Notes under the pieces: model-generated
Database searches by the model: none
What the model was told of the DNA's origin: nothing
The model's input: only the letters and a program-made list of their open reading frames with translations
Made by a program: the position numbers and the translations under genes
IMG/VR virus record: IMGVR_UViG_3300015370_000516
Coordinates: 1-64,000 of that record
Strand: one strand, 5' to 3'
Length of the DNA stretch: 64,000 nt
Source: a virus
Taxonomy: Duplodnaviria > Caudoviricetes
Part shown: positions 1 through 64,000 of the stretch, in pieces
Numbering within the stretch: the stretch's first letter is position 1
Layout: each line of letters starts with the position of its first letter

Positions 1-49
1 CAGACCCTGGGCAAAAAGTTATGCTTGGTATGTTAAAGGTATAATTCCG
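1..49 (+). ncRNA. 3' tail of a tnpB-derived omega-RNA-like element (copy 1, cut by the window edge)
   Basis: CAGACCCTGGGCAAAAAGTTA...TGTTAAAGGTATAATTCCG matches the tails at 38991-39054 and 60576-60626, which follow TnpB C-terminal codons. Confidence 0.65.
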
Positions 50-80
50 TATTATACATACTCAAGATGGCAAAACCTAC

Positions 81-284
81 TTGGTAGGTGGTTGCCGTGA
101 TTTAGAAGACAAAGTAGTTGAGGCATACAGTATTCTTTTCCGTATAGCTTCCGGTTACGAGCAAAGTTCGGTAGTTCTGTTCTATGCTAAGAACTTGTAC
201 GAATTTGATCCTGTCCTTTATGAAGAGTCTGACGCTCCATGGGGAGTGGTACAACTGTCGTTGAATTCCGGAGTCAAGATGTAA
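81..284 (+). CDS. small hypothetical protein (frame is open back to 45; start uncertain)
   Basis: ORF track; followed by a terminator; no ATG/GTG start near the AAAGGT at 35-40. Confidence 0.35.
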   Translation: MVGGCRDLEDKVVEAYSILFRIASGYEQSSVVLFYAKNLYEFDPVLYEESDAPWGVVQLSLNSGVKM

Positions 285-322
285 AAGTAGTTATGTAGTT
301 AATAATACAAGTATTTCTTAAT

Positions 323-351
323 ATCCCTGCCAGCGGTGGCGGGGATTTTTT
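323..351 (+). terminator. rho-independent terminator
   Basis: ATCCCTGCCA-GCGG-TGGCGGGGAT hairpin followed by a T tract. Confidence 0.75.
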
Positions 352-374
352 GTTATAAATTTAAACCTAATTCT

Positions 375-398
375 TTTTGCATCAAGTTTTACTATAAC
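375..398 (+). promoter_or_regulatory. candidate late promoter TTTTGCA-N6-TTTACTATAAC
   Basis: Same motif and spacing at 60437-60460; both lie upstream of head-assembly operons. Confidence 0.5.
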
Positions 399-435
399 AT
401 AGACAGCGAACAAATAAATTGTCACAGAGACTTCA

Positions 436-2445
436 ATGGACATCTTCGACGCAGTTGCTAATAAAATTCTAACTGGGGCACGGCAAAGCCAGGCCGCCAT
501 TGCCTTAGCCAAGGAACTACGTAAGTCCTTGACCGACTTCGGAGGAGCTGAAAATACTGCCGAGAATCGCCACAAGGTGGCTCGTAGTGGGGTTGATATT
601 ATCCGGCGTTTTGCTACCAATATACTTCCGGTTGTGGGTGAACCTCCCTCTGAAGTCCAGGATGTTATTATTGATAACAAAGAGAAAAAGGAAGACGAAG
701 GAGATTCCACAAGTCAATCTGATGCAACTGATGCCGACGTTGACAAACGAGAAACAGAAAGAGAAGAGGATGATTCAGTCGAACAAGTAGCTCGCCGGGC
801 CAGTGATGAAGCTACACAGAAAATTCTATACCTCACTGAACTCATTGGACAGGGTTACTCTTTTGAGGAAGCCCAGGACATGGTGAATCAGAAATTTGAA
901 GTAATTAGCAAACTAATAGAAGTAGGTTTATCTCGCAAGGACGCTTCTAACTGGGCTGACCTGAGATTTTCTCTTGTTAATAAACTTATAAAAGAAAAAG
1001 TTCCTGCTAAAGAAGCTCTTATCAGAGCCGAGCAGGAATTTTCACTTGCGCGGGCAAAAAGGCTCGCCACTAACAAGGAGGCAGTTGTGGAATTCAAACC
1101 AGGACAGAAAGTTATCGTGGATACCAGACCGGTGGCTGGCAAGAGGATTGGTAACGTTACTTTTACTTCTTGTCGACTTCAGGGACGGATCAAGTCGTTC
1201 GATGTCAAAACTAAGGCAGCGGTGGTCAGTACCCTGCTTGGCGATATGGAATTTCCGGCGGTGGTCAGGAGCGGTGACAAGGATATAGCTCTGGTCCGCT
1301 TAGCGCCGATTAAGCCCTTGAGGTCTCTCAGGATTCTTGGTGAGGATGACAAGAAAAACGAGGATACTTCTGGTGGTACTGAGGACAAGTCTGACGAGAA
1401 GTCTAAAGACACGGCTGAAGAAGCTGCGGGTAAGGACAAGAATAAGTCTGAAGCTCGTAGCTATAAACCTGCTTTGCAGATTAGACGCAGACCTATCGCC
1501 CAGGACAAACCAGAAGTTTCTCAGAATGGAGATGACCTTTTGGGAGGCACTAACAAGGACAAAATGCCTGATGCTTCCCAGGAAGGCGCACTCGGCGGTG
1601 GAAACAAAGAGCCGAACCCCGACATTTCTCAGGAAGGGGATACTTCTAAGTCTCCTGGGGCTGAGCCTTCCCACGAGGATAAGCCAGCGGATCAACAGGT
1701 CTCGGTTGGTAACGAGGACACTTTGAGAAACCCTGTAATAGGAAAGACTCGCGCCGACCGTATCCGAGCCTTACGCAACATCGTAGCTCGTCGTAATCCT
1801 AAACGAGCTGGTGGGGAAATTGTAGTTTCCTATGGGGATGATCAGATTAGCGTCATGTTTGAGAAGGACTATGGTGGTCCAGGAAAGGATTACCGTGTCT
1901 ATGATCGGAAATACAATGAATATACATATTTCCCCTCGGAGGCTGAAGCCGTGGCTTTTGCATCTGCTTTGGCACAGGAGGATGGTTTAACCAAGGATGC
2001 TCGTCGTAAAGTAGAATTAAGAGTTGCGGCTCGCGCTAATGCACAGTTGTCACGGGATGCCAGACTACAGAGGCTCCTGACTAAGACTGCCAGCGTTATC
2101 ACCGAGAATGCCGCGCTTAAGAATAAAACCAGACAGCTTGAAGCAGAGAAATTAGCCGATCTAAGCATTAAAAAGGGCCTTCTCGATCCTAAGAAACGAC
2201 AGGACGAGATCCGGTACTTATCCGCGGCTAACGAATCTGATTGGAAAGCTGCCAAACGTCTCATCGAAAGCGCACCCGATTACAAACAGCCCGCTGACCA
2301 GACTTTACAGTCTCGCCGCGTCTTGCAAGCTCGTCGACAGCTTGGCGAGGGGCATGGATTACTTCCCAAGTTGCCTTCTATTGCTCCTAATAGGGCGGGA
2401 GGTTTCTTGGACAGTGGTACGATGTTCGATGAAAAACACAATTAA
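436..2445 (+). CDS. putative capsid scaffolding/assembly protein
   Basis: Directly upstream of decoration and major capsid genes; long charged low-complexity linker, SH3/KOW-like segment (FKPGQKVIVD), C-terminal coiled coil. Confidence 0.45.
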   Translation: MDIFDAVANKILTGARQSQAAIALAKELRKSLTDFGGAENTAENRHKVARSGVDIIRRFATNILPVVGEPPSEVQDVIIDNKEKKEDEGDSTSQSDATDADVDKRETEREEDDSVEQVARRASDEATQKILYLTELIGQGYSFEEAQDMVNQKFEVISKLIEVGLSRKDASNWADLRFSLVNKLIKEKVPAKEALIRAEQEFSLARAKRLATNKEAVVEFKPGQKVIVDTRPVAGKRIGNVTFTSCRLQGRIKSFDVKTKAAVVSTLLGDMEFPAVVRSGDKDIALVRLAPIKPLRSLRILGEDDKKNEDTSGGTEDKSDEKSKDTAEEAAGKDKNKSEARSYKPALQIRRRPIAQDKPEVSQNGDDLLGGTNKDKMPDASQEGALGGGNKEPNPDISQEGDTSKSPGAEPSHEDKPADQQVSVGNEDTLRNPVIGKTRADRIRALRNIVARRNPKRAGGEIVVSYGDDQISVMFEKDYGGPGKDYRVYDRKYNEYTYFPSEAEAVAFASALAQEDGLTKDARRKVELRVAARANAQLSRDARLQRLLTKTASVITENAALKNKTRQLEAEKLADLSIKKGLLDPKKRQDEIRYLSAANESDWKAAKRLIESAPDYKQPADQTLQSRRVLQARRQLGEGHGLLPKLPSIAPNRAGGFLDSGTMFDEKHN

Positions 2446-2465
2446 ACCACGAAAGGAAAACCACC

Positions 2466-3002
2466 ATGTTAGGTAGATTACGAATGATGGGTGGTTTCAA
2501 AAGTGGCGAATATGTGGCTTCTTCCGGAGCAGGCAATTACGTCGGTGGTACTCCGGCACAACTGCTCACCGGAGGAACTGTAGATGCTCTAAGTGGTGCT
2601 ACACCTGACGATTTCTTCGATGTTTCTGGTCCCGGAACTGCTTTGACCATGTCGGTCACGGGACAGTCCCATTACATCGGAGTATTTATCAATTGTAAGG
2701 CAGTAGACCAGCTTCCTGGCTACGACGCTGTTTGGTCGGGGTCGGGTTCTGGGAAGACATTCTCGTCATACTACCGTGTGAGCGTCATTACAGGTCCTGC
2801 GCAATTACGACTCCAGAGTGGTACTAAGAACGGGGTCGCCGATGGTTATCCGTACATCACAACGGATAGCTGGGTTCCCGGCGATCAACTCTATGTATCA
2901 TCTGCTGGAACTTGGACTAACATACCTCCTACTACCGGTGCTACCTCGCGTGGCCTGGTATTAGCGGTAGGTACAACTCATTTAGACGTGTCACTTAAAT
3001 AA
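2466..3002 (+). CDS. putative head decoration/cement protein
   Basis: Small Gly/Thr-rich beta-type protein immediately before the major capsid gene. Confidence 0.45.
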   Translation: MLGRLRMMGGFKSGEYVASSGAGNYVGGTPAQLLTGGTVDALSGATPDDFFDVSGPGTALTMSVTGQSHYIGVFINCKAVDQLPGYDAVWSGSGSGKTFSSYYRVSVITGPAQLRLQSGTKNGVADGYPYITTDSWVPGDQLYVSSAGTWTNIPPTTGATSRGLVLAVGTTHLDVSLK

Positions 3003-3015
3003 CGAGGAGATAGCC

Positions 3016-3969
3016 ATGCTTATCAATAGACCTGGCGCGACTCCTCCGACACGTCGGATGGTTCGTGCCGATCTTCAAGTTCAGACTCGCCCCCCGGTGA
3101 GTCGTGAGGCGCAGTTGCAGAAGCTCGCCGCTAAGGAACAGGAATTACGTGCGGCTATTCAAACCCAATCCGGTTTGCGTAAGATCGCTGCCAATTTGTC
3201 CAGTCCCGTTCGTCAACGGTTGGACTATATGGGCATCGGGCGCAAGTTCGGCATTGTGGAGCCTTGGCCGGACGGAATGCCTATGATCTATGACAACGAC
3301 GTGGAAGAATTCACCGCTGTCAAGATCGGACCCAATGGAACAACTCGATCCATCGAAATCGAAGTTGAACAAACGGAAATTCAACCCTTTGAGATCGTTG
3401 CCCGTCCCAAAATTCCCTACAAGGAACTGTACAGTCGACTGTACCAGGTCATGCGTCGTACCAAGGAACGTCTGGAGCAGTCCATTATGCTGTGCGAAGA
3501 CCTTTACATCTTCGCCTTGATGGATACTGCTGCTGGCGTATACTACACGACTCAGACCGTAGCAACTGCGTTGACTAAAGCAGCTCTGGCACTGACGTTC
3601 GCGCCGGTAGAAGCTAATCGTTTGGTAGTGCAGAACATTCTGATGTCTGCCTACGGTGTGGCTGGTATCCGGCGTTGGCAGTATCTTGATCTTGATGAAG
3701 TAGCTCTGATGGAAGTCCGTCAGACTGGTTATCTCGGATCGCTCTGGGGAGCCAAGATCTTCATCTCCGATCAGATTGCTACCGGAACGTTCTATGTCAC
3801 CGCCGGCCCCGAATGGCTCTTGTGGATCCCCATCCGCAAGGACTTCGAGGCAGTTCCTGCTGATGATCCCGATAACTTGTTATTGGGCTTCGTCGGCTAC
3901 GAATTGTTGGGCATGTCAATCATCAACGCTCGCGGAGTGGCCAAAGGTACGTTCGCTGTTGGCGCGTAA
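3016..3969 (+). CDS. major capsid protein (HK97-like fold)
   Basis: IAANLSSPVRQRLDYMGIGRK...PDGMPMIYDND and GYLGSLWGAKIFISD motifs typical of phage MCPs; strong RBS (GAGGAG); hairpin follows. Confidence 0.8.
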   Translation: MLINRPGATPPTRRMVRADLQVQTRPPVSREAQLQKLAAKEQELRAAIQTQSGLRKIAANLSSPVRQRLDYMGIGRKFGIVEPWPDGMPMIYDNDVEEFTAVKIGPNGTTRSIEIEVEQTEIQPFEIVARPKIPYKELYSRLYQVMRRTKERLEQSIMLCEDLYIFALMDTAAGVYYTTQTVATALTKAALALTFAPVEANRLVVQNILMSAYGVAGIRRWQYLDLDEVALMEVRQTGYLGSLWGAKIFISDQIATGTFYVTAGPEWLLWIPIRKDFEAVPADDPDNLLLGFVGYELLGMSIINARGVAKGTFAVGA

Positions 3970-3976
3970 AACGATG

Positions 3977-4002
3977 GCTGGCCCGGCTAACGCTGGGCCA
4001 GC
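3977..4002 (+). terminator. GC-rich hairpin after the MCP gene (terminator or mRNA stabiliser)
   Basis: GCTGGCCCGGC-TAAC-GCTGGGCCAGC; U-tract is weak. Confidence 0.55.
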
Positions 4003-4070
4003 TTCCAAACACAAACAACTAAGGAGATGGCAATCGCAGTGTTACTAAAAAATCATAGGAGCTAAGAACC

Positions 4071-4814
4071 ATGGCAGAAGAACAAGTAATTGATAATGGT
4101 ATAGTAGAACAAACTACAGTACCAGAACCCCAATCCGAACAAACTGGGGTTGTTTCAAGACCTATTTTTGTAGTCCATGCCAGAGTACAGTATGTGGGCG
4201 ACGACTTATCGGCGTTCAAGGGACAGACTGGAAAAGTAGCTGGGTACACCAGCGATAACAAGGTAGCTGTACTATTTGACGGCGCAGGTTCGCCTATAAA
4301 GTTACAGGAAGTGGACTTGATAGAAGCCCGTGATCCTGATGAGGCTAAGCCAGATGCGCTGATGACCTCCAAGCAGCCGAGATTCAGGTTTATCGCCAAC
4401 ACCTCTGGTGGAATTCTACATCTGAATGATCTGCGCAATGAAACTGAGGATGAAGGCATTGCGCTGGATCCCGGCGAGGTAATTGACTTGCTGCAGTCTT
4501 TCACGGTTGAGCAAATTAACAGAGCGCAGTCCTTACCCAAGTTAGCCCAGAGATTAAGTGAAAATAACGGGCTTTCTTATATTACGGTGCTTAGCAGCAT
4601 GGAAGATGAACTACCGGAGGGTACAATTGTAATCCCTCTGGGAATGCAACATAAAGCTGGAACTATGGTTGAGGCAAAGTCTAACCTCTTTGATGATAAG
4701 CTGGATGAGCACCTTGCCAAAGAGGAAGAACGTAACAATCGTATTGCTGCTATGGCCAGAACAAAACGTCATACGTCTCAACATGGGCAAGCATCCAGCA
4801 GGATGGGGAGATAG
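4071..4814 (+). CDS. hypothetical virion-module protein with SH3-like segment
   Basis: ORF with AGGAG RBS; RVQYVG...GQTGKVAGY...VAVLFDG resembles an SH3/KOW barrel. Confidence 0.55.
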   Translation: MAEEQVIDNGIVEQTTVPEPQSEQTGVVSRPIFVVHARVQYVGDDLSAFKGQTGKVAGYTSDNKVAVLFDGAGSPIKLQEVDLIEARDPDEAKPDALMTSKQPRFRFIANTSGGILHLNDLRNETEDEGIALDPGEVIDLLQSFTVEQINRAQSLPKLAQRLSENNGLSYITVLSSMEDELPEGTIVIPLGMQHKAGTMVEAKSNLFDDKLDEHLAKEEERNNRIAAMARTKRHTSQHGQASSRMGR

Positions 4815-4816
4815 AT

Positions 4817-5356
4817 GTGAAAACCATTTACTTCTTAGATCAGGGCAAAGTTGACTCAGGTGCAATTGGTCAGCTTTTCGTGCAAGATTCTGGATTCACT
4901 ATGCTGCCTGGCAAAGAATACGAATTCAGCGATGAATTTATCGCCAAGTCTACCGAGTTGCAGTCAGCTTTACGATTCGGATGGATAAAGAGCAAAAAGA
5001 TTGAACAACCAGAAGAAGCTGCCCCCAGCCAGTTTGTGGAGCCTGAGATGGTAGTGAAACCTGATCCGGTTGTAGAAACTGTCCAATTTGAACCTTCTGT
5101 AGAATCCGAAGTTACTCCTAACATAGCACCCGAACAGGCTGAGATAGATGCTGGTAGATTGGCTTTAGTTGCCAAGAAATTCGACCTGGCTGTTACTATA
5201 GGAAAGATCATACAAAACAAAGACGGGACTTTCACACTTCCACTTAAGGGGCGTAAGACAAATCCCCACTTTGACAGTCGTGACCATGCCATAGAACGTA
5301 TCGTGCAGAACGATAAACTGTTTGACGGTCTACAAAACTTGCTGCAAGAGGAGTAA
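4817..5356 (+). CDS. hypothetical protein
   Basis: Tightly packed ORF in the head operon. Confidence 0.55.
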   Translation: MKTIYFLDQGKVDSGAIGQLFVQDSGFTMLPGKEYEFSDEFIAKSTELQSALRFGWIKSKKIEQPEEAAPSQFVEPEMVVKPDPVVETVQFEPSVESEVTPNIAPEQAEIDAGRLALVAKKFDLAVTIGKIIQNKDGTFTLPLKGRKTNPHFDSRDHAIERIVQNDKLFDGLQNLLQEE

Positions 5357-6199
5357 GTGGCATATCGGAAGGTCGTTGATTCTGGAGCTCCGCTTCCAGT
5401 TGTTCAGGTACATGGTGATCACGTGGAACTGATCTGCACTTTTGCAACTGGGGGCACTGAAGTAAATGTAGCATCTCCAAGCATGCTCTTGCGGGTTGGA
5501 GATGCTTCTGGTGCAACGGTCTCTATTCCTTCTGATAGTCTGTTAGTTCCTTTTAGCAAGTACGGCACTGGTATTGGTATGTACCATGTCTGTTTTCTTG
5601 CAGGTGGTTGGTTGGATGATGGAGATTATCATCTAACCCTTTCAGGGTCCTGCAGCGGTTCCACAATTGCACAGACAGGTACGTTCTCGGCTCGGTCAGC
5701 CAGTGGGGTACAGGGCTATATTGACGCGCTCAGAGCAGCCTTGCGTGATTATGATGGTAGTCTTTACACCATTGAGGATCCCAGCAAGGAGTTATTCTCA
5801 GATGGTGATTTATACTCGGCGCTAAGTCGTGCGCTGGATAAGATAAATTATACCAAGCCAATAGCATACACCTGGACAATGGCTACTTGTCTGTGGCCTG
5901 GTATACTGATAGAAGGTGGGTTAATTTATGCTCTTCATGCACGGGGGATTTTAGAAGTTGCCAACACGTTTAGTTATTCTGACGAAATTTCCTTTGGCAT
6001 AGATCGTTCCCAGAAGTACGTAACCATGCTATCCCAATTTGCCAACAATTGGGAACTTAGTCTGTTGCGGGTTAAACAGGATTACGCCTTTTCAAAAGCA
6101 TTCCCAATTGGATTAGGAACATTGCGCCTTCCTTATCAGCAAATGCGAATCTTTAGTTTCATACCACATTTGTCTTCGTATTTCAACTGGGGTACTTGA
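5357..6199 (+). CDS. putative head-tail adaptor (neck) protein
   Basis: Position after the capsid genes; C-terminal FSDGDLYSAL..ALDKIN..P and FSYSDEISF motifs resemble myovirus neck proteins. Confidence 0.55.
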   Translation: MAYRKVVDSGAPLPVVQVHGDHVELICTFATGGTEVNVASPSMLLRVGDASGATVSIPSDSLLVPFSKYGTGIGMYHVCFLAGGWLDDGDYHLTLSGSCSGSTIAQTGTFSARSASGVQGYIDALRAALRDYDGSLYTIEDPSKELFSDGDLYSALSRALDKINYTKPIAYTWTMATCLWPGILIEGGLIYALHARGILEVANTFSYSDEISFGIDRSQKYVTMLSQFANNWELSLLRVKQDYAFSKAFPIGLGTLRLPYQQMRIFSFIPHLSSYFNWGT

Positions 6200-6969
6200 T
6201 GAACAGGTTGAATGTTGTATACGATGGTAGATACCCGATTATTAGTTGGAATCCCAGAATTCCATATCCTGATAGTTACAATCTAAGATGGTCACTTGGC
6301 CCAGATGGGCCTTGGGAAGTAATGAATGGAACTCCCATAGTTTTGACCCAATTTCAGGATAATGGGCATCCCCTGTTAGCAAATAGCAGAAATTTCTGGA
6401 GAGTGGATGCTCTCATTGGGGGTGTAGAAACTATACATGTACCAGCTACTCAATGGATACCCAATGCCAGATCTAATTTAGTGAGTAATGCACTACTGGA
6501 AATTCGCCGACGTCACGCTTTAGTTCTGAACAAGTTTGCTGGTGAACCATGTACTATCTTTATACGCCGAGCCGCTGGTAGCTATTGTCGTAATGGTGAC
6601 CTCACCGGAGATGGATACCGGCATACAAATACAAGTAATTTATGCCCGTACTGTTTAAACACAAATATTGAAGGTGGTTACGTTAAAATGACTGATCGTT
6701 TGGTGCGGATACGTAACCCACAGAAAGAAGTAGAACTAAAACAGGACGGAATTGTTTTTACAGAAGGTCGCACAGCTTGGTTGGGGGCATACCCTTTATT
6801 GAGTACTGGTGATTTCTTTATAAGAGCTTCTGGTCAGCGGTTTGCGGTTGGCAACGTGCGCCCCAGAGAACTACAAGGATTTGTTACCTTACAAATGTGT
6901 AGTATCAAAGAAGTTGAGCCACAGAATCCAATTTATGACATTGACGCCGATCTAATTTTCGGACTATAA
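6196..6969 (+). CDS. putative head closure/neck protein
   Basis: Follows the adaptor; C..CPYC.NT..EGGY motif and a YP...GDF.IR beta-barrel segment. Confidence 0.5.
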   Translation: MMNRLNVVYDGRYPIISWNPRIPYPDSYNLRWSLGPDGPWEVMNGTPIVLTQFQDNGHPLLANSRNFWRVDALIGGVETIHVPATQWIPNARSNLVSNALLEIRRRHALVLNKFAGEPCTIFIRRAAGSYCRNGDLTGDGYRHTNTSNLCPYCLNTNIEGGYVKMTDRLVRIRNPQKEVELKQDGIVFTEGRTAWLGAYPLLSTGDFFIRASGQRFAVGNVRPRELQGFVTLQMCSIKEVEPQNPIYDIDADLIFGL

Positions 6970-6987
6970 AATATAGGGCACAATCCC

Positions 6988-9900
6988 ATGAAAAAGATCT
7001 CAGCCGTTGTTTCTCATAAAGGTGGTGCATTGGAAGTTGGTCGCACTGCAGGTAAGCGTACTCTGGCTTCGCTGGGAACGTCACAGGACGATTTCTTGAG
7101 CTTGTCTAACAGAACCAGCCAAGAGTTCAAGATTGTGGTCTGTGGGGTCAAGGACTTCGACACCGCCGAGTTCAGCCGAGTCTACCGGAGCTTAGGTCTG
7201 CATCCGGAGATTTACAGCGACTATTCCGGCAATGGGGCATCTCTGGCCGAAATATCTGGATCGTTCTGGGGCAGTGCCAGTAACGCACAAGAAAAGGCGG
7301 CTCGGTTGGCTACCACGCTAAAGACATCGGTGCGGCTGGTGTCCGGCGGCAGAGAGGAGTTGGTCAAGCCAGAACAGTTTGAACTGTGCGGGGTATGTCA
7401 TAAGCCGTTGATTCAAGCTAAACTGGGGGATCAATTGGTTCATGCTTGTCCAGACTATCTGAACGGCGAGTTGGAGCATACGTCTAAACTGATTTCCAAG
7501 CGTTCTCTTGTCAAAGATGCTGCTGGTGAAATGTTTCAAACGGATATAGAACCTGGCGGTGAGTGGTACGAAACTGGACAGTCGCTGCTTGCTACTGCAC
7601 AAGAAATTGTTTATTCTCTGCAAGCTGCTGGGGTTTCAGCTACAGTTGGAGATGTTCAGACATACGATGTATACCTGGGGCCTTATGTGGATATGACCAT
7701 AGAGGGCATTGGGTTTAATTATCAGAAATTGTTTGGGGGGGATGATGGTGATATTTACTTAGAATTACTGCCTGGAAAAGTCTTGGAAGGGTGGGATGTC
7801 GAGGACATAGTTACACAGATTTTAGAAATTCTACAAACTAAGTCCGGTCGTACAAAAGGCGCACCTAACTCCTGGGTAGCTGACGAGGATATTTGGGACA
7901 AGGCCAAAGAAGCTGTTGGTCCGGATGATGGTTCCCATGAGGATTATTACGCAGTAGTTACTACTGTGTACAAGAATATGGGCGGAAAGGTCAAAAGCGA
8001 ATCTGCAAGACGTGCTCAGGATACCGGCTCTTATTGGCTCGTTCCAGTTGAGCATGATTACAAGATGGGAGTAGAATCTGAGGATTATATAGTCCAGGCA
8101 TCCGATGCTACAACGGCACAAGATCAGGTCGTAAGTTTGCTACAAAGTGATTATCCTGGTGGTAACTGGGACGGAGAACAGTATTTATTTGGGGAAGAAG
8201 ATGAGCCGCAATCCTGGCGTTTTCTTGATCCAGTCGGTCCTTTTGCATCTCAGGAAGAAGCAGAAACGAAAGTGCGATCAAACACTTATTCTTCTAACGT
8301 CATTTATGCACGTGCTGATAAAAATAAACGTGCCTTAGACCTGGGTGACCGAGTACGGCTTATAACTGATTATCACGGACGCATTCAAGATGGTAACGAT
8401 GCTTACACAGGAGGCGTTCCGGCGGGGACTGAGGGAGTAGTTTACACGTATGATAGGAACACCACCACCCCAGGTAATCCGGCGTATATAATGGAACTTG
8501 ATGATGGCAAGGAAATTCGCATTTCTGAAACCAACGTTTCCGCGATGCTGGAAAAGGTTGGGGCTAAATCTGGTTCTACACGTCCCAAACGAACAGTTTC
8601 AAAACGTGCGCAGGATGCTGGTTCTTATTGGCTCGTTCCTGTTGAGCATGATTACAAGATGGGAGTAGAATCTGAGGATTATATCGTAAAATCTACTTCT
8701 GCTGGTTTAGCAACGACTGCGGTTGAAGTATATTTGCAAGATAATTATCCTGGTGGTGATGTCTGGGAAAATGCGTATATGTTGGAAGATGACTCAGACC
8801 CAGAAAATATAGAATATTGGAGATTTATATATCCCCCACAAAGATTTGATACAGAAGAGGAAGCAACGGCGCATGTACGTCCTGGTACTTATTCTTCTAA
8901 CGTCATTTATGCACGTGCTGATAAAAATAAATGTGCTGATGCCAATAGACTTGATAGCGTAGTGCAGGAAGTGGTCTCTTTCATAAAGAGTACTCATCCT
9001 GATGCTACAGTAAATGTGTTACCTCCAGACCGTGCTTTTGGGGGAGATTTAGCCATTTACATTTCCGTAGCTCCTCCTGGATTTGTAATTCCTGCGGGTG
9101 ATCCCAATGCAACTCCGTACTTTGTGATTGTTTATGGCCGAGAGGATGCAGCTACTTACCAAATTTACACAAGTGACAACGATGGCATTGATGTATCTGA
9201 AGATACCACTGAAGGAATTCCAGCTTCCATTCAAAGTGCTATCCGGTCTTGGAACGTTAAAGCTGGAAGAAAAGCCAGTAGTGAATCCTTAGCTCCTCCA
9301 GCCGAACTTGACACGGCAGACAAGTCCACATCTCAGACTATAAATGGAATTACCTGGAGCTGGTCTGATACTTTGGGCAAATGGGTTACGATTCCAGGAA
9401 ATGATGATAGGGATGCAAGACATAAACGAGCTAATATAATTGGTACGTGGGGCAACGGAGAATTAACCGATTTGGATCGTGGTTATGTGGGAGAAAGTCT
9501 TCTGGGCTTCTACGTAGTTATAGAAGAAGAATTGGCGCACGAACTTGGTATTGTGGCTGGTACGGGGCTGGAAGATGAATGGATGCAACTTGGTACTAAA
9601 CTCAATGCTTGGTTTGCGACCCGCGCCGAGGCTATGGATGTGGCTAATGCTCTGGCGGGACAAGCTGGAATTAGCAGGATGGCATCAAAGCGGGGGCAAG
9701 GGACATCAGTTCTGGATACTGAATTAGATCGTGCCCTGGGCTTAATTGACTCCGCGGGTTTAGGTGATTGGATACATAATGCATGGACATCACTACCCGA
9801 TGATCCTAACTGGAATCCGGAGACCAGCACAACGGCTGGATACTTAACCATAGACTTTCTGGGGGATAGCGAAGAATACGTAAGACAAGCCACCGATTTG

Positions 9901-11943
9901 CTTAGAACTAACGGCTTCGCTGATGTTGAAATTATGCCAGGTGGTTCGTGGCTATTTATCAAGATCAGTAAACAAGCTGCTGCCCGTAGGAACAGGACCG
10001 CAGTGGATGATACACTAAATTGGTTTCGTATTAAAACAACCACCGATGATGGATACAATCATATACCAGAGACCTGGGTGGTAAGGGCAAACTCACCCAA
10101 TGAATCTCTTGATTTGTTACAGAAATACCTTACGGAGTTGCGAAATTTACGTTTTAATACAGAGCAAACCATTCATGGGCCTGCAAATAGCTGGCTGACT
10201 GATACGAACAATATTTTCACGTTCGATGATATTGAAGGGCCTATGCCGTGGGATTCTGCATGGGACAATGAAACATTGGGGCCTGTTACGGGGCAAATTA
10301 AGCGCAAAGCCTCCACCTTTACATACGGACCCGAAGAATCTGCTCAAGATGATAGTATAGAATACCACGTCAATCTGTCCGGCAAGTATCTGCTCACCGG
10401 TCGTCCTCCTACCGACCTGAACGAGTTACTATCCCCTGAATTGTTAGCCCGAATCACCCACGTAGAAACGCGGGAAGTTGCCTACTACGAAGGTTCTTGG
10501 TGGGCGTCCGATTGGTGGATGAACTCCAGCGAGGCCGGGAGATCCGAGGCGTTGCGTCAACTGGAAGGCACTCCATTAGATCAACTGGGCAAGGGCGCTG
10601 AGTTCTTGTGCAAGATGGAATGGTGGGCTATCGAAACCCTGGTTTCCAGAATGGCTGGTGGTCAGCAAAAGGGGCAGGAGTTGATCGTTCAGTACTTCAA
10701 GCCAGCTACTAATCCTGGTGAAACTAAGCAAGAAACCAGTATAGAACTGTACTTACGGATTCAAGGCACAACGGCGCTGGGAGCGTTAATTAGCGTACTG
10801 GACAGCACGGCTGGTTGGAACTACGCGGAGTTCAGAGATTCCTTTGAGTACATTGGAAGTTGGTATCCAAGCACTAATTATAGCTATCCGGTAGATATCT
10901 GCCAATCAACTCCTATGTACGCCAGATTAGCTCCTATGCTGGAAAGCGTTTACTGGGTAGGCGGAACACAGGTTAAGATTTCTTCTAAGACGGCACAAGA
11001 CGATGATCCTGAACAACCAGACGAAGAGGATATAATCTTTGACGGATCAGATGCCTATCAAGGCGGAAAAAAGATTATTAGTCAAGTGGATGACATCTTC
11101 AAGACTACAGATGGTGAGTTGTTCACTGACCAGGATGAAGCCATAGAACATCAAGCTGACGTTGATGGAGTAGATACGTATGAGGCTGAACCAGACGTAA
11201 TAGATTCCATTGAGGCAAAAGTACAAGAAGTCAATGATGTTGGATACTCATTGGAGTCAACGGGCAAAGTATTCCTTAAATTTGAGGATGCAGCAAAGGC
11301 CTGGATGCAAGAAAATGGCTGGTATCCCAATGTTTGGGATATGGACGACCACGGAAATGGTTTTATAATGAGTTTGGGATGTAAGACTTCCGGCAACAAG
11401 AAATTGCCCGGAAAGGTAGCATCCACCACCTGGGGGGATGGGCAAATCTGGGTTAATGATAATAGTGGGTCTAACTTTCCACCGACAGAATATGCTGTTA
11501 TCCTGGAGCAGCGCGGGGAACTAACAGATGATTGGAACTACGTTGTTGAGCATTTTGACCTTCAGCTTTCGGGTGACGGAAATGCTTACCGAACCTTTCT
11601 TTCTGAGGAAGAAGCTGTTCAATTCGCCGAAGACTTAGCCAAGAATACGGGGTTGGTCAAGGATGCAAAGAGACATCGTGGTTCTGGTAAAAAACAAGCC
11701 GGAGCCTGGAGCTACGAAGGAGAGTATGAAGTATTATATGACATCCTCAACTCCCGCTGTGGAACGGCAATAGCAACACAGATACAAAGTCTGGAAGAGG
11801 GCAGTTTCGAGAAAGTCAATCCTAATGCTATACGTGCTATCAAAGAAGAGATTGTAACCTTGCCAGACAACATTCCTGGGCAGCAGGAAATTTACGAGTT
11901 GATCATAGAGTACGAATCTGGTGAATGGATGAATAAAGAATAA
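6988..11943 (+). CDS. 1651-aa mosaic acidic protein (possible virion polyprotein); includes a ChaB-like motif and an SH3-like module
   Basis: DEDIWDKAKEAV...YAVVTTVYKNMGG (ChaB-like); acidic modules separated by basic [KR]xA linkers; internal duplication. Confidence 0.7.
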   Translation: MKKISAVVSHKGGALEVGRTAGKRTLASLGTSQDDFLSLSNRTSQEFKIVVCGVKDFDTAEFSRVYRSLGLHPEIYSDYSGNGASLAEISGSFWGSASNAQEKAARLATTLKTSVRLVSGGREELVKPEQFELCGVCHKPLIQAKLGDQLVHACPDYLNGELEHTSKLISKRSLVKDAAGEMFQTDIEPGGEWYETGQSLLATAQEIVYSLQAAGVSATVGDVQTYDVYLGPYVDMTIEGIGFNYQKLFGGDDGDIYLELLPGKVLEGWDVEDIVTQILEILQTKSGRTKGAPNSWVADEDIWDKAKEAVGPDDGSHEDYYAVVTTVYKNMGGKVKSESARRAQDTGSYWLVPVEHDYKMGVESEDYIVQASDATTAQDQVVSLLQSDYPGGNWDGEQYLFGEEDEPQSWRFLDPVGPFASQEEAETKVRSNTYSSNVIYARADKNKRALDLGDRVRLITDYHGRIQDGNDAYTGGVPAGTEGVVYTYDRNTTTPGNPAYIMELDDGKEIRISETNVSAMLEKVGAKSGSTRPKRTVSKRAQDAGSYWLVPVEHDYKMGVESEDYIVKSTSAGLATTAVEVYLQDNYPGGDVWENAYMLEDDSDPENIEYWRFIYPPQRFDTEEEATAHVRPGTYSSNVIYARADKNKCADANRLDSVVQEVVSFIKSTHPDATVNVLPPDRAFGGDLAIYISVAPPGFVIPAGDPNATPYFVIVYGREDAATYQIYTSDNDGIDVSEDTTEGIPASIQSAIRSWNVKAGRKASSESLAPPAELDTADKSTSQTINGITWSWSDTLGKWVTIPGNDDRDARHKRANIIGTWGNGELTDLDRGYVGESLLGFYVVIEEELAHELGIVAGTGLEDEWMQLGTKLNAWFATRAEAMDVANALAGQAGISRMASKRGQGTSVLDTELDRALGLIDSAGLGDWIHNAWTSLPDDPNWNPETSTTAGYLTIDFLGDSEEYVRQATDLLRTNGFADVEIMPGGSWLFIKISKQAAARRNRTAVDDTLNWFRIKTTTDDGYNHIPETWVVRANSPNESLDLLQKYLTELRNLRFNTEQTIHGPANSWLTDTNNIFTFDDIEGPMPWDSAWDNETLGPVTGQIKRKASTFTYGPEESAQDDSIEYHVNLSGKYLLTGRPPTDLNELLSPELLARITHVETREVAYYEGSWWASDWWMNSSEAGRSEALRQLEGTPLDQLGKGAEFLCKMEWWAIETLVSRMAGGQQKGQELIVQYFKPATNPGETKQETSIELYLRIQGTTALGALISVLDSTAGWNYAEFRDSFEYIGSWYPSTNYSYPVDICQSTPMYARLAPMLESVYWVGGTQVKISSKTAQDDDPEQPDEEDIIFDGSDAYQGGKKIISQVDDIFKTTDGELFTDQDEAIEHQADVDGVDTYEAEPDVIDSIEAKVQEVNDVGYSLESTGKVFLKFEDAAKAWMQENGWYPNVWDMDDHGNGFIMSLGCKTSGNKKLPGKVASTTWGDGQIWVNDNSGSNFPPTEYAVILEQRGELTDDWNYVVEHFDLQLSGDGNAYRTFLSEEEAVQFAEDLAKNTGLVKDAKRHRGSGKKQAGAWSYEGEYEVLYDILNSRCGTAIATQIQSLEEGSFEKVNPNAIRAIKEEIVTLPDNIPGQQEIYELIIEYESGEWMNKE
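8047..8931 (+). repeat. internal duplicated module with identical flanks and a divergent core
   Basis: 44 bp identical at 8047-8090 and 8641-8684; 45 bp identical at 8284-8328 and 8887-8931; cores between them are strongly diverged. Confidence 0.9.
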
Positions 11944-11966
11944 TAAAACCGGTAGCTTAGAAAGGC

Positions 11967-12773
11967 ATGATCAACACATCAGTTCCACTTCCTCCCTATG
12001 GCTTTCGGGTTGATATTGTAAGCCTTCCAGAGACATGGCTCAGGTTATCTGATCGGAGTCAGTGGGATCAGACGATTAAGAAGACTTTGGAACGTATCGG
12101 TCTGGTCTGCCAAACGCACATTCGTAATATCATGGCTGGCAGGGAACCCAGACGAGATGGGCAGTTAGTCCAGTTCATTGAGCAGACTGGTAGAGGAAGA
12201 GAAAGTATTCAGTGGGAAGTAAATGGTAATTCAGTAGATATTTTCGCCGATGAACGTACCAAGACGCCTGGCGGAACCTCCTATTTAGTCTATCAGGAAT
12301 ACGGGGTGGCCACTCAAAAAATGTCGTGGCTCATTGGAAAGACGATTCCTTGGAAAGTGATAGCTGGTGGTCAGCGAGTAAATCCCAGAACAGGGACAGT
12401 AGTTCAAGGCGTTACCAGAGTAAAATTCGCCGGACGTGGCTCAAGATATTGGGGTGATAAGGATACACAGTTCTCAACTATTACCGAAGCTACTTTTACT
12501 AAGCCATCTAAGTATAATCCTACGGGGTACAAATACTGGCATCCTGGGTTTAAGGGTCGTGGTTTTTGGCAATCTGGGATTTTGAATGGTTTAGAGGAAG
12601 TTGCAAGCCATATACAGGGAATAGCATTCAGAGCTGCTGGCGGTGGTCCTGAACCAGTGTTAGGAACTGATCTAACTGGTCCAGATACTCATTTTACTGC
12701 GGAATACCAGCAACTATTAGATGATTTGGAGCAAACAATGCAAGAACAAAAAGTATTTCCCTTCAATACCTAA
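11967..12773 (+). CDS. putative tail completion/neck protein (HK97 gp10-like)
   Basis: Position; YLVYQEYGVATQKM and YWHPGFKGRGFW motifs. Confidence 0.45.
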   Translation: MINTSVPLPPYGFRVDIVSLPETWLRLSDRSQWDQTIKKTLERIGLVCQTHIRNIMAGREPRRDGQLVQFIEQTGRGRESIQWEVNGNSVDIFADERTKTPGGTSYLVYQEYGVATQKMSWLIGKTIPWKVIAGGQRVNPRTGTVVQGVTRVKFAGRGSRYWGDKDTQFSTITEATFTKPSKYNPTGYKYWHPGFKGRGFWQSGILNGLEEVASHIQGIAFRAAGGGPEPVLGTDLTGPDTHFTAEYQQLLDDLEQTMQEQKVFPFNT

Positions 12774-12774
12774 A

Positions 12775-13188
12775 ATGTCCGTAACCGGGAACACCTTAGA
12801 GTTACAAGTAAAAGACCCGCGCACAGGTCAAGGCATTTCAGGATTGACCTGCACGCTTTACGTCTACGGAATGTACGTAACCGGATCTGATTATACGGTG
12901 ATTGGTACAGCAGTATCGGGGCTAACCGGCACTTCCGTAACTGTTTCAGGTACTACAGGAAGATGGGGATTGGTCAGCTTGGAGGATGTTCCGCCAGGTG
13001 TTTTTACGGTAATAGCCAGTGGCCAAGGTTATCCTACTCAAGTGGTAGAAGGATTTGAACGGTATGAAGTTAGTCAGTTAATACGTGGCAATCCGGATTA
13101 TCTCCAACTCCACGATGCCACTGGCGGTACTTGGTATGTATCTATGAGTACTGGTGGGACGTTAGTAATTACTACTGGAATTACCTAA
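12775..13188 (+). CDS. hypothetical virion protein
   Basis: ATG at 12775 right after the previous stop; the ORF-track start at 12721 overlaps the upstream gene. Confidence 0.55.
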   Translation: MSVTGNTLELQVKDPRTGQGISGLTCTLYVYGMYVTGSDYTVIGTAVSGLTGTSVTVSGTTGRWGLVSLEDVPPGVFTVIASGQGYPTQVVEGFERYEVSQLIRGNPDYLQLHDATGGTWYVSMSTGGTLVITTGIT

Positions 13189-13880
13189 TGGCTCAAATAC
13201 TTCCATTTCCTGAACGTTTAATTGGGGCTGATGGTAAAGCTACTATTGAACGCTACGCCGATCCCAGATTTGTATTCGTAGCCTTGACAGAAATAGAAGA
13301 TATATTTGTAAGACTATTAAAGTTCAAATTCAAGGACTTTGTGGGGGATGGGGAAATATCCGAAGCCCCTCCGATTGTGCCCGCTTATAACCCCGGAGAC
13401 CGCAAATATAGCGTTATTGTGGTAGAGGCTGAGCTGAACAGCGTCAACTCAAGGGGAATTGGCTACAACAAGTTTGAGCTTCAGTATCAACCCCTTGCGG
13501 AGGATCCAAACACTATTGAGACTTGGATTGGTTACGCTGGAGAAGCCAGTTTCACAATAGACATATTTGTGCGATCGGTTAATCGTTTTGCCACCTGCTA
13601 TTATGCTGATTGGGTCTTTGCAGCTTTAATGGATCCAGTTTGTAGGATGTTAGGTGGGCATGGCATAGAAATTCCTTACGATGGTGCAAGAGTAAGTGGC
13701 AAAGTCATAGAACAGGCTATGGCACAGGGAGCTCCCGATAATCTGGATAAGTTCTGGATGCTCACGCTTAGTATAGCTAACATCATTGTACCCTGGGCCA
13801 GATTGTACAAGTTGGGTGGCCCAACCATTGAAACGTATAGTTGGGAAATTGCTCCAGAAACGACACATAATGTCTTATAA
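13188..13880 (+). CDS. putative tail terminator/completion protein
   Basis: TAATG stop/start overlap at 13186-13190; directly precedes the sheath gene. Confidence 0.45.
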   Translation: MAQILPFPERLIGADGKATIERYADPRFVFVALTEIEDIFVRLLKFKFKDFVGDGEISEAPPIVPAYNPGDRKYSVIVVEAELNSVNSRGIGYNKFELQYQPLAEDPNTIETWIGYAGEASFTIDIFVRSVNRFATCYYADWVFAALMDPVCRMLGGHGIEIPYDGARVSGKVIEQAMAQGAPDNLDKFWMLTLSIANIIVPWARLYKLGGPTIETYSWEIAPETTHNVL

Positions 13881-13898
13881 ATATAAAGTGAGGATAAC

Positions 13899-15611
13899 AT
13901 GCCCGTCAGAGTCATAGGAAGACGAACAGGGGCTGGGGGTAGCGCAGTAATTCCTGTCATTACCAGGAAACTTGGTCTGGTGGGCACGTCCCAGGGCAAA
14001 AGCACCTTAATGGACGACGAATACGTAGCCGCCGGAGCTACTTCTGGAGCTACGGGCAGTGCCTACAAAGACCAGCTCAGTGGCGCTACCGTTGCCTTAA
14101 GCGTAATTCGGGTCACCAACGTCACCGGAATTACCTCAGAGGTCTATAATCAAGGTATAGACTATACTTTGGTCTCCGGCAATGTCCTTGACTGGACAAA
14201 TGCCCCGGCTTTACCAACTCCAGAACTTGAGACCATAACCCATGCAGCGGCTACCGGAGGTAGTTGGAGTAGTGGGGCTACCGAACAATCGGTGTCCTTT
14301 GTGGTCACGGCAAAGGATCAAAATGCTGATGGAGAAACGTCCAGTAGTAACACGCTGACGTTTACTATCTCCAGCGCAACCCAGAAGGTCACCGTCCAAT
14401 GGGCCAGAGTACCCTTTGCTGGTGGCTATAACGTTTACCTGAACGCTACTGGAGGAACCAAGTTCTATGCTACTGTAGCTGGGTCAGGAACAACTACTCT
14501 GACCGTAACTGGTGACTCCGGTACTTTAACCGGTGCACCGGCTACAAATACCACCAAGCGCAGACCAGCAACTGCGCAGGCTTACTATGTAGATTATTAC
14601 TACCCGACGTTCACATACCAGCAGCAGGAGTTCACCAACTACTCGGACTTTGAATCCGTGCATGGCATTGGCTCCAATTTATCCAGGGCAGCTAAGTTAG
14701 CCTTTGACAACGGAGCAAGTTCTATCATCGCCGTAGCCGTGTCTGGGGAGACTGCCGGGCATTACCAAAATGCCATCGACCAACTCAAGACCTCCGAAGT
14801 TCAGTATGTGGTAGCCCTGAAGTCAGGAACGGCAGTAGAACAGTATCTACGGAATCATGCTGAGTATTGTTCACAGGATACCGTAGGCAAAGAACGCGAT
14901 GCTGTGGTAGCTGCCGCCAGTGGTAGTTCCAAAGCCGATGCAGTAACCTGGGCCTCTACCTTTGGGGGCACTAAGCGGATCATTGCGGTGATTACCAACA
15001 ACGCTGACTACTTTGTCAATGTCTGGCAAACCACTGGTGGGACTTACCTGGATGGTCCTTATGAGGTTCCCCACTATTTCTTTGCAGCAGCCATTGCAGG
15101 GCGTTTGTGCGGTCTTTACGATAGCGCCACGCCATTGACTAACTCTCTGATCAACGGGTTCACCTGGCCCGCCGGACGCACGCTGTGGGTTGATTACGAG
15201 GTTCAGGATGACCTGGAGACAGCAGGACTTACCTACGTAAAGAGCCAGGCAGGTACTCCGGTAGTCTATCATGGAATTACTACTAATACTACTCTGGTGG
15301 AAGATCAGGAAATCAGCGTAGTAGCTGCCGAAGACGAGATGCGTAGAAGTCTGAGAACGGCTTTGGATGGCTTTCGTGGTCGGGATCGTAAGATCACGCA
15401 GTCAAGACTGGATGCCTTGGCACTACGTGTTCAGCAGGTGTTGGGGAACTTGGTAAAGAACGCGATAATTCAGGAGTTCGGAACAATTACTGTGCTGCAA
15501 GATAATGACCTTCCGACTCTGGTCTGGATTAGATTCGGCTATATTCCGATCTATCCAATGAACGAGATAATCTTCGAGTACGGATTCTTGTCAGCACCAC
15601 TTAGCGCCTAA
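13899..15611 (+). CDS. tail sheath protein
   Basis: N-terminal LGLVG motif; C-terminal ITTN...EISVV..ED.MR..LR...F.G and V.IRFGYIPIYPMNEI, typical of contractile sheaths. Confidence 0.85.
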   Translation: MPVRVIGRRTGAGGSAVIPVITRKLGLVGTSQGKSTLMDDEYVAAGATSGATGSAYKDQLSGATVALSVIRVTNVTGITSEVYNQGIDYTLVSGNVLDWTNAPALPTPELETITHAAATGGSWSSGATEQSVSFVVTAKDQNADGETSSSNTLTFTISSATQKVTVQWARVPFAGGYNVYLNATGGTKFYATVAGSGTTTLTVTGDSGTLTGAPATNTTKRRPATAQAYYVDYYYPTFTYQQQEFTNYSDFESVHGIGSNLSRAAKLAFDNGASSIIAVAVSGETAGHYQNAIDQLKTSEVQYVVALKSGTAVEQYLRNHAEYCSQDTVGKERDAVVAAASGSSKADAVTWASTFGGTKRIIAVITNNADYFVNVWQTTGGTYLDGPYEVPHYFFAAAIAGRLCGLYDSATPLTNSLINGFTWPAGRTLWVDYEVQDDLETAGLTYVKSQAGTPVVYHGITTNTTLVEDQEISVVAAEDEMRRSLRTALDGFRGRDRKITQSRLDALALRVQQVLGNLVKNAIIQEFGTITVLQDNDLPTLVWIRFGYIPIYPMNEIIFEYGFLSAPLSA

Positions 15612-15628
15612 AAAGAGGAGTTTGAAAT

Positions 15629-16159
15629 ATGCCTGGAACAGGTCTTGTAGCCGCTGCCCAAAATCCGGATGCTGGGGTAAAGATACCGGAATCGCACCGG
15701 ACGGTGTTATCAACCTCGATAGACATCATTGACCATGATGGGAATAATATCGGGTACATTACACAGATAACGTCGAATCAGAACCGTCCGGTTACCGCAA
15801 TTAGACATCTGAACTCCTTGGATGCTGGGCGCATCATTGAGGGAGCTCCGGCTCCCAGTACTACGACCATAGCAGTCAATGGCTTTGCGATTTACAACAA
15901 TCAGTTTGATGGTTCTCTGATCCAAAGAATCGGTGGATCTACAACTGCCAAAGCCATGAAGTCCTTGGAGGAACAGTCCATTCCATTTAATATCGTGGAG
16001 ACTACAACCCATCCGGCTACCGGAGTGATTGTGGATCAGACTGTTTACCATGATTGTTGGCTGACGGCGCACTCCAAGCCGATAAATATCGGTACAGTAA
16101 CCATCGCCGAAAGCGCCAGTATCTTTGTAACTTGGTCTGGCCCAGGAGCTTCTGCTTAA
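15629..16159 (+). CDS. tail tube protein
   Basis: 176 aa directly after the sheath; IGYITQI.SNQNRPV..IRHL...IIE motif. Confidence 0.75.
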   Translation: MPGTGLVAAAQNPDAGVKIPESHRTVLSTSIDIIDHDGNNIGYITQITSNQNRPVTAIRHLNSLDAGRIIEGAPAPSTTTIAVNGFAIYNNQFDGSLIQRIGGSTTAKAMKSLEEQSIPFNIVETTTHPATGVIVDQTVYHDCWLTAHSKPINIGTVTIAESASIFVTWSGPGASA

Positions 16160-16168
16160 GGATGAAAC

Positions 16169-16705
16169 ATGTCTGAAAAGATCATAGCCGATGAAGCGGC
16201 CCCCCCGGATATAATTCGCCGGATCATAGAAGGGTTTCAGTATGAGACCTCTGTTATTGTTCCGGGGGCTAATGGTGAGGACTATAAAGTACAGCTTGGT
16301 ACTTTGTGGGATGATGAAATTCGTCAGCTTCAGCGTGAGATTGGAGCTCGAATCAATCCTTCCGATTTCATCACCAGAGACTTAGAAAGTAGGTTTGAGG
16401 TAGTGGTGCGGGCAACTATCTCAATAACTTCTCCGGATGGGTATGCCGTGTGGCAAGTGCTCAGCTCCAACGAGGAAGCTACTCGTTATCGCCGCCAGAA
16501 ATTGCGGGAGTTGTATGGAAGATTACCGCGCACGGTAGTCTATCTGTATGAAAAATATCGGGAGCTGGAACGGCGCAGAGACACTGAGTTCGATGCTGGA
16601 ATAGAACGCATAAAAAAATCTTCGCAGATGCCGGACGTGCCAGACAAAATGATGGAGAACCTCCCAGAGAGTTCCTCGTCTGGAGAAGTTGGTGGGGATT
16701 ACTAA
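16169..16705 (+). CDS. tail assembly chaperone (G-like)
   Basis: Between tube and tape measure; contains the A AAA AAA slippery heptamer at 16612-16618. Confidence 0.7.
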   Translation: MSEKIIADEAAPPDIIRRIIEGFQYETSVIVPGANGEDYKVQLGTLWDDEIRQLQREIGARINPSDFITRDLESRFEVVVRATISITSPDGYAVWQVLSSNEEATRYRRQKLRELYGRLPRTVVYLYEKYRELERRRDTEFDAGIERIKKSSQMPDVPDKMMENLPESSSSGEVGGDY

Positions 16706-17058
16706 GGGCAACATTCCACAGGTTCGAGCATCTGCTTCCTAACATAGCCCGATTATACAGCAATCCCTATCTGACGTGCTGGGTCGCCGAGAACTGTGCT
16801 TGGGACCGTATAGACGAATATGACAGAATAAAGGCTTTTGTGGATAGATTGGCGGCTTTTATCAATCCTTTGGGTATGCAAAAGGTTTTGGAAAGCCGCT
16901 TTTCCACAGATGCAACACCAGAAGCTCCTAAGACTAAAGAACAAATGAGACTCAGCGACGATCTTCTGCGCACGTTACAGCGATCACCAGTACGACCAAC
17001 GATTCTTAATAGAGCCACTGACGATGCTGAACATTTCGATGATATTACTCCTGGTTAG
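16612..17058 (+). CDS. -1 frameshift extension of the tail chaperone (GT-like product)
   Basis: The -1 frame is open from 16588 to the stop at 17056-17058 and is entered at the in-frame A AAA AAA. Confidence 0.7.
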   Translation, partial: KKIFADAGRARQNDGEPPREFLVWRSWWGLLRATFHRFEHLLPNIARLYSNPYLTCWVAENCAWDRIDEYDRIKAFVDRLAAFINPLGMQKVLESRFSTDATPEAPKTKEQMRLSDDLLRTLQRSPVRPTILNRATDDAEHFDDITPG

Positions 17059-17060
17059 AG

Positions 17061-19724
17061 ATGCCTGACTCCGAACTTAGAACTCGCGTATCTCTGGATG
17101 CCGAAGACGCGCAACGCCAAGTTGAGAGTCTCAGCGACAAAGCCAGCGACGTCAGACTTAAGGAAGTTGCTGCACAGCAAGCTATGATTCGGGAATTGTC
17201 TACTCTAAGCATAGATGAGTACGATAAACAAATAAAAGCTCAAGAGAGTCTGTTAGAACAATTAAATCTTAAACATGCGGCTGCTTCTGACGAGGAACGT
17301 ACCAGAATCATAGCTGAGTACGACGAACGTAAAAGGGATTTCGATGATCGTTTAAAATTGTTAGATGAGGAAGACAAGAACATACGAGCCAAGCACGCTG
17401 AACGACTGGCGGAACTGGAACAACTTAAACAATCGGATGTAGATAGTGCAGAAAAACGGAAGGAGATTGAAAAGGAAATTGTCTCTCTGACTGAGGAAGG
17501 AAGAACCAATTACTTAAAGAAAAATGAATTAGCGTATGAGTCGGAAAAAGATAGATTGGAAACTCTTCAACAGATGGCTGCGCGAGTTAGGGAAACTATA
17601 ACTACTGGTTCTGAAATCGAAACACCTGCGGGCAAAGGAACTCTGGGCACACTTGGAAGTCTTCCAGGTACGTTGAACCAAGCGGGAGCCTCACTGCAGG
17701 GGGCATTATCTCCCATACTCAGAATACTTGGCCCTATAGGTATTGCTTTTTCTATAGAGCAGGTGGTCGAAAAATTATTCAAGGCAAATGCGGAATTGCG
17801 TGTTATCCGCAATAACTATACCGAGATTGCAGCGACCATGGGTGACCTCGTACCTCTCGGCGGAGATATGTTTGTAGGCAAACTTACTGGCGCTATGAGC
17901 CAGCTACAACGTAGTATGATGTTAGAATTCAAGGACGCACTTGATCCAAAAATATTTCCTACTTTAGCAGGTATAATTTACAAAGGCGGCTTTGAAGAAC
18001 CAGAAAAAACCGTACCTGACTTGACGCGCAGTGCTATTTTGATGGGTGCTGGCGCGGGTGTATCTCCAGCAGCCATTGCGGGGCTTTATACACAGCTAAG
18101 TAGAGAGTTCGCTTTTCGGCCAGAACAATTGGAGGAGACTGTTGCCTTGCTCATTAAAACCGCACAAGGTCTCAAAATACCTTTTGAAGACCTAAGTAAA
18201 TGGACTATTGGCTTATCTGAGCAGACCAGAATTTATGGATATGATTTAGCTGATAGTAGGCGTATTGTAACGGCCTTTGCTAAAGAACTGGAAAATGGTA
18301 CGGTGCAGATAGGTGATCTGGTAAAAGTACAACTTAGTTTAGCAGGATCTTCTACCCAGCAACAAATGGGTTTATTGGCCTTTTTACCAGAAATAAGCAA
18401 ACAAATGGGTAAAGGCCCAGGAGGAAAGACTTTCGAGGAAATGGTTACTGCGATTGGTGATATGTCTGAACAATCTCAGTTTTTAAGATATTTGTTACAG
18501 GATATGTTACCTATACAGGTCAGGGAGGATGTTCGCACTGGTCCACAGGCTGAGGCTTATGGAGCAGCCTTTAATTTAGAAACTGGTGAGGCTAAACAAG
18601 ACTGGCGCAATCAAATACTAAGAGCTATTCCAGAGGCTATGCACGAACGTGCTGGGCAAATGGGTGGTGGAGGAGCTGGTACAGAATTTATGATGACAGA
18701 GGCTTTGATTCGCATGATTGTGCCTGCTTTGGTTGATCTACCCATCCGTAAGCAAAATGAAATATGGGAAGAGATTAGAAAAGGAACTTTCAAGGATGTG
18801 GACTTTGAACATATTAAAACTACGGCTGTTGCGACTTCAGAAATTGTCGGTTCTACCAAGACAGCGGCTGATGCCTTGAAAGAGGCGGGAAGAGGTGTTC
18901 TACACGATCGCGAGAGCCTTGCTGGTGGTGTTAAGGTAGGACTTGATTTGTGGTGGCAGGATACTGCAGAAGGTTTTGCATTGATGATGCGCCGAGCTAT
19001 AGGGACTGACGCTAAGGACATTGCGGCTTGGAACTATTCACGTCAGGGAGAATCATTTTTAACTACAACATCTAATGTATTGGGGCCTAATTTTGTGGAA
19101 AGAAAGGACGAAGTAACTCCGGCACAATTAACAAGATTGGGGCAGGCTTTAGTACAAACAGCGGGTGGTAAAGCTACTGACCTTGCTGAGGCTAAACTGT
19201 TTTTGACAGACGTTATTGAGGAGATGGTAAATCAGGGACGTTTAAAATATATTAAATATGCTGAGTCTTACGAAACAGCAACAGATATAATGAATAAAGC
19301 CGCGGGGTTTAATGTTGAGCGAGAAGCTCGAAAAGAGGTGACGGGAGGAAGTTTCCTTGAAAGTCCTTTTATGCCAGGTTCAGCTTGGAAAGTGTTTCGT
19401 CCCAGTGATACTGAACCACCAAAGGGTACTCCAGCTTCGCCAGAAGCTATAACTGATATGACTGTACACAGACAGGCTGAAAATATTGCTCAACTTTTAG
19501 CCAAGCAAATAGAGTCTGGACAGATACTCAAAGACATTGACACTACCCGCGCCGGTATGCAATTTAACTTTGGGGGTATACAGATTTCACTTACTAATGT
19601 TCCTGATGAGGAAACTTTGCGCAGGCTGGCGGTCGAGGCATTTGATACTCAATTTTCCAACGAGGTTATTCCACAATTGATCCCTGAACTCAGGAGAATG
19701 CAGGATAGCGGAGGAGCCAGATAG
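17061..19724 (+). CDS. tape measure protein
   Basis: 887 aa, helical/coiled-coil and Ala/Gly-rich; follows the chaperone pair. Confidence 0.8.
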   Translation: MPDSELRTRVSLDAEDAQRQVESLSDKASDVRLKEVAAQQAMIRELSTLSIDEYDKQIKAQESLLEQLNLKHAAASDEERTRIIAEYDERKRDFDDRLKLLDEEDKNIRAKHAERLAELEQLKQSDVDSAEKRKEIEKEIVSLTEEGRTNYLKKNELAYESEKDRLETLQQMAARVRETITTGSEIETPAGKGTLGTLGSLPGTLNQAGASLQGALSPILRILGPIGIAFSIEQVVEKLFKANAELRVIRNNYTEIAATMGDLVPLGGDMFVGKLTGAMSQLQRSMMLEFKDALDPKIFPTLAGIIYKGGFEEPEKTVPDLTRSAILMGAGAGVSPAAIAGLYTQLSREFAFRPEQLEETVALLIKTAQGLKIPFEDLSKWTIGLSEQTRIYGYDLADSRRIVTAFAKELENGTVQIGDLVKVQLSLAGSSTQQQMGLLAFLPEISKQMGKGPGGKTFEEMVTAIGDMSEQSQFLRYLLQDMLPIQVREDVRTGPQAEAYGAAFNLETGEAKQDWRNQILRAIPEAMHERAGQMGGGGAGTEFMMTEALIRMIVPALVDLPIRKQNEIWEEIRKGTFKDVDFEHIKTTAVATSEIVGSTKTAADALKEAGRGVLHDRESLAGGVKVGLDLWWQDTAEGFALMMRRAIGTDAKDIAAWNYSRQGESFLTTTSNVLGPNFVERKDEVTPAQLTRLGQALVQTAGGKATDLAEAKLFLTDVIEEMVNQGRLKYIKYAESYETATDIMNKAAGFNVEREARKEVTGGSFLESPFMPGSAWKVFRPSDTEPPKGTPASPEAITDMTVHRQAENIAQLLAKQIESGQILKDIDTTRAGMQFNFGGIQISLTNVPDEETLRRLAVEAFDTQFSNEVIPQLIPELRRMQDSGGAR

Positions 19725-20551
19725 TGCCGTCTTTTTCCCAACTTGCTACCATGACTCTTCAGAGTGTGGCAAGATCCAAGACCATGGTGGTCATTAATCC
19801 TTGGATGTATATGAACGCCACAGTAGCCTTACTGGAAATAGCGGTTGTCATGGCTTCCAAGGCATCCACTTATTTGCTACAATCTTTGCAAAGAAGTCTA
19901 CAGCAAGAAGGTGCATTAGGGAATGACCAAAACTCCACCACAGAGCTAACAGAGCAAGTTTTTCAAATGTCTGAGTTAGCCATTGAACAATTGTTTATTA
20001 GCCCCAACTTGGCAAAGTTTTTCATCTTCCGTCTAAACCCAAATAAACTGGATAGGCACTACAGCAAGATAAGAACTAATACTATTTCGGGCGCTGGTCT
20101 GATTATGGACACCTATGGCAACCAAGGAATTACCTACAGTTATTCTGGTACTATGGGGAACATGCGTCCAGCTTTAGGACTTCTGCGCCTGCCACAGCTT
20201 ACGGCGGCCTGGCATAATTTGTATTTCTTTAAGAAGTTCTTTTTAGACCACGATCAGGACTTAATCTTTGTACTGGACGACGAGGCTTGCGTTGGTCGGT
20301 TTGACTCCTTTGATTTTGGTCTGGATGCCAGCAATCCATGGCTTATCAATTATCGGTTTCAGATAACCGCGTACCCGGATACAGAGTTTAATCTGCTGGA
20401 CGGTTTTGTGGGTGCTGCATTCAATGCTATCAAAGGCACTGCCACTTTTGTCATAGATCCATTTGCTACGGATTTGGATAATGAATCGAGCATAGAAGTG
20501 TTTGATGACACTTATGGAATTAAACATGCACAGGAACTTTATTCGCTTTAA
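19724..20551 (+). CDS. putative tail tube initiator/baseplate protein
   Basis: Position after TMP; FRLNPNKL...DTYGNQGITYSYSGT and GRFDSFDF...YRFQ motifs. Confidence 0.5.
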   Translation: MPSFSQLATMTLQSVARSKTMVVINPWMYMNATVALLEIAVVMASKASTYLLQSLQRSLQQEGALGNDQNSTTELTEQVFQMSELAIEQLFISPNLAKFFIFRLNPNKLDRHYSKIRTNTISGAGLIMDTYGNQGITYSYSGTMGNMRPALGLLRLPQLTAAWHNLYFFKKFFLDHDQDLIFVLDDEACVGRFDSFDFGLDASNPWLINYRFQITAYPDTEFNLLDGFVGAAFNAIKGTATFVIDPFATDLDNESSIEVFDDTYGIKHAQELYSL

Positions 20552-20554
20552 ACT

Positions 20555-22264
20555 ATGCGTGGTGGACTGAAATATAAACCGGATGCCAGGGTTACGCTGC
20601 TGCTGATCAACCCCAGCGATTTCACAAATCGGCAGCTAATCCGGTTCAAGACTTTTACTCAAGTAAGCTCCAGCCTATCCATGCACGGGATAGGCACTGC
20701 AACGGTTGTATTTGCTAACAAGAACTGGTCTTTTTTCAAAGGCATTCAACGTCCTCAATGGATGTCTGAAGCCTCGGCAGAAGTAGATCTACTACATTTT
20801 ATTTGGGAAAAGTTCCGTGACGAAAACACCAGCTCAAACGTTAATTTGCCAGGAAAATATGCGGAAACGTTCTTTCCAGATAAAGTGCTTTTGCCTTGGA
20901 TTAACCCCTTTGACTGTCTCTGGATAGATTATTGTGGTCGGGACGGCGTGTGGTATTCTGGCTTTAGCGGCATTGTTACTGGCTACAAAGAAAACGTTCG
21001 TGCGGGACAAACTCCTACTTTTACTATTACTGCCAAGGACTTCAGACGTATTTTGCAGACGCTGCCAGTAGTTGTTGGCTTGAATAATATGGCTAAGTTA
21101 CCTGATTTAGAGACGATTCTTACTGGCACTCAGGTTTTAGCACAGGATACTACGCCAATTATTCAGAATCGGATGTCAACTTATAATAGCCCAGGAGCTA
21201 TCATAGATGACGTTCTGAAAACCGTCAACGGTCTGCTGGGTTTGGAATCTTCTACCTATGCTAAGTTCTGGACTAAGCCAGTTTTTCCGGATTCGTTTTC
21301 GGCTTATACTTATAAGACTTCAGATGATGAATTTAACGTGTGGAATCCAATTCTCATAGCTGATGATAATTCCAGGCGGAGCCTAAATCCAGCGGCTGCG
21401 GCTTACTATGATCCCAGTACGAGCGCACCGATCTGCCCACATGCTTATAATGATAAGCTCTTTGATATTAGCCAATCCTCTGTTTATCAATTCTTGCTGC
21501 GTAGTCAGTTGAACATGTTGGCTATAGATACCGAGACGGCTATGGGTATTTTTAATCGCATTGCTCAGGTAGTCATGTCTTTCTTTTATGTTGACCAGGC
21601 TGGGAATCTACGCTATGAATATCCGCGTTATGCCACTGTGCCCAGTTCCGATCCGGATCCAATGGCTCCTGGATTAAAGGCAGGTGCTCCTGATCCTGAA
21701 ACCCCGTGGCACTCGCTTAACTATTGGATTTCAGCCGGAGATTTCTCCTTTATTAGCTATCAAGGTGGTGAAGACGAATCTGAACGAGTGGCCACGCGGG
21801 TTGTGGCAGTACAGGATTACGCCTATTTGTCTGGGGCTTTGACAGAGCTTGTAAAGGCTTCCTTGTACAATGGTTATGCCGTAGTTGAGCCAAACGATTT
21901 ATTACGCTACGGGTTACGGGAAGTTAATTTATCTACCTTCTATATGCGGACGCAGATTTCCAAAGATGTGATGAATAAATATGCTAAGGCCGCTCTGTAT
22001 CATCTTAATTCTGCCTCCCGATCTTTTTCTATAGTGTTGAATCAACGCCCCGATACCATGCTAAATCGTTGTCTGGTATTTTCAGAACGTAGCAGAGTGG
22101 GGCTGATAACTGATATTAGCGATTCATTTTCCCCCCAGAGTGGGCATCAGCGTACCCACACTTGTAGATTTGTTCGTTACTTAGGTGAAAAGATAGAATA
22201 CCCATGGGTCGCTATTCTGGATGCTTCAGTTAATTCCATGCCAGGCGAGAAGCAGGTGCGTTAA
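20555..22264 (+). CDS. baseplate hub protein
   Basis: FSGIVTGY...TITAKDF, FYVDQAGNLRY and RYGLR motifs of hub proteins. Confidence 0.65.
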   Translation: MRGGLKYKPDARVTLLLINPSDFTNRQLIRFKTFTQVSSSLSMHGIGTATVVFANKNWSFFKGIQRPQWMSEASAEVDLLHFIWEKFRDENTSSNVNLPGKYAETFFPDKVLLPWINPFDCLWIDYCGRDGVWYSGFSGIVTGYKENVRAGQTPTFTITAKDFRRILQTLPVVVGLNNMAKLPDLETILTGTQVLAQDTTPIIQNRMSTYNSPGAIIDDVLKTVNGLLGLESSTYAKFWTKPVFPDSFSAYTYKTSDDEFNVWNPILIADDNSRRSLNPAAAAYYDPSTSAPICPHAYNDKLFDISQSSVYQFLLRSQLNMLAIDTETAMGIFNRIAQVVMSFFYVDQAGNLRYEYPRYATVPSSDPDPMAPGLKAGAPDPETPWHSLNYWISAGDFSFISYQGGEDESERVATRVVAVQDYAYLSGALTELVKASLYNGYAVVEPNDLLRYGLREVNLSTFYMRTQISKDVMNKYAKAALYHLNSASRSFSIVLNQRPDTMLNRCLVFSERSRVGLITDISDSFSPQSGHQRTHTCRFVRYLGEKIEYPWVAILDASVNSMPGEKQVR

Positions 22265-23358
22265 TGTCAATCGTAATACCCAGAATTCAGCAGCATGATG
22301 GTCTAACCGCCGGTTATATGAACGCCGATGTTGGTCTGGTTGTGGCTGTTGAACGAGTATCAGAACAAATAGAATATGGTCTTCAAGTAGATGAAATCGG
22401 ACTGGAAACTCATGAATTTGATAATTATGCTTCAAGATTCTCCTATACACTGTCTATTCAGCTTATGAGCCGCGTAGGGCAATTAGTCCAAGTTCCTTAT
22501 ATTTTCAATGGTCAGGCAGCGGCTTCCATGAGCGGACAGATTCCAGTACGAGGTCAGATAGTTATAATTCTATACGTTGGTCAACGGCGCATCCCTATGG
22601 CATTTGGGGGATTTAATCTGTGGACGGTGATGCGCCGTTTAATTGCCGAGGAGTTGTTCCCAGAATTTAAACCCGGCGAGGTCTTTAGCCAAGCGGCCAT
22701 TCGGGAAGACCCCATGAGCCTATTGAATTCTTCATTAGATGAAGGATCACAAGAACAAGAATTCAAGGAACAGTTTCGGGGCGGGTCTATTTATCAGGAT
22801 TTCAAAGGCAGGGTCTTTATTGAATCCAGACATTATCGTGCTGATGGATCTGACGGGGCTTTTATTCAGCTTGTACTTGGCAACCCAGCAGCTTCTACTA
22901 CCGCCGATGAAGCTAACGATTTTAATGAAGAGGATGCTACTGGCGAAGCTCTAATAGCTATGCGTATAAAGCTATCTCCCAAGCCTGACCAGGATCCAAC
23001 CTTCATTATGAACGTTACACAGGAAGGCAAAGTCATTATTGAAACTCCCCATGCTTGGCTTGGTCGTGCACCTGGGGAAGGTCCTGAGCCGGAAACTACC
23101 GTAGAAGTTGATGTAGCTGCCAAAAAGGTAATTATTGATGGTCAGAAGATTTATCAAGGAAGAGCCGCAGAACAACAGGCTGTTTTTGGTAACATTCTGC
23201 ATCAACTTTTATCTGACTTGATAGATGCCGTAATTCAAACCAGACAACCGGTGGCTGGAGCTGGTCCAACCGCAGGCCCCCCAATGAACTTACAGAATTG
23301 GTTGAACATAAAATACCAGCTTCCGCAGATATTGTCTAACACAAATCTGGTGGAGTGA
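22264..23358 (+). CDS. baseplate central spike (gpV/gp5-like)
   Basis: N-terminal OB-like region (PVRGQIVIILY); follows the hub. Confidence 0.55.
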   Translation: MSIVIPRIQQHDGLTAGYMNADVGLVVAVERVSEQIEYGLQVDEIGLETHEFDNYASRFSYTLSIQLMSRVGQLVQVPYIFNGQAAASMSGQIPVRGQIVIILYVGQRRIPMAFGGFNLWTVMRRLIAEELFPEFKPGEVFSQAAIREDPMSLLNSSLDEGSQEQEFKEQFRGGSIYQDFKGRVFIESRHYRADGSDGAFIQLVLGNPAASTTADEANDFNEEDATGEALIAMRIKLSPKPDQDPTFIMNVTQEGKVIIETPHAWLGRAPGEGPEPETTVEVDVAAKKVIIDGQKIYQGRAAEQQAVFGNILHQLLSDLIDAVIQTRQPVAGAGPTAGPPMNLQNWLNIKYQLPQILSNTNLVE

Positions 23359-23361
23359 TCC

Positions 23362-23769
23362 ATGCCATTAGTAGCAGACGATCTCTATAACGCGATTTAT
23401 CCCCCTATCAAGGAGGACATATACCAGCCGCTTTATGATGCTTTCTACGCCATCACCGGCTACATGATAGAACCAGGCAACTTTTGGAAAGTTCAGGGAA
23501 CTCAGGCAGCCCCGGATCCCGCGTATTATCAGGCTGCAATTGACGAAGCAAGCAGACGAGCAACAGAAATAGCCACGGTGCTGTCAGACGCTTTAGCCGA
23601 TAAAATATCCAGAACTATAGCTGACCAAATTCGCCCATGGATTGTACAAGGTTCAGAAATTACTTGTACTATTCCAGCTACGTCAATTGGTACGGTAGGT
23701 GGATCCAATGCCCAGAGTGGTCCCCAGAGTAATTTAGAAATTGCTGGAATTGTTGACGAGGGTCCCTAA
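23362..23769 (+). CDS. hypothetical baseplate-region protein
   Basis: ORF packing in the baseplate operon. Confidence 0.55.
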   Translation: MPLVADDLYNAIYPPIKEDIYQPLYDAFYAITGYMIEPGNFWKVQGTQAAPDPAYYQAAIDEASRRATEIATVLSDALADKISRTIADQIRPWIVQGSEITCTIPATSIGTVGGSNAQSGPQSNLEIAGIVDEGP

Positions 23770-24230
23770 TGGCAAATCTCAAAGACATAAAATTAGTCCC
23801 CAGAGATCTAACCAGCGATTCGTTTACTACTGGTAGCATGACCATAGAACTTGACGAACGGGGAGAGCCCAGATTGTTGGATGATTCCGCAGCTTTGAAT
23901 CAAGACATTCTGAAAGCCATTTTTACCGGAGTACAGCCCGATGGCTACGGCACGGTCATTCGCAACGTAGTAGGTGAAAAGAACACCGGAGTAGTAAAAG
24001 CTATGCTTAGTTTTACAATTATTTCTTCATTACAGGTTCTTAGAAAAATACATAATGAGCTGCGCAAGGAATTCCCTACACAGTTCAGGGGTAGAAGATG
24101 CTTAGCCAACGTGGATTTTATACATGTCGAGGACGTTACGGTTACAAGCGTTTTGATTAAAGTGGACCTCCGAGATAGAGAAAATACCATGATTGCCCAG
24201 GCTGTTCAATATAACAATACAAAGGAGTAG
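23769..24230 (+). CDS. baseplate wedge protein (gp25-like)
   Basis: L.QDILKAIFT...YGT motif; immediately upstream of baseplate J. Confidence 0.6.
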   Translation: MANLKDIKLVPRDLTSDSFTTGSMTIELDERGEPRLLDDSAALNQDILKAIFTGVQPDGYGTVIRNVVGEKNTGVVKAMLSFTIISSLQVLRKIHNELRKEFPTQFRGRRCLANVDFIHVEDVTVTSVLIKVDLRDRENTMIAQAVQYNNTKE

Positions 24231-24232
24231 GC

Positions 24233-25822
24233 ATGCTGCCTATCCAGACCAGAGAAGCTATTCTCAGCAAACTACGGGCAGACATTCGGGGACTCAACTC
24301 GGATATAAACGTCGGGGAGCACTCCGTAGCTTTTGACATAGCTTTATACCCAGCAGCATCACTCGGAGAAGATTTGTGGATGTTGGCAGATTTTATCACC
24401 CGGCTGCAGAGCTTGAACAGCATTGTCGCTATGCAGGAAGATGACGTTTACAAGGAGAAGCTGAGAACCTTATTTCAGTACAATACGATTGCCGACGTCG
24501 AGAATCTTATTTCCAGTATGCTGGATGCCAAGGTAGGTAACTGGAACGTTGCCCGCGGCTCCGCAGTGGCTGCCCGAGCCTTAGTTCGTTTTTATGGAAG
24601 TGATAATACCCCAATCACGGTAGCCGCTGGCAAGCGGGTGTCCACACGGGGTCAGAACTCCGTAACATTTACCGTCCTGGATGGCTGTAGCAGCGCCCCA
24701 GTTCAATTTGATTCCTATTCTGGTCTGTGGTATACGGAGTTGCTGTGTCGAGCCACCACGGGCGGCACAGTGGGCTTAGTTGCCGAAAATACTATAACCT
24801 ATTTAGTTGACAACGTTCCTGGCGTGATTCAATGCCGCAACGCCTTAGCATCATTTGGTGGCAAGAACGCCGAAAGCGATGTTGACTTGGCTGACCGCGC
24901 CAAGGCAGCCTGGAAATCATGGTCTTTGGATACTACTGGCGGGCTACAGGCTTTCTTTCGCGGCCAGCCTGGTGTTGACGATGCCTATGTCGCTGGTCCT
25001 GGCAATCCTTTGGTGGGGCGCAACCGTCAAATGGGAGTTCCCACAGATATTTTTGTGCAGGTGGCTCCCGATCCACTGTCTGAAGTAGATGTATTTGTTT
25101 CCACATTAGCGTATCCAGTAACTGCCAGAGAAGCTCTTTTACTTCCGCAGATGTATGCAATAGCATCGTCATTTCAGCTTCAGGGTATACCTAATTATCC
25201 CATAACTGGAGAAACTCAGACCATAACCTATTACCCCAACAAGCAGCCGGTCATTGAGGTCTTGTCAGTTTCAGGAACCAGTTCAGGTAACATAGACTTT
25301 GAAGTACATTATGATACTACGAATATGTATTCTGGATCAGTCCGTGCACATACTTACATTGATCTTACTCTGGATTTGGCGGTGGCTACAACTGGGGAGA
25401 CAATTACCGTTACCTATAATTATGACGGGGTGATCATGGCTCTCCAAAACACCATTGACGATCCTCAATATGATTTAATGTCCCAGGATTTATTAGTACG
25501 GTCAGGATTACAAATAGATGTTGACATAACTGCACAGATTACGCTTTTGCCTAATTTCTCGGCAACTACGGTACAATCTATAATTCAGCAGGACTTGCTT
25601 AAACTGTTTGCCGGTGGCCGTGCATCTACAGGTAAATGGTATCCTCGCTATAAACTTGGGCAGCGTATTGACTATTCAGATATTTATGCAGTTATTACTA
25701 ACGTGTATGGTGTTGATCGGATTGATTCTCTGAGAATCATGGTGGGGGGTCGTTTAGTTACAAATTACAGGAATTTACAGATGAGCGAGTACGCTCGGTT
25801 GGGAACCATAACATGGATTTAA
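24233..25822 (+). CDS. baseplate J-like protein
   Basis: ITVAAGKRVST, CRATTGG..G, GGKNAESD..LADR and GVDDAYV motifs. Confidence 0.85.
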   Translation: MLPIQTREAILSKLRADIRGLNSDINVGEHSVAFDIALYPAASLGEDLWMLADFITRLQSLNSIVAMQEDDVYKEKLRTLFQYNTIADVENLISSMLDAKVGNWNVARGSAVAARALVRFYGSDNTPITVAAGKRVSTRGQNSVTFTVLDGCSSAPVQFDSYSGLWYTELLCRATTGGTVGLVAENTITYLVDNVPGVIQCRNALASFGGKNAESDVDLADRAKAAWKSWSLDTTGGLQAFFRGQPGVDDAYVAGPGNPLVGRNRQMGVPTDIFVQVAPDPLSEVDVFVSTLAYPVTAREALLLPQMYAIASSFQLQGIPNYPITGETQTITYYPNKQPVIEVLSVSGTSSGNIDFEVHYDTTNMYSGSVRAHTYIDLTLDLAVATTGETITVTYNYDGVIMALQNTIDDPQYDLMSQDLLVRSGLQIDVDITAQITLLPNFSATTVQSIIQQDLLKLFAGGRASTGKWYPRYKLGQRIDYSDIYAVITNVYGVDRIDSLRIMVGGRLVTNYRNLQMSEYARLGTITWI

Positions 25823-25823
25823 G

Positions 25824-28800
25824 ATGAGCTTGAGAGTTTGGGTTGAGGCTTCCCCACTAAACAGCTTCGACAATCCTGAACACCGCCGTTTTAAGCAGAA
25901 AATGGTGGATGCCAACGTCTACGACTGCTCGGTGCAGGCCTATCCGATGACGACATCTGCACTTACCATGTCTGTCTCTGGTTGCACGGCTGATGAGATA
26001 ACTCAAGTTTACCATAATGGAGCAATTGTTCAAACCCTACAGAACAACGCAACTTATATTTTTAAGTTAAAACCTGTAGTTGGTAGAAACGTAGTTAATG
26101 CTATATGTGGAGGAGTCAATTCCAATCAGATTATTTTCTCGGCGGATTTATTGCATACTATGGTTTATGCTATTCCATGGGTAATAGAGGAATACGATAA
26201 TGAATTACGTCAGGCTTGGGCTAACGGGTTTTTGGCTGAAAACGTAGTTTCCGGTCTATCAGGTGGGACGCTTTCTCCAACTCAGCAATCTCTGGTAGAT
26301 ACTTGGGGAGAATGGTTAGGGGTTCCCAGACTAACTGGGTGGACGGTTTCACAGTACATAGTTGCTCTTCGTTCTATTCTGGGAATTTACCAGCGTGGTG
26401 CAACTGTGCAAAGTATGCGAGATATTGCAATAGCTCTGGGAGATATAAGTGGTGAAACTACCGCTGTAGTTCCCATGCGCCAGATTCACGCTACGGCCAC
26501 TGAAATCATGCCCAGAGTGTTTGGGTGTCAGGATTCGTTTGGAGACGTAACCCAGCTAACTGTGTACCCAACTAAGGTCAAGATGGGTAATAGATGGTAC
26601 AATGTTGGCTATCAGTCTGGAGTAACTATTCCAGCCACGACCAACCGGATGCTTGATGCTACTGGCGAGGCTTTCGCTGTCTTGGATCCTAATATGTCAA
26701 CGGTTGTGTTGAGCGGAGATACCTATATCGAGGACGCTTGGCTCAACTCAGGAAATACGGGGTATAATTATGGTAATTTTACTGGTGCAACAAAAATTGA
26801 TCTATCTACAGGATCATCCTATCTGATACGTCTTAAGAATTTGCCAGCGGCATTAGGAAGTGGTAAAACTATTTCTACATGTACTTTATATTGTTGGGTA
26901 TTGGGTGGAGGTGGTCCAGTGCCGATAGACAATAAAAAGTCTATTGCTATAAAGCGAGTTTTAAAACCATGGGTGGCTGGTTCTTATACCGGAGCAACGC
27001 CCGCAGTGGGTTGTGGTTGTACGTTTAGTTCCTGGAATGGGAATGATAAACTCTGGGCAATTGCTGGAGGCCACAACGAAGCAGACGCTGATCAGAATGA
27101 AGGTAATGGCACAGGTGCAGATTGTTGGGCAACCCCGGAGAGCACAGTTCAATTATTAACAACAGGCTCAACTTATCCAAGGATTGTTCCAGGTTATCGA
27201 GCTCTAACTATTAGATCTGATTTAGTGCAATCTTGGTACAATGGGTCTATGAGTGGTAATGGTGTATTAATGTTAATTGACCAACCTTCTGGTTGGTATG
27301 ACATTGCTGGGTTGGAATATAGCGGAGACACAAAAAGACCTTATTTCGAGATTTCTTATTACGACCAAAGCAGTGCTGCCGAGATACATCAAGATTTTGC
27401 CCAAGAACTTCTCATGGTCGTGGTCTCTGGAGAACCCAGACAGGTTATCGGAACTTACGTTGATTACTTTACTACTGGCAGTGTGCTTACTGATAGCACC
27501 GGTGAGATAACCGGTGTAGAAGACGGCAAATACGTTATTTTGGAACGTACCCCCATGGAAATCGTTTGGGCTGGGGATGTTTCTGGGGGCACTGGTAGTA
27601 CGATCTATCCAATAACTAATTCATGTATAATTATAACTGATTATAGAACCGGAAATACTCCGTATGTCTTTTTAGGAACGAGATTGGACGTTGACCAGAT
27701 TATTGCCCAGGATTCTCAATTAGCCGTTTATTACAGGGCAGTGCGCCGCGACCTGCGCGTTGTGGCTCGAATAGTTTGTGACCTTGATAGCGGTGGGACA
27801 GTTACTGGAATTAGGGAAATACACCGCCCCAATGTTCCCAGCTGTGGAGCTATTGACTGGTCTCCAGCTTGGCGCAGACGAGTATATTCCGTTTGCTTGG
27901 GAAGACCTACCAGCGGATCACCTTATTCCCAGGAAGAACAGGACTGGGCTAACCGCGTTTTTCAGACGTTAGCACCGTTTGGAGCAATAGGATTTCTTAA
28001 TTTCTATTTACCGGCTGAGCTGGATCCATTTACGCTGGATGCTGATTACTTTGGGTTTTGGTTTAGATCGCTATCCCTAAGTGGACTGACCAGCGGTAAC
28101 GAGGTTCAATCCTGGACTTCGGAAGTATCTGGGGGAACTGGGGCCGGCGGAACTACCGGCTATGTTACGGCTACCCAGACCAGTGGGTTGGGAATATGCC
28201 CCATTTATCTTACAGGCGTTACCCCGTCCAATAGTCCGGTATTGCGCTTTGGTGGTACTGGCAGTGTGTTATCCTATTTGAACTTGCCAAGCGATATTAC
28301 CAAAGACGTGAGCGGTTATACGTTAATATCAGTGCATCGCAGCAATTACTATGATGGCAGTGGACAAACGATCTTTCACACCACTACGTCTGGAAGCACC
28401 GGATTAACCCGGATGCGGATGGGACGTGGTGATTCTGGATTACCGCGCCTACAAGCTGCCGGACGTCGCCTGGAATCAGATGACGAGGCTGGTGTTACCG
28501 GTGGTACGTTTATCCTAACTGGCTGGAGCGTAGACGCTGCGGTGTTTGATTTTGTAGGCAATACGCTCAAGATTTATCGTAACGGTCATCTGGTTGCCGA
28601 GAACTCCGATTTTCAAACAACTGGAACTTTGGAGAACTCTAATTCCTCTGGGGCTACTTTGGGAGCGCGAGCCGATGCTGCCGGAGGTCTTTGTGGTGAC
28701 CTGGTGGAAATCTTTGGCTATAAACAGGCTTTAAGCGATGCCCAAGTAGCCGGATTATCAAGTTACTTTCACAACTATAACCTGGTAAACAGGAATATCT

Positions 28801-28865
28801 TATACCGGCGGGGCTATGAACAGTACGACTCACGTGGACCAGCAGAGGTTTCGGAAGAGGAATAA
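25824..28865 (+). CDS. baseplate wedge (gpI-like) fused to DNRLRE-like and LamG/concanavalin-like domains
   Basis: DTWGEWLGVPRL.G wedge motif; EDAWLNS...NYG...YLIRL..LP....ISTCTL; C-terminal LKIYRNG...TLGAR...GDLVEI. Confidence 0.6.
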   Translation: MSLRVWVEASPLNSFDNPEHRRFKQKMVDANVYDCSVQAYPMTTSALTMSVSGCTADEITQVYHNGAIVQTLQNNATYIFKLKPVVGRNVVNAICGGVNSNQIIFSADLLHTMVYAIPWVIEEYDNELRQAWANGFLAENVVSGLSGGTLSPTQQSLVDTWGEWLGVPRLTGWTVSQYIVALRSILGIYQRGATVQSMRDIAIALGDISGETTAVVPMRQIHATATEIMPRVFGCQDSFGDVTQLTVYPTKVKMGNRWYNVGYQSGVTIPATTNRMLDATGEAFAVLDPNMSTVVLSGDTYIEDAWLNSGNTGYNYGNFTGATKIDLSTGSSYLIRLKNLPAALGSGKTISTCTLYCWVLGGGGPVPIDNKKSIAIKRVLKPWVAGSYTGATPAVGCGCTFSSWNGNDKLWAIAGGHNEADADQNEGNGTGADCWATPESTVQLLTTGSTYPRIVPGYRALTIRSDLVQSWYNGSMSGNGVLMLIDQPSGWYDIAGLEYSGDTKRPYFEISYYDQSSAAEIHQDFAQELLMVVVSGEPRQVIGTYVDYFTTGSVLTDSTGEITGVEDGKYVILERTPMEIVWAGDVSGGTGSTIYPITNSCIIITDYRTGNTPYVFLGTRLDVDQIIAQDSQLAVYYRAVRRDLRVVARIVCDLDSGGTVTGIREIHRPNVPSCGAIDWSPAWRRRVYSVCLGRPTSGSPYSQEEQDWANRVFQTLAPFGAIGFLNFYLPAELDPFTLDADYFGFWFRSLSLSGLTSGNEVQSWTSEVSGGTGAGGTTGYVTATQTSGLGICPIYLTGVTPSNSPVLRFGGTGSVLSYLNLPSDITKDVSGYTLISVHRSNYYDGSGQTIFHTTTSGSTGLTRMRMGRGDSGLPRLQAAGRRLESDDEAGVTGGTFILTGWSVDAAVFDFVGNTLKIYRNGHLVAENSDFQTTGTLENSNSSGATLGARADAAGGLCGDLVEIFGYKQALSDAQVAGLSSYFHNYNLVNRNILYRRGYEQYDSRGPAEVSEEE

Positions 28866-28890
28866 AAACTAAATCTAATGGAATGATACC

Positions 28891-31875
28891 ATGCTTCGAG
28901 TCATTTTCTCAGATGGGGTTGAATTGTTTGCAGCCGATCTTCAGGCTGTTGAAGAATACCAAGCCACCGAGGTCAAGACCCGCTGGAATCACCTGGTGGA
29001 AACACCTGGCATCGTTGCCAAGACCTATGATGCCAATATTCTTATGCCCACCTCCGGAGCCACGAGTGGGACGGTCACGGTGTCAGCCGGAGGGGTCTAT
29101 TTTCCAAATGGTGAATATGTATATTTTACTGGTGGATCTTTGACCGGTCTTACTGATGCAGATATGTTCCCCACAGGAAATACTTATGTAGCTGTTGAAC
29201 AGGTTGATACCACTGGAGCAACCCGACCCCACGTAGTCTACTTTACGGACAATTTGCTGCCCACCAGGGGATGGAATGATAATGGGGTGGTTGCTCTGGC
29301 TCTGGTCAATGCGGCTACCGGAGCAGCTTTTATTATAGTTGGCAAGGTGGATGACATTAGTGTCGGCGGTGATGTAACCCTAAACACAGGTGAGACCTAT
29401 CGCCGGACGATGATGATGCCACTACGGACTTTGCCTACAACGCCTGTAATTACGTCCGTAGGGATCGGCAGCGAAGTAGATAGCTTTGAACATTCTGGAA
29501 CGCCCAGGGCAAGGAGAACTGAATTTACTCCAGCCTATTTATCTGTTGCCTGGAACGCCTCTGAACACGAGGATGGGATTCTGGGGTACTATGCTGTTCT
29601 GGACTTTCTTGACAACAGTAATAATGTGCTTACTGGAGCTTCTCAATCACAGCTTCAGTACATCGGAACTGGGATGGGTGTCACCCATACCGGCATGACT
29701 TTTCATCAACTATCTCCGGGATCTAAATGTCAACTTAGGCTTTATGCTCTTTCTAATAGTTCAATCCCAGTCTTGAGTCAGGCTGCCACTGGTGGCCCTT
29801 ACTATGTAGGCTCTGGGCTTACCTTGACTATGCCAGAAATAGTCCTGGAGGAAACCTACGGAGGTCTGTTAGTCACCTGGGAAGCCACTGGGACGACCAA
29901 TGCAACTCTATTCGAGGTCTTTGCCAGCACGGGGGCGTCTCTGACTGGGTCAACTGGTTCATCCATAGATTATAATCAACTATCCTATCGCGGCTATGGC
30001 AGCCGGGCTTTTATTCCTGGACAAATAGACGATGTGGTTTACATTGTAGCCCGTGCGCTGGACTACTCCGGGGCCTTGAGTAGCAATGCACAGATTACTT
30101 CTACAACTCTGCAGGGACCAACAGCCCCACCAGCGCCCGTTAGTGTGCGCCTGACTGGAGTGCGCAATCCAGAAATATCTGACTTGGAATGCGATCCGGA
30201 TTGGAAGAATGACAAGTTTTCCATTGCCATGCGGGGTGGCATCATCTGGGACAAGGCCAATACCGTCTGGGAATGGAATTATAACGATCTTACCGGAACT
30301 GGCGACACCGGTGGCATCTTCAGAGTATCCGCTAACGGAACTGGAATAACTTCAAACTTACTTGTAGATTTACATCTATATCTAAATGCCAATACAACCG
30401 ATTATCTGATTACGGCAAACACAGCGTCCAATGCAGCGGGCAAATTAGCAATAGGGGTCTGTAACCTGGATGGGTCTGTCGCCAACGTCAATGGTGTTGA
30501 AGCCACTGCATTATTACCAGCTATTGTCCATTCCAACGCTGACGAGTACGAAGTTGAGTTCCGAGTTTATACCGATGATGGGCTTAGCTACGAAATTCCT
30601 GTACGGCGCGCCAGAAGCGTTCCGCTGGCTTGGAAAGACCCCATTGTTCCCCAGACCGTAGAAGCTGAGTTACCCATCGGAATTCGAGCACAATGCAACG
30701 TTAAATCTATAGAGCGGGGAACGCATCGGAGTTCGATTCGTACCTATTCAGACGTGGAACGTGTTGAGTACGCCGACAACGACGTTTGGAATGATACCGG
30801 ATCACTGACCTGTGTGGGTACGGAATACGGTTTTGAAATTATCATGTCACCGGCTTCGATGCTGCCGGACATTTCCGGATGGGAAATAGCTTATTGTCAG
30901 GATACACAAGGAACTCCGAGCTTCTCAAATCGGTCGCACAATCCGCAAGTAATTTCTGCTGTGGATCATTTCAGGATAGCTATTGAGCGCGTAGCTGTCT
31001 ACAACGTGGCCGTGCGACCAGTTAAAGGCGGGCAGGCGGTTGGCGTGACCAGGTATACTTCGGTGGGTGCGGGTGGTGGTGGCTATGTGTCTAACATAAA
31101 GCACTTTGAAGTTCCGGTAGATTTGATGCCGATGGGACTTGTTCTAAAATGCCCAGACGTAAATACAGCCCCCAAAGTGAGTGTTGTTGTTTATTCTGGT
31201 GGTACTCCAACATCTTCCGGTAATCCATGCCCATTTCCAAGAGTTGGCCAAAGGGGTGGAATATCTTACTTTAATTACCCAGTTTATAAAATCGTAAGTG
31301 TACACAATTATGCTGCGACAGGGACAGCCTTCGCTGGTTTGGGGAATCCCACGGCATGTGCTATAGGCTTAGATGAAGAAACTACTTACAATTATGACTT
31401 GACTGCTATGACTCATACTGCAGCAGTTTGTATGGTAGATGGTGGGCCAGTCGGATCACTTCCCCAAGTGCAAATCAAAATGTTACGACAAATTGCCAAG
31501 ATTCCTATTTATCGCCCCATTCAAGTAATCAAGGTTGGTTTTGATTGTACTTACACGGATGCGAGCAGTGGTAATCCAGCATTACTGAGAATATACCAAC
31601 AAGGTTTGGAAGCAAGCGGGGCTACTTTATCTGTTTCGTCGTTCAAAACTGGCCCAATTATGGGGAATGCCAATGTAATAATAGATTCACAGAGCATAGG
31701 AACTTTTGCAAGTTTGTGTATTGATGCCTACAATTCGGATAGTGGTGTGACTTATAGCAATGCTATACGAATCCAAGGAACACTCCACATCTATTACCGT
31801 GATCTGCGCATAGATGACCAGACTATCTATGCCTATACGAAACAGCCAATAACTTCACAGGGACAATCACAATAA
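28891..31875 (+). CDS. tail fibre/receptor-binding protein with Fn3/Ig-like segments
   Basis: Thr/Gly/Ser-rich beta protein; LSVAWNAS, LLVTWEA and YIVARALDYSG resemble Fn3 repeats. Confidence 0.6.
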   Translation: MLRVIFSDGVELFAADLQAVEEYQATEVKTRWNHLVETPGIVAKTYDANILMPTSGATSGTVTVSAGGVYFPNGEYVYFTGGSLTGLTDADMFPTGNTYVAVEQVDTTGATRPHVVYFTDNLLPTRGWNDNGVVALALVNAATGAAFIIVGKVDDISVGGDVTLNTGETYRRTMMMPLRTLPTTPVITSVGIGSEVDSFEHSGTPRARRTEFTPAYLSVAWNASEHEDGILGYYAVLDFLDNSNNVLTGASQSQLQYIGTGMGVTHTGMTFHQLSPGSKCQLRLYALSNSSIPVLSQAATGGPYYVGSGLTLTMPEIVLEETYGGLLVTWEATGTTNATLFEVFASTGASLTGSTGSSIDYNQLSYRGYGSRAFIPGQIDDVVYIVARALDYSGALSSNAQITSTTLQGPTAPPAPVSVRLTGVRNPEISDLECDPDWKNDKFSIAMRGGIIWDKANTVWEWNYNDLTGTGDTGGIFRVSANGTGITSNLLVDLHLYLNANTTDYLITANTASNAAGKLAIGVCNLDGSVANVNGVEATALLPAIVHSNADEYEVEFRVYTDDGLSYEIPVRRARSVPLAWKDPIVPQTVEAELPIGIRAQCNVKSIERGTHRSSIRTYSDVERVEYADNDVWNDTGSLTCVGTEYGFEIIMSPASMLPDISGWEIAYCQDTQGTPSFSNRSHNPQVISAVDHFRIAIERVAVYNVAVRPVKGGQAVGVTRYTSVGAGGGGYVSNIKHFEVPVDLMPMGLVLKCPDVNTAPKVSVVVYSGGTPTSSGNPCPFPRVGQRGGISYFNYPVYKIVSVHNYAATGTAFAGLGNPTACAIGLDEETTYNYDLTAMTHTAAVCMVDGGPVGSLPQVQIKMLRQIAKIPIYRPIQVIKVGFDCTYTDASSGNPALLRIYQQGLEASGATLSVSSFKTGPIMGNANVIIDSQSIGTFASLCIDAYNSDSGVTYSNAIRIQGTLHIYYRDLRIDDQTIYAYTKQPITSQGQSQ

Positions 31876-33263
31876 TGGCTTCTACATCGGGCAGGAAGAA
31901 GCACAGCCAGCCGGGGGTTCGCTCTCGTCGGTTTAGGAACTGGGATCATCTCAACGATAACAGCTTTTCCCCACAAGATTTGGGTCCAGTGCAAAGGGTA
32001 TTTCATCCAGGCACAGAACTCCAAATTACCGGCGCAACTATCCCCGATGCTCAAGGAGATCAGAACAGAACCGTTCATACAGGACGAGCCTATAAAGGCG
32101 ATGGTTCAGCGAGAATTTTGATTACTGGATTAGTAACAGGATTTACAATTGAGGCTGTTTGCGGTAGTCCGGTTATCGGTGCAGGAAGAATACAATTGAT
32201 CTCTGGAGAAACTGTTTGTGGCATTTCTATATCCGGTGCGGATGGCTCTGTTTTTGGATTCTATAAGTGTGATGAAGGTACTGGAACTACTTGTTACGAT
32301 AGTTCTGGAAATGAGAATCATGGAACAATAGACAGCATAACCGGCAGCACTTTTTTCACAACCCAGAATTTTATCAGCTACCAGAATGAAGTTGGCTACA
32401 ACATTGGAACTACTACTGGAGGAGCCTTAGTATACATCCCCCGCGACGAGAGCAATCCCAGTTATGACGTGCTTGGCGCTTCATTGGCTTTTACTGGACG
32501 GGTAAAATACAATCTAATACTCGGCAGTACCTTTTGTGGTAATGTTCCAACCACGTCCGGAACTGCTGTGATTTTTGATAATTCTATATCCGCAGGAGCC
32601 GTCCTAACAAATCGTGGCTTGACCGGAGCCACACTGACACCCAGTTCAAGAACTATTTCATTTACAGGTACAGGGCACTTTTTTGACGTAACTATTGTGA
32701 ATTCAAGTGGGGATATGATAGTACATCTGCCCTGTGCCGAGGGCGGTGGGTTGCGATTGTATGATGATTCAGGAAATAATAATCATGCTACCATCTCCGG
32801 TATAACTGAGGAAGCTTTCTGGGAAGACATTTATCAAGCGGAATATTTCAAGAACTTAGTAGAGGGATTTAGTCTTTTCACCGGAACAGGATTAAGAAGT
32901 ATTTCAATACCATTTCATAAATATAAGTATCCACTAAATGCAGCAATACCAACTGGACACAGTTTTGCCGGTCACCATTTCCCAGGCACTTGGCACAATG
33001 GATGTGAGACCAGTATGTATCAAGCAGCAGCACCGGAACTTATACAAGCAGATCTAATCAGCGGTAGTAATTTCTGGTTCTCTGTGGTCGGCGGTTTTAA
33101 GGAAATATGGAATTATAATTTGAGTGGGGACGTTAATCATAGAATTTTTGCGGATATTCATTTGGAATCTGAAAATAAATGGCTTAATTTTATCCTTATG
33201 GGCAGTGGTCTGACTGCTACCGATCTATTCGATCTGCAAGTTTTTCTATGGCAAGCCCCATGA
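31875..33263 (+). CDS. tail-associated protein with LamG-flanking repeats
   Basis: YKCDEGTGTTCYDSSGNENHGTI and LPCAEGGGLRLYDDSGNNNHATI. Confidence 0.55.
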   Translation: MASTSGRKKHSQPGVRSRRFRNWDHLNDNSFSPQDLGPVQRVFHPGTELQITGATIPDAQGDQNRTVHTGRAYKGDGSARILITGLVTGFTIEAVCGSPVIGAGRIQLISGETVCGISISGADGSVFGFYKCDEGTGTTCYDSSGNENHGTIDSITGSTFFTTQNFISYQNEVGYNIGTTTGGALVYIPRDESNPSYDVLGASLAFTGRVKYNLILGSTFCGNVPTTSGTAVIFDNSISAGAVLTNRGLTGATLTPSSRTISFTGTGHFFDVTIVNSSGDMIVHLPCAEGGGLRLYDDSGNNNHATISGITEEAFWEDIYQAEYFKNLVEGFSLFTGTGLRSISIPFHKYKYPLNAAIPTGHSFAGHHFPGTWHNGCETSMYQAAAPELIQADLISGSNFWFSVVGGFKEIWNYNLSGDVNHRIFADIHLESENKWLNFILMGSGLTATDLFDLQVFLWQAP

Positions 33264-33271
33264 TCAAGCGA

Positions 33272-33329
33272 TTTTGCCACAAAAAATGGCAGAAAGTTAG
33301 CTCCTGCACATGTTAAGGAGATACTTCCG
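33272..33329 (+). ncRNA. degenerate omega-RNA-like 3' tail (copy 2) forming the sigma factor leader
   Basis: 35/44 nt identity (33288-33331 vs 60585-60628); CTCCT/AGGAG stem; TTTTGCCA/TGGCAGAA hairpin upstream. Confidence 0.5.
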
Positions 33330-34042
33330 TGGCAGGAACCGTAATTCTAACAACTGGAGGCATACTCAACGACCTCCCCCAAAAACAGCTTAGCAATTCT
33401 GAAGAGCATGAACTGATAGCCAGCTCCCAGAAAGGCGATATAACTGCCCGCAATAAACTAATTTTAGCCCACCTCGGTTTCATCATCTCAGCCGCAAATC
33501 ACATTTTAGGTCCGTACAATCCCCTACTTGAAGACATGATCCATGAGGGCATTCTTGGTGACATAATTGGCATCGAGCGGTTTGATATAAATCGTACCAA
33601 TATTCGCTATTGTGCCTATGGGTACTGGTGGGTACGGGATGCCATTACTTCGGCAAATCGAGCTGAAAAGAAGTATCTAAACCAACATGTCTTTTCCGTA
33701 TTCGATAGCGATGTTGAAACTTTGGATAAACAAACAGCCGAGACCTTTTATCGTGGCCCAACCACAATACCAACACCAATTCTAAAAGACAGAGACCTTT
33801 GGGAAGAATATAAAGCCGGTGGTAGACTACAGGGTATTGATCTTTTGACAGAATTATTGAATCTAACTAACGGTGGTTTAGACCAGAGGCAAAGACAAAT
33901 CCTCATACGTAGTTATCATGATGGTTGGAACTCCACGCAAATTGCCAAAGCAACGGGACTATCCAGCCGCTGGGTTGCTGTACTTAAAAAGCGCGCCATC
34001 GAAGAGATCAAAGCTCGCGTAGCAGATAAGATGAGTGGATAG
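33329..34042 (+). CDS. sigma-70-family RNA polymerase sigma factor
   Basis: Region 2 (ARNKLILAHLGFI...EDMIHEG...IERFD...AY.WWVRDAI) and region 4 HTH (LDQRQRQIL...TQIAKATGLS..WV..LKKRA). Confidence 0.85.
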   Translation: MAGTVILTTGGILNDLPQKQLSNSEEHELIASSQKGDITARNKLILAHLGFIISAANHILGPYNPLLEDMIHEGILGDIIGIERFDINRTNIRYCAYGYWWVRDAITSANRAEKKYLNQHVFSVFDSDVETLDKQTAETFYRGPTTIPTPILKDRDLWEEYKAGGRLQGIDLLTELLNLTNGGLDQRQRQILIRSYHDGWNSTQIAKATGLSSRWVAVLKKRAIEEIKARVADKMSG

Positions 34043-34112
34043 AAGAAATAGAAGTTTTTGTTTGTTTTCTATAAGTTTTAATTTTATATTTAGTGCACGA
34101 GAAGGAATCGAG

Positions 34113-35663
34113 ATGTCTAAAGTGACCATAGGACGCGACCGAATTAAAATTGTTGCCCCAGAAGGTTTAACTAAGGAACAGCTTGCTACCAGAAATCTCA
34201 TTGTTGAATCTCTGAGTTTCAGGAAAAATGACTTCTTCTTCAGCGAGGAATATCAAAGGGGTAACTGGGACGGATATTACTGTCTATACCGCAAGGGTAA
34301 GATCAAACTGCCCAACGGCCGCTTTTCCTATAACGGTGACAAAGATTGGTATTCAACAGGTCATTTGCAGAATACGCTGGGAAGTTGGATAAGGCTTGGT
34401 CTGGAGATAGAGGACCAGCGCAACCTTCCGGTTCTAAAGATTAATCCTGATTTATCTATTTTTGCTGGTTTGCGGGAATATCAACGAGAGGCTGTATCAG
34501 CCATAATAAACAACAAAAAGCACGGACTGCCCACCCCCAGGGGAATAATTCATCTACCACCCAGAACGGGTAAGACGAGAATAGCTATAGCCCTGTTGGA
34601 GCAGGTACAAAGCAGGCCTGCGGTGTTCATAGTTGAACGAGTTGACTTGGCTCGGCAAACTCAGGCGGCTATGGCTGAGTTGCTATCCGAGCCAATTGGC
34701 TTAGTTGGCGATGGTAATTCCGATATTAGGGATATTACAGTAGTTACCATTCAAAGTCTACACGCAGCCTTTGGGATGCGGTTTGATACCCGTAGAGGTG
34801 AATATAAAGAAGCTACCCCAAACAGGAAAATAAAACTCGATTTGGTTAAGCTAATTCGTGGCTGTGAAATTCTGATCATAGATGAAGCTCACCACATTGT
34901 TTCGAGATCATACAGAGAAGCCTTTCGTAAAGCGGTCAATGCTTGGTGTGTTATTGGTCTATCCGGAACACCATGGATAGACGATGGTTCTGATCTGCTG
35001 CTTTCAGACGGTATAGGTCCTATAATCTATCATCGTGGTTATTCATACATGGTAAGAAACAAGTTTCTTGTTCCCCTTAACATTTACTTCTATAGGTTGC
35101 CAAAAGTTCTGTGTTATTCAGGCAATTACCAAGCGGTTTATAGGGCTGCTGTAGTAGATAACCCAATCAAGGAATATTTAATTGTAGGCGCTGCCAAATC
35201 GCTAATTAAGGCTGGAAAATCGGTAGCTATCTTAGTTACCCAGATCCAACACGCCAAACGCTTAGGAAGGCTTATACCTAATTCCGTGGTGCTTACCGGA
35301 CAGGAACGCGGAGTGTACCGTTACAAGGTTTTTCGCCAGTTAGACAAAAAGCGGGTCATGTGTATTATCAGCACGGTTTTTAGCGAGGGCATAGACGTGC
35401 CCAGCCTGGACGCCGGTATTAATGCGGATGGGGGAATGGATAGCCGCAGAATCTTTCAGCGGATGCGCATGATGACCCCCAGCCCAGGAAAAACAAAAGG
35501 CATTTTTATAGACTTTTACCACTTGGAGAAGTACTTGAAAAAACATTCTAAAATCAGATTGAGCTATTATCAAAAGGAACCAAGCTTTCAGATTATAGAA
35601 AAGGATCTAAGAGCTTCTCTAATGCTTAGATTTAGAAACCAAGTGCCCCTGGAGGATCTATGA
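34113..35663 (+). CDS. superfamily 2 DEAH helicase (UvsW/ResIII-like)
   Basis: LPPRTGKT, IIDEAHH, GLSGTP, SEGIDVP and QRMR motifs; ATG 34113 with GAAGGA RBS preferred over 34035. Confidence 0.85.
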   Translation: MSKVTIGRDRIKIVAPEGLTKEQLATRNLIVESLSFRKNDFFFSEEYQRGNWDGYYCLYRKGKIKLPNGRFSYNGDKDWYSTGHLQNTLGSWIRLGLEIEDQRNLPVLKINPDLSIFAGLREYQREAVSAIINNKKHGLPTPRGIIHLPPRTGKTRIAIALLEQVQSRPAVFIVERVDLARQTQAAMAELLSEPIGLVGDGNSDIRDITVVTIQSLHAAFGMRFDTRRGEYKEATPNRKIKLDLVKLIRGCEILIIDEAHHIVSRSYREAFRKAVNAWCVIGLSGTPWIDDGSDLLLSDGIGPIIYHRGYSYMVRNKFLVPLNIYFYRLPKVLCYSGNYQAVYRAAVVDNPIKEYLIVGAAKSLIKAGKSVAILVTQIQHAKRLGRLIPNSVVLTGQERGVYRYKVFRQLDKKRVMCIISTVFSEGIDVPSLDAGINADGGMDSRRIFQRMRMMTPSPGKTKGIFIDFYHLEKYLKKHSKIRLSYYQKEPSFQIIEKDLRASLMLRFRNQVPLEDL

Positions 35664-36157
35664 AACGGGACGTTTACCGAGGCATAGATCCATTAATAAA
35701 TGACTTAGTACACACAGTTTTTTCCCAACGTGAACAGATTAAACAACTTAAACTTGCCTTGGATTCCCACATACCAAAAGAAGAAAAAAAAGAAGATGTT
35801 AGTGAATGGAATGGCAGTAGATTTTTGCGGGAGTTCCGAGAACAATTCAAGTTGAGCAAAGGATATGACTTTCCCGACGGGGCTTACGATGACGTGTATG
35901 CAGCGAGACAGATAATACAGTTTATCAACAGACAAGAAGTTACCAAAAATGATTATTATGATTATCTTTTATTTCTTATCAATAACCCCAATTTAAAAGT
36001 GATGACTTTTTCTTGGCTTTGGAATAAGAGATACTTCTACTCCTTTCACAGACAGAGATCATTACAAGTAGTTAAAACACACAGACAGACAAAGAAACTC
36101 GATTTATCACCACAACTTAGCCAACTGGCTGAGGCACGTGGATTGTCAGATGATTAG
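35660..36157 (+). CDS. hypothetical protein, candidate replication initiator/origin-binding protein
   Basis: Sits immediately before the iteron-like array and the DnaC/DnaB genes; function inferred from position only. Confidence 0.4.
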   Translation: MKRDVYRGIDPLINDLVHTVFSQREQIKQLKLALDSHIPKEEKKEDVSEWNGSRFLREFREQFKLSKGYDFPDGAYDDVYAARQIIQFINRQEVTKNDYYDYLLFLINNPNLKVMTFSWLWNKRYFYSFHRQRSLQVVKTHRQTKKLDLSPQLSQLAEARGLSDD

Positions 36158-36691
36158 ATATACAAGTATATCTTGCTAAGATTATCTTCTATTTCTTATC
36201 AATTTTTACTAAGATTATCTTCTATTTCTTATCAATTTTTACTAAGATTATCTTCTATTTCTTATCAATTTTTACTAAGATTATCTTCTATTTCTTATCA
36301 ATTTTTACTAAGATTATCTTCTATTTGTTGATAAGATTATCTTCTATTTCTTATCTTAGTTTATCTTCTATTTCTCTTCGGATTTTGCTTACAAGAGCGC
36401 CTATAAGCGTACTTACAAGAGCGCCTTATTGTTAACTACTATAGGATATAATATATTTATTATTATTATTGTAATTACAAGGGCTTCTTATAAGCGGCTC
36501 TTAAAGGCTTTCTATAAGCGGCCATTACAAGCGTTTCTTATAAGGCGCATTATGATAATCAACAATTCCTTAGGCTACGACTTTCTAACGAAAGATCGTA
36601 GCCATTCACAAAGATTCTCTTGAAGCAAGAGAATCTTTATGAATCTGTAACTTTCACACATCGCGCGCGCGCATGAGCAAGAATCCCGAAG
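36157..36691. other. putative replication origin
   Basis: IR GATATAC-AA-GTATATC, 33-bp iterons, ~24-bp repeats (TTACAAG...TATAAGCG) flanking an AT-rich tract, and a 13-bp IR at 36610-36638; upstream of loader and helicase. Confidence 0.65.
36176..36376. repeat. 33-bp tandem repeat (CTAAGATTATCTTCTATTTCTTATCAATTTTTA): 4 full and 3 partial copies
   Basis: Units start at 36176, 36209, 36242, 36275 and 36308; no spacers. Confidence 0.95.
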
Positions 36692-37447
36692 ATGGCTAAA
36701 CTAACTCCAGAAGAACTCAAGACACGGATCTTCGATTCATGTCAAGACCCAGAATGCGGAACTGGCAAGACTGGCTATGTCCTGGAACCTGGGAAAAAGG
36801 CGCATTTCCGAGATTGTCGGTGTATGACATTATACAAACAGCAAGTTGGTTATCTGCTGGCTGGCATTCCGGAACGGTTCTGGTCTTTTACATACCGAGA
36901 TCTGACCAAAACTTTTAGACAGGCTAATAGCGCCAGCTTAGGCTTGTTCAAGATTTGGTCTGATGATCTTGCTTCTATCCTGCAGATAGGTGCAAGTCTT
37001 ATGCTCTGGTCAGCGGATCATGGCACAGCTAAGTCCGCCTTGGCTTCAGTCCCTGCCAGAAAAGCATTGGACGGAAACAAGCGGGTTCTCTGGCTATCCG
37101 GTATGACTTTGTTCGATGAATTGTGCCTGCGGGATACCAGCATGCTTCTGTGGGCTAAGATAGATCAGACAGATTTGTTAGTTCTGGACGAGATAGACAA
37201 AGTTTTTGCTCCAGGAGAGACCAAGTATGCATGGGGGCATTTAACTGAATTCTTCAATCGGCTGTACGAACAGAAAGTGCCAGTTATAAGCACAGCCAAC
37301 CAACCGTTGGCGGATTTGTCTAATATTTACCCCACTGCCGTCTTTGACCGGATACAGGAATGGGACTCTCTGGAATTCTACGGAGTGAATTACCGTTTCC
37401 AGATTTCTTATCTGGAGCAGATCGCCAAAAAGACTTATGGAAAATAG
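36692..37447 (+). CDS. DnaC/IstB-like ATPase (helicase loader)
   Basis: N-terminal Cys cluster (CQDPEC...CRC), AGIPERF, degenerate Walker A (DHGTAKS), Walker B LLVLDEI, ISTAN and FDRI motifs. Confidence 0.8.
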   Translation: MAKLTPEELKTRIFDSCQDPECGTGKTGYVLEPGKKAHFRDCRCMTLYKQQVGYLLAGIPERFWSFTYRDLTKTFRQANSASLGLFKIWSDDLASILQIGASLMLWSADHGTAKSALASVPARKALDGNKRVLWLSGMTLFDELCLRDTSMLLWAKIDQTDLLVLDEIDKVFAPGETKYAWGHLTEFFNRLYEQKVPVISTANQPLADLSNIYPTAVFDRIQEWDSLEFYGVNYRFQISYLEQIAKKTYGK

Positions 37448-38819
37448 CCAATATCCAACCGAATCCAGACAAGCCGAACAGTACGTGCTCGGATTAGCCT
37501 TGCAGGACCCCAAGAACTTCCAAGAGTTTTTAAAGCTCCCATCATCCGCTTTCGTATTTTATGGTAATTTGTGTGAATCCCTGAGAACGTTTTGGTCTGA
37601 ATTCAACGCTGTCCCCACCTCGGCAGCATTCCAATCCTGGTGTCCTAATCCCGAAGCCTTGAAAGAACTGGCTCAAATACTTTCTAAAACTATCCCAGAA
37701 GGGGCAGAGATAGGGCTATTTGCCCAGATCTTAGGCGATGCGGGTCTTGGTAGGGGTCTGCTGGAGATCGCGGCTTACGTGGCAGATTTTACGGGTCATG
37801 AGCCACACCGCAAATTATTGACTTCGGTTCAGCATAGAATTACCGATTTATCGTTGAAATCGAGTCATAAAGCTAATACCACCCGCGCTTGGTATTGGGA
37901 AACTGCGCCAGACCGTTGGAAGCGTTATAGGTTCTTACAGGATCATCCAGAATCCTTGTGCGGTATCAAGTTTGGGATTCCGTCCTTGGACAAAAGCACC
38001 GGTGGTCTTCATGCTTTTGTTGGCGAAGCTGATTTAATAGCTATTTTTGGCAAGCCTGGCGTTTATAAGTCTCGGATGATGCTCAATATGGCTTATAATC
38101 AAGCGCGGAGAGGTATTCCGATATTGTACATATCACGGGAAATGAGCGCCCAGCGAATAGGTTTACTTTTAGATGCTCTGGAGTCTTTGCTAACTGATGC
38201 CCAGGGTGGTTCGGAACGTCTTGACTACATTTGGCTGCAAGAGGGGAATTTACAGGGACGTTACCGGCGCAGGTATAAGAATCTCCTGAAGACTTTGCAT
38301 GACCAGCGCCAGTACCCCCTGTGGTTGGTTGACTGCCCAGACGTTATTACAACTGGTGATGTGGCTGTAGAAGTGGAACTATATCATGGGCAATACGGGG
38401 ATTTTCCTAAAGTTATTTATCTGGACTACGCCAATCTCATTGATCCGCTTTCTGCCTATGATCATGAAAGTCAAAAGATGGATCGTATTTTCTTGGAACT
38501 TTTGGGCATTACCAAGGGCTACGGAATCCCGCTGGTTACTGCGGTGCGGGAATCGAGAACTGGATCGTTGATAAAAGACCGCGGAGATATGGGCATTGAG
38601 CATGTTGGGTTATCACAAGCTATTGCCTATCATGTACACCAACTATGGCATTTGGATTTTAGCAAAGAAGACGCTGCCCAGAATCGGCTGTGGGTACGCG
38701 CCAAGAAGAATCGCTATGGTGAACTGTTTGAAATACCTCTATTCGCGGCCCCTGAATACGCCTATGTTGGCGATAGGGAGTTAGATGTTCAAGATGGGTA
38801 TGAGGGACAGTTTGGGTAA
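37437..38819 (+). CDS. dnaB: replicative DnaB-like helicase
   Basis: GIPSLDKSTGGL, Walker A GKPGVYKS, ISREMS, IYLDY and KKNRYG. Confidence 0.85.
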   Translation: MENSQYPTESRQAEQYVLGLALQDPKNFQEFLKLPSSAFVFYGNLCESLRTFWSEFNAVPTSAAFQSWCPNPEALKELAQILSKTIPEGAEIGLFAQILGDAGLGRGLLEIAAYVADFTGHEPHRKLLTSVQHRITDLSLKSSHKANTTRAWYWETAPDRWKRYRFLQDHPESLCGIKFGIPSLDKSTGGLHAFVGEADLIAIFGKPGVYKSRMMLNMAYNQARRGIPILYISREMSAQRIGLLLDALESLLTDAQGGSERLDYIWLQEGNLQGRYRRRYKNLLKTLHDQRQYPLWLVDCPDVITTGDVAVEVELYHGQYGDFPKVIYLDYANLIDPLSAYDHESQKMDRIFLELLGITKGYGIPLVTAVRESRTGSLIKDRGDMGIEHVGLSQAIAYHVHQLWHLDFSKEDAAQNRLWVRAKKNRYGELFEIPLFAAPEYAYVGDRELDVQDGYEGQFG

Positions 38820-38840
38820 TGTTATGTTGATAATAAATAC

Positions 38841-38870
38841 TTGTAAATGTATTTGGATTCTTGATAGTTT
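38841..38870 (+). promoter_or_regulatory. sigma70-like promoter (TTGTAA ... TGn-TAGTTT)
   Basis: AAATACTTGTAA shared with 40405-40416; extended -10; lies just upstream of the tnpB remnant. Confidence 0.5.
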
Positions 38871-38884
38871 TGGATTAAATTATG

Positions 38885-39054
38885 AATCGAACAGGACAAT
38901 TCTTCAGGTGTAGAAGCTGTGGCTACTCCTTGGACGCTGACCTCAATGCATCACGAAACATTCTCAATAGATTTCTCTTCCAGGAGTCTTCAGACCCTGG
39001 GCAACAAGTTAAACCTAATCACAAACCTGTGGGTTTGTTAAAGGTATAATTCCG
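38885..39054 (+). ncRNA. tnpB 3'-end remnant / omega-RNA-like cassette (copy 3)
   Basis: Encodes NRTGQFFRCRSCGYSLDADLNASRNILNRF (TnpB C-terminal Zn-finger half and RuvC-III); 48/50 nt identical to copy 4 at 38936-38985; the rest of tnpB is absent. Confidence 0.75.
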
Positions 39055-39100
39055 CAGAATAATTACTTACGGATTTGAAAACCTAAAGGAGAAAATTGAC

Positions 39101-39655
39101 ATGAAACAGCAATATCGTAACCTTGTTTCGTACGCAGCGGCAATTGCTATAATTTTCGGATTGTTTGTTGCTTACCTGTTCTATGATATACACAGGGAGG
39201 ATATTGCATATAAGAGGCAGTTTTTTGATCCACCGCCAACGGATACTTCTCTGGTAGCGCTTTTACAAAAAGGTATGAACCCAGACGACCTTGAAAGTGC
39301 GATACTCATCCACAGTTCTCCATTGGCTTACGTTAGGATAGGAAAACGGAATCCTTACTACATTGAACCTGCAATACTCTCAGCGCGTTTCTGGGAAAAG
39401 CCTGGTCTATATCACAATATCGCTGCGGCTGTCGGGGCTTGTGATGCTGTTGAACCGTTGCTTGACGGAGTTTATAATCCTCATGCTGGCGTTGGGGGAC
39501 TTTCTCAGGGTAGTCCTTATGAAAACCTGAGTAAACTGATAGAATACAAATCGGATTGCGAACGAATTTACCGCAAATACGGGAACTATGGGTATAAGGT
39601 TAAGGCTGATTCTTTGGCTAAAAGGGTAGAAGAGCTTAGGGTACGTCTTAAATAG
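39101..39655 (+). CDS. hypothetical protein with an N-terminal transmembrane helix
   Basis: AAGGAG RBS; hydrophobic AAAIAIIFGLFVAYLFY. Confidence 0.6.
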   Translation: MKQQYRNLVSYAAAIAIIFGLFVAYLFYDIHREDIAYKRQFFDPPPTDTSLVALLQKGMNPDDLESAILIHSSPLAYVRIGKRNPYYIEPAILSARFWEKPGLYHNIAAAVGACDAVEPLLDGVYNPHAGVGGLSQGSPYENLSKLIEYKSDCERIYRKYGNYGYKVKADSLAKRVEELRVRLK

Positions 39656-39702
39656 GTTTGGAAATATGTTTGGGGTGGGATTATAGAAACGACTGCTGAT
39701 TC

Positions 39703-40392
39703 ATGAAGTTACTTAAAAAGACAGCGTCCCGCATACAGCTTGACAACCTGGACATTCCAAGCGTCATTTCAAAGTTGGGGTTGCGGATAAAAGATGCACG
39801 CGGCACGTGGATCACGGCTTGGTGCATATTTCACGATGATGGCAAGAACCCCAATCTAAGGATTCGCACAGATTCTGGTGGAGTATTCCGCTGCTTTTCC
39901 TGTGGTGCTAAAGGTAACATTCTTAATCTTGTTGAACGCGCCAAGAATTTAGACCGTGAAGCTGCTTGGCAATACTTAGCTACATTAGGAAAACGCGGAG
40001 TTACCTTAGAGGGGTTACGCCGCAAGCTGGAACGGAGAAAGAATTCAAATCCATTAGTTTGGAAACAGGTACTGAATCAGAGTTTAATTGGAGTTTGTGA
40101 TTTATTATTAGCAATACCGCCAGGCGTTAGAGCAGAGCAGGAAAAAGCTCATGTTACCAATGACGTAAATAGATTTTTCAGGTTGCAAGATCCAGATTAC
40201 TTCTTACTTCGTGATTTGATAGATGCTGTAATGGTAAGAATGGAATACGGCTGTGATGCTGATAGTTTTTCAGATTTGTTGTTTGATATTCAGGGCATTT
40301 GGGAAGTAGCTGAAAGCGTTGGATATTTGGAACGTTACCCAGTGATTTTTCATCAAACGTTAGGTCGGTGTTGGACAACTCCAACCCATTAA
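39703..40392 (+). CDS. DNA primase CHC2 zinc-finger domain protein (no TOPRIM domain)
   Basis: WCIFHDDGKNPNL...FRCFSCGAKGNI; remainder is helical with no recognisable TOPRIM motifs. Confidence 0.75.
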   Translation: MKLLKKTASRIQLDNLDIPSVISKLGLRIKDARGTWITAWCIFHDDGKNPNLRIRTDSGGVFRCFSCGAKGNILNLVERAKNLDREAAWQYLATLGKRGVTLEGLRRKLERRKNSNPLVWKQVLNQSLIGVCDLLLAIPPGVRAEQEKAHVTNDVNRFFRLQDPDYFLLRDLIDAVMVRMEYGCDADSFSDLLFDIQGIWEVAESVGYLERYPVIFHQTLGRCWTTPTH

Positions 40393-40410
40393 AAGAAACG
40401 TAAAAAATAC

Positions 40411-40439
40411 TTGTAATTTATATCTATTCTTGCTAAATT
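40411..40439 (+). promoter_or_regulatory. sigma70-like promoter TTGTAA-N17-TAAATT
   Basis: 17-bp spacer with an extended TG. Confidence 0.6.
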
Positions 40440-40448
40440 GGGGATAAC

Positions 40449-40550
40449 GGGGTGGGACTTCAAGGAATAAAACCAGAATGATTGTAGTATCGGTTGTCTG
40501 GTGGGTAGCCTTGGTACAGTTTGTAGAAGCGGGGCTGTACGTTCCACCCC
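40449..40550 (+). ncRNA. putative structured RNA (three-way junction) or structured 5' leader
   Basis: Four nested stems: GGGGTGGGAC/GTTCCACCCC, CAAGG/CCTTG, ACCAGA/TCTGGT and GTACAGTTT/GGGCTGTAC. Confidence 0.5.
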
Positions 40551-40573
40551 AAATTTAAAGTTGAGATAAACCC

Positions 40574-40927
40574 ATGAATATCAGAGATGGTGTAGCCGGA
40601 AAGTTCTATCTGAGTCCCAAGGGGCTAAAGATTCAGTTTCTCAGGAAACGCGTAGACAGTGACTACGTAGTTATCAAGAATCTCGCTTCTGGTGGGCATG
40701 AGTTAGTCGTTCCAGGTGATATGCAGGTTGAAGCAGATGTGTCCTTCGATCAAGTGATTATTACTCCAGAGGAGCAACCAACTGGCAGACGTAGGTTAGC
40801 TTTGCTTGTGCAACGGATACTCCAGGAATCCGGCATGGCAGTAGCAGAGATTGCTGACATTACCGGAATAGTTCCAGGCGTGGTACAGGATCATTTAGAC
40901 AAATTGCTATCTCAGGAAGGTAATTAG
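40574..40927 (+). CDS. hypothetical protein with a C-terminal HTH-like segment
   Basis: ILQESGMAVAEIADITGIVPGVVQDHLDKL. Confidence 0.55.
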   Translation: MNIRDGVAGKFYLSPKGLKIQFLRKRVDSDYVVIKNLASGGHELVVPGDMQVEADVSFDQVIITPEEQPTGRRRLALLVQRILQESGMAVAEIADITGIVPGVVQDHLDKLLSQEGN

Positions 40928-40928
40928 T

Positions 40929-42395
40929 ATGCCTGCCCAATTTCAAGACTACCAAGCATTAATTAGATCGATGCGTCCCAGGAGCTGGGATGATGTTATC
41001 GGGCAGTTACAAGTAGTCAGGCCTCTACGTAATATGATTTTGCGTGGCAAGATTCCCCAGACTATTTTGTTGGAGGGGGATCGTGGGCTTGGCAAGACCA
41101 CTTGCGCTCGGCTACTGGCTGCTCGGATAAACTGCCGAGAAGTCCCCAAAGACCAGGCCGATCCCTGTGGTAAATGCCCATCATGTGTGGGTATTATCGG
41201 TGGGGCAACAGATTTTGTGGTTTCGGAAATTGATTGCGGGACCAGCAATAAAGTTGACGATATTGTTAGTCTTATTGGGCAGTCCGGGTACGGCTCTGGA
41301 AATAGAACCAGAGTATTTATCTTGGACGAGTTTCATCACGTAACCACCGCTGGCAAGACTGCGCTTTTAAAGCCTCTGGAAGAACCCAATCCCAACGTTC
41401 GCTGGATCTTATGCACCACCGAGGGACACAAGATTACGGGCACAATTAGGTCTCGATGCACCGCTCTTCAGTTCAGACCGATCAACGAAAAGACGATCAA
41501 GGCGTTTATTCAGCAGATCATCGAACGCTTAATCATCACCGGAGAAACTGAGGTCAAAGAGTTTGATGATGCCGCACTGGTAGCACTATCCGAACTATCA
41601 GATGGTTCGGTACGACAAGCTCTGTCCTTAGTTGAGCAGGTCTTGGCATTTGGGGGGGAGATTTTAACACCTGCAGTCGTTGAATTAGTATCTGGCAAAG
41701 CAACCTCTGAGCAGATTAGTCGATTTGTCATGGCTATTGTCAAAGGTCGTTTGGCTGCTGCAGACCGTCTAATTCGAGAGGCTTATACCGATGAATTTAC
41801 CGATGCTCTGTTGACTTATCTCTATCGGGTGTATATTCCTGGCAGGGGTGGTTCAGATGAGGTTGGAAGAAGGCAGTCAGCCCTAATGGTTCGAGCAGTT
41901 CAGACGTTTCAACCACATTATTCACATTCTGTAAATCGGGATGGATTACTCTTCGCTTTGTATGATGCACTTCATGGAATTGACGATGTTAAGGTATTTG
42001 AAGCCTCACCGGAAGCCAAAACAACTTCAGCAATCCCAGAAATGGATGAGTTAGAGCATATTAATCAATTAGTTGCTCTGGCTGGCAAGACTGGTCCTGT
42101 TGCCGTAGCCGAAGTTTGGGATGGTAATCGGATGATTATAGAACTTGGAAAGAAGAAAGTACCGGTTATGGTTATGCGCCCCGATCTTGTTTGGAATGGT
42201 ATGATATACAAAGTTCCTGAGATTCCGGAACAGGTACGTTATGTAATTCTGGTTAAGCATATTGATAAAATCATAAATATTGGAGAATTCCAGCCAAAGG
42301 AATTGATAGCAAACAAACTCATGTACACCAACGAGGAAGCTCGTGATAAACTCGCCAAGAAAGCAGCTCTTGAAAATGAGAAGGCATCCACATAA
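40929..42395 (+). CDS. dnaX: DNA polymerase III gamma/tau-like clamp loader subunit
   Basis: RPRSWDDVIGQ, GDRGLGKTT, C..CPSC zinc motif, ILDEFH, LLKPLEEP and TIRSRC. Confidence 0.9.
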   Translation: MPAQFQDYQALIRSMRPRSWDDVIGQLQVVRPLRNMILRGKIPQTILLEGDRGLGKTTCARLLAARINCREVPKDQADPCGKCPSCVGIIGGATDFVVSEIDCGTSNKVDDIVSLIGQSGYGSGNRTRVFILDEFHHVTTAGKTALLKPLEEPNPNVRWILCTTEGHKITGTIRSRCTALQFRPINEKTIKAFIQQIIERLIITGETEVKEFDDAALVALSELSDGSVRQALSLVEQVLAFGGEILTPAVVELVSGKATSEQISRFVMAIVKGRLAAADRLIREAYTDEFTDALLTYLYRVYIPGRGGSDEVGRRQSALMVRAVQTFQPHYSHSVNRDGLLFALYDALHGIDDVKVFEASPEAKTTSAIPEMDELEHINQLVALAGKTGPVAVAEVWDGNRMIIELGKKKVPVMVMRPDLVWNGMIYKVPEIPEQVRYVILVKHIDKIINIGEFQPKELIANKLMYTNEEARDKLAKKAALENEKAST

Positions 42396-42416
42396 TAGCA
42401 CGTTGGGAGAATACAA

Positions 42417-43574
42417 ATGCAATCATTTACCGTAACGTTTAATCGTCAGCAGTTGGCTGATATACTGTCCAAGATGGTAAAGAATCTGAAACCTAAGCCG
42501 ACTGAGACGGTGATTCGTAGGATGGTTCTCATTAAGCCTACAGAAGATGGTGGCATGGTTGTCATACTGGCGACCAATGAGAAACAGACTTATTTGTTCC
42601 GTAATATAGCCTATCAGACGGATTCTGGAGAACTATACCCCATTGCAGTTGACTTGATAAAACTTTCCAAGTTTGTGAGCTGTTCGGGTGGGGAAACGGT
42701 TAGTTTCCGGGCTGATTCTGACAAGGATAAACTATCGCTCAAGGCTGGCAATACTAAAGCCGATCTTGCTTACTTGCCGGGAACTGACTATATTGAGCGA
42801 CTTGGCCAGGACGAAACAGCCTTCATGCCACGCGGTGCAGCTGTGGGTGAAATTTCAGACCTACCATCGTTTGTCAAGACGCTTCAAATCATGAGCAGAT
42901 GCACCGATGATGATCCGCTCAAATCCTTTCTTGACGGAATCTATACGGATGGGGAAGGAAATTTCATGGCTACCGATCTGCTGCGCGGCATGTTAGTTCC
43001 GATGGAAGACCATCGGTGGAAAATCAGAACTGTGGTCCCCAACGATTTAGTAAATATGCTGGGGGACTTATCTGCCGACAGAGTCTTGATATTCTGGGAT
43101 CAGGATGAGATTTGGTTCTCTGATTTAGAAGGCAATGTTATTATTTCAGGGTTCTGCCGAGAGATTGAAAAGTTCCCACAAGCAGAACTCCAGAAGGTCT
43201 TCCAGGAGGCCGATAAAGCAACCATTGGCATCGTCCTCGACGCCGCAGAACTTAAAACGGTACTGGACAGAATACGCACTTTCTTCAGCGATAATGTTCT
43301 GTGCACCCTTGCGTTTGGGGATAAGCTCAAACTCGTGGGGGTGGGAAATAACAAAGACCGCATGCAGGATGTTATTTCCTATTCGCTGTCCGATGGCGAG
43401 ATTCCGGAGGAAATGTCGTTCCAGTTATACCTTTCCGCGCTGGAGTTGATTACTTCTGTGTACGAGGGAGAATTTAAGCTGGACATCGTTTCCTTGCACA
43501 AGTCTATCCACTGTGAGAGTTCTTCGCTGGGGATTAAGATGTTCGTCGTTCCATATATTAGGATGGAGAGTTGA
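42417..43574 (+). CDS. dnaN: beta sliding clamp-like protein
   Basis: Three-domain length (385 aa); LATNE, LDGIY and MATDLLR motifs; C-terminal MFVVPY; adjacent to dnaX. Confidence 0.7.
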   Translation: MQSFTVTFNRQQLADILSKMVKNLKPKPTETVIRRMVLIKPTEDGGMVVILATNEKQTYLFRNIAYQTDSGELYPIAVDLIKLSKFVSCSGGETVSFRADSDKDKLSLKAGNTKADLAYLPGTDYIERLGQDETAFMPRGAAVGEISDLPSFVKTLQIMSRCTDDDPLKSFLDGIYTDGEGNFMATDLLRGMLVPMEDHRWKIRTVVPNDLVNMLGDLSADRVLIFWDQDEIWFSDLEGNVIISGFCREIEKFPQAELQKVFQEADKATIGIVLDAAELKTVLDRIRTFFSDNVLCTLAFGDKLKLVGVGNNKDRMQDVISYSLSDGEIPEEMSFQLYLSALELITSVYEGEFKLDIVSLHKSIHCESSSLGIKMFVVPYIRMES

Positions 43575-43864
43575 TGCAGCGAACTACAGAAATGGTAGTA
43601 GCTACCATGATCAATGCCATTCCAATTAACAGGCTAATGGCAATCTGTGAAGATTTTGCTCTGGGGTCGGAACCAACCGAGACCATAGACGTACTAAGGC
43701 AGCGGGTTAGGGCACACGTGGTCAATCTATCAGACGGGTTGACCCCAGTAGTTGCGCCGCCAGTAGATCCAGAGAAGAAGTCGGGGCTAAGAATAAAGAA
43801 ATCCTCTCAGGACTTCGACCCCTTTGCACCCAAACGTCGGATTGTGCTCCAGAGACGAAAATAA
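43571..43864 (+). CDS. hypothetical protein
   Basis: ORF track; its TAA stop overlaps the IS right end. Confidence 0.55.
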   Translation: MMQRTTEMVVATMINAIPINRLMAICEDFALGSEPTETIDVLRQRVRAHVVNLSDGLTPVVAPPVDPEKKSGLRIKKSSQDFDPFAPKRRIVLQRRK

Positions 43865-43865
43865 A

Positions 43866-44996
43866 CTACCCACGAGTAACTTCGTGGATTTTAACCCTGT
43901 CATGGGACGAGTCTTCGGGCTGGTTTATAGCAGCCCCGACCGCGGCGATGTTCCGTGCCGCATTAACATCGGCATTTAGAACAGCACTACAGTTTGCACA
44001 GGAAAAGATTTGACCAGAACGATGCCCCAGACTGCCACAAAAAGAGCATATCTGGGATGTATAAGCGGGGTTAATTTTAATCACAGCGACCCCGGTTCGC
44101 ATGGCCTTGTAGATAATCATCTGCTGAAGGGCGTAGAATGCCCAGCTATTGTGCAGACCTCGTTGGGATCTGCGCAGTTTTGGATTGGTGCGTTTCCGAA
44201 TGTCCTTCAAGTTCTCCAGGGCGATGCTTCTGCCAGAAGCAGCAGCAGTTTCTACAATCTTTTTGCTGATGGTATGGTTGACGTTCTTGACGGCGCGAGA
44301 TTCTTTGCCACTAAGCTGTTTGAGGGTACGACGGGCGTTTTTGCAAGTGCTCCGTTTTCCCGTTCCTGCCTTCGATTGAAGCGATCTGCGAGTTTTGTGC
44401 TGTTTCAATCGGTAAGTATTAAGAATCTCTCCACCAAACTGAACGCCATCCGATGTAGTTGCGATATTCTTAATTCCCAAATCCACCCCCAGAATTCCAT
44501 CCGAAGTAGAGGATTCTGGGACATCCTCCTTAATCTGTATATTTATAAAATAATGCTTTTTGCCTTTGGTCAATTGTGCCGAAGTGGGATGTTGACCCGA
44601 CAATGCTTGTCTTTGGTAATCTCCCAAATGAAGGTAAAACTTCTCTCGGCTCTCCAAGAGGGTAAGTTTCACGCTCCAGTCATGTTCGTTGAAGGAAAAA
44701 ATCCGTTCGTCAAAATCAACGCTGGAAGGTTTAAATCTGGAATTGGGGTTCCGTCTTAAAGCCACTGCTGTACGTGCGATGGCACGGGATGCAAGATTAG
44801 CCTTCAGTTTAAAAATGGAACGTAGATTATAGTAGCATCCTCGATGAAGTGTGAATTGTCGTTTTTTGTCTGTCTTGCGTCCGTAATCCGCCACAAAATT
44901 GCAGGCTGCTGAAAAGGCTTTAAGGGTTCTTTCAATATGTTCCTGTTGTGGCTTTGTAGTCAACAATTTACAGGATATAGTGCGGATGGCTTTCAT
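43866..44996 (-). CDS. tnpB: TnpB RNA-guided endonuclease
   Basis: RuvC triad intact (GVDLG, ALENL, NADVNAARNI); CSFC/CANC zinc finger; NPAYTSQ. Confidence 0.95.
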   Translation of the reverse strand: MKAIRTISCKLLTTKPQQEHIERTLKAFSAACNFVADYGRKTDKKRQFTLHRGCYYNLRSIFKLKANLASRAIARTAVALRRNPNSRFKPSSVDFDERIFSFNEHDWSVKLTLLESREKFYLHLGDYQRQALSGQHPTSAQLTKGKKHYFINIQIKEDVPESSTSDGILGVDLGIKNIATTSDGVQFGGEILNTYRLKQHKTRRSLQSKAGTGKRSTCKNARRTLKQLSGKESRAVKNVNHTISKKIVETAAASGRSIALENLKDIRKRTNPKLRRSQRGLHNSWAFYALQQMIIYKAMRTGVAVIKINPAYTSQICSFCGSLGHRSGQIFSCANCSAVLNADVNAARNIAAVGAAINQPEDSSHDRVKIHEVTRG

Positions 44997-45002
44997 GCTC
45001 CA

Positions 45003-45031
45003 AATATAGCAAAACTTTCACTAAAAATCAA
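45003..45031 (-). promoter_or_regulatory. tnpB promoter TTGATT-N17-TATATT, probably giving a leaderless mRNA
   Basis: The -10 box ends 7 nt before the A of the tnpB ATG. Confidence 0.5.
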
Positions 45032-45109
45032 GAAGAATTTGAGAAATTTAACCAGAGCGGATGGCATAATTTCTACGATTGGAATCGTGGGGCTATTGTC
45101 ATAAATATC

Positions 45110-47608
45110 ATGAGATGTACAGAATGTTCTCTATCCAAGACAGCAACACAGGAAGTAGAAGGCACTGGCCCCGTTAATACAGATACCCCAATTATGCTTA
45201 TTGGGGAAGTTCCTGGAGAGGACGAGGATAAGCGGGGCGTTCCTTTTGTTGGTATAGCTGGTCAGCAAGTGCTGGATCCAATACTAAAGGCAGTTGGTCT
45301 GGATCGTAGAAAGATATGGATATTCAACGTATTGCGCTGCCGCCCGCAGAACAATAACATTGATTCTCCAGAAGCAAAAGATGGCTTAGGGATATGTCCT
45401 GGGCTATTTCTTTTTCCAGCTATAGAAGAACTCAGGCCCAAGATCATAGTTACTTTGGGTGCAATTTCCTCTAATCTACTTCTGGGCAGTAAGCGAGGTA
45501 CTCGGCTGGCTGATTTACGGGGTCGCCCAGTTGAGAAATCCTTCGGGGAACACACCTGTTACGTAATGCCTTCCTATCACCCAGCATCGTTGTTACCAGG
45601 TCGTAATCCAGCTAACTATCAGATATTGCTTGAGGATATGCACCGAGCCGTTTCTTGGCTTAATGGTGCTCAGGTAGTAATTGCTGAGAAATATCGTACT
45701 TTAAAGTCGCGTACAATGGTTGATAAGTTTTTTGATTGGATGCATAATGGTGAAATGAATGATTTTATTTATGACGTGGAAGCACAAGTATATGATGCTA
45801 ACAGCAAACGCCCCAATATTTATAAGGACAAAATTCTGGGCATTAGTATTTCCTGGAGAGCTGGTCACGCTGTTTATCTTCCGTTACGTACCAGACCAGC
45901 TTTTAGTTATGAGTTGGAATCCTATTGGGGGGAGGATCAGGATTATGTAGTTGGTAGATTGAAAAAGGCTTTGGAAACTAATATAAGCAAAGGTGGGCAA
46001 AATGCTAAGTATGATAATATGATTTTAGAATGTGATTTAGGTATTAAGGTTTCTGGTTATAGTTTTGATACTATGATTGCTTCTCATTTGCTTGATGAGA
46101 ATCGAATGTCCCATGCCCTGGACGAACAGGTGCGTATTCATATACCAGAGAAATCGGGCTGGAAGGGCATGGCCCAGAAGGGAGACATGGCATCATTGTC
46201 TCTGGATACTATTGCGCAGTATTGTTGTTTAGACGCTGATTTAGAGCTTAGACTCAGAGACATTTATGCTGAACGTTTATGTAAGTACCCGCAATTTGAG
46301 CATCTATTTTATCATCATTGTATTCCTTACCAGCGCACTTTACAACGCATGGAATTAACCGGCGCACCGGTTGATGTATCAGCAGTTATCAAACTCAAAG
46401 CGGATTTGGAAGCTGAGATAACTAAAGCTGAAATCAGAATGCGTAAGGTTTTTGGAAGCACGGTTAATGTAGATTCCCCGACCGATGTTTATTTAGCGCT
46501 GAAGCAGAATGGCGTAGACGTAACGGCTTTAGAGGAAACCGATGATGATGATGTTCCTATTCTGGATGCTAAAGGGAATCCTAAGATAAGTACGAAAAAA
46601 GCTATGTTGGGTAGTTTATCGCAATCTTCGGGGTTGGTACAGTTGATTATGAATACCAGAGTGTTACAGAAAATGTTAAGTACCTATGTGATACCTATTG
46701 AGAGATTTCAGATAAACAATAGAATTCATGGATCATTTAAAATAACCGGAACGAAAACGGGGCGAATATCAAGTTCTGAACCCAATCTCCAAAACATCCC
46801 ACGTGGTGGTGAACTTGATAATATAAGTCATGTTTGGGGCAAGCGGGTAAAGAGTGTTTATTGTGCTCAGGCTGGCTGGAAATTGATACAGGGCGATTTT
46901 TCACAAATGGAAGTTGGGGTATTGGCTGATTATTCCAGAGATGCAGCTCTGGTGGCTGCTTGTTCTACCGAAGATGTTCATTTTGCTGCAGCTTGTTCCT
47001 TATTTGGTTTGGATTTTAAAGAGGCGTATTCACGCTTTTTGCGGGGAGATCCATACTTGGCGAGTAGGCGGCAAATGATAAAGAGTATTGTATTTGGTCT
47101 TATTTACGGATCATCAGATGATTCTCTGGCAAAGTCTTATGGTCTTGACGTATCAGTGTTCAAAGATTTCCGGGCTAAATTCTTTCAGCGGTTTGGTGGG
47201 GTAGAGAAGTTTATTGGTAACACTCACCAGCAAATTGATGCTAATAAAGAAGTGATTTCCAAGTTTGGTCGGCATCGGAGAATACCCTACGCGGGACAAA
47301 AAGATAAATTGGGGAGAGCTCACCGGCAGGCGGTCAATAGTTTAATCCAAGGAACTGCCGCTGATATATGTGCCCAAGCTATCTATCGATTGGAAGATGA
47401 GTTAATAAAGTATAAGTACAGAGCCAGGCCAGTTTTAACAGTTCATGATTCTATTGTTACTGAAGTTCCTGATGAGGAAGTGAACGAGGTTTGTGCTTTA
47501 CAGCGTGAGATTATGCTGATGAAGCCGTTGCCGGATTTTAGCGTATCTTTGCGAGTCGATATTGAGGTAGGAGAACGCTGGAGTGAACTCAAGAAGGTGG
47601 GGGTATGA
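45110..47608 (+). CDS. polA: family A DNA polymerase with N-terminal uracil-DNA glycosylase domain (SPO1-type architecture)
   Basis: UDG family-4 motifs (CTECSL, IGEVPG..ED..G.PFVG, CRP, YHPA); 3'-5' exonuclease DVE/NAKYD/YCCLD; polymerase GRISSSEPNLQNIPR, DFSQME, K..VFGLIYG and VHDS. Confidence 0.92.
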   Translation: MRCTECSLSKTATQEVEGTGPVNTDTPIMLIGEVPGEDEDKRGVPFVGIAGQQVLDPILKAVGLDRRKIWIFNVLRCRPQNNNIDSPEAKDGLGICPGLFLFPAIEELRPKIIVTLGAISSNLLLGSKRGTRLADLRGRPVEKSFGEHTCYVMPSYHPASLLPGRNPANYQILLEDMHRAVSWLNGAQVVIAEKYRTLKSRTMVDKFFDWMHNGEMNDFIYDVEAQVYDANSKRPNIYKDKILGISISWRAGHAVYLPLRTRPAFSYELESYWGEDQDYVVGRLKKALETNISKGGQNAKYDNMILECDLGIKVSGYSFDTMIASHLLDENRMSHALDEQVRIHIPEKSGWKGMAQKGDMASLSLDTIAQYCCLDADLELRLRDIYAERLCKYPQFEHLFYHHCIPYQRTLQRMELTGAPVDVSAVIKLKADLEAEITKAEIRMRKVFGSTVNVDSPTDVYLALKQNGVDVTALEETDDDDVPILDAKGNPKISTKKAMLGSLSQSSGLVQLIMNTRVLQKMLSTYVIPIERFQINNRIHGSFKITGTKTGRISSSEPNLQNIPRGGELDNISHVWGKRVKSVYCAQAGWKLIQGDFSQMEVGVLADYSRDAALVAACSTEDVHFAAACSLFGLDFKEAYSRFLRGDPYLASRRQMIKSIVFGLIYGSSDDSLAKSYGLDVSVFKDFRAKFFQRFGGVEKFIGNTHQQIDANKEVISKFGRHRRIPYAGQKDKLGRAHRQAVNSLIQGTAADICAQAIYRLEDELIKYKYRARPVLTVHDSIVTEVPDEEVNEVCALQREIMLMKPLPDFSVSLRVDIEVGERWSELKKVGV

Positions 47609-48657
47609 TATTTCCTAAAGACTATGAAAATAAAGTTATTTGTGGTGACTGTCTTAGTATTATGAAGGGGATGCCGGATAAGTGCGTTAGTCTGGTGATT
47701 GCTGACCCGCCATATTATCGGATTGCTAACGAGAGTTGGGATAAGCAACATTCCAGCATTGCGGAATACATAAAATGGCTTGAGCCTATCGCTATTGAAT
47801 TAAAACGCTTACTTTGTGATCGTGGGAGTTTGTTTATCTTCGGTGATGATCGCAATATTGCCTATGTTCAAGTGCTATTTGATCAATATTTTGTCTTTTT
47901 GAATCATCTCGTTTGGCACAAAACAAACAATTTACCCCAGAAGAATGCTGCTAATCTGAAGTCTTTTCCAGTAATGAGTGAGCGTATTCTATACTATGGT
48001 CTTTATGGTGATAGAACTGGCTTACAATCTATCTATGAAAACCCAGATTGCTTTAATGCTATTAAGGCTTATATGCGCCAAGAGAGAGATGCGCTTATGA
48101 AACATTTAGGACATAGTACGCTGGATCAATTCAACCAATATATCAATGATCTTACGGATACAAAAAGTGTAGTATCTCGTCATTATTTCTCTGACTCACA
48201 ATGGGTATTCCCAACCGCTGAAATCTACGCTAAACTACAGACGGCGGGTTATTTTCAGCGTGAGTATAAAGGTTTTCAACGCGAGTATGAAAGTCTTAGA
48301 CGCGAGTATGAAAGCCTTAGACGCGAGTATGAACCACAAAAAGGTATTCACGAAATTATTGCGCTGCCTATTATATCAGGAAATGACAATACTGCACACC
48401 CGACAACTAAGCCGCTTGCACTTATGAAGATATTGATAAAGAGCGCCTCACGCGTTGGTGATTTAGTATTAGACCCGATGTGCGGCTCTGGCACAACCGC
48501 CGTTGCCGCGAAGCAACTCGGACGTCGTTTTATAGGAATTGAGATCAACCCCGACTATTGTAAAATTGCCAAAGATAGATTAGCCAATTTCATAGATGCA
48601 ACAACAGAAGAACGTGCCCAAGCCGGACTTCCCATGAACTTTATGGATTTGCTATGA
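47605..48657 (+). CDS. DNA amino-methyltransferase (N6-A/N4-C, beta class)
   Basis: IADPPY, HPTTKP and VLDPMCGSGTT; insert with REYESLR heptad repeats. Confidence 0.9.
   Translation: MIFPKDYENKVICGDCLSIMKGMPDKCVSLVIADPPYYRIANESWDKQHSSIAEYIKWLEPIAIELKRLLCDRGSLFIFGDDRNIAYVQVLFDQYFVFLNHLVWHKTNNLPQKNAANLKSFPVMSERILYYGLYGDRTGLQSIYENPDCFNAIKAYMRQERDALMKHLGHSTLDQFNQYINDLTDTKSVVSRHYFSDSQWVFPTAEIYAKLQTAGYFQREYKGFQREYESLRREYESLRREYEPQKGIHEIIALPIISGNDNTAHPTTKPLALMKILIKSASRVGDLVLDPMCGSGTTAVAAKQLGRRFIGIEINPDYCKIAKDRLANFIDATTEERAQAGLPMNFMDLL
48256..48336 (+). repeat. in-frame 21-bp tandem repeat (QREYKGF/QREYESL/RREYESL/RREYEP)
   Basis: Units start at 48256, 48277, 48298 and 48319. Confidence 0.85.
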
Positions 48658-49466
48658 TTTGGGAACGAGATTATATTGGTAAAGTTATTTGTGCTGATAG
48701 TTTGCAGGCACTAAGTTCTATACCAGAAAAGAGTATTGATCTTATTGTTACAGATCCTCCTTATGGTCATAATAACAATGACGGTGATTTGATTGCTAAT
48801 TGGGAAGCTGTTTTTGGTGGGGACAGAACTAAATCTAAGCCGCGTCCCATTGCCCAGGATGGGGTAGAGGCAAATGAACTTTATAAACAATTTCTGAAGG
48901 AAGCCTTTCGGGTTTTAAAGCCTGGCAGTTGTTGTTGTTGTTGTGGTGGTGGTGGTGGGCCAGACCCACAGTTTGCTCGGTGGTCTTTGTGGATGGATGA
49001 GGTGTTTCAATTTAAGCACATGGTTGTATGGGACAAAGGAGGGATGGGCCTAGGCCATCATTATCGGCGTAGTTATGAGACTATTCTGGTGGGGCAAAAG
49101 CCTGGGGCAGCTTGTAAATGGTATGATAAGTCCAAGAGGATTGAAAACGTAATCCGACCAGGTATGTACGGAATTCATAAAATAATACCCAATGAAAATC
49201 AGCATCCTACTGAGAAACCAGTAGAATTGATGCAATTTTTTATTGAGTTACATTCAACGGGGAATGACATTGTTCTCGATCCTTTTTGCGGTCATGGATC
49301 AACTCTGCTGGCTGCCAGAAAACTGGGAAGGCGGTTTATAGGCATAGACGTAGATGCTGGCTTTTGTGAGATAAGCAGGAAAAAATTGGCAGAATTACAT
49401 GGAGCTACAACAGAGGAACGTGCCGCCGCTGGGTTGCCAATGACTTTCTTGGACACACTTACATAA
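48654..49466 (+). CDS. DNA amino-methyltransferase (beta class)
   Basis: VTDPPY, HPTEKP and VLDPFCGHGST; CCCCCGGGGG tract. Confidence 0.9.
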   Translation: MIWERDYIGKVICADSLQALSSIPEKSIDLIVTDPPYGHNNNDGDLIANWEAVFGGDRTKSKPRPIAQDGVEANELYKQFLKEAFRVLKPGSCCCCCGGGGGPDPQFARWSLWMDEVFQFKHMVVWDKGGMGLGHHYRRSYETILVGQKPGAACKWYDKSKRIENVIRPGMYGIHKIIPNENQHPTEKPVELMQFFIELHSTGNDIVLDPFCGHGSTLLAARKLGRRFIGIDVDAGFCEISRKKLAELHGATTEERAAAGLPMTFLDTLT

Positions 49467-49485
49467 AAAATTTAATAGATAGTAT

Positions 49486-49514
49486 TTGTAATATACAAGT
49501 AAAAGTATTATATT
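49486..49514 (+). promoter_or_regulatory. sigma70-like promoter TTGTAA-N17-TATATT
   Basis: Good consensus upstream of the recombination operon. Confidence 0.65.
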
Positions 49515-49536
49515 ACCATAAAGCGATGATACTGAG

Positions 49537-50817
49537 GTGTTTGTGGCGGATCATAAACCATTAGTTGAAGCCTTCACCAAGAAATTCAATGCTCAGGTGG
49601 TTGTACCTTGGGACGGCAGCGCCCAGCAGGTAGACATAGGTCCTACACGCGTGACGCTGGCCAGTAACGTCAGGCAGGTACTGCCGGGCAGTGACTTTCT
49701 GATTCGTCTGAAGTCTATCCCAGAGATTATGAAACGGGATGTGTGGGATATTCCCGCACTAAGGAGTTCTGGTTTAATAGAGCCACAAGTTTCCAGAACC
49801 GTTCCTGTTGGGGCGTATAGACCTATGGGCAAGAAGCCAAAGATTATTTACCCCACCGGTATTCTTAGCGTTGACTTGGCATTGAGCGGTGGATTTATGG
49901 GTAGTATTCTATCACGTATTTGGGGAGCTTCCACCGGTGGTAAATCCGTTATTCTGTACATGGCGATGATTACTGCTTGGCAGTTGTACGGAAAGAAAAG
50001 TTTGCTGATAAACCCTGAGTTTGACTTTGACGAAGATCGCTTTTCAGTTTTGCCAGGTGGCAAGACTATGCTGGAAAGCGAAGGGCTTTTAGTGTACGAT
50101 CCGGGGGCAAGTGCCGATGCTTATGATAAAGTTATTGATTTAGTCGGAAGTGCCGCGTATGCTATTATTGGGTTTGATAGTCTAACTCCCCTAAAGTCAG
50201 AATCTGAACTATCTAAATCATTCAGTGATGAACCGCGCGTGGCTGACAAGGCCAAGGCACAGACTCGGTTTTTGGAAGACGTTTTGCCTCATTTATATCA
50301 TAAAAGTAAATCTGCTCTTATTATGATTGTACAGTCCAGAAAACGATTGGGTGATACTCGTAGTGGAATGATGTCTCAGTTCGATGAAGTTAGTGGTAGC
50401 TACGGAGCTTCTGGAGATAAACCTGCATCTGGGGATGCCCTGCAATTTTACACACAGCAGTCTCTAAAAGTCTTTCCCCCTACTAAGCTGGTCTACGAAA
50501 AGGGAACACGTAATATTCTCGGACATCAGATAACTGGTCTGGTTGACAAGAACAAACGAGCGCCACAGGGAACTCGCTTTGGGTTTTACATTGATTACCG
50601 TACCGGGTTGGACTTGGATCTTCAGATTGTTAATGCTGCTATTGAGGCTGGGATCATAGAACTTAGAAAGCAGAAGCATGTGGTTCAATTAGATGGGCAA
50701 GAGCAGATATTTGATTCCGGGCGGGAATGCCGATTAGCTCTATCGGCAGATCGAGAATTGCGCAAGGCAGTCTATTTGGGGGTACTAAAGCACGTGAATC
50801 CAGATTTCAGGATTTAG
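49537..50817 (+). CDS. recA: RecA/UvsX-like recombinase
   Basis: PTGILSVDLALSGG, Walker A GASTGGKS, IGFDSL, SGDALQFY and DKNK. Confidence 0.85.
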   Translation: MFVADHKPLVEAFTKKFNAQVVVPWDGSAQQVDIGPTRVTLASNVRQVLPGSDFLIRLKSIPEIMKRDVWDIPALRSSGLIEPQVSRTVPVGAYRPMGKKPKIIYPTGILSVDLALSGGFMGSILSRIWGASTGGKSVILYMAMITAWQLYGKKSLLINPEFDFDEDRFSVLPGGKTMLESEGLLVYDPGASADAYDKVIDLVGSAAYAIIGFDSLTPLKSESELSKSFSDEPRVADKAKAQTRFLEDVLPHLYHKSKSALIMIVQSRKRLGDTRSGMMSQFDEVSGSYGASGDKPASGDALQFYTQQSLKVFPPTKLVYEKGTRNILGHQITGLVDKNKRAPQGTRFGFYIDYRTGLDLDLQIVNAAIEAGIIELRKQKHVVQLDGQEQIFDSGRECRLALSADRELRKAVYLGVLKHVNPDFRI

Positions 50818-50832
50818 AAGAGGGACTATAAC

Positions 50833-51150
50833 ATGGTAACAAGAATTACTGGCGTAAGCGTCTCCTCTAAGATGGCTTGCATGTACAGCAAAGAAGAAAT
50901 AATCACCTTTGAAGTACAAGCTAATGCCGTCTTTGCAGAAATCAACGAAGAGCCAATTGACGGGGGTTGGGTCAAGGCTGAAATCCAAAGGCTTTTCAAT
51001 GAAGTAGTTGATCCAGCTATCCGAGAGGAGTATAGGGCGTATGGTCAAAAGAATGAACTATTTCGTTTAACTGCTCAAGTAGTCAGACCACAGGCTATCA
51101 AACATTACAAATTGTTACTGGAGAGGCAGAATTCAAGTACCCACGATTGA
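50833..51150 (+). CDS. hypothetical protein
   Basis: ORF track; its stop lies inside an IS-end-like hairpin. Confidence 0.55.
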   Translation: MVTRITGVSVSSKMACMYSKEEIITFEVQANAVFAEINEEPIDGGWVKAEIQRLFNEVVDPAIREEYRAYGQKNELFRLTAQVVRPQAIKHYKLLLERQNSSTHD

Positions 51151-51169
51151 AGTCATGGGTTTCCTGTCA
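51131..51169 (-). mobile_element. orphan IS200/IS605 right-end remnant
   Basis: Minus strand TGACAGGAAACCCATGACTTCAATCGTGGGTACTTGAAT aligns with the intact element's TGACAGGGTTAAAATCCACGAAGTTACTCGTGGGTAGTTTAT. Confidence 0.55.
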
Positions 51170-51177
51170 CAAGAATC

Positions 51178-51771
51178 ATGAAAATTACTAAATCAACGGT
51201 TGCTGGTCCTGTATCTCGGTTGCTTGGTAACCCGGAGCTTGTTCCAATACCATATATAGGATACCGAAGTCTCGAAGAAATAAGTTCATCCCTTGAAGAT
51301 GTTCAGTTGCCTGATTTCAGTCAGATGCACTCTGAACTTGTGAGAATTGGAGATGTTACAATTTCTGATGATCCTACCGCGATGGGGCTAAAGGAATTTA
51401 ATGCAAATCTTGCTAAGGCTGCCGAGGGTTACAGGAAATTGACGGTCTACCGTGCTGAGTGTATTGCCATTCGATCGGAGTGGGCGAGTTTGAAGATTGA
51501 TTTTAATCGGTTATTGGATCAGATGAAAAGAGATGGTATGAAAACCGCTGGGTACGAGGTCTGCAAGAACGTTCAAGATAGAACAGCTTATCTGGATAAT
51601 TTCGTTTCCGACTATAATTTGGAAATGGCTGTGGTTGAGCAGGCATTACAGAGATGTGCAGACTTTGTGGAAGTGTGCCGCGTCTTAGGAAAGGGACTGG
51701 ATGCTCTATTATTGGTATTAAGTAAACAAGTAGAAATCCTAAAAATACAAGCAAAAGTAGAAGGAGTCTAA
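51178..51771 (+). CDS. hypothetical coiled-coil protein (possible recombination mediator)
   Basis: Helical heptads; lies between RecA and SSB. Confidence 0.5.
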   Translation: MKITKSTVAGPVSRLLGNPELVPIPYIGYRSLEEISSSLEDVQLPDFSQMHSELVRIGDVTISDDPTAMGLKEFNANLAKAAEGYRKLTVYRAECIAIRSEWASLKIDFNRLLDQMKRDGMKTAGYEVCKNVQDRTAYLDNFVSDYNLEMAVVEQALQRCADFVEVCRVLGKGLDALLLVLSKQVEILKIQAKVEGV

Positions 51772-51772
51772 C

Positions 51773-52324
51773 ATGAAGGTTACCAAGAAGGCTGGGGTTT
51801 TTATCCCTACAGGGGGATATACAGCCGAGTTCACCAAGGTTGAACAGGTCACCCGGACGGGCAAGAAGGGTGAGAAGTTTAATGCTATCCAGGTGGACTT
51901 CGAGCTCTGTGACACTGAGGGCCAGGAAGAATATGCTGGAATTATTCTTAACCAAACACTGTGGGCTACTCTTGACAGTGACGGGGAAATTGAGGTTGGA
52001 CGTAAGGGGTTCCAGGTAATCGAGGCCATTCAGGGAAGCGATACAGATGATGGGCAGAAGTCTGAAGAACTTGAGGACATGATTGGCAACAAGGTAACTT
52101 TGCAAATCATTGCTCCGGAGCAAGAAGGTGGCTTCCCCAAGATCCTGCGCGTGGACAGATTTATCGAGAAAGCTCCCAAGGGAAAGGCTGCACCACGCAA
52201 TCGAAACACCGACGAGAAGAAACCATTACCGTCGTCAGCTAAACCTACCGAGGAGCCAGCGGCAGAGTCAAAGGCAAAAACCAAAGGCAAGAACCCAGAC
52301 GATTTCGATGACTGGGATGATTAA
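51773..52324 (+). CDS. single-stranded DNA-binding protein
   Basis: OB-fold-like beta pattern (PTGGYTAEFTKVE...IQVDFEL) and acidic tail DDFDDWDD. Confidence 0.75.
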   Translation: MKVTKKAGVFIPTGGYTAEFTKVEQVTRTGKKGEKFNAIQVDFELCDTEGQEEYAGIILNQTLWATLDSDGEIEVGRKGFQVIEAIQGSDTDDGQKSEELEDMIGNKVTLQIIAPEQEGGFPKILRVDRFIEKAPKGKAAPRNRNTDEKKPLPSSAKPTEEPAAESKAKTKGKNPDDFDDWDD

Positions 52325-52874
52325 TGATGAACTGGTGGTTATGTCTTTGGATCTGGGTCCTAATCACACCGGTTTCATGATATTTTGGGGTGAGGAGCGT
52401 ATTGCCGAGTTTGGCACGCTCCTTCCCCAACTGAGTTTGTCGATGCCTAAACGGATTCAGTATACCACCGGAATTTTAAACGTCTTGTGTCGAGTATACG
52501 GAGTGCATGAAGTGGCTATCGAAGATTATGCCCACAAGCTGCGTAGTGCCAGCGTGACCTGTATCCGGGAACAGGGTGGCGCAATAAAGAATATGCTTAT
52601 TGAATCAGGTATAAAGGTGTTTATTTATAATGTATCAGTGATCAAAAAGTTTGCCACTGGCTTAGGCAGGGCTACTAAGAAGGACATGGCACGTTCTTTT
52701 GACATTATTGGAAAAGAAGGTAAGCGTATTACTTTTAGAAGAGAAGCCAGGCGTAAACAAAGTTTATTCACAGAGGATGAAATTGATGCTTGGTTCATAG
52801 GACAATTGCACTATGACAATGTGCGCCGCAGTTTGTTAGGTAATGAACTATGGTCATTTGAACAGATCGCTTGA
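52317..52874 (+). CDS. RuvC-like Holliday junction resolvase
   Basis: SLDLGPNHTG, VAIEDY, IKKFATG.GRATKKDM and DEIDAW; the ATG at 52317 fits better than 52110. Confidence 0.8.
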   Translation: MINDELVVMSLDLGPNHTGFMIFWGEERIAEFGTLLPQLSLSMPKRIQYTTGILNVLCRVYGVHEVAIEDYAHKLRSASVTCIREQGGAIKNMLIESGIKVFIYNVSVIKKFATGLGRATKKDMARSFDIIGKEGKRITFRREARRKQSLFTEDEIDAWFIGQLHYDNVRRSLLGNELWSFEQIA

Positions 52875-54040
52875 AAATGCCAATCCAAAAACTCATCATA
52901 CAGAATTTCCAAGCCATAGCCAAAACTAAGCTTGATCTATCTCCCAACCTGAACGTCATCTTTGGAGAAAACGGGATGGGCAAGAGTATTTTAATTCGGG
53001 CTTTGCGATGGGTTTACAGAGATGCCTTTCGGGGTACTTGGTTTGCCAAGACGGGGGAAGAGCGATGTCGTGTTGGCATTCAGTTGTCTTCAGATTTGAT
53101 GGTCATCAGAGACATTGAACGTTCTCTGGATGATAGTGGAGCCACTAAGGTTTTAAAAGTAAATCGTTATATTATCAAAAGAAGGGGGCTTGAGGACGTT
53201 GAGTTCAACAAGTTCAAAGATTTGCCTCCAGACGTACAAGAAGTGCTGGATATAAGTCCGGCTTTAATTTTAGGAAAAACCAGCGATGAAATTATTGACT
53301 TGAATTTTGCGCATCAACAAAATGATGCTGTCTTTTTGATGAATAAGCCTAAAAGTTTATCAGCTCGTCTGCTGTCCCACGTAGTCGGAGTTGATCCGGT
53401 GTACAAGGCCATGCGCGAATTAGCCAGAGAACAGCGTGCGGACCAGCAGGAAATTGGGCGTTTAGGAGATCAAGCAGAGGAACTTCAGACTGAGATAGCA
53501 GCCTTTCCAGAACAGCAATTGCGGATGATATTCGCTAAATTGGAATCTCAGGTTTCAGCTTTAAGAGATCTTAATACTCATATTGAAACTGTAACTTTCC
53601 TGGGCGATGATTTAGAACGTATTAACCAAGAAGGCAGGACAGCGGTGTCTGAGGTAAAAGCCTGTAAAAATGCTTTGGAGAATTTGCCTTGGCAAGAAGC
53701 AGAACAACTTTGTACGTTGTTGGTCAATCTTGAAGCTGGGTACGAGGAATATAAAACTAAAAGTACTGCACTTGAACAAGCAGAACTAAGTCAAAGTTCT
53801 TGTACTGTTGCTTTTGATACAGTAAACTCATTTCTTGACGACTGGGAACAGGTTGTTCCCTTGATGCAAAGCTGGGCATCTGCTTATAATGATGAAGCAA
53901 CTCTCGTCATACATCTTGAAACTTTGTGTGTTGCCAAAAATGATGCATATACTGAATACCAGAAACTACTCAGCGAATTAGGTCTTTGTCCTACTTGTGG
54001 GGCTGATAAAGAACACTGGAATTTGCAAGGGGATATGTGA
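52871..54040 (+). CDS. Rad50/SbcC-like ATPase, N-terminal half ending in a zinc hook
   Basis: IQNFQA, Walker A GENGMGKS, Q-loop NFAHQQ, coiled coil and C-terminal CPTCG. Confidence 0.85.
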   Translation: MKMPIQKLIIQNFQAIAKTKLDLSPNLNVIFGENGMGKSILIRALRWVYRDAFRGTWFAKTGEERCRVGIQLSSDLMVIRDIERSLDDSGATKVLKVNRYIIKRRGLEDVEFNKFKDLPPDVQEVLDISPALILGKTSDEIIDLNFAHQQNDAVFLMNKPKSLSARLLSHVVGVDPVYKAMRELAREQRADQQEIGRLGDQAEELQTEIAAFPEQQLRMIFAKLESQVSALRDLNTHIETVTFLGDDLERINQEGRTAVSEVKACKNALENLPWQEAEQLCTLLVNLEAGYEEYKTKSTALEQAELSQSSCTVAFDTVNSFLDDWEQVVPLMQSWASAYNDEATLVIHLETLCVAKNDAYTEYQKLLSELGLCPTCGADKEHWNLQGDM

Positions 54041-54240
54041 TGAATTTTATCAATTGTAGCACAGACGACCTTGTTGATGAACTGCAAAAACGACTGGAGC
54101 TTCGGTACGGCAACAGGTATAAAGTTAAAATTGCATATCAGGCATCGGTGGTATGTTTTACAAATATACCTCCTGCGTTTGGTGCTGATCCATATAATTG
54201 GTGTACACTAACAGACCCCAAAAACGTTATTTTCCGATGA
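54037..54240 (+). CDS. small hypothetical protein
   Basis: Overlapping start/stop junctions on both sides. Confidence 0.5.
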   Translation: MMNFINCSTDDLVDELQKRLELRYGNRYKVKIAYQASVVCFTNIPPAFGADPYNWCTLTDPKNVIFR

Positions 54241-55235
54241 CTCCCATTCTAAAAGCAGTGTTCTTTACTGACACCCATATAAAGGGGGTATCCCCCCGTT
54301 CCCGAATTGATGACTACCCACGTGCCATTCTGGAGAAGGTCAAGTGGGTCATTGACTTCGGGATAGAAAATGGGGTAGACGTATTTCTTCATGGTGGGGA
54401 TTATTTTGATACCTACAGCGTAGAGAACTCGGTTCTAAACGCCTTTGTGGGCGCGTTAGATAAGGCCAGAGACCACAAAATCCCCATCGTGGGTACAGTG
54501 GGCAGCCATGACCAAGTAGGCTATCAAATCGGGGCTATGCATAGATCCTCGGTGGGGGTCTTGGAAGCAACTGGGGTTATTACGATATTACGTCAAGGCG
54601 AGACGTGGGAACGTAATGGAGTTTTTATCATAGGCTGCCCCCACAAAATAGATTTGGATTTGGGGAACAATTCTGATTATGACGTTATCCCAGACAAATC
54701 TCATCCTGGTATCAAGAGCACCATATTAATGGCTCATGGCTATATTACGGATAAGCCTTTGTCTTATGCCTGCACTTTAATTGATGATGTTAAGACTGCC
54801 GCCGACGTCGTGTTATCCGGTCATTATCATACTGGATTTTCACCTTACGTGCGTCAGGATGGCAAGATTTTCTGTAATCCAGGATCACTATCCCGTGATG
54901 AGGATAACAAGATAAATCGGGTACGTAAACCGTCATGTCTGTACCTTGAAATATTTGATGGTGCGCCGCCTTCGTTGAAGATAGTACCTATATCCTGTGC
55001 TCACACAGGTCAGGAAATTTTTGGGGACATCGAGCCTATCTCTGAACCTGATGCTGGAGATATAGCCAGAATGGTTGAGTATCTGAAACAAGAAACCGAG
55101 GCAGCCGGCAAGACCTTTGACATAGAGCGAGCCATTGCCAATGTGCCGGTGGGTAAAGACCCTGTTTTAGTTGCCGAAGCTCGGAGTATGGCTTTGGCGA
55201 TGGTTCAGAAAGTAACCACGGAGTCAGGACAATGA
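54237..55235 (+). CDS. Mre11/SbcD-like nuclease
   Basis: DTH, GGDYFD, GSHD, AHG, GHYH and NPGS metallophosphoesterase motifs. Confidence 0.9.
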   Translation: MTPILKAVFFTDTHIKGVSPRSRIDDYPRAILEKVKWVIDFGIENGVDVFLHGGDYFDTYSVENSVLNAFVGALDKARDHKIPIVGTVGSHDQVGYQIGAMHRSSVGVLEATGVITILRQGETWERNGVFIIGCPHKIDLDLGNNSDYDVIPDKSHPGIKSTILMAHGYITDKPLSYACTLIDDVKTAADVVLSGHYHTGFSPYVRQDGKIFCNPGSLSRDEDNKINRVRKPSCLYLEIFDGAPPSLKIVPISCAHTGQEIFGDIEPISEPDAGDIARMVEYLKQETEAAGKTFDIERAIANVPVGKDPVLVAEARSMALAMVQKVTTESGQ

Positions 55236-55477
55236 ATGCTGAAGAACAATTAGGAGCTCTGCAAAAGAAGCGGCAAAAGCTGTCTGAAGATAAAGCCAGA
55301 GCAGAGGCACGTGTTGAGGGCGCGCGTAAAGCCCAGCAAGAGGCCTTGGCTAAGTTAGCTAAACTGGGTATAACCGATCCCCTGGTTATTCCCGCCAAGT
55401 TAGTCGAGTTTCAACAACAGGCTACAAGTCTTGCTCAGGAGATTGATAGTGGTATCCCAGACAGGTACCGGGTTTAA
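55232..55477 (+). CDS. small coiled-coil protein (possible middle piece of split Rad50)
   Basis: Continuous heptads; AGGA RBS. Confidence 0.55.
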   Translation: MNAEEQLGALQKKRQKLSEDKARAEARVEGARKAQQEALAKLAKLGITDPLVIPAKLVEFQQQATSLAQEIDSGIPDRYRV

Positions 55478-56087
55478 CACACAGAGCTATCGTCTGGCTT
55501 ACGACGGCTACCAACGGGATTTGGGTGCGCACCAGCAACGTCAGGGGGAACTGGGCAAGGTTCTGCAGCGCAAGGCAGAAATATCTCGTCAGGTAGCCGT
55601 CCGAGAAATTGCTATGCAGATCATGGAGGCTGTATCTCTGTCTGCCCAGGAGCTCATCCACCAGAAGATAGACGTTCCGGTGACTGCGGCTCTCAGGACT
55701 ATCTATCAGGATAATTCTTTATCGTTTAGCACCGAGTTAGAGCGCAGTGCCGACCGCATGGAAGTTGACTTTCGTTTCCGTCGTGGGGATGAACCTATAC
55801 CTGGCCCTATCTTGGATTCGGAAGGTGGGGGGCTGGTGGATGTAGCCGGTTTCACTTTACGTCTATGTCTTTTCAGGTTGTTGGGTTGTAAAGGTCCAAT
55901 TTGTCTGGATGAACCTTTCCGGCAAGTTGACAAGAGCGCTTGGCCTCGTGCCATTGAGTTTGCCCAACAAATATCTTTGGGCATGGGGATTCAATTGTTC
56001 ATAGTTTCCCACGAGACCGCATTTACCGATGTGGCTGGCAGAATAATTCGCGTGGTTGGGCGAGGTATAGTTAGACAGGAAGCATAG
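55449..56087 (+). CDS. Rad50/SbcC-like ATPase, C-terminal half
   Basis: Signature-like DSEGGG, Walker B/D-loop CLDEPF, H-loop VSHE; GTG 55449 with CAGGAG RBS. Confidence 0.85.
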   Translation: MVSQTGTGFNTQSYRLAYDGYQRDLGAHQQRQGELGKVLQRKAEISRQVAVREIAMQIMEAVSLSAQELIHQKIDVPVTAALRTIYQDNSLSFSTELERSADRMEVDFRFRRGDEPIPGPILDSEGGGLVDVAGFTLRLCLFRLLGCKGPICLDEPFRQVDKSAWPRAIEFAQQISLGMGIQLFIVSHETAFTDVAGRIIRVVGRGIVRQEA

Positions 56088-56768
56088 ATGTCTCGTAAAC
56101 AGGAACTACATGGGGCTGCGCTGTACCGCAGTAAGTATTGCAGTTTTGTAACTCTGTGGCTTTACAACAATCCGCGTATGACCCCCAGCAAGGTACGGGA
56201 TCTGCTGATTGATAAATTCGGGCCAGAAGCCTCTTTTTCCGAGCCCCATATTCGGGCTTTTATGAAGAATTATTACCCTGAGATTTACAATGCTGCTATA
56301 AGTACTGGAGAAGGTGGTTTTGTAGCTGTTGCCAGTTTGACGGAAAGCAAGTTATTTGGTAGCGTTGTAGACCCGATGGACTATCACCAGCTTATGATTG
56401 GGCTGTTGGAGACCAAGTTCAAGGAAGCTGAAGAAGAGTATAACGTTATTAGAGACCGTTTGGTTGACAAGACAACCCCTGCAGAAGATGTTGTTAAGAT
56501 CGGTACAACAGTGGTAAAGTTACGCGATCAGATGACCAAGCTTTCACGTGAAATCAGGGAGTATAAAAAGTATGCAGATGAATGGCAGAGGACTTTTGAC
56601 TTCGGGGATAAAATGGGGGATTTAATTTATCGTATGACTGAGTTGATTGTGTCTATAATATACCCAGAGGTTACATCTGATCGGCTTTTTACCGTGCGCG
56701 ATGAATTCACGATAGCGCGTAGACAGTTAGCCAGAGAGTTCAAAGTTCCGCCGGAGAAACTGGGATGA
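56088..56768 (+). CDS. hypothetical protein, candidate terminase small subunit
   Basis: N-terminal HTH-like segment plus coiled coil; upstream of TerL; inferred from position. Confidence 0.35.
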   Translation: MSRKQELHGAALYRSKYCSFVTLWLYNNPRMTPSKVRDLLIDKFGPEASFSEPHIRAFMKNYYPEIYNAAISTGEGGFVAVASLTESKLFGSVVDPMDYHQLMIGLLETKFKEAEEEYNVIRDRLVDKTTPAEDVVKIGTTVVKLRDQMTKLSREIREYKKYADEWQRTFDFGDKMGDLIYRMTELIVSIIYPEVTSDRLFTVRDEFTIARRQLAREFKVPPEKLG

Positions 56769-58423
56769 GCCTGGAACGTAATAAAATATACGCGATGCAT
56801 GCACTGGACGGACTCAGGGAGATGCCGGATGAGAGTGTACAACTGTGTTTTACCAGCCCGCCATATTTTAACTTAAGAGACTACAAATCAGAGCCACAGA
56901 TTTGGGATGGAGATTCATCGTGTCATCATGTTTGGAGGGGGGTGATTAGCCCAAGACCAAATCAAACTGGAGGGGTGGGATATAGATCGGCAACGCAATT
57001 AGCAAATAGAGGTTCTCACTGTGTAGAATATAATAATCGTGTTAGTTTAAGTAATGTCTGTTCTCTCTGTGGTGCATGGAGAGGAGAACTTGGTCAGGAA
57101 CATACGGTAGAGTTGTATGTTAAGCATCTTAAGGATATTTTTCATGAAGTACATCGAGTTTTGCGTAGAGACGGGATTTTTTATTTGAATCTGTCTGATA
57201 GCTACGCTACCCATGCAAGCAACCGAGCTGGTCAATTTGGCAAGGAAATTAAGGAAGGATTCGATGATGTTTTTACTCGTTCCAAACCCCCAGCCAGTCA
57301 AATGGGGCTTAAAGAAAAAGACCTTTGTGGTATTCCCTGGCGCGTTGCCTTCGCATTACAAGGATTCGCTGTCATTCCAGGCAAGGAACTTAACCGAGCT
57401 GCTGACCTGCTGAAGATCGCCAGAGAAACCCGAGACTGGGAGATGGTAACTGCAGTTGAGGGAATGCTACGTGGTTGGTCATTCCTATCTGAAATACTTG
57501 ATCCTTATTGGCTGCGGTCTGACATTATCTGGTCAAAGAGAAATTGTATGCCATCCAGTGCTACGGATAGACCTACAACTTCGCATGAGTACATTTTTAT
57601 GCTTACCAAAAGCGGAACTACTCAATTCTGGACACATCGTGATTTGAATGGAGTCAGGAAACAGCCAAAGCCTGATTATCGTTGGATACATGAAACAACT
57701 GGAGAAGAGGTGTCAGTTAAACCGATTGGCTGGACTCCTCAGAATAAAATGGGGTGGATTAGAGTCAATCTCTGGGAGGGACATGATTATCTTTATGATG
57801 CTGTGGCTGCGCGAGAGAGATCAATAACGGATCCAAATAGTAAATCCTCTATGACATTTGGGGCAAAACATGGAAAATATAATACTATCGAATTGGCACA
57901 TGCCGCCAATCTTGGGCATAAATGGGTATACGAATCAACTCGCAATCTTCGTTCCGTTTGGACGCTTAGTATTAAGCCCAGACCCGAAAATCATTTTGCC
58001 TCTTTTCCAGACGAACTTTGTAGCTTAGTTATCGAAGCTGGGAGCAGTCACAAGGCTTGTTCTAAATGCAGAGCGGCGTGGATGAGAGTGGTGGGAAAAA
58101 ATGAGAGTGATTGGGAAGAAAGGAAAAGACGGGGGGAACCTAATCGGGCAGGTCTTGCTGGTGCTGCACAAATTGGGTCTGGTAATTATAAAAATCGGGA
58201 ACCCAAAACTCTCGGTTTCCGTCCGTCTTGTGATTGCGAGAACGATGGCTCCGGTCGTTGTCTGGTTCTTGATCCTTTCATGGGGCGTGGTACGGTTGCC
58301 GACGTGGCTCGCAAATTAGGCCGTGATTTCATTGGCTTTGACTTAAATCCTGAATATGTAAAGATGGCATACGATAATTTAGGATCGAAGACGTTTCTGG
58401 AACTATTAGATGGCATCGATTAA
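56765..58423 (+). CDS. DNA amino-methyltransferase with large inserts
   Basis: FTSPPY, WSKRNCMP, HFASFP and VLDPFMGRGT. Confidence 0.9.
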   Translation: MSLERNKIYAMHALDGLREMPDESVQLCFTSPPYFNLRDYKSEPQIWDGDSSCHHVWRGVISPRPNQTGGVGYRSATQLANRGSHCVEYNNRVSLSNVCSLCGAWRGELGQEHTVELYVKHLKDIFHEVHRVLRRDGIFYLNLSDSYATHASNRAGQFGKEIKEGFDDVFTRSKPPASQMGLKEKDLCGIPWRVAFALQGFAVIPGKELNRAADLLKIARETRDWEMVTAVEGMLRGWSFLSEILDPYWLRSDIIWSKRNCMPSSATDRPTTSHEYIFMLTKSGTTQFWTHRDLNGVRKQPKPDYRWIHETTGEEVSVKPIGWTPQNKMGWIRVNLWEGHDYLYDAVAARERSITDPNSKSSMTFGAKHGKYNTIELAHAANLGHKWVYESTRNLRSVWTLSIKPRPENHFASFPDELCSLVIEAGSSHKACSKCRAAWMRVVGKNESDWEERKRRGEPNRAGLAGAAQIGSGNYKNREPKTLGFRPSCDCENDGSGRCLVLDPFMGRGTVADVARKLGRDFIGFDLNPEYVKMAYDNLGSKTFLELLDGID

Positions 58424-60419
58424 AGAGATTGAACAAATGGATGCACTCAGGTCAGCCGACTTGGAAGGTCATGAGGTTGATCCGAGTGTCATTTGGGAAG
58501 AGGAGCCGGCTGCGTCCTTTAGGGAATTTAACGAATCCCAGGCGTATCTGGGGGCGTTTCCCCTATCCGGCAGGCAATACTACGACGTGGAGCAATTGGT
58601 GGGCTTAGAGCCTAAGAATACTTTTAATCCTAACCGTAAATACGATCAGCTTGTTCTGGTTTATGGCAAGGGTGGTGGCAAAGACGAGGTAGCTTCCAGA
58701 ATTGCTCTGTATATCGTTCATCTGCTATTGTGCCTGCGCAGCCCACAAGAATATCTTTTAGGTATTCGCAGTCGTTCTAATTTACACTTGATTAACGTTG
58801 CCAAGAAGGGTAGACAGGCAGAAAAAGTATTTTTTCAATACTTTAAGAACAACTTGTTGGGGTCTCGTTGGTATAAAGACCGGTTTGATATCACGGAACG
58901 AAATCAATGGTATTCCAAGGTAGTCAAACGTTCTAAAGTACGTGGCAAGATTATAGTAACCGGAAACGGAATTATTTTCCCAAAGAACATAGAGGCGGTT
59001 GCCGAAACGACCGAGAACGAATCTTGGGAAGGTTACAATCCGGTGCTTTACGTTCTGGATGAGATTTCTGGGTTCACTTCTGCGGTGGAACTGGAGAAGG
59101 CTTGGAAGATTTATAATACCGCCAAATCATCTACTGATAGCCGAGTAACTCGTAATTTCAAGGGTCTGGGTGTGGTAATGTCCTATCCACGCCAGGACGA
59201 AGGCGATGTTATTCTTGAACTGTTCAAACAATCTCAAGAGGGTGGTAGATGTTTTGGTAGTTTAGCTTATCCCTGGCAGTCTAAGGGTATGCACAATTTT
59301 TCAGCAGATACTTTTGTGCTGAGTCATCCTCGTATTAGTTCCTATTTTGATTTAGAGAGTTGTGGCATAGAGATTCCAGTAAATTTCTTAGGCTCTTTTG
59401 ACTCTCACGACCCGCGTACTCTGGACGATTCTATAACCAAGTTTTTATGTATCCCCCCACCTACGTCTGGTGGGTGGCTGGAATACCCTGAACGAATTAA
59501 GCCTTTGATTTCCTCTAAGACAGATCCAGAATCACCGCGCCACAGGCTTCCCTTGTTTGAGACCCGCGATATAATTGAGCATACCGCTGACCAGGACGGT
59601 AACGTAGTTCACTACTTGATTAAACAATTACAATACTGCCGAGCAAGATCGCCGTATGAACGTCTTGAGATTCCTCGTGTAGCTTGGCTGGATGCTGCTC
59701 AGAAGCACTGTGATGCCGTACTTAGTATTGGGCATCTTGAGCAACGGGTGATTGATTCAGGTGGCCAAGCGGTTAGTATTGAGACTGTTGTGGTTGATGA
59801 TGAGCTTACTTGGAGACCGGATGCCAGTCGGGGAATTCAAGTTTCATTAAGTAATATAGAACAATGGTTGACTGTTATTATCCCAGATAGCATCCGTTTG
59901 GTTGCGGTTGGGGCAGATGCCTGGAACTCAGCTCATCTGGAGGAGAAACTTCGCAAACGTGGGATTAAGGTTGAAATTCATAATCTTAATTTAGAGGACT
60001 ACGATTTGCTGAAACGGCAAATCTACTTAGGGGGCATGGATTTTATAGAAGGTGAAACCCCTGGGCAGCTTAGAAATCTTATCTATGCGGGTGTTAATCA
60101 TAAGCCAGTTAGGAAGCCTGGCTTTCTTCAGGATTTAGCTGACGGGGTTTGTGGTTTAGTTCGTCTGCTGACTGGCCGAGATGCTCGCGGACATCTATCC
60201 GCCGGCCGCCGAGCAATTGAATCTTTGCCGGTTCCGGTAATTGGGGGGATGTCTCCGGTATCAAATCCTATGGATCGCATCGAAGGAGCTCCATCAATGG
60301 GGTCGGGTGGAATAAGAAATATACCACTGCCACGCGGATCGGGGGTACAACGATCTTCCACTCCACCAGCGCAAGGACCCAGCAGAGGATTGCCAAGACC
60401 GGTTACTTTGGGTAGGTAA
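58410..60419 (+). CDS. terL: terminase large subunit
   Basis: Walker A YGKGGGKD, Walker B YVLDEI, motif III MSYP; nuclease LDAA..HCD, GADAWNS and QDLAD. Confidence 0.88.
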   Translation: MASIKEIEQMDALRSADLEGHEVDPSVIWEEEPAASFREFNESQAYLGAFPLSGRQYYDVEQLVGLEPKNTFNPNRKYDQLVLVYGKGGGKDEVASRIALYIVHLLLCLRSPQEYLLGIRSRSNLHLINVAKKGRQAEKVFFQYFKNNLLGSRWYKDRFDITERNQWYSKVVKRSKVRGKIIVTGNGIIFPKNIEAVAETTENESWEGYNPVLYVLDEISGFTSAVELEKAWKIYNTAKSSTDSRVTRNFKGLGVVMSYPRQDEGDVILELFKQSQEGGRCFGSLAYPWQSKGMHNFSADTFVLSHPRISSYFDLESCGIEIPVNFLGSFDSHDPRTLDDSITKFLCIPPPTSGGWLEYPERIKPLISSKTDPESPRHRLPLFETRDIIEHTADQDGNVVHYLIKQLQYCRARSPYERLEIPRVAWLDAAQKHCDAVLSIGHLEQRVIDSGGQAVSIETVVVDDELTWRPDASRGIQVSLSNIEQWLTVIIPDSIRLVAVGADAWNSAHLEEKLRKRGIKVEIHNLNLEDYDLLKRQIYLGGMDFIEGETPGQLRNLIYAGVNHKPVRKPGFLQDLADGVCGLVRLLTGRDARGHLSAGRRAIESLPVPVIGGMSPVSNPMDRIEGAPSMGSGGIRNIPLPRGSGVQRSSTPPAQGPSRGLPRPVTLGR

Positions 60420-60436
60420 CAACTTGGCTTGGTTCA

Positions 60437-60460
60437 TTTTGCACCTGAATTTACTATAAC
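60437..60460 (+). promoter_or_regulatory. candidate late promoter TTTTGCA-N6-TTTACTATAAC
   Basis: Matches 375-398. Confidence 0.5.
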
Positions 60461-60469
60461 CTAAAAGAG

Positions 60470-60626
60470 AATCGTAAGAATGAGATGTTTCGATGTATTA
60501 GTTGTGGGTACACAGAGGATGCTGACCTCAATGCATCTCGAAACATTCTCAATAGATTCCTCTTCCAGGAACATACAGACCCTGGGCAACAAGTTAAATC
60601 CTTGGTATGTTAAGGAGATAATTCCG
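60470..60626 (+). ncRNA. tnpB 3'-end remnant / omega-RNA-like cassette (copy 4)
   Basis: Encodes NRKNEMFRCISCGYTEDADLNASRNILNRF; tail supplies AAGGAG and the GTG start of the next ORF. Confidence 0.75.
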
Positions 60627-61168
60627 TGTCCAATGCTGGGTTAATAGCCCCTGATGGCACTCCGGTCACTGTAGATGAGACTACCGGCAACGTGGTGCGC
60701 GTTCCTGATCCTACAATAGAAGCTGCCAAGCGTTCATGGTCTGATCTTGGTTATCTTGCTGAATGTTTTAGCAATTTCTTAATGGCGATTCAGAAAGGCA
60801 TTCCAAAGGATTATCATTATAAGGATAAGCTGGATTGGGTTTCAGCGGGAGCTCCGCGTTGGTGTGACAAGGACGTTTTTGAGTCTTGGCTTAAAGACCA
60901 AGAGGCTATGTTAGAATGGCGGTTGGTTGAGCTGGAACAAAAGTTTGGCTCTGGAAAACCAGCGGATCTTCAGTTAATAAAAATGCTTGATGGTGGGGAA
61001 TTATCTGATTCAGCCCCGTTTCTGGGTAGGCGGATTAGCGCGGAGCATCGAGAAATCTATGAATGGATTCTGCGCAAATCACAGGAGGCAATCAAAAAAT
61101 ACAAACTTGGTGCTTACTGCTTAAACGATGTAGTAATTGAATTTCAGAGATTGAACGATGCCGCGTAG
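60626..61168 (+). CDS. hypothetical protein
   Basis: GTG start with AAGGAG RBS. Confidence 0.6.
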   Translation: MSNAGLIAPDGTPVTVDETTGNVVRVPDPTIEAAKRSWSDLGYLAECFSNFLMAIQKGIPKDYHYKDKLDWVSAGAPRWCDKDVFESWLKDQEAMLEWRLVELEQKFGSGKPADLQLIKMLDGGELSDSAPFLGRRISAEHREIYEWILRKSQEAIKKYKLGAYCLNDVVIEFQRLNDAA

Positions 61169-61634
61169 CATTAAACAAGGATCTTCCAGAGCCCTGGATG
61201 AAAAGTTAGTTCGTGGTGGTGGCATTACCCAGGCAGTTCGTATAGACGGGGAGGTACGCCATATACCGGTTGCTCCAGATAGTTTATCGGGGTATGAAGA
61301 AGATCTGTCAGAGGGTTTAGATGATCCCAATATTTTAGATGATCCCAGAAGAACGGGGGTTGGTGAGCATTTATATCATGATTCTCCAGGAGCAGCGTTA
61401 CCTTCTGATGGATTTAGTCTTGATGGCTTTCGCCGTCAGCAGTCCAACAGTCAATTAGCTCAGATTATAAACCAGGCGGTTAATGAAATTGTAGCTCAAC
61501 AAGGAGACATATACTTTATGGGGTGGGAACAGGATGATGAATTTGTGCAGGTTACTACGGACTTGGTATTGGCCTCTTTTGATTTCAATCGAGAAGAGGT
61601 TATAAGAGCTATTCGTTCTCGGAGGGTTAGATGA
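61158..61634 (+). CDS. hypothetical acidic protein
   Basis: ORF packing. Confidence 0.55.
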   Translation: MPRSIKQGSSRALDEKLVRGGGITQAVRIDGEVRHIPVAPDSLSGYEEDLSEGLDDPNILDDPRRTGVGEHLYHDSPGAALPSDGFSLDGFRRQQSNSQLAQIINQAVNEIVAQQGDIYFMGWEQDDEFVQVTTDLVLASFDFNREEVIRAIRSRRVR

Positions 61635-62023
61635 TTGTTCCTGGTCTTTCTGAGTTAGAAGCGGTTGACCCGCGTATTATGAACAAGATTGTTGATGTTG
61701 TTTATGGATTGCTGCGTGGTAGACGCTTCTGTTCCCCAGTGGCATTTAATCTTAAGCGTATCAGGTTTAGTAGTTTCTATGCTGACGGTACTGCCGATGG
61801 TGGGTCTATGGAATGGTCTATAGACGTTCAGCCCATCGAGGCAGATTATACACTTACGGCTTACGTAGATGTCGACTGGATCGGTGATATAGTCAAAATT
61901 CCGGCAATTTTTAGGGATAGTCTGGGCAAGCAACGGGGATTTTCTGAGGTATCTCTCAAACGCTTTCTGTACGCTGGGGCGGACTTGTCTGAAAGCGTTC
62001 CACCAATAAGGCCAAGACACTGA
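61631..62023 (+). CDS. hypothetical protein
   Basis: ATGA and TGATG overlaps with its neighbours. Confidence 0.55.
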   Translation: MIVPGLSELEAVDPRIMNKIVDVVYGLLRGRRFCSPVAFNLKRIRFSSFYADGTADGGSMEWSIDVQPIEADYTLTAYVDVDWIGDIVKIPAIFRDSLGKQRGFSEVSLKRFLYAGADLSESVPPIRPRH

Positions 62024-64000
62024 TGCCGCTGATCAAAACAAATCTGGGTGAGGAATTTAAGAGGGCGAGAACCGGGGCTGAATCAGGCCAACTCCAAAAT
62101 GTCATAGCTGCCCCGATGCCTCTTATGGTAAGAGGTGGCCCCGGCAAAGCGGCTTCTATGTCTCGTACTGCCGTAGATGTTGAAAAGTTATCCCCCTTGA
62201 TACGTGACCCACGTCTAAGCCCAGATAATTTCTATTTGCCTTATTATGACCCTACCAGTGGAGAGCCTTCAGCTATATTAAATGAATGGATTTCTTACTA
62301 TTATCGGTATCAGCCTTTGGTGGGCAACGCCATAGACATTCATTCCCAACTACCCATCTCTCGCTTTGGGCTAACAGGTGTGCAGGATCCAGCTATTATG
62401 CGGGTTTACGAGGAAACCGCAGAGGACTTGAATCTCATTGAGAATATGTACTATTTTCTACATTGTTGGTTTCTGTTTGGCGAGGTCATGCCTTATTTTT
62501 GGTGGTCAGAGAAATATAATCGTTTTGTACACATGACATTTATTGATACTTCCAAGGTAAGAGTATTGGGGCATTATCTTTCCTTCTCGGACGAAGGGGA
62601 TTCCACCTTTCGGTATGAATTAATGCCTGATGATTGCTTAAGACATTTAGTCAATTCTTCTGACTCCTACGACCGAGAAATTATAAGAAATTTGGATCCG
62701 GTGATAGTTAGTGCTGTACGGAGAGGCATGAACTTGGAGTTAGACAATTTCAGCACCGAGTTGATTGCCAGTACTTCTAACCCCTGGGAGATTCGGGGAA
62801 CTCCGTTGTTGCTTGGAATACTCAAAGATTTGGTCTATGGAGATACTTTGAGGATGGCGCAGACCGCTGTGGCACAGCGGCTTATAACTCCAATATGGTT
62901 GTGGAAATTAGGCACACCTGGACCAGATGGGTATATGCCCACAGATTCAGACTTGCAAGCCTTCCGAGAGACGCTCATTGCTGCTAACGAAGATCCCTCC
63001 TTTACGATTGTCAGTCACTATGCTGTCACTGCCGAGGTTATCGGGGCTGCTGGTAAGATACTTCCGATAACTAATGAATTGACTTGGGTGGATAAGCGGA
63101 TAATGACCAGGCTGTTCACTAATGAGGCGATAACTACGGGTCAGGGCCCTACGTTTGCTACTGCCTCAATAGCTCTGCGGGCGCTGATGAGCCGGTATCT
63201 TCCTATTAGGGCGATGATGGAGCGGGTATTCAAGCGCAAGGTATTTTTGCCAATAGCGTTAGCAAATGGCTTTTTGGACAAGGATGGGAATCCAATTATA
63301 CCAGACTTTAACTGGAGGCATAAGCAGAGCTTACTTGATGATTCCAGCATTCGATCCTCTCTTTTAGAGTTGCGCAGGAACGGTGAGATGCCTTTAAAGG
63401 TTATTGCCGATTCTATGGATTTGGATTATGAAGAAATGCTTATGTGGCTTGAGAAAGAGCAGGGTACTATTGTGGACCGCCCACTTTACCAGGCCAGAAC
63501 AACTTTTGTAGCTAATGCAGTTGCTCAAGCTAAAGAGGGATTCAAGGGGCTATTGGAAGTTGTCAAGAGTACGTTCTTACGTAGTTCTCAGGAAGAGACG
63601 GTTAAAGAGGATGATAAAGGCAAGAGCGTTCCGGATGGTTATGACGCTGATCAGAATGCAACTTTACCGCAGCCAGGTACAAGTGATAATTTAGGGGCTC
63701 CTAATGTTCCCAAAGGAGATAGCCCACGCGCAAAGCCACCCCAAAAACCCAAAGATCCAACTGGTCCAACTCAAGCCCCAGTAGGTGGGGAAACTGGTGA
63801 AAGGGTACTTGGTAGATCATTCTTGCGAGATAAACAAATCCAGCGGGCAAGAAAACCATCCAATTACCAACCTTTTGTAGTTAAACAAAGTCAACGGACT
63901 TCCGAGCAACAGGTAGAGCCTATTAATGATTGGCAGGAGCGCCTATTAACTTCTCCGATGGATCGGAGTTGCCAAGACAGTGTGCTTGGTGCTGAGAATC
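62023..64000 (+). CDS. portal protein (partial; runs off the window end; missing from the ORF track)
   Basis: Frame from ATG 62023 read by eye with no stop found; LNEWISYYYRYQPLVGNAIDIHSQLP, WFLFGEV.PY, RGTPLL and WLWKLG; downstream of TerL. Confidence 0.8.
   Translation, partial: MPLIKTNLGEEFKRARTGAESGQLQNVIAAPMPLMVRGGPGKAASMSRTAVDVEKLSPLIRDPRLSPDNFYLPYYDPTSGEPSAILNEWISYYYRYQPLVGNAIDIHSQLPISRFGLTGVQDPAIMRVYEETAEDLNLIENMYYFLHCWFLFGEVMPYFWWSEKYNRFVHMTFIDTSKVRVLGHYLSFSDEGDSTFRYELMPDDCLRHLVNSSDSYDREIIRNLDPVIVSAVRRGMNLELDNFSTELIASTSNPWEIRGTPLLLGILKDLVYGDTLRMAQTAVAQRLITPIWLWKLGTPGPDGYMPTDSDLQAFRETLIAANEDPSFTIVSHYAVTAEVIGAAGKILPITNELTWVDKRIMTRLFTNEAITTGQGPTFATASIALRALMSRYLPIRAMMERVFKRKVFLPIALANGFLDKDGNPIIPDFNWRHKQSLLDDSSIRSSLLELRRNGEMPLKVIADSMDLDYEEMLMWLEKEQGTIVDRPLYQARTTFVANAVAQAKEGFKGLLEVVKSTFLRSSQEETVKEDDKGKSVPDGYDADQNATLPQPGTSDNLGAPNVPKGDSPRAKPPQKPKDPTGPTQAPVGGETGERVLGRSFLRDKQIQRARKPSNYQPFVVKQSQRTSEQQVEPINDWQERLLTSPMDRSCQDSVLGAEN

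Follow-up and report, generated by a model that had tools for sequence, protein, structure and literature searches.

Remnants of a solo-tnpB transposon family in a phage genome, probably decayed right ends kept in gene leaders

The window analysed here, the 64,000 nucleotides at the start of an 85-kb phage contig, contains four fragments (A to D) that derive from the right end of tnpB elements. With a probability of roughly 60%, these four and two further copies on the contig are decayed members of one small solo-tnpB transposon family, whose right ends were kept as leaders. The fragments are homologous to each other, the architecture of the element can be read from intact relatives, the left breakpoints vary, the 3' end of tnpB has a covarying RNA structure, the cognate gene is broken, and two right ends are fused to start codons. 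The preliminary description of this DNA had regarded the fragments as guide-RNA cassettes trimmed for that purpose. The 3' ends of tnpB and a complete fold are indeed present in C and D, but variable breakpoints, a TAA in the cognate gene, and the role of right ends as leaders speak against deliberate trimming. Any guide capacity of C or D would be a by-product of decay and not part of a designed multi-guide system.

Remnants and tail copies

1..49, + strand: tail copy A, the last 49 nt of the tnpB element (C-terminal codons and end motif), truncated by the contig start
33288..33329, + strand: tail copy B, a 42-nt right-end stub with the terminal hairpin only and a weak match to the RNA model R1
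38885..39054, + strand: remnant C, about 43 final tnpB codons and the tail, including a hairpin insert of 13 nt and the full structured region
60470..60626, + strand: remnant D, about 47 final tnpB codons plus tail, with the full structured region

Remnants C and D are found where they had been placed before. They translate to the zinc-finger/RuvC-III end of TnpB, match the Pfam family PF07282 (Cas12f1-like TNB) above cut-off (E-values of 3.4e-07 and 4.2e-07), and are 71-74% identical to the full TnpB of the family. The common core of 48 identical nucleotides in the best 50-nt window was reproduced (101 of 129 ungapped nucleotides are identical overall), and the flanks are unrelated, in agreement with the earlier statement that C and D have no upstream homology. 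Because the codon differences between the two are evenly divided into nine synonymous and nine non-synonymous changes, C and D have most likely diverged as coding genes and were truncated later. Sequences of two lineages are combined in remnant C, and this demonstrates that the copies have recombined. The 18-nt end motif GTTAARGRKATAMTTCCG is present four times in the window, always on the + strand (at 32, 33312, 39037, and 60609), with 0.03 occurrences expected; these include the further tails reported at 1-49 and 33288-33329. Tail A matches positions 107-157 of R1 at 39 bits. The whole contig contains the motif six times. The additional two, both outside the window, are at 83007 on the + strand, where it belongs to a 29-nt stub (tail E), and at 84845 on the - strand, the left end of a full element.

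A blastn search with remnant C against 50,697 phage records gave no match. Four exact matches of the end motif in viral contigs do not have upstream sequence in common and were therefore judged to be chance. In the window no Rfam family reached its gathering score and no tRNA or tmRNA was found; in viral contigs, neither P0001 nor the 669-aa neighbour of D has relatives. Remnant C is part of an 883-bp segment between helicase and primase that is missing from the related phage G001, where these two genes directly adjoin and no copy of the element is present. At the protein level G001 is only 45-49% identical, and the search for a sister genome similar enough to reveal an empty site found none. 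In other large phages that have this TnpB family, all copies are full-length.

The full-length element

Intact relatives are solo-tnpB elements of about 1.15 kb with inverted ends of about 22 nt and 8-bp flank duplications. They encode a TnpB of 351-357 residues with an intact D/E/D RuvC triad (one intact gene of the family is at L010 10510-11583), the right end overlaps the tnpB stop codon, and some copies carry a short internal promoter. Three elements each contained in a single contig, L010 2274-3424, L010 10487-11596, and L019 2978-4093, have exact 8-bp duplications (TAACCTAA, TACGCAAG, and AAATGATA, respectively), and their ends match at 20-22 of 22-24 positions. The dinucleotide TA directly precedes the 8 bp at 8/8 left ends. 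A fourth apparent duplication, AAAAACAT, was discounted, because the left flank of the copy L012b and the right flank on L011 belong to different copies (83% identical). The full copy resident on the contig does not have a flank duplication (ATATGAAC versus TCTTTCCG) and thus a simple insertion model does not cover every copy. Inverted ends were looked for and not found in the majority of the remaining family members, among them the ones that have a serine recombinase; the inverted-end form is restricted to a sub-clade.

Inverted terminal repeats together with a target-site duplication are the hallmarks of DDE-mobilised TnpB transposons. The elements resemble the DDE-associated or solo TnpBs with the same ends (PMC10691335) in their inverted ends, in the distance of only a few nucleotides between the tnpB 3' end and the transposon end, and in the cut-and-paste-type duplications. 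In contrast to DDE-associated TnpBs, no DDE transposase was found on the contig and three related phage records (G000, G002, G003, and G005), where two DDE families, PF00665 and PF01609, were searched, and the cellular relatives adjoin IS607-type serine recombinases. On the contig, Y1 (PF01797), Resolvase (PF00239), rve, and DDE_Tnp_1 did not match. IS200/IS605 elements are defined by the absence of terminal inverted repeats and target duplications and by a Y1 TnpA in cis or elsewhere in the genome (PMC13565253). With inverted ends of about 22 nt, 8-bp duplications, and no PF01797 on the contig, the elements fall outside this definition. The cellular TnpB relatives (30-51% identity; contigs of Magnetobacterium, Gracilibacteria, Micrarchaeia, and Dehalococcoidia) have a Resolvase-domain gene of 186-197 residues immediately upstream, similar to the TnpA-TnpB elements of IS607 (PMC6188088). 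However, IS607 has neither terminal inverted repeats nor target duplications (PMC6188088), whereas the phage copies have both, do not have a tnpA, and are located on a contig without PF00239. That no transposase was found that could have made the 8-bp duplications counts against the decay reading.

Left breakpoints and promoters

60447..60469, + strand: promoter-like phage motif with its leader, immediately before D; also present at position 390 and contig position 76372

The preliminary description had C and D start at the same AATCG. The 5' breakpoints are close to each other (within 6 nt) but not identical: C retains only GAATCG of the shared 5' sequence while D has in addition AAAGAG, which itself is part of the native promoter leader. 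Such close breaks in remnants of different sub-lineages count against decay. Near-equal breakpoints, intact helices and reading frames, and a fold free of insertions and deletions would also be expected if selection acted on an RNA unit. In relatives the breakpoints vary. In a related contig, the breaks of the remnants are shifted upstream by about 45 and 130 nt compared with C and D. The copies in L010 differ in their 5' breakpoints, and a mini copy there (4181-4382) has lost internal sequence but retains both ends. Random 5' breakpoints, which the preliminary description itself had named among the marks of plain decay, are seen as these shifts, as internal deletions, and as the stubs of 42 and 29 nt. 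The tandem of a full and a partial copy on L010 was considered as a re-insertion into one site. This was rejected because the filler CAGCGA derives from the tnpB of a different sub-lineage, and illegitimate recombination between two occupied alleles suffices to explain it.

Both remnants had also been described as standing under a promoter. This holds for D, which follows a recurrent promoter-like motif (TACTATAAC) found at 390, 60452, and 76372 and within the left end of the element at 84863, but not for C, and a scan with the sigma-70 consensus found no + strand promoter upstream of either. The junction of D is matched by the promoter leader CCTAAAGAGG at contig position 76372 and falls into TAAAGAG, which is common to the phage promoter leader and tnpB. 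The promoter motif before D belongs to the downstream operon.

The order of events, as we infer it, would be as follows. One solo-tnpB transposon family probably colonised the phage lineage several times, with insertions between phage promoters and start codons and oriented along transcription. Illegitimate or microhomology-mediated deletions and recombination between copies would have generated C, D, B, E, and perhaps A, with loss of the left end and most of tnpB. The last 20 or so nucleotides of the element would then have joined the leader of the downstream gene, in B and D providing the Shine-Dalgarno sequence and the G of GTG, and selection for this role presumably kept them. Alternatively, the truncated copies could be products of abortive homing, in which the repair of a TnpB-triggered break starts with copying from right-flank homology and terminates by end-joining inside tnpB, leaving intact right and ragged left ends. 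All relics have an exact right end and flank with ragged left junctions, and the D junction shows microhomology. However, ordinary deletion with selection on the leader yields the same pattern and the L010 mini copy has both ends, so that we regard this scenario as highly improbable.

RNA fold and fusion to phage genes

The 3' end of tnpB folds into a structure that covaries strongly among 24 members of the family: in an alignment that was fitted to R1, which favours pairing, 93% of the cells are paired, 20 of the 29 pairs show compensatory changes, and none of 500 shuffles scored as high. A covariance model of the four copies had been proposed as a check; the region was found to have a conserved, covarying RNA-type structure that is entire in C and D. 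Both match all 157 positions of R1 (159.6 bits for C and 181.6 bits for D), keep every helix of the fold, and have intact reading frames without insertions or deletions in the fold. The complete scaffold of a standalone omegaRNA is thus found in C and D but not in A, B, and E, and the tails B and E are too short for guide RNAs. With their complete omegaRNA-type fold, C and D would be transcribed inside phage mRNAs, where a compatible TnpB could load them.

33329..34042, + strand: sigma-70-like ORF (Pfam Sigma70_r2/r4) whose GTG start spans the junction of right end and flank
60626..61168, + strand: ORF whose AAGGAG ribosome site and first start-codon base are supplied by the right end of D

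In tail B, AAGGAG serves as ribosome site for the sigma-factor ORF, and the last G is the first base of its GTG start. Neither GTG has an alternative in-frame start (in the case of 33329, none before the conserved region). In G001 the orthologues of both ORFs have the corresponding start position but use a ribosome site of their own; that of the sigma factor is of similar length, and that of ORF 60626 (45% identity) begins at most four codons from this GTG with its own GGAGG and ATG. What had been read as guides in B and D is no more than the initial codons of phage genes whose translation starts from the right end. Since ribosome site and start G both come from the element in B and D, the retention of these right ends can be explained without a guide role. 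Copies A, C, and E carry the variant AAAGGT, which provides no ribosome site, and none of the three is joined to a start codon. The gene after C is preceded by a separate ribosome site, 46 nt downstream of the remnant, and the tail of C has no obvious role for it, which counts against the decay reading.

The terminal hairpin might also have been co-opted as a cis-regulatory leader, with AAGGAG pairing with the upstream CTCCT/TCCTT arm to set translation rate or mRNA stability, and with the upstream tnpB part of C and D being neutral. In B and D the terminal helix has the ribosome site in its 3' arm, compensatory changes keep the pairing between copies, and both ORFs must begin at the junction GTG. 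However, descent from active elements that used the hairpin for omegaRNA or transposition explains the covariation equally well, and the AAAGGT variant of A, C, and E does not fit such a role. We therefore consider this regulation quite improbable.

TnpB genes and guide function

43866..44996, - strand: distant intact TnpB gene of 376 residues (PF07282 and PF01385; NCBIfam guided_TnpB 182.9 bits; 25% identity to the family)

The preliminary description had placed a possible TnpB partner outside the window, but with this gene the window itself contains a TnpB. It is not the cognate gene of the remnants. The two intact TnpBs of the contig are 25-32% identical to the family, and R1 barely matches their ends. 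The cognate tnpB with the predicted C-terminal peptide does exist on the same contig outside the window, but it is not intact. This full copy begins at 84828 and extends into L012, with which the overlap is 100%, and the right end of the element is 97% identical to D. In two samples, its tnpB (contig 84899) is interrupted at codon 54 by an in-frame TAA, and a sister copy is interrupted by another stop. Recoding of the stops was rejected, since table 11 gives normal reading of all other genes. Both ends of the contig lie within tnpB copies; the second copy on L012 (L012b, from 7214 to the contig end) has 191 open codons at its beginning and is then cut. The contig represents about 46% of the genome and an intact cognate TnpB could lie in the unassembled half, which, together with the open part of L012b, counts against the decay reading.

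C and D could instead be working standalone omegaRNAs, processed from mRNA leaders and loaded in trans by an intact TnpB, that cleave co-infecting relatives without the insertion (TA plus flank) and so lead to homing or exclusion. The complete covarying fold, the 97% identity of D to the resident right end, the recurrent promoter motif directly before D, and the copy L012b, open as far as its sequence extends, are consistent with such a role. Since TA always abuts the duplicated 8 bp, it would be located exactly at the TAM position relative to the guide in an empty site, and there are published examples of standalone omegaRNAs that act in trans (PMC10691335; 10.1101/2023.03.14.532601). However, the one cognate tnpB of which the whole sequence is available has the TAA in both samples, the sister copy has a stop as well, the two intact TnpBs are distant with ends that barely match R1, the breakpoints vary in relatives, and for the seven flank guides, allowing up to three mismatches, no second target was found in the contig or the related loci examined. 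We consider working guides unlikely. A more far-reaching reading would be a dispersed multi-guide OMEGA system built on this unusual transposon with inverted ends and 8-bp duplications. In it, an intact TnpB from the unassembled half would excise the leader scaffolds C and D, whose guides of 16-20 nt following the insertion (in D the first codons of the gene) would direct cleavage of co-infecting, insert-free relatives with TA as TAM, so that the relic homes or the rival is excluded. This we regard as distinctly unlikely.

Comparison with known systems

As decayed right ends, the fragments do not represent a new kind of system. Effector-less standalone omegaRNAs of OMEGA systems were described by Altae-Tran et al. 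2021, here as summarised in PMC10691335. C and D resemble them as tnpB-less right-end copies with a guide-RNA scaffold, effector loci in the same genome, and a different flanking guide in each copy. However, the nearest cognate gene is broken here, the copies are inside phage mRNA leaders with two of them fused to start codons, and function in trans is putative. PATEs, which are derivatives of IS200/IS605 (Meers et al., 10.1101/2023.03.14.532601), are likewise protein-free and would depend on TnpB and on a transposase supplied in trans. Yet PATEs are mobile and retain both ends; C, D, B, and E do not have a left end, and two ends around a gene-less core, as in PATEs or MITEs, are found only in L010 4181-4382.

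If the relics were active guides, one phage nuclease would be served by several guides dispersed in the phage's own mRNA leaders, which would be a tool for phage-against-phage competition and could be seen as a natural intermediate on the way to RNA-guided systems with arrays. Under the favoured decay reading, the main lesson is that a TnpB family with inverted ends and target duplications may settle in a large phage, decay from the left, and have its right end absorbed into gene starts. For annotation this means that GTG starts and ribosome sites can be built from transposon ends, and that contigs can break within tnpB copies.

Setting of the remnants

The IMG/VR viral contig, of which the window covers positions 1-64000, comprises 85,471 bp at an estimated completeness of 46%, and nearly all long ORFs of the window are encoded on the plus strand. 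Remnant C is surrounded by replication genes.

Features of the contig (positions beyond the window are marked as contig positions)
1-49, plus strand, tail A
33288-33329, plus strand, stub B (42 nt)
37437-38819, DnaB-like helicase
38885-39054, plus strand, remnant C
39101-39655, ORF of 184 aa with an N-terminal hydrophobic stretch
39703-40392, CHC2 primase zinc finger
40929-42395, clamp-loader-like gene
43866-44996, minus strand, intact and canonical TnpB gene (376 aa)
60470-60626, plus strand, remnant D
contig 73595-74707, minus strand, intact and canonical TnpB gene (370 aa)
contig 82996-83024, stub E (29 nt)
contig 84828-84845, inverted copy of the end motif

The two minus-strand TnpBs, in a phage otherwise encoded on the plus strand, show only distant relationship to one another or to the family of C and D; each presumably came in as an IS1341-type insertion of its own. 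The gap ahead of an AAA+ gene and the helicase holds an array (36140-36404) of about five 33-nt direct repeats, along with degenerate copies, which look like the iterons of a replication origin. Further repeats, spaced by ~600 nt and 81-92% identical, lie within the 1651-aa ORF 6988-11943 (8006-8093/8600-8687 and 8254-8333/8857-8936).

Shortened right ends of one transposon family

Remnants C and D had been reported as tnpB 3' ends, and on re-inspection they are as described: the tnpB frame reads the zinc-finger/RuvC-III end of TnpB, Pfam PF07282 is passed, and 48 of 50 nucleotides agree in the best 50-nt window (101/129 over ungapped positions). The 18-nt end motif is present four times in the window at an expectation of 0.03, and six times on the whole contig, the additional two being stub E and the inverted copy. 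The copies are shortened right ends of one TnpB transposon family. Stub E provides the TAA of a 75-codon open frame (contig 82784-83011, ending ...EALRVC), which overlaps ORF 82665-82988 in another frame.

The anatomy of the intact element was read from two full copies in the related contig L010. An 8-bp sequence is followed by an end of ~22 nt starting with YGGAAT, then by tnpB, the left end's inverted complement and a second copy of the 8 bp. The ATG follows the left end either immediately or after a ~60-nt spacer bearing a promoter, tnpB has 351-357 codons including the RuvC D, E and D residues, and the right end overlaps its stop codon. The duplications of these copies are TAACCTAA and TACGCAAG, and in a phage copy with 46% protein identity (L019) the inverted repeat is perfect over 21 nt and the duplication reads AAATGATA. 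TA directly precedes the 8 bp at 8 of 8 left ends examined. It is unusual, and worth recording, that the element has inverted ends and that its 8-bp duplications follow TA. The pattern is not that of IS200/IS605 or IS607, because inverted ends and duplications are both absent from those families (PMC13565253, PMC6188088), whereas cellular relatives of the remnant-family TnpB lie directly behind IS607-type Resolvase genes. Inverted ends around TnpB, as in the phage element, are known in DDE-associated branches and in solo TnpBs mobilised in trans (PMC10691335). Y1, Resolvase, rve and DDE_Tnp_1 genes were not found on the contig.

In L010 (2274-3729) a 3' fragment of 290 nt, from another sub-lineage, directly follows a full element, with TAACCTAA present three times and two guide-scaffold copies 297 nt apart. 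Recombination between two occupied alleles apparently produced this tandem.

The cognate tnpB gene

With a 55-aa fragment as protein query we obtained one longer protein, P0001, whose C-terminus is almost identical to D. The contig's last 119 nt overlap at 100% identity with the metagenome contig L012, which extends the 3' end by 7.7 kb and carries the remaining gene and a right end 97% identical to D. A cognate TnpB outside the window, as the preliminary description had proposed, is encoded on the same contig. Its gene of 360 codons starts at contig 84899, 71 nt inward of the inverted motif (84828), but codon 54 is an in-frame TAA, and it is so too in a 99.9% identical contig of a second sample. 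Judged by its sequence, this nearest cognate effector gene is dead. A sister copy (L011/L013) is interrupted by another in-frame stop; a further copy, at the far end of L012, is open over all 191 visible codons. Both contig ends (84828-85471 and window 1-49) fall inside copies of the element, which is probably why the assembly stopped there.

A structured RNA and ragged left sides

The consensus fold of seven copies comprises five helices between AATCG and TTCCG. In a covariance-model alignment of 24 family members, which was fitted to the model itself and therefore favours pairing, pairing holds in 93% of cells and compensatory change is seen at 20 of the 29 pairs; none of the shuffled and slid controls came near these values. 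This covariation argues that the predicted structured RNA in the tnpB 3' end is real. C and D have kept all five helices and B only the last hairpin, and the covariance model found no further copies in the window. C and D are also complete omegaRNA-type scaffolds, potentially usable by a compatible TnpB, and gene-less scaffolds of this type are a known phenomenon (PMC10691335; 10.1101/2023.03.14.532601). For the idea that the remnants were selected as guides we found no support here, and the nearest effector gene is dead.

Nor do the left breakpoints fit remnants trimmed for a purpose: two remnants in L010 start ~45 nt and ~130 nt further into tnpB, the stubs B and E measure 42 and 29 nt, and a 200-bp mini copy in L010 has retained both ends. 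At its left edge C shares only GAATCG, and D shares AAAGAG as well, a sequence that belongs to the leader native to a phage promoter motif (TACTATAACCTAAAGAGG at contig 76372, compared with the D junction). Two TAAAGAG microhomologies are therefore the probable endpoints of the deletion in D. Remnant C combines two sub-lineages as a mosaic, and synonymous codon differences between C and D equal the non-synonymous ones in number, so that the two were working genes while they diverged and were truncated in separate events. Related large phages that carry this family, with two and five copies, contain full-length genes only, and no copy was found in the closest syntenic phage, G001. The remnants are best read as decay products with ragged left sides.

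Right ends, translation starts and promoters

Every plus-strand tail is located just upstream of a plus-strand ORF. At B and D a variant of the motif, AAGGAG, lies 8 nt ahead of a GTG that consists of the last G of the element and TG of the flank. The downstream proteins have no other in-frame starts ahead of their conserved parts, and their G001 orthologues (43-45% identity), each with a ribosome site of its own, have their N-termini at the same position. From the TA rule we infer that both ORFs would natively have begun with ATG. Read in this way, the right end has taken over two translation starts, with AAGGAG as their ribosome site, which is unusual and worth recording and would explain why the right end was kept. 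Remnant C is part of an 883-bp segment (38820-39702) that includes ORF 39101-39655, which has no Pfam or NCBIfam match; the segment is absent in G001, where the helicase abuts the primase.

Immediately upstream of D is the promoter motif of the operon itself, found again before other genes at 390 and contig 76372. Copies of this motif, TTTACTATAAC(CTAAAGAG), are found at 388-398 and 60450-60460 and at contig 76372 and 84863, 40-50 nt before ORF starts, and the motif also occurs inside the left end of the element and in L010. Probably it is a promoter specific to the phage, which the sigma factor encoded at 33329 may recognise.
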